From positions 1-37,119 of the forward strand of contig NW_021835937.1 in the NCBI RefSeq assembly GCF_006345805.1: DNA of 37,119 bases. Direction: 5' to 3'. This stretch comes from Octopus sinensis (lineage: Eukaryota). The stretch's first letter is position 1. Each line of letters begins with the position of its first letter. This document shows positions 1 to 37,119 of the stretch, piece after piece. The notes beneath the pieces were generated by a model. The model was given only the letters and a program-made list of their open reading frames with translations. It did not search any database and was not told the DNA's origin. Position numbers and translations under genes: made by a program.

Positions 1-560
1 AAATTAATTAAAAAACATAAAATTTCTGATTTTTTTGAATATAAATAATTTTATGTATTTAGTCATTTGTATATAAAAAGAAATATTTAATCTATTTTGT
101 AAGTTCATGTTTCAACTATAAAATATTATTTAAATTGCCGACCATAAAATCGGCGGATTCGAGAGGTTTTACTGTACTACTATTAAACTAATGAAAAAAT
201 ATATCAATAATTTTCGACGTTAACAAATTGAAATCATTTTTCACGATAAAGTATGATTTTTAGTTTGTACGTGCGAGAAAAAAGGAAGAGAAAAGTCTGG
301 GAATTTGTCTTATTTGACGGTGTCTCAAATAAAAAACAGAAACATACCTGTTTTCCGGGAATGAACAAATATGAAATCATTTTTATGAAATTTTCGATTT
401 TTCCTTACATGAGGAAACTTTTAATCATTGTTTGATCAAACTTAAAAAAAACTTCAATTAAAATTATAATATTCCAAATTCATTATTTATAATAGATAAT
501 GCTCGCACACACAATTATAAATTATTAACTGAAATCATGCAAGTTTTAATCTGAATGTTT

Positions 561-623
561 ACTAATCGAATGAAGAAGCTAAAGAAGAAGGAACTGTCCG
601 TGCTGATCAGCAGTAGCCTCCAA
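561..623. repeat. 63-bp dispersed repeat, copy 1 (copy 2 at 36458-36520, same orientation)
   Basis: ACTAATCGAATGAAGAAG...GAACTGTCCGTGCTGATC...AGCCTCCAA matches 36458-36520 at 59/63 positions by manual alignment; origin unknown. Confidence 0.85.
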
Positions 624-690
624 TTGAGCTAATAAAAACCATCCATTAAATAGTAGTAAGTTTAATTGAATAAATTGAATGAATTATTAT

Positions 691-1473
691 TTATTTAAAA
701 GGAGAAGCCGAAAAAAGAGAGAAACAATTAATGAGAAAATATGCCTCTTTTCTTTGTTTCCCTCTTTTTTGGTTTAATTCCGGGTCTTTTATCTCCTGAG
801 GGACGGGTTGGTCCAGCCTGAGCCCATTTGCCAATTTTATGGCATATCGTCTTTTCGAGTTTAGCGATAAAGCCATTCCTTTCAGCAGTAGGGTACCATA
901 TCTCGAACCCGTAGGTAAGAACTGGTTCTACACATGTTTTATAAACAAATAAAAATGTTTCTGGGCTAAGGTGGAAGTGAATTATGCTCCCAAGAATTTG
1001 AGCGCATTTCCTCCTCCTCGAATCGATGTATCTGAGGTAAGAACCCTTGACTAAAACTTCAACTTCAAGGTATTTTAGGTTCTCGGTTACTGTAAATCCA
1101 TGGAGGTTTCTCGGTGGTTTTCGTTTTTCTTCCTATTTCACAATCCAAGTGGCGATGCACTTTTCTTTTGTGGGTGTCAATACGTTTGATACCACTCTCC
1201 CACTCTTGACACGTACTCTTTCAATTTCGTCCACGAGATGTCTTTTCTCTACGAAGTATCCGTTATTGATATGTTGTCCGCGTAGGTCATAAAATGACTA
1301 CTGGAATCGACTGGTCTTGGGATGTTGGCAATGTAGATATTGAATAGAAGTAAGTTTAATTTCCTCCGTAGTTTTAATACATTTTTATAATGTGTCTGAA
1401 AGAGGCATTTTAGGCGTCCAAATGCTTTAAAGACAAGTGATTCTAATAATACAAGCCAAATATTCTGAGACAA
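691..1473 (-). mobile_element. Degraded non-LTR retrotransposon (LINE) RT/C-terminal fragment
   Basis: Minus-strand translation gives LLFNIYIANIP...FMTYADNISIT (RT motifs 4-5, YADD-like), then LKYLEV and YKTCVEPVLTYGFEIW (post-RT LINE motifs), with frameshifts and stops. Confidence 0.6.
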
Positions 1474-1507
1474 AGAAAGCTTGAAGTGAGATTAAATTAA
1501 GATCAAA

Positions 1508-2888
1508 TCAATTTTTAGGTTTTCGGGTCCACGGTGTAACAGATTTTGGATATATTTTGGGTCCAGTGTATCCCTCACGGTTCCACACCGTCCTGGGCCT
1601 ACTCTCAGCAGGTGCGTCATCAAGACCAAGAACAGACCGAACATTACTGTCAGTCTCCTTTTCCTCCTTCTTTTCCCCATTAGTCCGCTGCTTTCCCCAC
1701 ACACCTTTGGCAGGTTTTGGTTTAATCACTTCTGGCCACTGAGCCTTCTCGTCTTCTTCCGTTGACGGTGTATTTGCGGAGACACGTGGACGGGGAGGAG
1801 GGGGAGTTGGGCCGAAAACATTCGAATAAATATTCTTCTTGGGGATTCTGCCAAGTCGGGAAGCCCAAAACCCACGCGGCATATTCCTTCGAGACACAGT
1901 CAGGGGATCGACCCTCAGCTCTGAGAAAAACGCAAATTCGCTAAGATCTTCTGTGTTTTCCCCAGAATTAGGATTTGGTGGGGTTGTGATGAAGTCGACG
2001 TAGTTTCGTGTGCAGTCCCCTGAGCAGTGCTGTGATGCAATGTGAAGATTCAGCTCCACTTCAGTGCTAAAGGCATTCAAAGGTCTCTGGTAGTAGCACA
2101 TATCAATCCGGCACACGAAATGAGTGGAATCCAAATGGTTATCCAAATCAGGCAAATCTCTATATTTAATTAATATACATATATTATAATTGAATTATTT
2201 AAATTGTAAATTATTTAAATTAATAACCTGAAAAAAACAAATGTTTCTGGACATAGTGGGCAGTAGTGGTGATCCAATTTTTGATGCGAATAAAGAGCAT
2301 TTGAGTCAAAAAAGCGCTTGTGGCATATTTTGCACGACGGATGCAGAGGAATATTCTGTTCAGCACAGTCGTAGCCCTCACTCCGGTGTCTGGCCAAATC
2401 CTGCCGAGTATAGTTCCTCCTCTCGTGCGTAAAGAGCTTAAATACACACAAAAACCAAACTTTGCAGTTATCAGTGCACAGGTCACAGTAATAGAGACCA
2501 TGGCACTTCTCCATGTGCACAACGTAGTTGGAAAAGAACCGAAATCGAGCCCTGTGTTGACAGAACTCGCACATGTGGTCGATCAGGTCGCACAAGTCGT
2601 AGTACGCGTCCTCGTCCTCTGCATATATAGAAGATTCTTTGATATTTATATATTTTGAGGTATCCACTGTGCTGAATTCTGTCCATTCGTTTTTGATTAT
2701 TAGCTTATGTGAGTTGGATTAATGTAAACCTTGTCATTCTGGTTACGACAGACTGGACAGGCGTTGTCGTTGCATAGGACTCGTAGTCTGGCAGCACAGG
2801 TGTAGCAGAGGCAGTGGTTGCATTCGCCGTATGCAAAAAGTTCGATGTTGTCCATGCAAATGGGACATTGTATATCATCAGTGGACAT
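1508..2888 (-). CDS. ZNF598: E3 ubiquitin ligase ZNF598/Hel2 homolog (RING plus C2H2 array), multi-exon
   Basis: CPICMDNIELFAYGECNHCLCYTCAARLRVLCNDNACPVCR RING, then FTHERRNYTRQDLARH, HPSCKICHKRFFD, HHYCPLC, THFVC, AFSTEVELNLH, matching ZNF598 order. Introns: about 2704-2729 (26 nt), 2437-2460 (24 nt), 2160-2227 (68 nt). Confidence 0.87.
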
Positions 2889-3059
2889 GACACTACAACA
2901 GCGTAGTTTGAATTATCTATTTATTTAAAGTAGATATTATAAATTTGCAATTTAAATTGATATTAAATTAAATATTTTATTCTGAATGATTCATTATTCA
3001 TTCATTAGATCAGAATAATTCATAAACATGTCAATATAATCTAATTTATATATTTTTGA

Positions 3060-3875
3060 TTACTTATTTGTGGTTTATTGACTCTTCCAACCCAGGAGAG
3101 TAGATGTCGTCTCTTTTGTAGTGTTTAAAATATCCTCTCAAGTGAAAACCTAGGAGAAGCTGGTGGAGAATTTTAAATCTGGTAGACAAATCGATATTCG
3201 TATTTAATCTTTGAAAAACTATTAATTCAGATTGATCAAAACAAATCAATAAAAACAGAATTTAAAAAGAAAACAAGAATTAAAATTCCATTTCAATATG
3301 TAATTGATAACATTGAATAAAATTCATGCCAATATTGAAGATCTCCAGAGATTACATTTCCAAGACATCAGAAATTAATGTTGGCAGTCAACCACGAGAA
3401 TGGTCTTTACACATTTTTAATCCAAAAGAGAGCAAACACTCTTGACTTTACTTTTAAACCTGCATGCCGTGCTTATATAAATTGGTCATAAAATGTGTGA
3501 ATAAAACAATATATGCTGATTATGATTTGAAGAGCAACATCGCAGGTCTATTTAGATTTAAAAATTCTTACTTCGATATGTCGGTGAATTTGTTAATCAA
3601 TTATTCGTGATTATTCTCAAATTTATTAATAAAACCTTTGCAGTTAACTTTTTTGGAGCTAGCGTTAGAATAAATATATTAAAATAAAGTTTCTTTTAAA
3701 TAACCCAAAAATCTAATTTCCAGCCAACTGCCAAGAAAATTAAAAATATTTAAAAGATAAAGAATATTTATGTGGAAGACAACTTTGCTCGGCGGAGACA
3801 TAGAGAGCGAGGAAAGCGAGGGACTAGCAGCAAATTCTCTTAAAAAGAATAGAACGATTTTCAACAATATGGAGT
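3060..3875. other. Possible unidentified multi-exon gene (strand uncertain)
   Basis: Stretches of higher complexity with short open frames and GT..AG segments of about 30 nt; no recognisable domain. Confidence 0.2.
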
Positions 3876-4587
3876 GAAAACCTTAATTAAATAGTGTAGC
3901 CTTAGTTAAATTTTGTTCTTTTTGTGATTAATATAAATAATCCACACAATTAAGCAAAAACTAGAAAAAATCCTTAATGTCTCACATTTAAAATTAATTA
4001 AAATAACTAACTTGTCTGTTGTCCTCTCTCTTGCTCTTGAAAAAAATTGTGTGATTGGCACAAATGAAACCTTAAGTACTTACGTGCTTCTGGCTTCGCT
4101 GACGTGCTGTTGTTAAAAAATATTTAATCGGAAGAACAAAATTCCAATGAATCAATAATTAATTATGTGATTTTCAAAATTTGACAGTTTGATTTGAATT
4201 AATTAAATAATCTCTTTGAAGAAAGAAGCAATTTTATGGACCAAACAAAAAAAACATATATGGCCACAATCATGATTTTTTGCATTTTAAATATGAAACA
4301 AGCATACTTGGAAATAGAGTTATTTTTGATGAATAGGAAAAAGAAAAGGTTGCACTCAAAGCTTGAACATTTTCGCATTTTAAATATTTGACTAAAACGA
4401 TGCAAAGCGACGTAAAATATAATGTTGCATTCAGTTACACTAGATGGCATTATGAGGTGTATTATTATGCATTTATATCGGAGATTTAAAATTTAAAAGC
4501 CTAAAAGATTGACAAATCACTCCACTTATTATGTCAGATAACTTTGCGGAAATGTAAAAGGTTGCCCATGTCACATAACATGCCTCC

Positions 4588-5600
4588 TTGACGTCAAAAA
4601 GCGAATTTAATATGGATCATTAAAGTGGTGTTTTTTATATTGTTCATTAATCTCTTTGAAATCACATAAAAGTTAGACATTTTTTTCAATCTGGGTAAGT
4701 ATGTTTCTTTTTAGTTTAAAATTGAGTTTATTATTACTAGCATTTTGGAAGAGCAAAAAAGTGATTTATTTAATTGAGGTCCAGTTTGTGTCGTACTTTA
4801 CTTGAGGTTATTCTTTCTTCCCCAAATCTTTTAACTAACATCCTCCAAGATCCACGGTTCTTTGCAATTTCTCTGAGCATATCCAAATTATCACCCGTTT
4901 TCAGCTTTTGTCTTACATTGGTCAGGTAGCACCTCTGGCAAACGTAAGTGAGGTCCTCACGGATTGAGTTGTTCAGTTTTCGCCAGAAATAGTTCTCCAT
5001 TGCTATGTTGCCAGGTGTCATCTGATCCATCAAAGGGTTTGACCAAATTGACGCATCTTGATTCGGTGATATCCACCAGGCTCAGTAGTCTTGTATCAAA
5101 TATTTTGTATAGATGCTCGCTTGCTATTTTCTTTGACCAGTTGATGCCAAGCAACAGACGGAGTGGTTTACAATAGAAGGACTCTAGTTTATCCATTAAG
5201 GCTTGCGAGACTTCCCAAGTTACAGCATTGTACGTTTTACAAAGGCATCGTATAGTCTTACATGTAATTGTGTGCTGATTTGTTTACGATGAACCCAGAC
5301 TGCTCCCATTTTTTTGAAGGCCGCGACGGCCAATTTGTTGTTAATGATATCTACAGGATCTCCAAGCAGCGACCCCAGTTTTTTACAATATCTCCAATTT
5401 TCATCAATTTGAGTTAATTCTCGGCGTATTTTGTCGGCACTGTCTTCGCGACATTAATTTTGATGAACCATTTTTCCAACACATCTGGCATCCTTGTCCA
5501 TATATGGTTTAATGTTTTCTCGTCGCTGGATATATAAGTCTGAAGTTTCTGAGCGCTTCCAGATTTGTCACAAAAAGTACTGGTGACAAGGAATTTAAAA
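4588..5600 (-). mobile_element. RTE-like LINE 3' portion (RT C-terminus plus 3' UTR), degraded
   Basis: KINVAKT, WRYCKKLGSLLGD, RLYDAFVK, GDNLDMLREIAKNRGSWRML; about 330 bp (4588-4915) is the reverse complement of 34655-34994. Confidence 0.8.
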
Positions 5601-5768
5601 TGTGAATCGACGGATTTTAGAATGAGTTAATTATTTGTGGTTATTCAAAAAGATTTATGAGTCTTATTCAGTATTTAGCATGCTATTTTAGTGTTGATTA
5701 TTTACGAACTTTCACAAAGTTCAACCATTTTTTAAAGAATTAATTATGTAAATTCTATCTTAAATTAT

Positions 5769-6510
5769 TTAAGAATCCAGATCGTCAGTGATTTCTCTTC
5801 TTCGCTTGGAAGAAGAGTTTGCAACAAAATTCTCATCATTTTTCATTTCTGCGTCAAAGTAATTGTTCAACTGAGTGTCCTCGCGACATGCCAGCTCTGC
5901 AAGTTGATTGGCGGCAGAGGCGTACTCCTCGTTGTCTACCTTAATCCCATGTCTGTGCTCGATAAACATACTCTCTAGCGTCCTTTTCAGCACAACAGAC
6001 TGGATGTATGTCCTCGTTCCTTCTTCAGTGGATAACTTGTCCATATGAGTTTTAAAGAACTTTGAGACAACTCCATCCCATGTCAAGACAATTGGAATAA
6101 TCTTCACTTTTGCTTCATAGAGAACTGACAGTTCGTCTGCAAAGAGGTCGTATTTGTTAAATTTCTCCACTTCAACTTGCTTTAAACGGTCTTGCGAGGT
6201 AACTCCCACTTCGATTAAATGAATTTCTCTTTTCCTCTTGTCATAAACAAAAATATCAGGTTTATTGAATTGGACTTTCGTTTCAGTCATAATTGACGTG
6301 TCAACTCTGATTTCGACATTTTGGGTCGACATTATTGACACAACCGAATGTCCTTTCAATTTCCTGCTTCGTTTAAACCATACATTCGACACAAGTGGAG
6401 ATGAATATACTTTACCATTCGTTTTGTCTTCGGAGATAATCACTGTTTAGCATCCTACCACACCGCGGGGCTAGATGGTCAACAGTCTGCCTGCTTTTTT
6501 TGGAAAATAA
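5769..6510 (-). mobile_element. R4/R2-type non-LTR retrotransposon 3' part: CCHC knuckle remnant plus restriction-like endonuclease
   Basis: TVDHLAPRCGRML..DYLRRQNE (CCHC-region remnant, 6420-6500), then a 224-aa frame with KPDIFVYDK...LIEVGVTSQD...EKFNKYD...IIPIVLTWDGVV (PD-(D/E)xK RLE). Confidence 0.82.
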
Positions 6511-6559
6511 ACTTGTTAATTTATAAAAGTAAAAAGATATCCAAGCTAATAAATGGCCT

Positions 6560-7900
6560 CACGAAACAGCCGGCCTTCGCAGCAGTTTGGGACACCGACC
6601 CCGAGTTGGACGGGGAAAAACTCCTGAGACAAAAAGGGGACAATTGCGTGGCACAGAAGTTTGGCAGAGAGCCTCCGAAAGATATTCCCAACGGCAATGG
6701 GTCTCACGCCGTTGTCCTTTTTCCCAAGGGCAGTAAGGTTGGCGGAAAAGAAAATTCCACGTGCAAAGTCAGGGAGAGAGCCGGAAATAAAACGGTTGCA
6801 CAAGTTGGTAATTGAGCGTAGCAACCTCCGTCCAGTTTCGGCGGTGGTGTGAGAAGTTAGATCTTTTAGATGACCAGGCCTCAGGCCGTCTACTCCACCG
6901 CTGCTTCCTGGGGAAAAATTCCTCAAGGCTTTCAGTACGAGGTCTTCCGAGACCATGAAGGGATTGACAGAGAGAGTGGCAGGAGGCGGCTGAGGTCTCA
7001 AGTCGTGGGGCTGAGAGGGATGTTTTTCTCTGAGAGATTTCAGAACTGCGGGTGTCGATGACAAAAGGGAACTCGACGAGGCGACAAGCCTGACAGTACC
7101 GCGGACATCGCCGTCCATAAGTTTGCAATTAACTTTTCTGTAGAGGTAGTCGTCATCGTACGGAGGTGCATTCCGATTTGGGGATTAAGGGAGACTCTGA
7201 ATTGGCGAGATAGGCCTGGAGCCAGCCAGAAGAAAAACAGTTCCCGTCGTACGAGGACAGTTCATGTTTGACGGTCGTAGCAAGCGAGGGGGAGGTTTTG
7301 TTACTGGATGGGAGAAAGCCGAGGCCGAAAGAGGCAAAGCAGAACAACCTAAGCCAATAAGATTGCCCGTCGGAGGCCAGCGTCATTAATTGAGGTGGAC
7401 AAAGAGGAAGCAGCTAGGATACGAGCAGCTTTTGGGATTCTGTACGGGATTTGCCGGAGGCGGCGGAGGAGTTTGATGGATTTGAGAACAAAAGGGCTAG
7501 AATGGGTCCCGAATACAGGGTCAGAGAAAGGAAAGGAATCTGCGGAGCAGCGAGTGCCGAGAGTGGCAATGGCGGATGGGGGTGAAAGTAATGGAGTGCC
7601 GGAAAGACAAGCGGGACAGACCCAAGCTGGAATACGTTCCGAAGTGCGGCGGGAAAGGGAGACACAAGAAAGATGAAAGAACAGAGAACACGATGAGCAG
7701 AGACGGCCCTTCTTTCTTTTGTTAACCATGTTGCAGATTGAGCAGGGGGAAACGGGATTAAAATTGGGATGAGATGAAGGAAATAAAAGAATGAGAACAG
7801 AACGAATAATGGATAGAAAGAAATAGACAGAGAAAGATTAGATGGATAGGAAAGGATTAGATAGATCAGAAATATTACATAGAAACAACAGATAATTGAA
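6560..7900 (-). mobile_element. CRE-clade non-LTR retrotransposon 5' half: pyrimidine-rich leader, PHD finger, start of RT
   Basis: ATG 7729 CSSCSLFFHLSCV...WVCPAC (PHD), IPKAARILAA, KALRNFSPGSSGGVDGLRPGHLKDL, ANLTALGKKDNGVRPIAVGNIFRRL, QLGVGV; breaks off near 6560. Confidence 0.8.
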
Positions 7901-8062
7901 TAACAAATAAACAGAAAAAGTCACCACAACAACAGCGTGCGCAAATTGGATTGATAATTATCGCATTTTCAAACTGACTAGAGTTGCTGTAACGCCGCTG
8001 TATTCAATATAAATAGGACATTATGAGTACAATATTTATTACATAAATATATGTTAAATTGT

Positions 8063-11000
8063 TTACACAATTGGGAGTGGAGGATATAGAACACACTCTT
8101 CCTTAGGGTCTTCCTTGGGCTCATCTTTCTCGGTCAACTCTCCCACCAACTCAGGTGCAAGTTGCCTCAGTCGTTCCACAGTCTCGACCAACAATTCGGA
8201 ACCCGATTCCTGACGACAGAGCAACCTCATCGACTTGACAACCATCAAAACAGTCTTAAACTGATCTAAAATGCCATTTCTCTGAGAAATAGATAAGCCA
8301 AATTAACCAATGACTCGTTCTTGTCTGACGAGGCTGCCATTGCACAAACCAATTCGACAATTTTCTTCCAAAAAACACCAAAGCTGTCACAACTCGCAAA
8401 AAAGTTGACATTTCTTATAAAAATCTGAGGATATAAAAAATAAAAATACTTTGCAGAGCATGGAAACAGCCCTTATCCTCACCACGTCCTCCCCTTCCTG
8501 ACTGCGAGCCAACATTCGACTGAATATAGGGAAAATGATCTGAAATAGCCACACAACAGCACACCATGCTAAAACACTGATTCCACGTCTGACTGCCAAT
8601 GACGAACAACCGGTCATGCACAAGAGACTTTTGAATGCAGTCGAATGAGTACAATCTGATAACAGGACGATCGTCCTGAGTGTATAGTGCCATTTCTATG
8701 TAGTTCATCAGAATATACGGCTTAGGAGAACACGCCACCAGTCAGAACTCTTCACTCTCTCTGAACTAGCCAACTGCACACAAACAGAACTGGTCGCGTC
8801 CATAACCTGCAGAATACACATTCAAATCAACTTTCAGTGATAGTTTTGACAAATATTCCGTGGCTACTGAGGGTTCGACGTCCTGTAACGTTTTCTCCTT
8901 CTCAGTGTGACCTATTTAGTTCAAATTGTCAAAATAACATTGATAGACGGCCGAACACAGAGCTGCTATGAAATGGACGAATGATTCCAGGTGGGTCACC
9001 TCTGCACAAAACCCCCCGTTCACAAGCTGCTCGAGGATATCCACTCCGATAGACAGTTTGGTCATCTGTATTGCCCCGATGGGGATTCGGTCAGTGCTCA
9101 CATAGTCAAACCACCGACTCAAATCATCGCCGGCGGAACATTGAGTCTCTAAATGGAATTTCAACATTATTGGACAAACTTTGCTGACAGTGACTTATCA
9201 AATTATCAGGCAGGACCACACAGGCAGTGAATACTTCAATGACCAGAAAACATATTGGGAGACCGTCGGAACACTCCAGCAGTAAATAATGATTCTGCAG
9301 GAAAGTGGCCACGAAACCCACAAGCAGCAAAGATGTCCGGGAATACTCTATTTTGTCCAAATTCAAAGACAAGAAACAAGTCATTAAGCTCATCACCTCC
9401 AGAATTAAATAGTCCTTTTACCTCATATGGAATCACCTCCTGGTTTATGAAGGAAGTAAGTATTCGGAGATACCCGTGGATGACTTCCTCCACCAGTAAG
9501 GCCGGATAAGCAGAACTGGTAACCAAATGAAGCACACATGTTTTGACTGACTGGAAAAACAGTGACAGTCGATCTCTGTTAATGAATCCAACCACCCAAA
9601 CCGATTATTGATTGCAACTCGGACAAGAATGTCATAAAAAAGAAGAGAGGGTTCTGACATACTGCAACCGTGCACTCCCACTAGGCAATTTGGATCGAGA
9701 ATACAATCAGTCAGTATCTAAACAGGTCTGGGAGTTCTTGACTAACCTTAATAAATTCAACAAGGGATTGGCTGTGTAGGGACTTCATATTACTCACAAT
9801 CATTTCAATCTTCCATTCGGACACAATGCTCTGTGCCTTGCTCAATGATGGACATTCACCCCTCAAAGTGTTCTCGTTGTTGTTTGACGAAAAAAAGTTA
9901 AACAAAGACGAGAGTGCGCCTGTAGAGTTTTTTGAGGTTTTTTTGAGATCGAGAACTTTATTAAGAGAACGCTTCTTCCCACTTTCAAACAGACTGTCCA
10001 CCTGGAGTATATAAACAACGACCAACTTCAATCAAAGTTGATGGGAGGAGTCTGGCTGTGTATAAACTGAGGAGAGCCTCCAAAACATTCTTCCATCCAT
10101 CACGCATGAGATCCCCGTGCTGTGCCACCAAATCAAAAGCAGTTTTTCCAGCCAATTGCGCCTTCTCATTATTTGCAAAAATTTCGACAAAAGACGTTTT
10201 CCCGCCATTCTATTAAAAAATTGGTCAACCATTAAAAACGTGAGAATCATTAAGGAGATGCGACATTCTAAACAAGGCGATTGTGATCGAGTCAAAAATG
10301 GCAATCAAGTTAAAGTGGACTGCAATCGAAGCACATTTCCTAATCAATTAATGATATTTAATTAACTTGTAGGACTCGAGGATATCCTGTACTGACATTG
10401 CAGTTATTTCCTTATCAAAAACGTAAGATAGAGCAGCCACAGAAGAACTCCAGAAGAGAAGAAATATTTCAGAGTCACACAAACTCCCTTCAGCCTGGAT
10501 ATAACTGTCGTTGGTACAAGTTTCGTGTTTTTTCTACAAATAACAGCGACCAATACATTCCAGAGATATTTGTCTCTACTACTTCCACTCTTGGTGGCAG
10601 TTATTACAATCTCAGACATCCTAGACTACAAGCAGGTGACTAACTTGACAGAATTATATATCTGTTTGAGCATTTCTGTACATTCGTTCAGGTTTTTAGT
10701 CCCTCCGACACTCTCAATAAATTCCTGAGGAAATGAGCAATCAGGAAATACGTGACATGTCATTGGTTTGTTAGTGGCTTGTAGTAATTTGTTGTGCTGG
10801 TCCACGTTGAGGACCATTATTCCATTGGCCAGGAGAAATGCCTCGTCGTAACTCCCAAACACTCCCTCATTACACTTCTACCAATATCCACTCACCATCA
10901 CCATAAAACGCCTCACGAAGACCTCCAAAATATTCGCAATGACCGGGGCCTCGCCTGGCAAATGAAAGTCGTCGAGGAACTTCCGAATCGCAGAGTCCAT

Positions 11001-12925
11001 TCTCAGACCAGCAAAGTCATACGACCTATCATCATTGACATACAACACAACTCCAAGAAAGCTGTCAATACATCTCTGTTGCTCTGCTTGCCAAAGAATA
11101 TTCCGAGGGCAGTAATGTCGATATATTCGTAGTATTCTGATATAAAAGAGACCAAATCCGCGGGATCACAGCTCGGAACTGCCCCCAACTCCACAAGTCG
11201 TTGAAAACACCGGCTTGGACTGTCCCCAAACATTTTTATACACTCATGCACTCTCTGCAAATATTTTTGTGAAATAACCTTCTTGTGCTCCATTTTGTGA
11301 CTTATATCAACGGGGCTGAGTTTTTGTGGAGTTTGTAGAACACTGCAGTGGTTCCCGTGTCGATGTATCGTTCGGAATGTGTCTAAAACGTGGTTAGACA
11401 TTCCTACCTGACATGGGAGAGGACATTTGGTTCCGTTTGTAAATATGTTCGAGAGGAGACAACAGACTGCGGAGTGAAGACATGCAGCTGGCAGAAAAGA
11501 CACCATTCGAGGAAGATGTCCCAATAAATGACACTTGCTGCAATAAGTTACTCCCTCACCTTAAAAAGGGCCGAGATTATAAGTTCGAGGACATTGGCGG
11601 ACGAGGGGTGGCAATCATAGTTAACGTACAACTGGAGGGGCACATCTTCTTGACTCAGGAAGCCACACAACAGTTCACAGGCGAGGTCATTGGCCGCAGA
11701 CACACACGTCCCACTCCCCAGCCGGCCGACCAGTTTGACAATATATAACTGACCATTAATTTGAACACTACTTCGAATGGAATTCTCAAAAATGGCAGTA
11801 ACTTTGAAAACATGTTGAAGGACAGAATCAAAGACCGACTGAACAGATTGAATGAATTAGTCCCCGCCAACTAAATTAATTCATTGGTTAACCAATATAC
11901 AATAAATAGCTTTTTCGACATTTCTGTTCGAATGAGAGGAGTGAGGTGTGTCTGGGATGACAAATTAGGAGTTGAGAGGACAATCGAAAGCAATTCCAGA
12001 CCAAAAACAACTCGAATCTCGTCATTGTGTTTGTCTTCCACGTCAATCAGAGATACGAGAAATCTCAGAATCTCCCTCGTGCATTTGTTGGAGACTCGAC
12101 TATCCACTGAGGCATTAAGTAGCCCGTCAATACTCTCGGTGGTGTGGGAGTCCAAGGAAGAGGTGTCCTCGGCAGATGGTTTGTCTGGTTGAATCGAAAC
12201 TGAGGGCATATTTGTGAATATCAAATAAATTGAATCGGTTATTATTCCTTCTAATCTTTTACGAATCCACTCTTAAATAGTTAAGTATTAAATAAATATT
12301 GTAATTAAATAAAATTAATACTAACTGTTGAGGTGGAGGTCGAAATAAAACGAGAAGCACCACCGCAGAGAGTCGCAAATGAGACCACAAGACAGACAAG
12401 TAACCAAACTAGAAGTCAAAATTGCTCCAAAAATCTTTAAAAAAAACTTTCAGTGACCAACCTCCACAATATTGGCAACTAAAAATTCCCCATTTTCCCC
12501 ATCAGTGACACTTTTGATGCCAACAATCGAATTAACTGTGATGAAAGCGACATTCGACTTTACAGATCGGTCAATTTGGGCTAAAAATAGTCATTTCGAA
12601 TGTACAGTTGGACAGAAAATACAAAATCTTTTTTAGCGTTTTCAGGTTTAGGAGGGAGAATTCGATCGAGCATTCTGCAGAGCGGGATAGGGCGTCAACA
12701 AATGTCTTGATGACGGGAATAATGTCAAATTCTGTTTAAATTTAAATAAATTACTTTCGGTGCTGATATTTGTCTGTAAGGAATCGAATTCCTCGATTAT
12801 TTTGAGCATTGACTCTGTAATCTGGAATATGTATAAAATAGGTATTAAAGTACCATTTTTTGAGAAAAATTACATTTTAATAAATAAATGTGTGATTTTG
12901 TTAAGTCGAGAATATGGTTTGCCAT
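8063..12925 (-). CDS. GBF1: GBF1-type large Sec7 Arf-GEF (DCB, HUS, Sec7, HDS domains), many mini-introns
   Basis: EILRFLVSLIDVEDKHND, HUS box LYVNYDC (about 11625-11645), Sec7 GLRMDSAIRKFLDDFHLPGEAPVI with the catalytic Glu, LNVDQHN, KAQLAGKTAFDLVAQHGDLMRDGWKNV. Introns checked: 11026-11051 (26 nt), 12272-12325 (54 nt). Start at 12925 is inferred from DCB-like exons and is less certain. Confidence 0.9.
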
Positions 12926-13189
12926 ATCAAATTAATATTCGTATTGTTTTAGGGTTCTATAACGTTGGTAAAAATTGCCACACAAGATAGTTCTATATTT
13001 AAATAAATTCTATATTTAAATATAGTTCTATATTAAAATAAATTTTTAAAAATTAATTTAATACAAACAATTTTTTTTATTATTAATAAAATAAAGTGAA
13101 CATTAATTAATTTTATATGTGTAAAAATGGAACTGATTGTATTTCCTTCCTCGTTATGTCCGATTTTTTTAATTAGACATTTATTTATT

Positions 13190-16100
13190 AATTCCAAGAT
13201 CACCGAGAAAGATAGGTCAAAACTAACTAATTAGGTGATCCCTTCCTCCAACAACAGCTGGACTCTCCTTAAATGATCTTCTGATGACCCAACCGTAACC
13301 CCGAGACGGCCGCCTTCTGAGTAAGTTCAAACGTTCCGCTTTCGAACAAGCAATTGCAAACGTCCAGGCTGAGCAGGCATACCCAACCGTCGGGGCAATC
13401 ACTTGTTGGTAGACCTTGCTGACACAATCTTTCAGGGGGAAGGGACTCTTCTTTAACAGAGCTTTCAAGACGTTCCACTTCCGAAGACCTTTAGCTAGTG
13501 CCTCCTCCACGTGACATGAGAACGTAATTAAGGAGTTGAAAACCACGCCAAGGATCTTCTGGGTACGCGAAGAGGGAATAGGATTGTCTCCAATGAATAG
13601 TTCCGGTCCATTCTTGAATTTTCTATCAGTAGTGAAGAGGGTGAATTTGGATTTAAATGCAGACACACACAACATATTTGCAGATAGCCAATCACATACA
13701 CGGTTAAGGTGTGACTGAACCATTGCAACAGCCACAGAAGGAGATTTATCTCTTGCAGCGATAATCAGGTCGTCCGCATAGGATAAGAACATAATGTCTG
13801 GGTCATTAGTAATATGTAGGTCATGTAAAAATAGGTTAAAAAGGAGGGGAGATAAAGGGGAGCCTTGTGGGACACCATTGGGCAGTAGTCTTGATCTTAA
13901 AGTAGTATTGTCAATACGGACCCTTCCGCGTCGGCCAGTTAAGAAATTTTTCAACCACAGTTTGATGTTCGGATGTAAGTTCGAATCAAATATCTTCCGC
14001 GTTAGAAGTTTCCTCGGGACAGAATCAAAAGCCTTTTGTATATCAATGGATACTAAGGCCGTCCGTAATAAACTGGGAGACAGAACACAAGTGGGTCGTT
14101 GTGGAACGGTCTGGTCTAAAACCGTGCTGGAATTCTGGCAGTTGTAGAACAGGAGAGATTTGCGTTAATACGAGCTTTTCCAGTACTTTCGATAAGATAC
14201 AAGTTATTGAGATTGGGCGATATGAAGAGGGGGCATCCTTTGGTTTCCCAGGCTTTAGAATTGGCGTAATTAGGGAGTTTTTCCATATATTAGGAATCGT
14301 ACGTAAGTTGAGAATCGTACGTAAGTTGATGGAGTCGTTATATAGTCTTGATAGTACGGTCTGTGCCCGGGGTCCCAGGTGTTTGAGGTGAACAGCACAG
14401 ATCTTGTCGGGGCCACAAGCACGGGTGGGACGTAGGGATTTAATAGCCTTGTCAACATCATCCGGTGTGAAGAAGGTGGAATACAATTCTGGTCGTGGTC
14501 CGAGCCGTTCAGTATGTGGAGTGCGAGAGAAGTTTTTATGGCTGATCGATACATAGTACTTCATAATCTTGTTTGTAAGTTTGCGAGCGGGTTCCGAGGA
14601 ATTGTGGGCAACGGCCTCAGTTCCTCCGTCCTCCTCGCCGATAAGGCAATTGATCCTTCTTAGCGTTTTCCAAAAGGTGGCGCAGGAATTTCTGTGACAT
14701 AATCGTCCAACGAGACGACTCCACTTGAGTCCGTTATTAGTCCGGATCGGTTCAGAAATTTTAATATTCAACGAACGTATAGTATAATATGGTCATTGGA
14801 CTTGTTTTTCTTCAGGGCATCCCGTTCTTTGATAAGTGCAGGATTTGTGATGATAATCTTGGATTAAACTTCTTGTATGAAGCGACAGGTATAAATAATT
14901 TATCGGCTTTCAAAATGATAGTGGACAGGATCTTGGCCGTTCTTTCCACCGTGCAATTTTCCATAGTAAGATCAAGCAGGCAGTCGTCCACATACGACCC
15001 GAAACCATGCCAGTTAGCCTTCGAGTAATTTTTGAACTTCGTAGGACAGCGCATTGAACAGAAAGGCCTTCTAAGTCTCAGTACAATAGGGTTATGGTCG
15101 CTCGAGAAACCATAACGAACATTCCACTAGATCAGGGGTCACCAAACTTTTTGCACTCGCGGGCCGGATTGACCCCAACACAATGAACGCGGGGCGGAGC
15201 ACGTGCATAGGATTATAATTTTACTAGAAATTCATAAGTGTGTTTTTTACAATAAAAACTAATTTAAACAAAAATAAAGTAAACAAAAATTTTAATGAGA
15301 GCTATGGAATTGTGATCTTTTTTTGATAAGTTCATCAATATTTGGTTTTAAATTGCTGCATCCTATCATGAGAATTGATTTTAAGTGTCCGTCAGTCAAT
15401 CTTGCACGATGGGCAGACTTAACATATTTCATCCTCGAAAACGTTTGCTCACATTGGTAAGTTGTGCCAAATATAGAAATCATCTTTATCGCAAAATTCT
15501 TTAGTCTCGGAAACTCATCATCCTTGAGATATTCGTAGAACTCAGCGAGTTTGGTCCGTCTGTGACAATCTTTGAGCTGTTCATTTGATTGTAAGTCAAT
15601 AACTTCTAATTGTAATTCATGTTGAACATTTTCAACATTACAAGAAAATGGATTTTCGAACAAAATTATATCGCTTTCAATTTTGTCAAGTTCAGAAAAC
15701 TTATGTAAAAAATGATGTTTTAATTCTTTGATAATTCCAATTTGGAAAGTAATGTCGATCTCATTACAGTTTGCCTCACAAAAACTTTTAAAACAAGAAA
15801 AGTGTGAAAACTGACGTCCTTCATAACAGAGAGATGTTCGTGGCATATTAAACAATAAGCTTTCTGCTTTAATTCATCTTTCGCAAAAAAATACTTCAAT
15901 TCCCATAATTTATTGAATACACGGCATTCGCGGTCAACCTTTCTTTTCATATTAGACATAGCAACAAAGAAAAATTTAACGTTAATGCTGATAAGTTTTT
16001 TTTCGAATTAATCTTGCAAAATAGTTTAATTTTTTAATTAAAGTTTTTATTTAAGTTAATTATTAAGGTATTAATTGAATATCTCGAAATAGTGCGCGGG

Positions 16101-16600
16101 CCGGATAAAATGTTGTCGCGGGCCGGATCCGGCCCGCGGGCCGTAGTTTGGTGACGTCTGCACTAGATATATCCAGCCAAGGATGAAGTGCAGAGGGACA
16201 GGTCCGGGGATGTTGGGCTATCTCTTCTGCGGGTTGGTGTTCTTGTATGAGCGTATGGGTCGTTTAGAATAGTCAACTTATTGAATACGGAAAGGATGTA
16301 CTCGCCGCGAATGTCGGCCGGTTGAGACCGGACCCAGAGCAGATGCTTGGCATTTAGGTCGCCGCATAGCAGCAAGTCCTTCAGTCCGCCGAGTTTCAAT
16401 AAGTTGGGTGTGTATTTTGAGATAAAAGAGGTCGTCGAGCTTTGCGGTGGGACATATACATTGCATAATGTAAAATGTCTTGAGGGTGAAAAAAGAACTT
16501 CTATAGAGATTTGCTCCAAAATAGGGTCGCCTTCACACAGGGAGGATACGAATGTAGTGACATCGGTAAACACATGTCCTCCACCAAGACTTAATGCCTA
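13190..16600 (-). mobile_element. I/Jockey-group LINE ORF2 (APE endonuclease plus RT plus 3' UTR), interrupted by a hAT
   Basis: APE: LCNVYVPP, LLLCGDLNAKH, SPDLSL, SSDHNPI. RT: KPGKPKDAPSSYRPISIT, QHGFRP, GVPQGSPLSPLLFN, SYADD, ILGVVF. Several frameshifts and an 18-nt tandem duplication at about 14296-14330. Confidence 0.9.
15133..16160 (-). mobile_element. SPIN/Buster-type hAT DNA transposon, internally deleted, complete ends
   Basis: TIRs CAGGGGTCACCAAACT / AGTTTGGTGACGTCTG; 8-bp TSD CACTAGAT at 15125-15132 and 16161-16168; GCGGGCCG subterminal repeats; MKRKVDRECRVF BED N-terminus and FGTTYQCEQTFSRMK hAT C-terminus. Confidence 0.95.
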
Positions 16601-16677
16601 CCGAAAAAAGGACTTCTAGAACTCTGACCCTGGGACATCGTCGTCTCAGGCCGATCATGTGGGCAGGATCGAACTTT

Positions 16678-17400
16678 TCAGAAGGATCTCCCTCGCTTGA
16701 ATCGGGGATCACGGGGATTATAATAATTAACTGGCTTACCCGTCTTTGGTCTATAAATAAATAAAAAAATCATATTGGAGTGTTTTCGGGTGATGGTTTG
16801 ATTAAAACGTTCTATAATCCCCTGTGTAAGGGGATTGTTTGGTTTTTTATGTATCTGAACTACATTGAACTCTTTGCATAGATTTCTCAGAGACACATTC
16901 TTGAATTCTGAACCATTATCTGATTGCAAAATTTTGCAAGGTAGAAAAAGTGATCTTAAGTTCTTGCATACTTCTTTTGAAGATTTATGAAAAAGTGGTC
17001 TGAAAAATGCAAATCTGAATAAATTGTTGAAAGACCTACTATAAACATCGATGACTGTTAAAATCCATCTGTAATTATTATTTGAGACTGAAAACTTTTT
17101 TAGATCTACAAGATCTAGCCGAAACCTTTCATTTGGAGAAAAAGCAAAAATATGATGATTCATATCACCAACCTACATTAAAAATTAAAAAGAATTAAAA
17201 CTCTTAATGGACAGGCAAATTTACATACTTCACAATTTCGAATGACTTTTCTGATTATGTCATTTTGAACAATGAAGTATCTTTGTCGACACTCATATTC
17301 AATCTTGTTTTGCCCATGTCACATATTTTCGATTTTTTTAAAACACTTGTTAAGTTTTCAAAGTTCAGCTTTTGATTTTATACAAAATATAAAATCGTAA
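16678..17400 (-). mobile_element. rve integrase-core fragment (Ginger/KRBA2-like DDE transposase)
   Basis: ERFRLDLVDL, WILTVIDVYSR|FAF, ILQSDNGSEF, PNNPLTQGIIERFNQTI (D,D,E present); apparent 21-nt intron; second copy at about 35640-35975. Element ends not found. Confidence 0.78.
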
Positions 17401-17499
17401 AATTTTTTGTATTTAAGATATGTAGCAAACACCTTTCAAACAAATAAAGGATATTTAGATTTGAATTACGGTTTATATACGTAAATAATCAAGCCGACT

Positions 17500-19510
17500 G
17501 ACCAATTATTAATATATCTTCCATGTCAAATGCTTATAGTGATATCTCACCTGATGTATCTAAATAGTGGGGAAATTCGCACAAGATTTAGGAATACTGT
17601 TTTTGAATAGATTTTTTTTATTTCTATTATTTTTTTAAAAATCTGGCAAAATAATAATTTTTATTCCTTATTAAAATTTTCAATCTTTTCAATTGATTTT
17701 TCCTGGTTTAACCAAAAGTATAAACAATTTTGTTGTTTTTAATTTTTTGTATTAAATTAATTTTTTGCGAAAGAATTGCTTGACTGTTTACGCAAAGGAT
17801 GGAAATCAAGATTTTTCCCCAAAACCATGAAGACTCGGGTGACTCAAAAAATGATTTTCTGTTATAATTCTTATTATGCAGAACAGCTAACGAAACAGCT
17901 CACAATATCATAGCACGTTTAATTCGGGAACCACTAACATATAAGTACAACGCTCCTCTTTGCTTTCAATTCAGTTTCTTGAATAAAGTGCGAAATAGTA
18001 TAAAGTGCGAAAAACAAATTAATTAATTACAGGTAGAAACGATAAATCACTTAATCGAGAAATAAGTAGAATATATAAAATTGACCGAATTAACAAACTG
18101 TAGCTAACCTCTCAAAAAGTAATTAATTAAATTCTGAATTCTTTTTCATTGTCAGTCTTCCCCTGAGATGTATTATTGGTCATATTTGTCATTTTAAATC
18201 AAAATGGAGTGAATCTTTTGTATTAAATCTAACTCATAAAAACTTCAAAAATCCCTTATTTGTCAGGCAACTTTAAATCAAAACAAAAAATTAAATTTAG
18301 AGAAACATTTTAGCACAACGCTGCAAAAAATTCAATTGGTGACTCACGAAAGAAACCTGTGTGAAAAACTTGATCAAAATATTGAGATTAAAAATTCAGT
18401 TTTTAAATATTGGCAACAGTCCAGGAATACAAATATTGCTAGTTTTTTGATAAGTCATGAGATCGAAAAAAGGGAAAAAGGGAATCCTGGGAAGATCAAG
18501 TCATATTTTATTGAAACCTGTGGAAAAGTATTTCACTATTTTTTTAAATAAAACAGAAATCATGAAAAGATAATAAATATATTTTTATCTGCAAAAATAG
18601 TTTCCGAAGGACATTTAAGATGTCTTCGAATGTATCTATTCAACAAGTTATTGACATAAAATTAAATAATTCGATTTTTATATCAATAGATGAATCAAAT
18701 ACTCGGAGTTCTCTTCTGGACTCTTTTTATGAATTAAAAAAATTGCACATGAAGTTTGCTAACAAATTGAGATTAAGAAAAAAAATTACAGTCTTAAAAT
18801 CAAACCTCAGATTAAAATTAACTAGTTTCGACTCAGACATTAAACAACTCTCCAAAGAAATGAGGAATCAAATTTCTCATTTTTGAGACTAAATAATTTT
18901 ATTCTTTAAAATGAATTCTTAATTATTATTAAATTTTTGCTTTGGACAAGCGGTTAAAGATGGCTCTTAAATTTTTCAATATTTCCGAGAATGTCAAGAA
19001 TTTGCTTTCGAAATATTTTCCGACCCCTGGAGAGTATGATGGACAAAGACAGCCACGGGATCAAAATCTTTGAAAAAATAAATTTAGTCAGTAACCTCAT
19101 AATTGGAGCAATTCATTTGAATGAAGAATATTTAGAAATTGAAGAAAAGAGTCGTAACAAATTTGATGACAGACAATTAAAAAGTGATGTTGCCTATTTC
19201 CTTATTAAAAAAGGAAATTAATTTCCAGCTGTTACGAGTGGATTAATAAGTCTTTATCACATAAATTTGTTGTAAATTTTTAATCTTTATTGAGGAAAAA
19301 ATACACGGTTAAAAGGCACTTGAAATTGCATGTATGATAGACTGCAAAATTATAATCAAATTAGGTCAAGAGAAAAATCGTCATTAGCAGATAGCCAGAG
19401 TATTGCCTCTGACTATGGCTACTGCAAAATTAAAAATACAAATCCTGAAATAATAAATGACACAATATTTTCAAATAACACAATCTTAATAAATAAAATT
19501 CAAAAATAAG
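17500..19510 (+). other. Possible orphan multi-exon protein-coding region
   Basis: Consecutive plus-strand open frames (18336-18551, 18620-18886, 18991-19221, about 19345-19510) separated by short AT-rich gaps; no motif recognised. Confidence 0.27.
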
Positions 19511-20232
19511 TCAAAATAAATCGTGATCCGAAGCAATAACATCGACCGTATTCCACGTAAGTTTACCTTCTGCGTCCTCAAAACATATCGGCATCTTCCC
19601 AGACTGAGTTTCACGAAATTTCGACTTTTCATTCAAGAACTATCAACTCTCAGACATCAGCAAATGCCTTTAACAGAAATTGGAGTATGTCCTTCTTATC
19701 TTTCCCAGCCGCAATATCAAATACTGATCTCCTGAACTACCAATACAGCCAATTGGAGTAGACTTTGTCCGCCATAAGCAAATCCTCCGTCTTTTTGGCC
19801 AACGACATGACTATTTCAATGTTTCCAGACTCAACAGCCCAATGTAGAGGAGTCATTCCCAACTTTCGGGTCAGTTGACTACCCTATACCATATCTACGA
19901 TATTGACATCCACTTCAGCGGACAGGAGTAATTGAACTGCGTCCAAGTGACCCATTTGACAGGCAATATGAAGAGCAGTTCGGTTTATTTTATTTTTAAT
20001 GTTCTTTTCGATACCCGCCACTAGAAGGGATTTGAGCATTTCGCAGTTCCCAGCATAAGCAGCGTGATGGAATGTTGTATTTCCCAACTGTAGGAATAAT
20101 AATAGATTTATTGGTTACATTGTCGGTAGAAAAACATATTGTTGGTTCTAATATTGATTTGGGAGAGGAGATCTTGGAATTTTTTACAGAATCAATAAAT
20201 GAACCACAAGATTTATTCATTTCAATTGACAT
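19511..20232 (-). CDS. GABPB1: GA-binding protein beta-like ankyrin-repeat protein, 5 exons, about 202 aa
   Basis: FSTDN|LGNTTFH, KNKINRTALHIA, DVNIVDM|LGMTPLHWA and DK|FRRSVFDIA align to GABPB FTTDW-LGTSPLH, RTKVDRTPLHMA, DVNAKDM-LKMTALHWA and SKFCKTAFDI. Introns: 20088-20118 (31 nt), 19863-19889 (27), 19737-19763 (27), 19640-19667 (28, GC-AG). Confidence 0.8.
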
Positions 20233-20369
20233 CTTTATTTATTATTGAAAAAAAATTAATTATAAATAAGAATATTATATGTTTAATTAACTAAAAGTTT
20301 TAGCCTAATTAATTTCATAGCTAATAAATAAATAGCTAATTTAGGTCATTCACTAGAATCTGAACTCAT

Positions 20370-20885
20370 TATCATTAGAACCAAGCTCCCCGTCCAAAAC
20401 ATAGAACTAATTAATCAGGTGATCCCCGCTTCTCTGAGGAGGGTCCTCATCTTTGCCCGGTGCTGCTTACTAATCCCGGCACAATTTCTATGAGGGCGCG
20501 GTGGTGGAGTTGTAGGGCCTGTAGGCTTATGGTTCCTTCCCAAGATTTCTTAAAATGAGGCGATGGATAGATGGATAGATCTTCATTCGTTCCTTGTAGT
20601 GCTTTCCGAAATCTTTCTTGAGTTTTTTCGATTTTTTCGTGGTTTGTTTGACTGACAAACCCTCCCCACAAGCATAACTAATGGAGGGTTCCATGTATTG
20701 CCGGTAGATTGATTGTCGTGTGAAGAAGCTGATCCATTTTTTGCATTTTCAGAGGAACACTTTTAAGATGTTCAGTTTCTTCATGCAGCTGGTAGTAACA
20801 TTTTCAACTTGTTGGGAGAAACACATATGACTATCGTAAGTCACGCCGAGGATTTTCTGGGATTTTTTAAAAGGGATTTCCATGT
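20370..20885 (-). mobile_element. 5'-truncated LINE 3' end, relative of the 13190-16600 element
   Basis: SQKILGVTYDSHMCF...KKLNILKS post-RT motif; shares the 3' UTR motif GGGATCACCT-ATTA-TTAGTT with 13225-13245. Confidence 0.75.
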
Positions 20886-20889
20886 TGTT

Positions 20890-21440
20890 TAGATATAAGT
20901 TCGTGCCGGTCGAAGTCCCCGCCACGCCTCGTTAAATGACGTCGTGGTTAGAGCCCTCAAGGCTGCAGGCTTTCCGTCACAACTTGAGCCTGTCGGATTG
21001 GACCGTGGTGACGGCAAACGCCCAGACGGAATGACAATCTTTCCTTTTCGGGGGGCAAGTGCTCTGTCTGGGATGCTACGTGCATCGACTCTTTCTCTCC
21101 ATCGGCAATCATGTCATCTGTCACTTCCCCCCAGGTCCGCTACGGAAAAGGCTGAGACGGCCAAAATCAAAAAATACCAAGAACTTGGACGCCGTTTTAT
21201 ATTCGTACCAATCGCTTTGGAGACATCGGGCGTCGCAGGGCCTCTAACCTCGGCTTTCATCAGCGACATCGGGAGGAAATTGGCCCACAGGACGAAAGAG
21301 CCACGCGAGGTTTCGTGGCTATTGCAGCGGATATCCATCGCCATTCTCCGTGGCAACACACATGCGGTACTTTCCGCAGGAGGGTGCGAGCTTTAACCCC
21401 CCCAGAATTTCCCCTCTGTACATTCCTAACTTAATTTGTT
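20890..21440 (+). mobile_element. CRE-clade retrotransposon 3' end (RLE endonuclease)
   Basis: RHASLNDVVVRAL...EPVGLDRGDGKRPDGMTIFPF, VWDATCID (alternate frame), AETAKIKKY, FVPIALETSG, QRISIAILRGN; stop at 21396; mostly small homopolymer indels. Confidence 0.85.
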
Positions 21441-21852
21441 TTCAAAATGAAAAAACGGATATTCTTTCTTGGGATGCACTATATTTTTTTGTTGGACGCG
21501 ATTAACATAAATGATAATAGTAAATCATTTTTTGAGATAATAGTAAATCATAAGGAACATCGAGTACTCCCACGGATATCATAAAGGGACGGATATCGAG
21601 GAATACTTTTAACACTCATTAGTCGTAAGAGATTAGGGATCCCTTTGGCTGAACCAGTCTCAATAAATCACATTATTAATAGTTTATTTTTCTAAATATA
21701 GTATGTAGGACATTTAGGATCGCAATTAATAAATTTAATTTTTTGTTATCTGCTATTTTATTTTTAGGGAATCTTTAATTAGAAACAAATAAAAGATTTT
21801 TTAGAATTGTGATCATTATTAACATTATTTCTGAGTTATATAATCTATTTCA

Positions 21853-24746
21853 ATGCAATATCCATTTTTTGACGCTAAAAAACGAGAGGAGAACAGTGGA
21901 AGGAATATTCCAGACCCAAAGGATGTAAGAGACATTAAACAAAGCTTTAATCGTCATTGCACAACTCTCGCCTCAAGGACCGCAATATTGCTACCAAACG
22001 TGATTATTACATCTCTTTGGCTCACACGGTGTGCGACAAAATGGCTTCCCGGTGGATCAGAACGAGCCAACACCATCACAACTGGACTCCAAGGTTTTCC
22101 TTGATTTTATTTTTCCAGAGAATTTATTATTTGTCCATTGAATTCTACGTCGGTCGTCTTTTGATAAATTCCATGATCAACGTTGGAATAGACGGGCAGT
22201 GCAAAGAAGCCGTTTATCAAGTATGTCCAACATGTTCTTATTTAACAAGCTGGGACTAGATTTGGAAGAATTAGAAAACATGGAACCTGACATTGGTTTA
22301 GGAAATGGTGGACTGGGAAGACTGGCTGCCTGTTATCTTGACTCGATGGCTACTTTGGGCATTGCAGGCATGGGTTATGGACTGCGCTATGAGTATGGCG
22401 TATTTACTCAAGTAATTTACGATACCGACCATGTCTCAATTTTATTTAAATTAATTAAGAGAGAGGAGCTTAACAATTGGTTAAAGTACAGCAATCCCTG
22501 GGAGAGGTGCATCCAGGAATATATCGTTCCTGTTAATTTTTACGGAAAAACAATCAAAGTGGATGGACAAACACAGTGGATTGACACTCAAGTGACCTTT
22601 CTTTAATAAGTAGGTTGTGTATGCAATTCCCTACGACACACCTGTCCCCGGATATGGGAATAACCACGTCATAACTATGCGTTTGTGGGCTGCCAAACCC
22701 TCAGCTGTATTATTATTGGATTGCTGTAAGTTATTAGTTTTAGTCACTGTCTAGTCAATTCAGGAGATCACGTCCAAGCTATGAGAGACCCATACCTTGA
22801 TGAAAGCATAACACGTGTCCTCTACCCAAATGACGAGGTATTCATGCCCTTTATTTCAAGAGATTTGAAGGTAAGGAACTCCGTCTCAAACAAGAGTACT
22901 TCCTGGCCTCAGCGACTCTCCAGGATATTATTCGGCGGTACAAGGACTCGAAAGAACCTAGGACTTCATTCGACCAGTTTCCAGAAAAGGCAATTGGTCA
23001 TTATAAATTAGTAGGTGGCCATTCAAATGAACGATACGAGTCCATCCTTGGCTGTTCCTGAATTGATGAGACTGTTGGTGGACGTCGAAGGTCTGGATTG
23101 GTCTTATTCTTGGGATATCTGCATAAGAACTTTCGGATATACCAACCACACTCTCCTTCCCGAGGCACTCGAGCGATGGCCACTAAAAATGTTGACTAAA
23201 TTGTTGCCCAGAATAATGCAGATAATCCATAAAATAAATCGCAAGCATTTACAGGTTGAATGTGCAGTGATTTTGCAAGGCGGTCTCTGAGTTTTGGCCC
23301 AATGACGAGGATGTCTTGGAGAGAATGAGTCTGATTGAGAGGATCGTAAACGTGTCAACATGGCCTATCTTTGCATAGTGGGGTCACATTCCGTCAACGG
23401 AGTCGCCGAACTTCACTCAAAATTAGTAAAAACTGACGTGTATATATATTTTGTATAAATCACAAGATTTCCTGATTTTTATAAAATGACTCCTGCCAAG
23501 TTTCAAAACAAAACCAACGGAATCACTCCCAGGAGATGGCTAGTCTACTGCAATCCATCTTTGACAGATTTTATTCGCCGTGTACGTTTAAAGTATTACT
23601 TTTAGCAAATTGGGGACGGATTCATAACAGATTTGCGTGAGTTGAACAAACTGAGGCCACTTGTGTCAAATCAACAAATTATTGACGAGATTTGTTTGAT
23701 AAAACAGGTTGTGTGTCCTCAGTATGTCATAGAGTAATAAAAATAAATTCGCTTTGTATGTTAAAAAGTTGTTTGGATTCTTGATTGACCCCTCGACCAT
23801 GTTTGATGTGCATATCAAACCAGTTCAAGAAAGTAAACGACACCTTCTGAGCTGCCTTCATATAATAACGCTCTACAACCGCCTCAAACGGGTCAAGGCT
23901 GGTTTGGATGACTACACTGTCGTCCCCAGGACTGTCATAATTGGGGGGAAGGCTCCTCCCGGCTACAGAATTGCAAAACTCATCATCAAATTGATATGCA
24001 ATGTGGCTGATGTGGTGAACAGTGATCCGGAGACCAATAAAGACCTGAGGGTGTTTGTCCTTCCGGATTATAAAATGTCGTTTGCAGAGAAAATGGTCCC
24101 TGCAGCTGATTTGAGTGAACAACTCTCACTCGCAGGAACTGAAGCGTCTGGAACTGGAAACATGAAATTTATGGTTGGTCAGTTGATTTATTGCCAGTTG
24201 AACGGGGCTGTCACTCTGGGGACGTTTGATGGGCCCAATGTAGAAATGGCCGAACAGGTTGGGATGGAAAATATATTTATATTCGGAATGACAATCCACG
24301 AAGTTAAGGAAAATTACACTTATGGGTATTTTGTAAGTAAAGAAGTGTAGATACAATCCTCGTTTTAATTATCCAAGGAGTCTTCAATTAATAGAATGTA
24401 TTGAACAAATAAGAGACGGATTTTTCAGCAGGGAGGAGCCTAATTTATTATGCGAAATATGTCAGACTATGCTCTCTGATGATCCTTTCATGGTCATGAG
24501 TGACTATGATGATTATATTCAGAAGCAGCTTTTGGTAGAGGCTGCTTACTTGGTATGTTGTGTGCCGTATTTTGATAGAATTCTAATGTGTGGAATACAA
24601 TGTGCTTGAACAACATCATTGCTGCTGGGTTCTTCTCTAGTGACCGTGCTGTGGCTCAGTATGCTTCCGATATTTGGAACGTTCCCTTGTCCAGGGATAT
24701 ACTGCCTGTCTTAGATGAATCTCAAGAATTCTCTGGTTTGAATTAG
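21853..24746 (+). CDS. PYG: Glycogen phosphorylase (GT35), full length, 15 exons, divergent active site
   Basis: [53 protein letters not shown]. Fourteen introns of 22-29 nt: 22094-22118, 22221-22249, 22433-22459, 22592-22613, 22726-22754, 22838-22860, 22990-23014, 23255-23279, 23440-23466, 23582-23605, 23708-23732, 24174-24197, 24326-24350, 24553-24578. Three 1-nt deletions must be corrected to keep frame. Confidence 0.95.
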
Positions 24747-25484
24747 AGATACATTTTCACGATAATCCGTTTATTTCCATTTATATTTTTTGGTTACATT
24801 ACGCAATTTGAGGGTCCCTAGAAGTATAGCCTTAATAATAATTTAAGGGTAGTGACTAATACTAGTATGGCGACAAGATAATAACCGAGAATCGGCAAAT
24901 TGTAAAAATTTAATTATCCATAAAAAGTTCGAATTCTAGAAAGAAAATTTTTGGTGTTTAAACAAAATACGTATCATATTCAAACCGATTTCTTCTGTGT
25001 GAATATGGCTCATCGTATCCGACACAGTCGCATTTTGGTAGCTGAACATTTTTTCTGTATACTGAAAAAAACATCGAGTTGGTCGCCAAAAATGACCACT
25101 TGCTTTATTTTCCAGCAAGAATAAATATGTAGATTTATCCATATCATTATTGGTCCATTCTTTGGAAACGTGTTGACAAAAATCTATTTTGAAATAAAAA
25201 AGTTAAAACATTTTCTTGTTAAACTGCACGAATAGAAAAATACAGAATATTTAATATCTTAAAATCCAAAACTTATCCGTGTTTTAGAGCTGATTTTGTA
25301 TGATTCAAACGTTCAGCAATGACAGGACTCTAGATACTAGTCATGCAAGTATTTAGTTAATTTAAATTCTTTACATAATTTTCGAATATATGAATTTAGA
25401 AATTCTAATATACTGATGAGTGGAGATAGTTACTGGCACCGTGTTGACAAGGTTAACTATAACCAGATTACGTGTATTAGTACA

Positions 25485-25689
25485 GCGGTTCTCAACCGTG
25501 GTCCCCAGAAATTTTCGAAAAATAAAAATATATTAAAGTTAAAACTAATTGTACAATTAAATATAAATCAAAAACATTGAAATTAATCAAGCGGTTCTCA
25601 ATCGTGGTCCCCAGAAAATTTTTAGTGGTCCCCGGAATTTTCGAAAAATAACAATATATTAAATTTAAAACTAATTGTACAATTAAGTA
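25485..25689 (+). repeat. Tandem duplication of the Buster left end (about 110-bp unit)
   Basis: GCGGTTCTCAA.CGTGGTCCCCAGAAA...TTTTCGAAAAATAA...AAAACTAATTGTACAATTAA occurs twice; the second unit is split by the Ginger insertion and resumes at 27136. Confidence 0.85.
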
Positions 25690-27130
25690 TGTCACAGGCC
25701 ACAACTGTTACTCCGCCAGATATGTTACACCAACATCAAATTGTCAAGTTGGAAAAAACTTAAAACAGAATCCTTTGGTATATTTCTATGAATTCAAAGA
25801 AAACTTATAAATTTTTAAAAAAATATGATGTTTTTTTAAATTACAAATACACGTTAAAAATGCGTTTAGTGCAAGTAACAAAGGAAGACTTAGAATTACT
25901 TAAGGAACTTAAGAGCAATCCTGAGCTCGTATTCGTCAGCAGGACGCTTTCGCGGATGCAAAGATCAAGACTACTGAAATTAGCAAATAAATTTGATTTT
26001 TTGGATGGAGCTCCATATATCACTAAAGATGGACTTAACAAAAGAGCTCATGAAATTGCTTCGTTATTTCAGAACATCTTTTATTATATTGGGCCACCAT
26101 TGATCTTGCATACAGACAATGGTAAAGAATTTTGCAATGACCATGTCGCCCGTTTATGTGAAAAGTACAAAATAAACATGTCCGTGGACGACCAAGGGCT
26201 CCTTGGGTACAGGGACAGGTGGAAAGGTTGTAAGATAAATTATTCTTTAGACTAAATCAGAGTATCAAAAGATGGATTTCATCTAAAAGTTACTCTGATG
26301 AATGTTTTGGACGCTATTGCGATATAATCAAAGACATTGTTTTTGATTATAACAATACTGTCCATTCCACACACAAAAAAAGTCCCATTTAATCTATTTA
26401 TGGGCATAAAATATCCTATTGAAACATCAGAGGAGGAACTAGAATCATTGTTATTGCAAAATGATGACATAGAATATTGGAAGAGGAAAGGAATGAAGCG
26501 TATGTAAATATTCTGTTGGCAGCTGATAAAATGGCTCAGAGAAGAAAATGGAAGTATGACGAGGCTACTTTTAGTGTAGGAGAGATAGTAATCTTAAGGT
26601 ATTGGGATGTATAAACATGTAATTTAGGCAAGATAATGACGCTAACAAACGACAATATCCACTTTATGATGGATTAGAGATGGTGAAATACAAATTGTGG
26701 CAAAAGACGATTTTGTAGTAACATACAAAGTGAGACAGGTGACATGTATGAGAAAATACATGTTTCACGCTTAATTAAAATTGGGAATGATCCTTCTTTT
26801 TTGTGATTCTTGATAGAAAACGTTTTAAACTAATAAGAGGCTTTTAAAATTTTTTTATTAAAAAAAAAGAATAATTATTTATAAAAAAAAGATATGGATA
26901 AGCCAAAATAAATAGATTGCTAAATAATTTAAAACTCATATTTTACACGGTATGTTGGTTTTTGGGAAAAAATTCATGTTTCAGTCCAAATTTTCTATTC
27001 AGAAAAGCATATTTTTGCGAACAATTAGGTTATGCTTTGTATTAATTTTTAATTTTAAAAGTTTTTATTTCTATTTATATGAATTTTTAGTGTAACATAT
27101 CTGGCGGAGTAACAGTTGTGGCCTGTGACA
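25690..27130 (+). mobile_element. Ginger2/TDD-type integrase DNA transposon, internally deleted, nested in Buster
   Basis: Perfect 41-bp TIRs starting TGT (25690-25730 / 27090-27130); 5-bp TSD AAGTA (25685-25689, 27131-27135); ILHTDNGKEF and GRPRAPWVQGQVER|LNQ motifs; first catalytic Asp region missing. Confidence 0.92.
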
Positions 27131-28452
27131 AAGTATAAATCAAAACATTGAAATTAATCTGATTTGATTAGCGTGGTTTATCATTCTAGTTATGGTTAAC
27201 AAGAATCGTCGTCTTTGGTCGGATTCTTACGTACAATTTGGATTCATTAAATTCATTGCCCCAAATAATGAAATAAAGGCAAAATGCATGATTTGCCACA
27301 AAATTTTGGGAAACAATTCACTGAAACCTTCTCAACTTAGGCGCCATAAAGAGTCTGTACACCCAGAAATCCGATTTTTTCTGTAGCCGATTTTTTTAAC
27401 ATTTTAAATGAGTTTAATTTGTCAATGCAGGGTAAAATTTTTATTAATTTATTTAAAGGTCTTTATATATCAATTGTCGAGGTCAATCAAATAATAATGG
27501 CTTTTAAAAAAAGTTATTATTGTGGATAATGAAAATAAAAAAAGGAATAACATCAATGTTCCCAATGCTTGAATATCATCTCGGACACAACCCACCGGAT
27601 AATGTTCTTCTAAGTCTGATAATCAAACATCTGGAAAATCTCAAGACAAAATTTGATGATTATTTTCCTGTTGAAGACCCAATTCCAAACTGGATCGTTC
27701 AACCTTTCTTGACCTCATTTAAAGAATATCAGGAACTCAATTTTCAGCAGAGCTTGATTGAACTTCAATGTAATCAGTCTGCTCAGATTATTTTCAAATG
27801 TACTTCATTATTAGATTTTTGGTATTCTCATTAATAATTACTTTTTATTGTTAGGTGTCAGATGGCGAAAGAATTCCCCATTTTGAGTAAAACTGCATTG
27901 GAATCAATACTTGCATTCCCCACTACTTATCACTGTGAAATGGCGATGTCGTGTCTGACTTTTCTAAAAACAAAATATAGAAATAGACTACGGGTACAAG
28001 ATGATATGCGAGTAGCTTTGTCGAACATAGAGCCTGATATAAGTAAAATTATTCTGAGCAAACAAGATCAGAAATCTCACTAAATTACTATTAAATTTTC
28101 TGTTATTTTCATAATGTTCATGTTATTCTTATAATAAATATTCGAACATGTCTAAACCTGGCCCTGACGAGGCCAAAAATTGTGCGCTAATACCAAAAAA
28201 TGTTTATTTTATTTAAGGTGGTCCCCACAAAATTTTATAGTGCAAAAGTGGTCCCCAGTCTAAAAAAATTGAGAACCGCTGTATTAGTACATATTATATT
28301 TATACCTAAAACCTTTAAAAAATCAGCTTTATCGTGTTTCTTAATTCCTCAAAATTTATTTAACTAATTTTTGATTAAAATAATGTTTTTATAGACCTGA
28401 TTATCTAAAATTATATACAATCGATCCTTTTTTAAAAAACCAAAATTAATAA

Positions 28453-29956
28453 CTAAGAACAAAGAAATTTCCCCGTAAACTACGATATAAGTAAAGACCC
28501 ACCTTTAAGTAATACTGGCAAATCTCCACTTCCTTCACAATCATAGAATATTCAGTCTGAGAACCCGTGTAGTCACAACTAGAGTTACTAAAACGTGGCC
28601 ACCCACAACATATCCACAGTAGTCGTTCGATTTTTTCCAGTTGATTCACAAAAGCTACCATTTGTGTAAATTTGTCGTCGAGGCCTGCCACTATTAAAAC
28701 ATGTGTAAATACTCTAAAAGATTATCACTTTGTTTATCGTTCAAATTTTCCAACGGGTCGTACTGTCCCAGAGAATAAGTCTCTCGAGAACTCTCATTCT
28801 TAAAACAAGTGAACCACAATGTCCTACCAAACTAATTTGTTTGACATATTTCCCAAAGCAGAAAACAAAAGTCCACAACGAATTGTTCTAAAACATTAAA
28901 GTTTTCAATCACTCCGGACACACAGTTGTCTCCACTGTAGAACTCGTGAATGTCAGTCCCTTCGAAGCCTTTGTGGGTGTCCACCTTCCCTCCCTAAGAA
29001 TTACCAAAATGGACCCACAGTTAAATTGAGACTCGTTTCTATCAATTCCGTCAGTTCGGAGACCGTCATTTCATTTGGTGCGGGGATTTTTAAATTATCA
29101 TTTTTGGGCAACTCATCTTGGTAACACGAAATTATATTCCGTTGCTGAGAATTTCTGGAAAAATCGAGAAACACGGCAAAATACCGAACTTTCCTCTCAT
29201 AAGAACAAAGTGTTTGTAATCCAATCGCAATTTGATAGACGCACGTACTGACCTCAGATATAGAAATTATTGACGGTTCAAATTGATCAAAACAAACATA
29301 GTAGACCATAACGTGCCGAGGAACATTCGTGGACAAACAAATGTCCCCGTCAGTGTAATTGACTGCCACATACGCATGGGCTGAGTAATATCGGGTTGAA
29401 AGTGACTCGAGGAATTTGACGTCTTGGACAGTCACATTCAAATCCTCGTCTTCTAAAATAGTGTCATTAACATATCCCATAAAGTTCATTTTCTCGTGTT
29501 TTTCTTTCTAAGGACATGGCGATAGGGGTACCTTGTCATTTCCGGAGTAGAATTGATGGACGTACTTTCCGTGGCACACCTCATATGTCCAGTACCCCAC
29601 GTTCTCAGTTTTTTATTTGTGGATTACTATGGAATGGCAGTAGTGGGATCTGAGGATTGCCTCGATGGTAGATGGGCCGAGGTTAAGGAATTCGATGGAA
29701 GTGGGGACCTGAGGTGAGTAGAGTTGGGATTTACGATTTGATTAGGAGTTGAGTACCAGCGTTTATTTTCGAAAATAAGAAGTGAATTGTTTTCGTCGTT
29801 TTTTATCTAGAAATTTTATATTTTTATTGAAATTACAAAAAGATTAGTTTCGTTGAATTTAATGTCGGAAAATTGGAATTCGATCGAGTCGTCATAATTT
29901 GGATTATTGCTGCCCGTCAGGCAACAAAATAGTGATATAAACAAAATATCCAACAT
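28453..29956 (-). CDS. ERLEC1: ER lectin ERLEC1/XTP3-B homolog (signal peptide plus two MRH domains), multi-exon
   Basis: MLDILFISLFCCL signal peptide; MRH1 GYWTYEVCHGKYVHQF...YTDGDIC...VYYVC...ISEVSTCVYQIAI..LCS; MRH2 WTFVFCFGKYVKQ...YTNGSFC...EVEICQY; introns of about 22-30 nt. Confidence 0.86.
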
Positions 29957-30099
29957 ATGAATATATTTAACGACCCACAATAACAAACTGACTTATACGT
30001 ATATTAATTTATTTTTAAAAAATGTTAAAAATAATAAAGTTAAAATTGCTGATATTTTTGTTCTTCTAATCATCCGGGTTCCTTTAGGAAAAGAGTTCA

Positions 30100-30750
30100 A
30101 AATTACTGATATGTGATATCTTCATGCAGCACGTCATAAAACCGGGACTAAACAGACAAAGATGGCAAATACGTCAACATCTACAACCAAATTGACATTG
30201 CAGACAACAAAAACATGACTGCTGGATCTCAGGCACTTACACTTAGGGATCACAAAGTCATTGTGACCCGATTAAAAGTGAAAAGACTTTTTGGACTCTC
30301 TGTTCTAGCAGAGAGTGAATCAAACCGGATGAAATATTCAGGCGAAAAACTGATTATATAAGATATTACGAGGGAAAAATACTCCTGAACAATTACCAAA
30401 AATTCACCAGCAACAAAGACGGGAAAGGCTTTAAATAAAAATATATTAAAAGAACTTCTTCACAAGATTGTAGGGCCAATAAGTTGCGAGATCATTAGTT
30501 CATGTTGAAGACTTTTTGGACACGTCCTGAGGTTAGACCCGACATCTTTCGGAACATCGAAATGGAGGAATATTACCCGTCCTTTAATGTATTATACTTT
30601 CGTGGAAGACCGAGAACTACCCTCCCGATTGTTTTACAAAACTATGAAGAAAACATTGGCATCTGGTGACAATATGGACTCTCTGGGGAACCTAGCTAAA
30701 AACAGAAGAGCTTGGAGCAATCTTTCTAATATCTTTTGCTGCACATTCGG
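30100..30750 (+). mobile_element. Heavily deleted RTE-like LINE copy
   Basis: APE-end remnant (..DHKVIVTRLKV), RLFGHVLRLD, ASGDNMDSLGNLAKNRRAWSNL, similar to the 4770-5033 frame. Confidence 0.6.
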
Positions 30751-30829
30751 AGTTATAAACTTGGTGAAAGTGCTAATAATAATACTGGGAAGGAATTTAT
30801 TGGAACGATTGCATGAAAAAGCCACTAAA

Positions 30830-31580
30830 ATATGCTGAACCCAAATATTGCCGAAATGGCAAAAAAACAAAAAGACATCCAATTAAAAATTGAAAACACC
30901 AATAACCAGAAAGGAAAAGAAAAACTCAACGTAGGAAAATACCGAAAACAATCAAGAAAGAAAATTTGAAATCCGTGGAAACTTTATTAAACCCTCGAAT
31001 ATCAGAAGTCGGAGATTTAAAGCAGATGTATGCAGCCATGAGCCTACTGCGTCGATAAAAAAAACTAAGACAGTTAAGACTTTTTTTCGGCATCAACTGA
31101 TTGAAACAAATCAAGAACTCCACTTTATATCGTACCTGCAATAGTAGCCCCGTCAGGATGAACATTAACGAAGCTTGCAAGGGCCTATTTAAGCACATAC
31201 TAAGGTTCTTATGCAAACTGGGCAATATAAAATAACAAATCGGCGTTCCGAAAACGTCCACGACTAACAATACCTACTGTTTTCTCAGCGCATTAAAAGA
31301 CAGCTAAAAATGGAAACCACCTTGATAGTCTCAGGAATATAGTACGCAACCTCGCATGTTGTAAAAATATGATCAAAAAAATATGTGAAATATGTGGGCA
31401 CTGAATTAGTTTTTCTTTATTTTATGTTCATATAACAGTGCTAATAATTATCCAGGCTGACGTATTGGGGATAGAAAGGGGACAAACTGCAGAATGCACA
31501 ATGACTAAACTCCCCTTTTATGACCAGAAAGTATCAGAATTAGCGTGTGTCTACAATTAGGTCTGAACATTAACAGTCAA
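30830..31580 (-). other. Possible unidentified gene, head-to-head with PCBD
   Basis: Open frame 30926-31270 plus GT..AG segments (e.g. CAG|GTACG...TCAG); no consistent model or domain recognised. Confidence 0.2.
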
Positions 31581-31641
31581 GGAATCTTTTCCACAAAAAT
31601 TATTTTTTATATTATATGATTTTTAATATAAATTTAAAACC

Positions 31642-32097
31642 ATGCTGTTACGTCCTAATGGTGCATTTCTACAACTGAGAAAGTTATTAAGAAATTATGT
31701 TTAATCATTAATAATATTCCAGTCATGTATTGACAACTGTCGACCACTAGTCGGTCAGGAGAGAACAGAAATGTTAACCAAACTGGAGATTACAGGTTGG
31801 AAGGTCATCCAGTCAAAAACGTATCTGGCAATTGAAAAAGGACTAAAATTCAAAACATTTCAAGAGGTACATAAATTTGACTAAAAATGAAGACATGGAA
31901 TTTTTTGAACGACATTGCCCGGGAATCTGACAGGAGGAATCACCACCCTCGACTCACCACGACATTCAACAGAGTCCTAAACCTCATTTTTATCGTAGGT
32001 CAAAATAACTTTGTACACTCACACCGCAAAGGACATTACATTTGCAGACATAACCTTAGCTCACTTTATCGACAGTCTATTTGATGAATATAAATAA
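31642..32097 (+). CDS. PCBD: Pterin-4-alpha-carbinolamine dehydratase (PCD/DCoH), 4 exons, with N-terminal extension
   Basis: Spliced product ...ERTEMLTKLEITGW...FKTFQE|TWNFL...NHHPRL...FNR|VKITLYTH...DITLAHFID; catalytic HHP and TH retained. Introns 31699-31722 (24 nt), 31867-31892 (26), 31974-31998 (25); the last two sit where I recall human PCBD1 exon junctions. Mostly missed by the ORF track. Confidence 0.9.
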
Positions 32098-32184
32098 AAT
32101 CAAATTCTAATAAAAAACTTTTTGGATAAAAAATAATAATTTTTTAAAAACATTTATTATTAAAAACAAAATAAACTAAATTCA

Positions 32185-32973
32185 CTACCTACGTTCGTGG
32201 ACTCTTCGTTTGTGTGTATGCGTTTGTTTGCCATTCCTGTAATCCCTTCCTAAAAATAATTAAATATAACAAAAACAGACTTTTATCGACCAATTCCAAA
32301 CTAGTCATTGATGTCTTGAAATAACTACAAATAATCACCTCATTTTCCTGTGTTGCTCTCAACTGCCTGTCCATTTCCGCGTTCTGTCGTTTCACTGAAG
32401 GGTTAAATATCACAGAATACAAATTTGGTCGTAGTAACACTCAGGAGGGTAGGCTGAGGGGTCGTACACGTCCTGGGGATATCAACAGCCAGCATACTTT
32501 GGGGAAATTAGAGCCATATTCGTCAATCTTGAGAAATTGAATCATTTTTTCATAAATACTAAACTGAAACAGTTTTGGCAGCACCATGGGTTCTTAAAGT
32601 CCTTCCTCGACATAATAATCTTGTTCAGGTCGTACCCATCAGCAGCATAGCAGTCAAATTTGTACTATTATTAGCTGGGGAGGTCCCTGACTTGTAATTC
32701 GGAAGGGAAAGGAGAGGAATGTTCTCTTTCTGGCAAATGGGCATTTTCTCGTCCAATTCCGAAGTATTTTAATAATTTATTTTCGTCTTTGAGTGGACAT
32801 GATGAGTCAATAAGGACTATTTGTGGATCATGGGGATTTGTAGGGGTGGGGATTGTTTCTTGGTGGTCTACTGATTTGTCCATTATTTGTATTGGGGGTC
32901 CTTCATTGGATGACTCATCGTCGCTTTTATAGACCACTAGTGATGCATGGTTCATTATTTGTTTATTCTGCAT
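32185..32973 (-). CDS. SAP30BP: SAP30-binding protein (HCNGP domain), multi-exon
   Basis: Spliced DLNKIIMSRKDFKNP|CIYEKMIQFLKIDEYGSNFPK|DVYDPSAYPPECYYDQI|LKRQNAEMD matches HCNGP MNYIIQRKKEFRNPSIYEKLIQFCAIDELGTNYPKDMFDP; introns of about 24-31 nt. Confidence 0.86.
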
Positions 32974-33099
32974 ATCTATGGAAAGTCAATGTTTGGTGAC
33001 TAGTCCACAACGTACGTTTTATTAGCAATTTATTACTTTTTGTAATAAAAAAATATTTGATAATAAATAGAGACATTGACAGGAATTTAGGATATAAAT

Positions 33100-33660
33100 G
33101 CAATATAGACTATCAAAGCTTTCTTAATTCGTTCTGGATGTGTTCAACAAGAAGAGACTGCCAAAACGAACAGTCATAGCTGACATTGTTCCTCTATGTG
33201 GTCTCACCAACAAAATTTTACGACCGGCTTAAATTCAAACTACAAATCCTGGCTTACAAGCTTCTTAACGGGCTGCATAGGTTACGTCTCCATCATGGAC
33301 ATAGTTCCAAACAACGTAATCTTTCAAACGGGGAACCGGAGGGGTCTGTGCTGACTTTAACTCTGTTCAACCTTTATTTGTACGACCCAAATAACTTGTC
33401 ACTATCTTACAGAGACGACATTATTATTGCCTCAAAGCAAAAAGATACCGCCTCTTTCAACATTCAGCAATAACTATACTCTGTTGAGAATTGGCGCATC
33501 ATCGGACAAGGCAAACAGGCGTATAAACATTCTAAAAGCAATAAATGGTTGCATCACTGATTCCCAGTTCAAACAAATCTACAAAAAATCATCCTCAAGT
33601 CCGAGTTGGCTCCCATGTCTATCTGCAAGCTCCATCGGGCGACTCCAATCAGGATAATTA
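33100..33660 (+). mobile_element. Degraded I/Jockey-group RT fragment
   Basis: NGEPEGSVLTLTLFNLYLYD...SYRDDIIIAS (decayed GVPQGS/YADD) and KANRRINILKAI. Confidence 0.62.
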
Positions 33661-33979
33661 TAATTAAATCGGAAGAATTAAAATATAAAAATCAAATAAA
33701 AATTCTTTAATGAGAGAAAAAACCCGCTAAAAATCAAAGAAATTGGAGATCAAAACCAAAACATTAAAATTTAATAGCGTATGTTATATCACCATTATTA
33801 GATAATTCATAAGACCTATTCGGCGTTCTTTCAATTCATTTTTGAATATCTCTAATCTATAAGTGATTCTAAATTTTATTATTTCTACAAAATTTTGTTT
33901 ATTTTTAAGAGGATCCAATTCCAATTTTTGTTTGATTGTCCTTCACACATTTTTCATAGTGTTCATTCGATAAGTTAAA

Positions 33980-35130
33980 TATTATTTTTTTAATTGAAAG
34001 AAAAGAACCATTGAAATAAAGGAAAATAAACTTGCTGGAATGGCTAAAAAAGTAGAAAGGCTCAAAAATGAAGCGCAGATGTTCAAGGTTGTTCACTTAC
34101 ATAGGAGCATGCAGTCATCAAAAATCACAGTACATAACCACCTTGGTAAGATTATGCTAAACAAAAACGAAATCGTATTAGCCTTGTTCCGCCACTATCA
34201 GTTGGCCTTCAATCAAAACCACCGGAAAAACATCTAACAATTCAATGATGAAGCCTGAGAACTAAATATTCCGGTAACGATTCTGGAAACAGGACAAATT
34301 AAACAGAACTTTTCAAATATGGACCGACTGAGATCTCCGAGGTATTAACCAAGATATACAACAAAACATTCAAGTACATCTCACCACTAGACGTGGATAA
34401 TGGCACATTAATTGCACTACAAAAACCGGGAAAAACTAAAGGCCTGTTAACAAATTTAAGACCCACCGTAGTGTTGACGACTCTCCGTAAGACACTATCA
34501 CTTATAGTGTTGAATAGGATTGGACCTGACATTAAAAACTTCCTTACTCACGGTCAAAACGATCCAGGCCAGTCACATCCTTCGGATGAACGAAATGACA
34601 CCCACCAACATAGCAATGAAGAACTAGTTCTGCCGAAAACTGAACAACTCGTTCCGTGAGACAAAAGCTGAAAACGGGTGATAATTTGGATATGTTCGGA
34701 GAAATTGCAAAAAACCGTGGATCTTGGAGAATGTTGGTTAAAAGATTTGGGGAAGAAAAAATAGCCTGAAGTAAAGTACAACACAAACGGGACCTCAATT
34801 AAATAAATCACTTTTTGGTTCTTTCAAAATGCAAATAATAAACTCAATTTTAAACTAAAAAGAAGAAACATACTTACCCAACTTGAAACCTTGAAACGAA
34901 TGTGTAACTTTTATATGATTTTTCAAAAGATCAATGAAAAATAGAAAAAATACCACTTTAATGACCCATATTAAATTCGCTTTTTTGACGTCAATTAAAC
35001 ATAATATGGATATCCATAGAGAAACTGAAAAGAACTGTGGTTCTTGGAGGCAGTTAGTTAAGCGAATAGTTGAAAGAATAACATGAAGTTAGATAAATTA
35101 CTTTTTGGTTCTTTGAAAGTGATAATAGTT
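33980..35130 (+). mobile_element. RTE-like LINE, internally deleted, plus a second decayed 3' end (about 35020-35130)
   Basis: ELFKYGPTEI, GTLIALQKPGKTKG..NLRPTVVLTTLRKTLSLIVLNRI (RT domain 0/1) jumps to the C-terminus and 3' UTR shared with 4588-4915; KNCGSWRQLVKR is repeated downstream. Confidence 0.8.
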
Positions 35131-35639
35131 CAAAAAATAATGTATTTTAACGAAAAATATTGAAATTAATTATTTTTAGTTTTGCAATTGGGACCGTCTA
35201 TACCTTCCTTTAGCATATTTTATCTACTCAAAATGATTGATTTATCTCAACTCGATTATTTGATAAAATGTTGATTATTTCAGCAGCGGGATAGAATTGA
35301 GACTCAAATTTATCCAGCCGCATAATCTTTTGTAACTCGAACCTATCTATAATTTTTTTTTATCTAAACTTTATCTCTGACACTAAATTTGTATTTACTA
35401 TAGTGGAAATTCATTTTTATATTTACTACCTTAGTGTAGGCTGAGTTTCCATCAATGGGATATAAATTAAATTTGAATTTTTCGGACTCGGACAATTAAA
35501 ATCGCATAAATATAAATTCAAGTTAAAATAATTGAATTTTCAATTGAGTCTAAATTTGAACAAATCCCTGAATTTTCAATTTTTTTCAAAAAACATAATT
35601 TAATAATTATAACAAACGTGTTTATTATGGTTATCCCTC

Positions 35640-35975
35640 GGTATCTTTCGAAAAGACTGATTTGAAAATTAGCCAAAATCTTTAGGCACTATTTTTCATC
35701 TGTGTCTATTATTTTGGACATTTTTTGGGTGATCATTTGATTAAAAAGTTCCACAATCCCTTGTGTACGGGAACTGTTTGGTCTACTATCTGAACTACGT
35801 TGAATTCTTCGCATAGATTTCTCAGAAACACATTCTTGAATTCTGAACCATTATCTGCCAGGTCCATATAGGTAGAAAAGCAATGTTAAGATGGCGCATA
35901 CTTCTTTTGAAAATTTATGATAAAGATGTCTGACAAATGCATATGTGAATAAATTGTTTAAGGATAAATTGTTCG
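35640..35975 (-). mobile_element. Second copy of the rve integrase fragment
   Basis: TACGTTGAATTCTTCGCATAGATTTCTCAGAAACACATTCTTGAATTCTGAACCATTATCTG is near-identical to 16861-16922. Confidence 0.75.
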
Positions 35976-36290
35976 AAAAAGCTTACAAAAAATCAACTGA
36001 CAAATCGAAGTTATATCGGTCGATTCGTCGAACTGGATGTTTATCGGAAAAGAACTGTTGTTAATACGATGAAAAATCTGAGACAAAATATCACCAGACA
36101 TATCTTGAATTCTTTGAGAAATTGTATCATTTGACAAAAAGACCTCTTTGAATACAGAATCAGAGCCAAGCAAATTTCGGCAATTGAAATATTAGAAGGT
36201 TTTATTAAAATTTCGCCAGAATAATGAGGTACCTTACCTTTAATTAAAAAAAAGAAAAAATCTCGTATGATCCGCGAACAGTAGGTTTGG
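35975..36290 (-). mobile_element. Buster/ZBED hAT transposase internal fragment
   Basis: KVPHYSGEILIKP...LSNDTISQRIQDMSGDI...IQFDESTDI (first catalytic Asp motif). Confidence 0.78.
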
Positions 36291-36457
36291 TTTAAAAAAA
36301 GAAGAAAAGAGGTTATTTTTGGCGTGGAATGATAACTTTTTCGCTTAGCTTGCGGAACGGACGGGGAAAAGTTTTCGTAAGGAATTGAAATAGGTTTATT
36401 ATTATTAACCTCCAAGCTTGCTTAGCATAGCAAACCCGGCACAAACAGTCATAGCTA

Positions 36458-36520
36458 ACTAATCGAATGAAGAAGCCAAGGAAGAAGGAACTGTCCGTGC
36501 TGATCAACATTAGCCTCCAA
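36458..36520. repeat. 63-bp dispersed repeat, copy 2
   Basis: 59/63 identity to 561-623. Confidence 0.85.
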
Positions 36521-36618
36521 ATCTTCAATACAGTTTAAATACATAAACAAAAATAATTTGAATCTATACAAGGAATAATTAAAGTTTATTAGTTCATAGA
36601 AATAATATTTATGAGAAA

Positions 36619-37075
36619 CTAGCTCGGCAGCTCGCTTCGCTCACCGCGACCTAGCTCCTGCGGAGGGCCTGTTTCATCAAACAACTATAAGTTTATGTAG
36701 ATGTATAAAACTACCTGGTTTAATGTAACCCTATTCTATCGCCTGTTGATAAACGATGTTTGTCGTCCGTCCTTCCTTGGCATATATGAATAAATTTTCT
36801 CTTCTGCCTACCCTCGAGCATCCCACATACAGCTGTCCATGTGAAAAGCACTCACTCTCTAAAAAAACCCAACTACCTTTAAGACTGTCCCTGGGCCTTG
36901 TTTATTGTCATTGCAAAACTCATCCTCAAAAGAAATTGCAGCCTTTTAAATCTAAATGGTTAATCATCAGAAATTATCGGAATTTCGTGGAATATAACAT
37001 CCTCACCTCAATACTTACCTGTTAATATCGTCGCCTCTATTACGTTAGCCATCTTTCTTCAGCTTCATTTTTCCT
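36619..37075 (-). mobile_element. Helitron 3' end: Pif1-like helicase C-terminus, subterminal hairpin, CTAG terminus
   Basis: VIEATILTG..GEDV, FKRLQF..SFAMTINK, CFSHGQLYVGCSRVG, TTNIVYQ; minus strand GCGGTGAGC-GAA-GCGAGCTGC hairpin, then CTAG followed by T at 36618. Confidence 0.87.
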
Positions 37076-37119
37076 CCTTCGGTTATCTATTTAAAAAATT
37101 ATTTTTGAATAATAAAAAT

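Follow-up and report, generated by a model that had tools for sequence, protein, structure and literature searches.

Ultra-short introns at ancestral positions in a contig filed as Octopus sinensis: probable dicyemid DNA in a host genome assembly

Split genes along the contig

The window analysed here, a stretch of 37,119 nucleotides, is the whole of contig VCDQ01006213.1 from assembly GCA_006345805.1 (ASM634580v1), which is filed as Octopus sinensis. It harbors six genes that are restored to conserved protein by removing GT/GC..AG introns of about 22-30 nt: a ZNF598-like gene, a GBF1-like gene, an ankyrin-repeat gene, a glycogen phosphorylase gene (PYG), an ERLEC1-like gene and an HCNGP/SAP30BP-like gene (Table 1). 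A preliminary description had stated that all seven genes identified in the window need mini-introns, mostly of 22-33 nt. Splicing verified six genes, and no seventh cellular gene was identified; the ORFs outside the six genes look like transposon remnants. The mini-intron observation as such is confirmed.

Intron lengths are tightly clustered at 22-30 nt. Among the 40 introns counted in five genes, the median is 26 nt and the mean 27 nt, and 35 are shorter than 30 nt; the introns of the HCNGP-like gene lie outside this count and fall in the same range. The 5' splice signal consists of GT plus a weak A/T at position +3, and little else. A search for transcript evidence of mini-intron splicing found none. 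We infer that the mini-introns are spliced by a normal U2-type spliceosome, which has been argued for the mini-introns of Dicyema japonicum and of myxobolids (PMC13644364).

Removal of the mini-introns raises or creates full-length Pfam matches (Sec7, HUS, PRKCSH, HCNGP and RING_ZNF598). The first exon of the ZNF598-like gene alone matches RING_ZNF598 over profile positions 4-53 of 90 (55.7 bits), and the spliced 420-aa product does so over positions 4-85 of 90 (67.7 bits). Spliced alignments of the GBF1-like gene, whose top database matches carry the name GBF1 at 24-33% identity, indicate 14 mini-introns for the core region and a minimum of three others for the C-terminal part. Single exons of this gene give only 27.6 and 31.8 bits for Sec7, while the spliced core gives 137 bits in one stretch (4-183 of 183), together with a HUS match of 60.6 bits (4-161 of 161). 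In the ERLEC1-like gene, PRKCSH is matched by the spliced product (75.4 bits, 1-74 of 74) and by none of the single exons. The spliced HCNGP-like product scores 79.6 bits (3-81 of 94), compared with 17.8 bits, under the cut-off, for its middle exon alone. In the ankyrin-repeat gene, four repeats are joined in frame when aligned, with splicing, to the ankyrin consensus.

Table 1. Features of the window. Introns on the minus strand are given in the direction of reading; for PYG introns, n/p indicates codon and phase.
Feature	Position	Strand	Remarks
ZNF598-like E3 ligase gene (RING + C2H2 fingers)	1508..2888	-	4 exons; read from sequence
ZNF598-like introns	2729-2704, 2460-2437, 2227-2160	-	26 nt; 24 nt (in frame, open); 68 nt
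GBF1-like Arf-GEF gene (HUS, Sec7, C-terminal HDS-like region)	8066..12726	-	both ends approximate
GBF1-like core introns 1-5	11900-11871, 11771-11749, 11559-11534, 11051-11026, 10901-10878	-	
GBF1-like core introns 6-10	10751-10725, 10644-10621, 10550-10534, 10366-10340, 10239-10210	-	10550-10534 doubtful (17 nt)
GBF1-like core introns 11-14	10026-10002, 9746-9718, 9601-9576, 9421-9397	-	
GBF1-like C-terminal introns	8564-8540, 8449-8425, 8307-8282	-	
Decayed LINE (AP-endonuclease + reverse transcriptase)	13226..16597	-	Pfam RVT_1, Exo_endo_phos_2
hAT transposase remnant inside LINE	15295-16007	-	Pfam Dimer_Tnp_hAT; site of RefSeq gene call
Small ankyrin-repeat gene	19650..20232	-	Pfam Ank matches on exon
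Ankyrin-repeat introns (at least 2)	19889-19863, 19763-19737	-	27 nt each; N-terminal-exon junction not resolved
PYG gene	21853..24746	+	15 exons, 14 mini-introns; PLP-lysine motif GTGNMKF present
PYG frame break 1	21955..21957	+	one base fewer than second copy (CATTG vs CATTTG)
PYG frame break 2	22079..22081	+	one base fewer than second copy; closes only with an AG located 2 nt further 3' at intron 1
PYG intron 1	22094..22118	+	25 nt; 81/0 in intact copy; site shared by Panthera and Solemya
PYG intron 2	22221..22249	+	29 nt; 115/0
PYG intron 3	22433..22459	+	27 nt; 176/0; in frame, no stop
PYG intron 4	22592..22613	+	22 nt; 220/0
PYG intron 5	22726..22754	+	29 nt; 257/1; donor GTAAGT
PYG intron 6	22838..22860	+	23 nt; 285/0
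PYG intron 7	22990..23014	+	25 nt; 333/0; GC-AG, GC donor in both copies
PYG intron 8	23255..23279	+	25 nt; 413/0
PYG frame break 3	23337..23341	+	one base fewer than second copy
PYG intron 9	23440..23466	+	27 nt; 467/2
PYG intron 10	23582..23605	+	24 nt; 506/0
PYG intron 11	23708..23732	+	25 nt; 540/0
PYG intron 12	24174..24197	+	24 nt; 683/0 (NMKFM|LNGA); in frame, no stop; private
PYG intron 13	24326..24350	+	25 nt; 725/2
PYG intron 14	24553..24578	+	26 nt; 793/0
1.44-kb segment with integrase-core (rve) ORF 25764-26252	25691..27130	+	missing in second copy
ERLEC1-like ER lectin gene, two MRH/PRKCSH domains	28446..29836	-	both ends approximate
ERLEC1-like introns (at least 7), first four	29836-29807, 29531-29508, 29184-29155, 29018-28994	-	30, 24, 30, 25 nt
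ERLEC1-like introns, last three	28912-28888, 28827-28799, 28606-28579	-	25, 29, 28 nt
ERLEC1-like doubtful further junctions	29638-29604, 28700-28685	-	
HCNGP/SAP30BP-like gene	32410..32973	-	read from sequence
HCNGP-like introns	32691-32665, 32584-32559, 32497-32473	-	27, 26, 25 nt

Glycogen phosphorylase and the second copy of the locus

The joined PYG product, 843 aa long, is 55-57% identical to animal glycogen phosphorylases, with alignments spanning 99-100% of their length. Its 14 introns measure 22-29 nt in the spliced alignment (13 GT-AG and one GC-AG), and for 12 of them removal is required, since they are not divisible by three in length or contain an in-frame stop. When the structures of Panthera PYGM (19 introns) and Solemya velum PYG (15 introns) were mapped, the PYG introns of the window proved to have the positions and phases of the mammalian and molluscan orthologues: 13 of the 14 lie in the same codon as introns of both references, an agreement with a hypergeometric probability of ~1e-29. 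Phase is also equal for 12 introns in the window and, in an intact second copy of the gene, position and phase coincide for 13 of 13; hence, the earlier count of 13 of 14 introns at ancestral sites holds. Intron 1 is seemingly 2 nt off in the window because one base is missing at 22080, and the frame closes only by means of the AG at 22120. Intron 12 is found in neither the mammalian nor the bivalve gene, and reads as an 8-residue insert when compared with solved structures.

The second copy, 97.8-99.1% identical to the window, is part of another contig of this assembly, 1.03 Mb in length. Its PYG gene has a fully open reading frame of 842 aa and the same 14 introns, while the window PYG contains three single-base frame breaks without a mini-intron explanation. 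Differences between the PYG copies look unconstrained (29 nonsynonymous versus 5 synonymous). Together with the frame breaks, this pattern suggests that the window copy may be error-laden or decaying. The 1.44-kb segment that is missing in the second copy is a transposon insertion polymorphism between the copies.

Frame breaks of this kind raise the question of whether the mini-introns are artefacts, that is, frame shifts and stops of decayed pseudogenes bridged by chance GT..AG pairs. The aligner was restricted to gaps with GT/GC..AG ends, and the 17-nt 'intron' of the GBF1-like gene and the two doubtful ERLEC1-like junctions may be alignment work-arounds. This explanation seems, however, hardly credible, as 13 of the 14 PYG gaps fall exactly at ancestral intron sites, the second copy is open with the same introns, and lengths are bunched instead of scattered. 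Furthermore, the PYG spliced-alignment score is 2226, compared with 51-75 for reversed or shuffled DNA, and the 30-nt ERLEC1-like intron 29184-29155 is also spliced in RefSeq's own model, XP_036355984.1.

Host label, composition and divergence

That model bears the name 'uncharacterized protein LOC118761904 [Octopus sinensis]', and an ERLEC1-like exon of the window is 100% identical to it. The deposited RefSeq annotation for positions 14936-37119 contains two gene calls, one a chimeric ERLEC1 model and the other a fragment of a hAT transposase, and has no annotation for the PYG gene. Both the chimeric model and the lack of a PYG call can be attributed to an annotation pipeline tuned to the host and unable to model introns of ~22-30 nt. 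The preliminary description had anticipated that a cephalopod label on this record would conceal parasite DNA; the label is indeed Octopus sinensis, and the contig reads as non-octopus.

One might nevertheless accept the label, which is both deposited and RefSeq-annotated, and regard the contig as genuine O. sinensis DNA, either with native genes or as a large parasite-to-host transfer. The GC content of the window is 36.7%. Octopus GC may be close to this figure, and a GC match may therefore say little on octopus versus parasite. The proteins of the window are non-molluscan and very fast-evolving: PYG is 55% identical to a mollusc and 56% to a mammal, while mollusc and mammal share 73%. Identities to the bilaterians tested, mollusc included, are 55-57%, compared with 68-83% among those bilaterians, and in a tree the PYG branch is ~10 times longer than bilaterian branches. 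In the PYG tree, the attachment point of this long branch was not resolved, and the tree thus does not establish a spiralian origin. The introns are ~60 times shorter than the O. sinensis median of 1,520 bp (PMC10700109). In addition, the two copies were deposited as parts of different contigs, 37 kb and 1.03 Mb long, and the presence of a near-identical copy on the longer one favours co-assembled foreign DNA over a small insertion into an octopus chromosome. Their divergence of about 0.5-2% fits the heterozygosity of D. japonicum, 1.24% (PMC6736024). An octopus origin is thus extremely unlikely.

Comparison with dicyemids and other short-intron animals

Reports of animal introns below 30 bp at conserved positions are confined to dicyemids and myxozoans of the myxobolid group (PMC13644364; PMC6543705). 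Because introns of ~26 nt at ancestral positions are a known dicyemid hallmark, the contig is almost certainly mislabelled parasite DNA. Very probably, the window stems from the nuclear genome of a dicyemid mesozoan (D. japonicum or a close relative) and was co-assembled into O. sinensis ASM634580v1. We infer a dicyemid rather than another reduced parasite from intron size, host, GC and repeat content; the intron median, the GC, the LINE-rich repeats and the host likewise support the earlier proposal of a dicyemid or a comparably reduced parasitic animal. Dicyemid short-intron biology has been described before; no earlier report of the mislabelling, which extends to RefSeq 'octopus' proteins, seems to exist in the literature searched.

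The closest parallel is D. japonicum (Lu et al. 2019, PMC6736024; Ogino et al. 2010 via PMC6543705), whose genome was obtained from animals collected from O. sinensis (PMC6736024). Resemblances include ultra-short introns in a conserved layout, a GC of 36.7%, low gene density, a repeat-rich and LINE-rich background (48.9% repeats with many LINEs in D. japonicum; PMC6736024), and a reduced 5' splice motif ('GTa' in D. japonicum; PMC13644364). LINE and hAT remains are abundant in the window, a repeat-rich background that resembles that of D. japonicum. This likeness is one of genome statistics and host. As the ASM634580v1 octopus is another individual than those behind the D. japonicum genome, its parasite may belong to a different Dicyema species or strain. 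The mean intron of the window (27 nt) is shorter than the genome-wide mean of D. japonicum (38.2 bp), as would be the case if a small number of long introns inflate the latter. In Dicyema sp., a different species from a different host that is likened by intron statistics alone, the median is 27 bp and two thirds of the introns are below 30 bp (Zverkov et al. 2019, PMC6543705).

Most probably, the octopus that was sequenced carried a dicyemid in its renal sacs, and the DNA of this parasite was assembled together with the octopus genome, ending up in the deposit as contig VCDQ01006213.1. The housekeeping genes of the parasite retain the ancestral animal exon-intron layout, each intron having shrunk to ~22-30 nt and preserving little more than a 5' GT (rarely GC), a 3' AG and an A/T-rich interior.

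A different source would be a myxobolid myxozoan, a parasitic cnidarian from the only other animal group known with introns below 30 bp. The closest database match of PYG and GBF1 is, however, never myxozoan; Thelohanellus gene models are public, and one would expect them among those matches had the contig been myxozoan. By size alone, myxobolids are indistinguishable from the window: Henneguya, Thelohanellus and Myxobolus have medians of 22-27 bp, conserved positions and reduced motifs (Hadjez et al. 2026, PMC13644364). Their hosts are fish and annelids, whereas the source record is octopus; H. salminicola has a GC of 29.1%, and myxozoans contain relatively few transposons, though content varies by species (PMC13644364), in contrast with a window rich in LINE and hAT remains. 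A myxobolid origin is therefore very unlikely.

Another reduced parasite or symbiont of octopus, as yet undescribed and with convergent mini-introns, might also be invoked, as the dicyemid assignment draws on genome statistics and host, and more mini-intron lineages are expected to turn up (PMC13644364). We consider it very improbable: the parasites described from octopus renal sacs in the literature consulted are dicyemids, D. japonicum was taken from the same host species (PMC6736024), and every measurable genome statistic fits D. japonicum. The orthonectid Intoshia linei, a reduced spiralian parasite, shares short introns and fast-evolving proteins with the window; however, it is no cephalopod parasite, and its introns, with a median of 57 bp and most above 30 bp (PMC6543705), are about twice the size of those described here.

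Mini-introns in conserved animal genes

A six-frame map of the 37,119-bp window contains conserved animal protein fragments in shifting frames, interspersed with numerous decayed transposon ORFs. Taken singly, the fragments were recognized in Pfam and solved-structure searches as glycogen phosphorylase (PYG), a Sec7 GEF, a ZNF598-type RING, an MRH/PRKCSH lectin and ankyrin repeats. The short exons are separated by segments of about 25 nt with an A+T content near 67%; each opens with GT (once with GC) and closes with AG. For spliced alignment we wrote a protein-to-genome aligner in which only GT/GC..AG gaps are permitted. The preliminary description had listed seven genes with mini-introns; splicing verified six cellular genes (PYG, GBF1-like, ZNF598-like, ERLEC1-like, ankyrin and HCNGP/SAP30BP-like), and a seventh was not found in the window. 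TAG and TGA both act as stops, and every exon is open in the standard code.

Features of the window and their positions
Feature	Position (strand)	Observation
PYG	21853-24746 (+)	14 introns of 22-29 nt, one GC-AG (spliced alignment)
PYG GC-AG mini-intron	22990-23014	kept in both copies; no nearby in-frame GT alternative
PYG intron 683/0	24174-24197	24 nt, GT..AG
PYG missing single bases	21956, 22080, 23337	each breaks the frame; extra base present in second copy
PYG clustered substitutions	22757-22775	6 in 19 nt between copies
GBF1-like	5' end ~12726	14 mini-introns in core, at least 3 further toward C-terminus
GBF1 short 'intron'	10550-10534	17 nt, outlier in length
GBF1 in-frame stop	~12570	inside weak N-terminal (DCB-like) alignment
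ZNF598-like		introns of 26, 24 and 68 nt
ERLEC1-like		at least 7 mini-introns
Ankyrin gene		2 introns of 27 nt each
HCNGP/SAP30BP-like		introns of 27, 26 and 25 nt
Decayed LINE	13226-16597	endonuclease + reverse transcriptase
hAT transposase remnant	15295-16007	nested in the LINE
Integrase-core ORF segment	25691-27130	1.44 kb, missing from second copy
Match to second copy	21501-25690	97.8% identity
Match to second copy	27131-37118	99.1% identity
RefSeq model XP_036355984.1	24939-29489 (-)	chimera
Intron removed in XP_036355984.1	29184-29155	30 nt

The strongest case is PYG, whose spliced alignment scored 2226, compared with 51-75 when the DNA was reversed or shuffled. The initial alignment used a human PYGL guide, and all conclusions were re-derived with database proteins. 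Twelve of the 14 introns must be spliced out, as their length or a stop codon in frame forbids retention. The spliced product (843 aa) is 55-57% identical to animal phosphorylases, with a coverage of 99-100%; it was assembled from three reading pieces, and at two frame breaks 2 nt each were passed over, with zero stops read through and zero bases added. It belongs to GT35 (Pfam PF00343), and solved structures match it across the PLP-lysine motif GTGNMKF (E 6e-64). Other genes behave alike: Pfam matches that are partial, sub-threshold or absent in unspliced DNA become full-length once the introns are removed.

Pfam domain matches before and after removal of the introns
Domain	Unspliced	Spliced
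Sec7	27.6 and 31.8 bits	137 bits, profile 4-183/183
HUS	no match	60.6 bits, profile 4-161/161
PRKCSH	no match	75.4 bits, profile 1-74/74
HCNGP	17.8 bits	79.6 bits
RING_ZNF598	55.7 bits, profile 4-53/90	67.7 bits, profile 4-85/90

Median length across 40 introns is 26 nt, with 35 of them shorter than 30 nt. Position +3 of the 5' splice site shows a weak A/T preference (17 A and 14 T of 40), positions +4 to +6 show scant preference save for a mild excess of T at +6 (22/40), and T is slightly enriched 5' of the terminal AG. Signals at both ends are compatible with the reduced dicyemid GTa...AG motif, which lacks a clear polypyrimidine tract, 40 sites being too few for a logo comparison. The mini-introns would be ordinary U2-type introns shrunk near the minimum that the spliceosome tolerates; for Dicyema japonicum and for myxobolids, U2-type splicing has been argued from the conserved U2 snRNA and U2AF (PMC13644364). 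Their splicing has indirect support from the RefSeq model XP_036355984.1, which removes one such intron. When a 247-aa stretch of spliced PYG that crosses five mini-introns was used to search for transcript-derived fragments, the best match reached only 64% identity, which indicates that Dicyema or octopus-kidney PYG transcripts are absent from the protein collection.

Intron positions in glycogen phosphorylase

Reference gene structures were obtained from the genomic loci of Panthera PYGM (19 introns) and PYG of the bivalve Solemya velum (15 introns), with exons mapped exactly. Thirteen of the 14 introns in the window lie at sites used by both animals: 81/0, 115/0, 176/0, 220/0, 257/1, 285/0, 333/0, 413/0, 467/2, 506/0, 540/0, 725/2 and 793/0 (codon/phase). 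The probability of such coincidence by chance is about 1e-29. The preliminary description had placed 13 of 14 introns at human PYGL exon junctions, and the mapped genes return the same count.

Intron 683/0 is the only one absent from both the mammal and the bivalve, and is a candidate for lineage-specific intron gain. It lies three codons past the PLP-binding lysine, is in frame and carries no stop, so that its retention would add eight residues and leave the protein unbroken. The largest PYG piece aligns end-to-end with solved structures but for an eight-residue insert (NMKFM|LNGA) that corresponds to this 24-nt segment.

Source of the window and the octopus label

The record is filed as Octopus sinensis, and the gene structure found in the window is not of the host type. 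In the O. sinensis annotation the median intron is 1,520 bp (PMC10700109), about 60 times that of the window, and the introns of Solemya PYG measure 313-5,516 bp. Molluscan affinity of conserved proteins is likewise missing when PYG is compared with its bivalve counterpart: the window PYG is 55-57% identical to each bilaterian tested and 55% to Solemya, while the bilaterian proteins are 68-83% identical among themselves and Solemya is 70-75% identical to the others compared. A dicyemid would be expected on a long branch within Spiralia; in a 12-taxon tree built from PYG alone, which does not fix where the branch attaches, that of the window PYG is about 10 times as long as the others. Protein searches found no relative above 57% identity for the full-length spliced PYG and none above 33% for a rough GBF1 concatenate, whose best matches lay at 24-33%; no Dicyema entries were returned by searches with the PYG, GBF1-like and ERLEC1-like genes.

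Introns under 30 bp have been reported in animals for dicyemids and myxobolid myxozoans only (PMC13644364). Median intron length is 27 bp in Dicyema sp., where two thirds are shorter than 30 bp, and 57 bp in the orthonectid Intoshia (PMC6543705); myxobolids have medians of 22-27 bp (PMC13644364). Hence, the 26-nt median of the window suits either group. Other traits differ. The hosts of myxobolids are fish and annelids, and their genomes are described as poor in transposons and lower in GC, at 29.1% in Henneguya (PMC13644364), whereas the window comes from an octopus record, has 36.7% GC and is rich in transposons. In contrast, the renal sacs of O. sinensis were the source of D. japonicum, whose genome has 36.7% GC, 48.9% repeats, many LINEs among them, and a heterozygosity of 1.24% (PMC6736024). 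GC is equal in the window, which contains LINE, hAT and integrase remains that occupy about 40% of its length on a rough reading of the ORF map; a near-identical second copy is 0.5-2% divergent. The conservative exon/intron structure described for dicyemids is also found, as seen in PYG. We therefore hold that the window is in all probability dicyemid DNA, an assignment made from intron size, cephalopod host, GC and repeats. The preliminary description had reached a dicyemid-type parasite from intron size and conserved sites; host, GC and repeats now agree with it.

The decayed LINE lies a few hundred bases outside the GBF1-like gene, on its 5' side. Scans of the window for Rfam families, tRNAs and tandem repeats yielded nothing informative.

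Chromidina ciliates also inhabit cephalopod kidneys, and ciliate introns are tiny. The animal-type genes (GBF1, ZNF598, ERLEC1, HCNGP) and the standard stop codons rule ciliates out as the source.

In the RefSeq annotation, which is tuned to the host, only two gene calls were returned for positions 14936-37119, the hAT transposase fragment and an ERLEC1-like model, and PYG lacks annotation. A sensitive protein search with the ERLEC1-like exon gave two matches, at 100% and 99% identity: XP_036355984.1, from the window (contig VCDQ01006213.1), and XP_036354904.1, from contig VCDQ01002408.1 of the same assembly (GCA_006345805.1; 1,033,805 bp), both named 'uncharacterized protein [Octopus sinensis]'. 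The former model joins the ERLEC1-like exon, through 'introns' of 3,031 and 716 nt, to a pair of distant ORFs read antisense to transposon sequence; its UniRef name is 'Endoplasmic reticulum lectin 1'. Ten ORFs of the window had no exact match among the proteins of the collection, as raw ORFs are not on record because the few RefSeq models of the contig are spliced. The earlier prediction of parasite DNA under a cephalopod label is thus borne out by a record that reads O. sinensis over gene structure and proteins that are not those of an octopus.

Ancestrally placed introns some 26 nt long are already established dicyemid biology, of which the window is a textbook example. What may be new is a RefSeq octopus assembly with dicyemid contigs annotated as octopus proteins; the literature searched gave no earlier account of ASM634580v1 as carrying dicyemid contigs. 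The contigs implicated so far are at least the 37-kb window and the 1.03-Mb contig, apparently two haplotypes or strains that differ by 0.5-2%. We lean towards the view that the O. sinensis assembly, and the RefSeq and UniProt proteins drawn from it, contain megabases of dicyemid genome. In that case, much of a second dicyemid genome would lie unrecognised in the host assembly, perhaps from a species or population other than that of the published D. japonicum, and 'octopus' XP_036355984.1 and XP_036354904.1 would be parasite proteins. The matter is one of database hygiene, with apparent parasite contigs in a RefSeq reference genome and gene models that spread as Octopus sinensis proteins. Such mislabelled entries can mislead work on cephalopod gene families, horizontal transfer and "octopus-specific" genes. 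Where similarity-based screens miss such contaminants, the parasite proteins being so divergent, the intron-length signature alone can flag them. The contigs could also serve as additional dicyemid genome sequence.

Frame breaks in PYG and comparison with the second copy

The second copy (L003, taken from VCDQ01002408.1) diverges unevenly from the window, by 1.6% across PYG compared with 0.5% over the right-hand aligned block. Its lack of the integrase-core segment constitutes a transposon insertion polymorphism. Left of 21501, the window has no counterpart in 6.5 kb of L003 (16529-23029), and the ankyrin and GBF1 regions are dissimilar. That the alignment stops upstream of PYG points to a structural difference, or to one copy having gained a large insertion.

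In L003, PYG is a wholly open frame of 842 aa with an identical set of 14 introns. The assembly is PacBio-based, and for this reason the three single-base gaps of the window may be long-read consensus errors; alternatively, they may be lesions of one allele. The 17-nt 'intron' and the in-frame stop of GBF1 may each conceal additional single-base errors of the same kind.

Differences between the copies number 29 nonsynonymous and 5 synonymous in PYG (ratio ~1.6), and 2 nonsynonymous and 5 synonymous in the ERLEC1-like gene (ratio ~0.1). A small cluster of substitutions is also seen within PYG.

Follow-up and report, generated by a model that had tools for sequence, protein, structure and literature searches.

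Gene structure and source organism

The window, meaning the whole 37,119-nt stretch of DNA analyzed here, carries a glycogen phosphorylase (GP)-like gene at positions 21853-24746 of the forward strand. In a model projected from an intact paralogue, L001, the gene runs from ATG to TAG through 15 exons and 14 introns. L001 (8546-11432) is a canonical tiny-intron GP gene on the unplaced Octopus sinensis contig VCDQ01002408.1 and is partly modeled by NCBI as P0003; a canonical copy of the kind that the initial annotation proposed to look for is therefore present in the assembly, though it may belong to another genome.

21853-22093; 22119-22220; 22250-22432; 22460-22591; 22614-22725; 22755-22837; 22861-22989; 23015-23254, forward strand: exons 1-8 of the GP-like gene (exon 1 is 21853-22093)
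23280-23439, 23467-23581, 23606-23707, 23733-24173, 24198-24325, 24351-24552, 24579-24746, forward strand: exons 9-15
22094-22118, 22221-22249, 22433-22459, 22592-22613, 22726-22754, 22838-22860, 22990-23014, forward strand: introns 1-7
23255-23279, 23440-23466, 23582-23605, 23708-23732, 24174-24197, 24326-24350, 24553-24578, forward strand: introns 8-14
22990-22991, forward strand: donor of intron 7, GC instead of GT (L001 donors are GT in 14/14)

The product belongs to the GT35 family, scoring 957 bits against the Pfam profile PF00343 (cut-off 27) over profile positions 2-713 of 713. Nearly full-length alignments at about 56% identity were obtained with human PYGB (1067 bits) and the muscle form (2pyd; 1063 bits), and solved GP structures match residues 2-839 with E=0. 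Given this full-length identity to solved GPs, the GP fold of the window protein is beyond question, and its domain order is that of animal GPs (rabbit and human PYGM, PYGB, and PYGL).

The 14 introns, spanning 22094-24578 on the forward strand, measure 22-29 nt each. All 14 positions are common to the window copy and L001, in which the intron sizes are also the same, and 13 of the 14 coincide with those of the 42-kb octopus GP gene. Thirteen introns are GT-AG and one is GC-AG, so that 27 of the 28 splice dinucleotides are canonical and not all of them, as had been annotated. When three N are added to correct the frame, the ORF has 846 codons and 0 stops. The short extra segments were also considered as insertions in a processed pseudogene, which was rejected because they are GT-AG, common to L001, and located at ancestral intron positions.

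Since 13 introns sit at octopus GP intron sites and yet are tiny, the source of the gene should be a tiny-intron animal and not the octopus. The neighboring ANK gene also has tiny introns, and because neighboring genes in the window share this feature, the stretch as a whole belongs to the tiny-intron type. A dicyemid nuclear gene would be expected to have spliceosomal introns some 20-30 nt long at ancestral metazoan positions, as is the case here. Dicyemids and myxobolids are the only animals known to have introns shorter than 30 nt, and Dicyema japonicum, with 36.7% GC and 49% repeats, lives in O. sinensis (PMC13644364, PMC6736024). The window locus most likely derives from a dicyemid mesozoan of octopus kidneys. 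No dicyemid-labeled records were present among the sequence-search matches.

The closest database proteins are labeled Octopus sinensis, which would fit an origin in the cephalopod itself, as an octopus paralogue or as a parasite gene transferred to the host genome. We regard this as extremely unlikely, as the contigs so labeled are unplaced and the tiny introns extend to the neighboring genes of the window. The octopus's own GP (P0280) is a chromosomal gene of 42-43 kb which is only 60% identical to L001 and 53% identical to the window protein, and an octopus paralogue was rejected on these grounds.

Altered and retained functional sites

The most conspicuous changes lie in the phosphate-binding and catalytic motifs, and further changes affect regulatory segments.

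23817-23843, forward strand: KPVQESKRH in place of canonical KRIHEYKRQ, seen by direct read and in the spliced model
23030-23044, forward strand: NDTSP in place of canonical NDTHP, Ser codon AGT at 23039-23041 (H341S, CAT to AGT, two steps)
22823-22837, forward strand: YPNDE in place of canonical YPNDN, residue 284 being Glu
21877-21906, forward strand: degenerate Ser14 phosphorylation motif (ERRKQISVRH in L001, RKQISVR in other animal GPs)
23228-23362, forward strand: altered glycogen-storage-site segment (Y404H, R426E, E433R)
22295-22318, forward strand: GLGNGGLG, intact
23138-23152, forward strand: YTNHT, intact
23507-23521, forward strand: NKTNG, intact
24135-24170, forward strand: PLP lysine signature E-A-S-G-x-G-x-M-K, intact

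In rabbit numbering, which was checked against a PYGM sequence, KPVQESKRH corresponds to R569P, I570V, H571Q, Y573S, and Q576H, with K568, K574, and R575 kept. Aligned to L001 and human PYGB, all three rewritten motifs are substitutions without indels, and the direct read and the spliced model bear out the initial annotation both in this and in its report of intact GLGNGGLG, YTNHT, and PLP lysine motifs. Its N284E requires a qualification: residue 284 is indeed Glu in the window, where the 13 other animal GPs in the comparison have Asn, but it is already Asp in L001, which makes the change D to E within the lineage.

Arg569 is invariant across the 13 aligned animal GPs, and KR[ILFMV]HEYKR is present in 225 of the 230 homologues retrieved, while KP.QESKR is restricted to the window lineage. 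Six window-only changes fall inside 13 residues (permutation P=0.005), and window-only changes are overrepresented at known functional sites (OR 4.1, P=0.0008). Two further copies of the window type, the fragments L002 (VCDQ01004456.1; P0002) and L003 (VCDQ01013216.1; P0001), have 96% nucleotide identity and the same introns, and they read KPIQESKRY at the phosphate-site motif. The rewrite is old, as it is common to the three window-type copies and as Tyr573 (TAC to AGT) and His341 each required at least two nucleotide steps.

In E. coli MalP, replacement of the equivalent Arg534 reportedly lowers kcat by orders of magnitude. That the arginine matters in vivo is seen in human PYGM, where p.Arg570Trp, a change of the residue equivalent to rabbit Arg569, is recorded for a patient with McArdle disease (PMC7168270). 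These mutants carry a single change in an otherwise normal enzyme, whereas in the window copy the replacement has become fixed in a duplicated lineage and is accompanied by a block of neighboring changes. Judged from its residues, the window protein would hardly be capable of phosphorolysis. A literature search for Arg569/Lys574 mutagenesis returned nothing useful beyond the Arg570Trp listing.

Much of the remaining active site resembles that of animal GPs. Lys680, which forms the Schiff base with PLP, is kept, as are E672, S674, G675, and T676 of the glucose site, G677 is conserved too, and K568, K574, G135, H377, N484, E672, and S674 are identical in the window, rabbit, human, and L001 proteins. 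Where animal GPs have their Ser14 kinase motif, in contrast, the window has KREENSGR (K11E, Q12E, I13N, V15G), so that the site of covalent regulation is not conserved. At the glycogen-storage site, neither Tyr404 nor Glu433 is present, E433R being alignment-dependent and adjoining the third frameshift described below, and the tower helix is changed by Y262H and N270Y. L001 differs from the window copy in having KRIHEYKRQ, NDTHP, RRKQISVRH, Y404, and E433 intact. The residual glycogen-binding or regulatory role that had been suggested for the protein loses support from the changes at the storage-site, Ser14, and tower-helix residues.

Selection, frame breaks, and sibling copies

The window copy and L001 are related by the lineage-specific Y75H, F285R, and H399I and by an insert common to both. 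Their proteins are 74% identical, with dN=0.166 and a saturated pS of 0.756, and their intron interiors are too diverged to align. Because synonymous sites are saturated, no dN/dS ratio is given for this pair, and relative-rate, stop-codon, and clustering tests were used instead; the saturation itself suggests a long-term dN/dS below about 0.2. Apart from transposon families in common, the regions flanking L001 and the window gene are not syntenic. The L001 and window types may be either paralogues in one genome or orthologues of two co-infecting dicyemid species.

The two lineages have evolved at different rates. Tajima's relative-rate test gave 70-80 window-unique versus 16-25 L001-unique changes (P<=1e-6), which makes the window lineage 3-5 times faster overall. 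Among alignment columns that do not vary in 13 animal GPs, it is about 10 times faster, with 32 window-only versus 3 L001-only changes, and these cluster at catalytic, Ser14, glycogen-storage, and tower-helix sites.

For the 846-codon window ORF, the expectation is 119 new stops per substitution per site. Neutral simulations to 150 amino-acid changes accumulated a mean of 8.9 stops and a minimum of 2 in 200 runs, and the window has 0, which bounds the neutral time below about 0.025 substitutions per site. As neutral decay should have left about 8-9 stops, the active site appears to have been rewritten while the frame was under selection. Pseudoenzymes in general, dead paralogues with binding or regulatory roles, lose catalytic residues and long keep their fold and reading frame, as the window lineage appears to have done. 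The window copy, as assembled, differs in carrying frameshifts.

21956-21958, forward strand: frameshift 1 in exon 1, codon 36, one T lost after 21956 (TTT to TT); L001 and L002 keep TTT
22081-22082, forward strand: frameshift 2 in exon 1, one T lost after 22081, outside a homopolymer (CAATCT to CAACT); L002 has the T and L001 keeps the frame
23341-23351, forward strand: frameshift 3 in exon 9, window 4 nt shorter than L001 at about 23343-23350 (SLIEEDCNKR to SLIERIV.R)

There are three frame breaks as assembled, each of net -1, and the frame is lost after codon 35 with a stop near codon 88 of the spliced CDS. The initial annotation had listed three 1-nt deletions and no stops once these are corrected. 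This stands for the net effect, but the third break, compared with L001 only since no sibling copy spans the site, may be either one 4-nt deletion or the loss of a codon plus 1 nt. Frameshifts 1 and 2 are private to the window copy and absent from L002. A transposon neighboring the window copy has no 1-nt deletions in 1536 nt relative to the L002 counterpart, so that the window is not riddled with indel errors. A reference-free path search for frameshifts elsewhere (GT..AG introns of 18-40 nt) had no power, as the known frameshifts were also "rescued" by spurious introns.

Net single-base losses are the usual type of long-read consensus error. All the breaks are of this kind, one falling within a run of T and another possibly within a run of A, which speaks against a young pseudogene.

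The L002 locus is syntenic with the window, with the same LINE upstream, and it is without exons 4-10 and has its 5' part inverted. In L003, exon 12 is interrupted by a 2.2-kb insertion showing homology to LINE reverse transcriptase, after which the contig ends. Apart from the NCBI fragment P0002 (91%; P0001 reaches 89%), no database protein is at least 90% identical to the window lineage. Poor assembly of non-host DNA at low coverage could account for part of the broken state of both siblings.

Among the three window-type copies, 30 nonsynonymous and 17 synonymous changes give an omega of 0.48-0.62, with P=0.013-0.08 against the neutral value of 1, depending on kappa. On the window's own branch, nonsynonymous changes number about 10-12 and synonymous ones 5-6, a ratio no lower than on the broken copies. 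An omega below 1 means that some constraint may persist in at least one window-type copy. The term "preserved gene", used in the initial annotation, does not suit the present copy, in which the frame is broken three times, twice by private deletions, and for which the recent dN/dS of about 0.5-0.6 compares with a long-term value suggested to lie below about 0.2.

Explanations and significance

The reading we prefer, with a probability of roughly 0.55, is that the gene is a former non-catalytic GP paralogue of a tiny-intron animal, most likely a dicyemid, which is now a young pseudogene. This divergent second GT35 GP version and the canonical L001 type are old relatives. After they split, the window lineage evolved several times faster and lost Arg569, His571, Tyr573, His341, the Ser14 motif, and storage-site and tower-helix residues, meanwhile keeping its fold, PLP lysine, and glucose-site residues, the open 846-codon frame, and all intron boundaries. 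This retention of fold, PLP lysine, frame, and introns suggests that a PLP-binding protein was produced for a long time. It may have passed through a long phase as a dead-enzyme or re-purposed paralogue, binding PLP and probably a glucan at the old active site. Constraint would later have relaxed, leaving the three frame-breaking deletions and the GC donor, as assembled, and nearest copies that are rearranged or LINE-interrupted. The window copy most likely no longer works at all. The non-catalytic or re-specified protein proposed in the initial annotation is thus the best account of the past of this gene, but not of a present copy with frame breaks, a GC donor, and damaged siblings.

The main rival to a young pseudogene takes the deletions as assembly errors and the GC donor as spliced, leaving an intact 846-residue, PLP-binding, non-phosphorolytic protein of GP fold in use; candidate roles would be the binding of glucan or PLP, or partnership with the canonical subunit. 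We consider this doubtful. The absence of stops, the retention of all 14 introns at 22-29 nt, the absence of two deletions from a 96% identical sibling, the uniform net -1 of the lesions, an omega below 1 among copies, and a replacement excess that is not neutral and is aimed at functional sites are all in its favor. Zero stops and 27/28 canonical splice dinucleotides fit an intact gene as well as they fit a very young pseudogene. Yet one deletion lies outside a homopolymer and the third is perhaps 4 nt long, the 1.5 kb of neighboring transposon is free of 1-nt deletions, the window branch shows a ratio no lower than that of the broken copies, and the siblings are fragments. With storage-site, Ser14, and tower-helix residues changed as well, a remaining function is hard to name.

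We know of no GT35 member with another chemistry. An active enzyme of new specificity, using another nucleophile or acceptor or holding phosphate by K568, K574, and R575 alone, could draw on the retention of these three residues and of G135, T676, K680, H377, N484, E672, and S674. It is nonetheless very unlikely in view of the near-universal Arg569 (13/13 animal GPs, 225/230 homologues) and the loss of the same arginine in a McArdle patient (PMC7168270), and the frameshifts count against it too. Uniform neutral decay of a plain, long-dead pseudogene would explain the three frameshifts, the GC donor, the broken siblings, and the raised recent omega, and is likewise disfavored as quite improbable. 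The 120-150 extra replacements would have brought about 8-9 stops where 0 are seen, dN is 0.166 against a saturated dS, the changes cluster and concentrate at functional sites, and 14/14 intron positions are kept despite intron interiors beyond alignment.

Glycogen phosphorylase is among the most conserved and best-studied enzymes, and we know of no natural GP that is without Arg569, His571, and Tyr573 while its frame stayed selected. No GT35 pseudoenzyme was found in the literature searched. If the frame breaks are assembly errors, which we hold possible but not probable, dicyemids keep, or until very recently kept, a dedicated non-catalytic GP paralogue. With its fold, PLP lysine, and glucose-site residues retained and its phosphate, phospho-regulation, and storage sites rewritten, it would represent the first GT35 pseudoenzyme.

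In the Octopus sinensis reference assembly, genes of a tiny-intron animal lie on unplaced contigs and have been annotated as octopus proteins. If the window copy is simply a young pseudogene, it represents one more step of gene loss in a parasite, with an unusually clear two-stage history and of modest interest. Should the protein be produced now or have been produced in the past, it would constitute a natural experiment on the GP fold without phosphorolysis and would illustrate the re-use or loss of metabolic genes in an extremely reduced parasite.

Gene structure and the rewritten phosphate site

A complete gene for glycogen phosphorylase (GP), with 15 exons and 14 very short introns, occupies 21853-24746 of the window's + strand. 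Its conceptual protein covers the whole length of Pfam PF00343 (957 bits) and aligns with solved animal GPs over residues 2-839 (~1065 bits), in agreement with the full length initially described; judged by sequence and fold, it is a GT35 member. As assembled, the spliced coding sequence measures 2538 nt and its translation from the ATG stops near codon 88. Three frame-breaking deletions, each net -1, were identified (near 21956, 22081 and 23343-23350), and with three N added, 846 codons are read with zero stops, as had been claimed. The three breaks had been described as 1-nt deletions, which holds for their net effect, but the third, where the window is 4 nt shorter than an intact copy on contig L001 (VCDQ01002408.1), is possibly a single 4-nt deletion. 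Nor are all splice sites intact as the initial annotation had it, since intron 7 begins with GC (22990-22991) where GT is expected. Because the deletions total -3, the raw coding sequence is divisible by three, and its final ~410 codons are again in the ATG frame. An N-terminally truncated product, initiated at an internal ATG past the third frameshift, is conceivable; Met 23360, for example, could in principle start a product consisting of the C-terminal domain only.

Direct reading and the spliced model both placed the three motif changes exactly where they had been reported (rabbit GP numbering, verified on a PYGM sequence with K680 and K568 at the expected places):

23817-23843, + strand: KPVQESKRH (R569P, I570V, H571Q, Y573S, Q576H)
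23030-23044, + strand: NDTSP (Ser codon 23039-23041; H341S)
22823-22837, + strand: YPNDE

The motifs GLGNGGLG, YTNHT and NKTNG and the 12-residue motif with the PLP lysine (24135-24170) are unchanged, and K568, K574, R575, G135, H377, N484, E672, S674, T676 and K680 are retained. Lost are the Ser14 phosphorylase-kinase motif (K11E, Q12E, I13N, V15G) and residues of the storage site (Y404H, R426E, E433R) and tower helix (Y262H, N270Y). Arg569 of GP binds the substrate phosphate together with Lys574, and MalP mutants at the equivalent residues are nearly inactive. Arg569 is present in 225 of 230 retrieved homologues, and the corresponding human change, PYGM p.Arg570Trp, is listed for a McArdle patient (PMC7168270). 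The predicted window protein lacks Arg569, the defining feature of active phosphorylases, and also the Ser14 motif and storage site by which regulated metazoan GPs are defined. This is the pattern of a dead-enzyme paralogue, a kind already known, and a literature search found no pseudoenzyme in GT35.

Long-term change under an open frame

The intact GP on L001 (8546-11432), a candidate canonical paralogue, has 846 codons, 14 GT-AG introns of 22-28 nt and canonical motifs throughout (KRIHEYKRQ, NDTHP, RRKQISVRH). The window gene is colinear with it, introns included, at 72% nucleotide and 74% protein identity; identity to other animal GPs is ~62% for the L001 copy and ~56% for the window copy. 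Synonymous sites are saturated between the two (pS = 0.756) and dN is 0.166, which indicates an old split with purifying selection on both lineages on average. Unique replacements, counted with four different outgroups, number 70-80 in the window lineage versus 16-25 in L001 (P <= 1e-6), and of the 397 alignment columns that do not vary across 13 animal GPs, 32 changed only in the window and 3 only in L001. Six window-only changes fall within 13 residues at the phosphate site (V567I, R569P, H571Q, Y573S, Q576H, N579S; permutation P = 0.005). Twelve of the 32 fall at positions listed as catalytic, regulatory, storage-site or tower-helix (odds ratio 4.1, P = 0.0008, indicative only because the list was drawn from textbook knowledge after the changes were seen).

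New stop codons are expected in this coding sequence at 119 per substitution per site, so that zero stops in 846 codons caps any neutral period below ~0.025 substitutions per site (95%). In simulations of neutral change that gave 150 amino-acid replacements, the mean was 8.9 stops and the minimum 2 (200 runs). Codons 567-579 (39 nt) hold at least eight nonsynonymous nucleotide changes, and Tyr573 (TAC to AGT) and His341 (CAT to AGT) each took at least two steps, far above what such a neutral phase supplies. The rewritten motif is moreover common to all three window-type copies, as KP[VI]QESKR[HY], which together with the stop-free frame and the simulations argues against simple decay of a dead gene. 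Rewriting of the catalytic site thus took place in a gene that still kept its reading frame and all 14 intron positions.

Sibling copies and the present state of the gene

The two other window-type copies lie on O. sinensis assembly contigs L002 (VCDQ01004456.1) and L003 (VCDQ01013216.1), at ~96% nucleotide identity. In L002 the 5' part of the gene is inverted and abuts the 3' part, with exons 4-10 missing; in L003 exon 12 is interrupted by 2.2 kb of inserted sequence homologous to LINE reverse transcriptases, after which the contig ends. A LINE reverse-transcriptase element (Pfam RVT_1; window 13179-14733, L002 4833-6591; 4.2% divergence) stands upstream of the GP gene in the same order, and L002 and the window are thus syntenic loci, ~4% diverged; large indels (194, 29 and 18 nt) and the GP gene rearrangement set them apart. 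The first two frameshifts are missing from L002 and L001 and are therefore private to the window copy. Together the three copies show 30 nonsynonymous and 17 synonymous changes (omega 0.48-0.62; P = 0.013-0.08 versus neutrality, depending on kappa), and the window's own branch has ~10-12 and ~5-6, a ratio no lower than on the broken copies. For the long term, saturation of synonymous sites suggests an average omega below ~0.2, and the recent values are well above this. The evidence is consistent with constraint that was lost recently and with lesions that then arose independently in each copy.

We favor, at a probability of roughly 0.55, the reading that the window copy descends from a once catalytically disabled GP paralogue and is now a young pseudogene doing nothing. 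The paralogue would first have been disabled while frame and introns were maintained; constraint would have been lost later and recently, separate lesions arising in each window-type copy. The non-catalytic or re-specified protein of the initial annotation is supported as history; the present copy is probably broken. Next in likelihood, and tentative, is a still living protein of this kind whose apparent frame breaks are artefacts; in its old catalytic cleft it is predicted to bind PLP and probably glucan, without phosphorolysis. Consensus error would suit three deletions that are all net -1, at least one of them in a homopolymer, but another lies outside homopolymers, and in a 1.5-kb transposon aligned to its copy in L002 the window has no 1-nt deletion. 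A living protein is unlikely to be a glycogen-storage-site binder or phospho-regulated subunit, since those sites are also changed. An enzyme with a new specificity is improbable, and to the same degree so is a long-dead pseudogene, for which the simulated mean of 8.9 stops contrasts with the zero seen.

Tiny introns and a probable dicyemid origin

In databases, the proteins nearest to the window gene carry the label Octopus sinensis; they are three short NCBI models. The GP that belongs to the octopus itself (P0280) has the same protein sequence in O. vulgaris and O. sinensis and is encoded by a chromosomal gene of 42-43 kb. Its identity is only 60% with the protein of L001 and 53% with that of the window, which brings it no nearer than other animal GPs. 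A cephalopod gene is the least credible reading. The tiny introns coincide with octopus GP intron positions in 13 of 14 cases, which makes them shrunken ancestral introns and not insertions. An adjoining ankyrin-repeat gene (19737-20087, - strand) has two introns of ~27-30 nt with a GT start and in-frame stops, which makes tiny introns a genome-wide property. The GP gene lies in a transposon-rich region, and the window also contains:

1508-2667, - strand: C2H2 zinc-finger gene
~8400-12300, - strand: Sec7-domain gene that appears to have many tiny introns
15292-15855, - strand: hAT dimerisation-domain ORF
16678-17163, - strand: integrase-core (rve) ORF
25788-26255, + strand: ORF, integrase-like by eye
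29001-29489, - strand: ORF with a weak, sub-threshold glucosidase II beta family match (PRKCSH_1, 18.7 bits versus a cut-off of 23)

Animal introns below 30 nt have been reported only in dicyemids and myxobolid myxozoans (PMC13644364). Dicyema japonicum, from the renal sac of O. sinensis, has a GC content of 36.7% and 49% repeats (PMC6736024), figures with which window composition and transposon load agree. The window is most likely dicyemid DNA; it would come from a dicyemid assembly, or else from non-host contigs that a cephalopod assembly includes. Unplaced contigs L001 (1.03 Mb), L002 (0.96 Mb) and L003 (17.8 kb) of GCA_006345805.1 carry 2.9-kb GP genes with introns of 22-29 nt, and their models (P0001-P0003) are annotated as octopus proteins, though the real octopus GP is a 42-kb chromosomal gene (CM016862.1). 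These contigs look like dicyemid parasite DNA in a host assembly and annotation.

Both dicyemid GP versions depart from 13 of 13 other animal GPs at Gln71 and Tyr75 (both AMP site), Asn284 (280s loop) and His399; Phe285, variable among the 13, is Arg in both. Even the canonical version probably operates without vertebrate-style AMP and purine-site control, but it keeps the Ser14 kinase motif. Intron 12 of the window gene (24174-24197; 24 nt) keeps the frame and is stop-free, and the NCBI models of both siblings (P0001, P0002) translate it as VGQLIYCQ, between TGNMKFM and LNGA. Tiny introns of this kind are mis-modelled by standard annotation pipelines.
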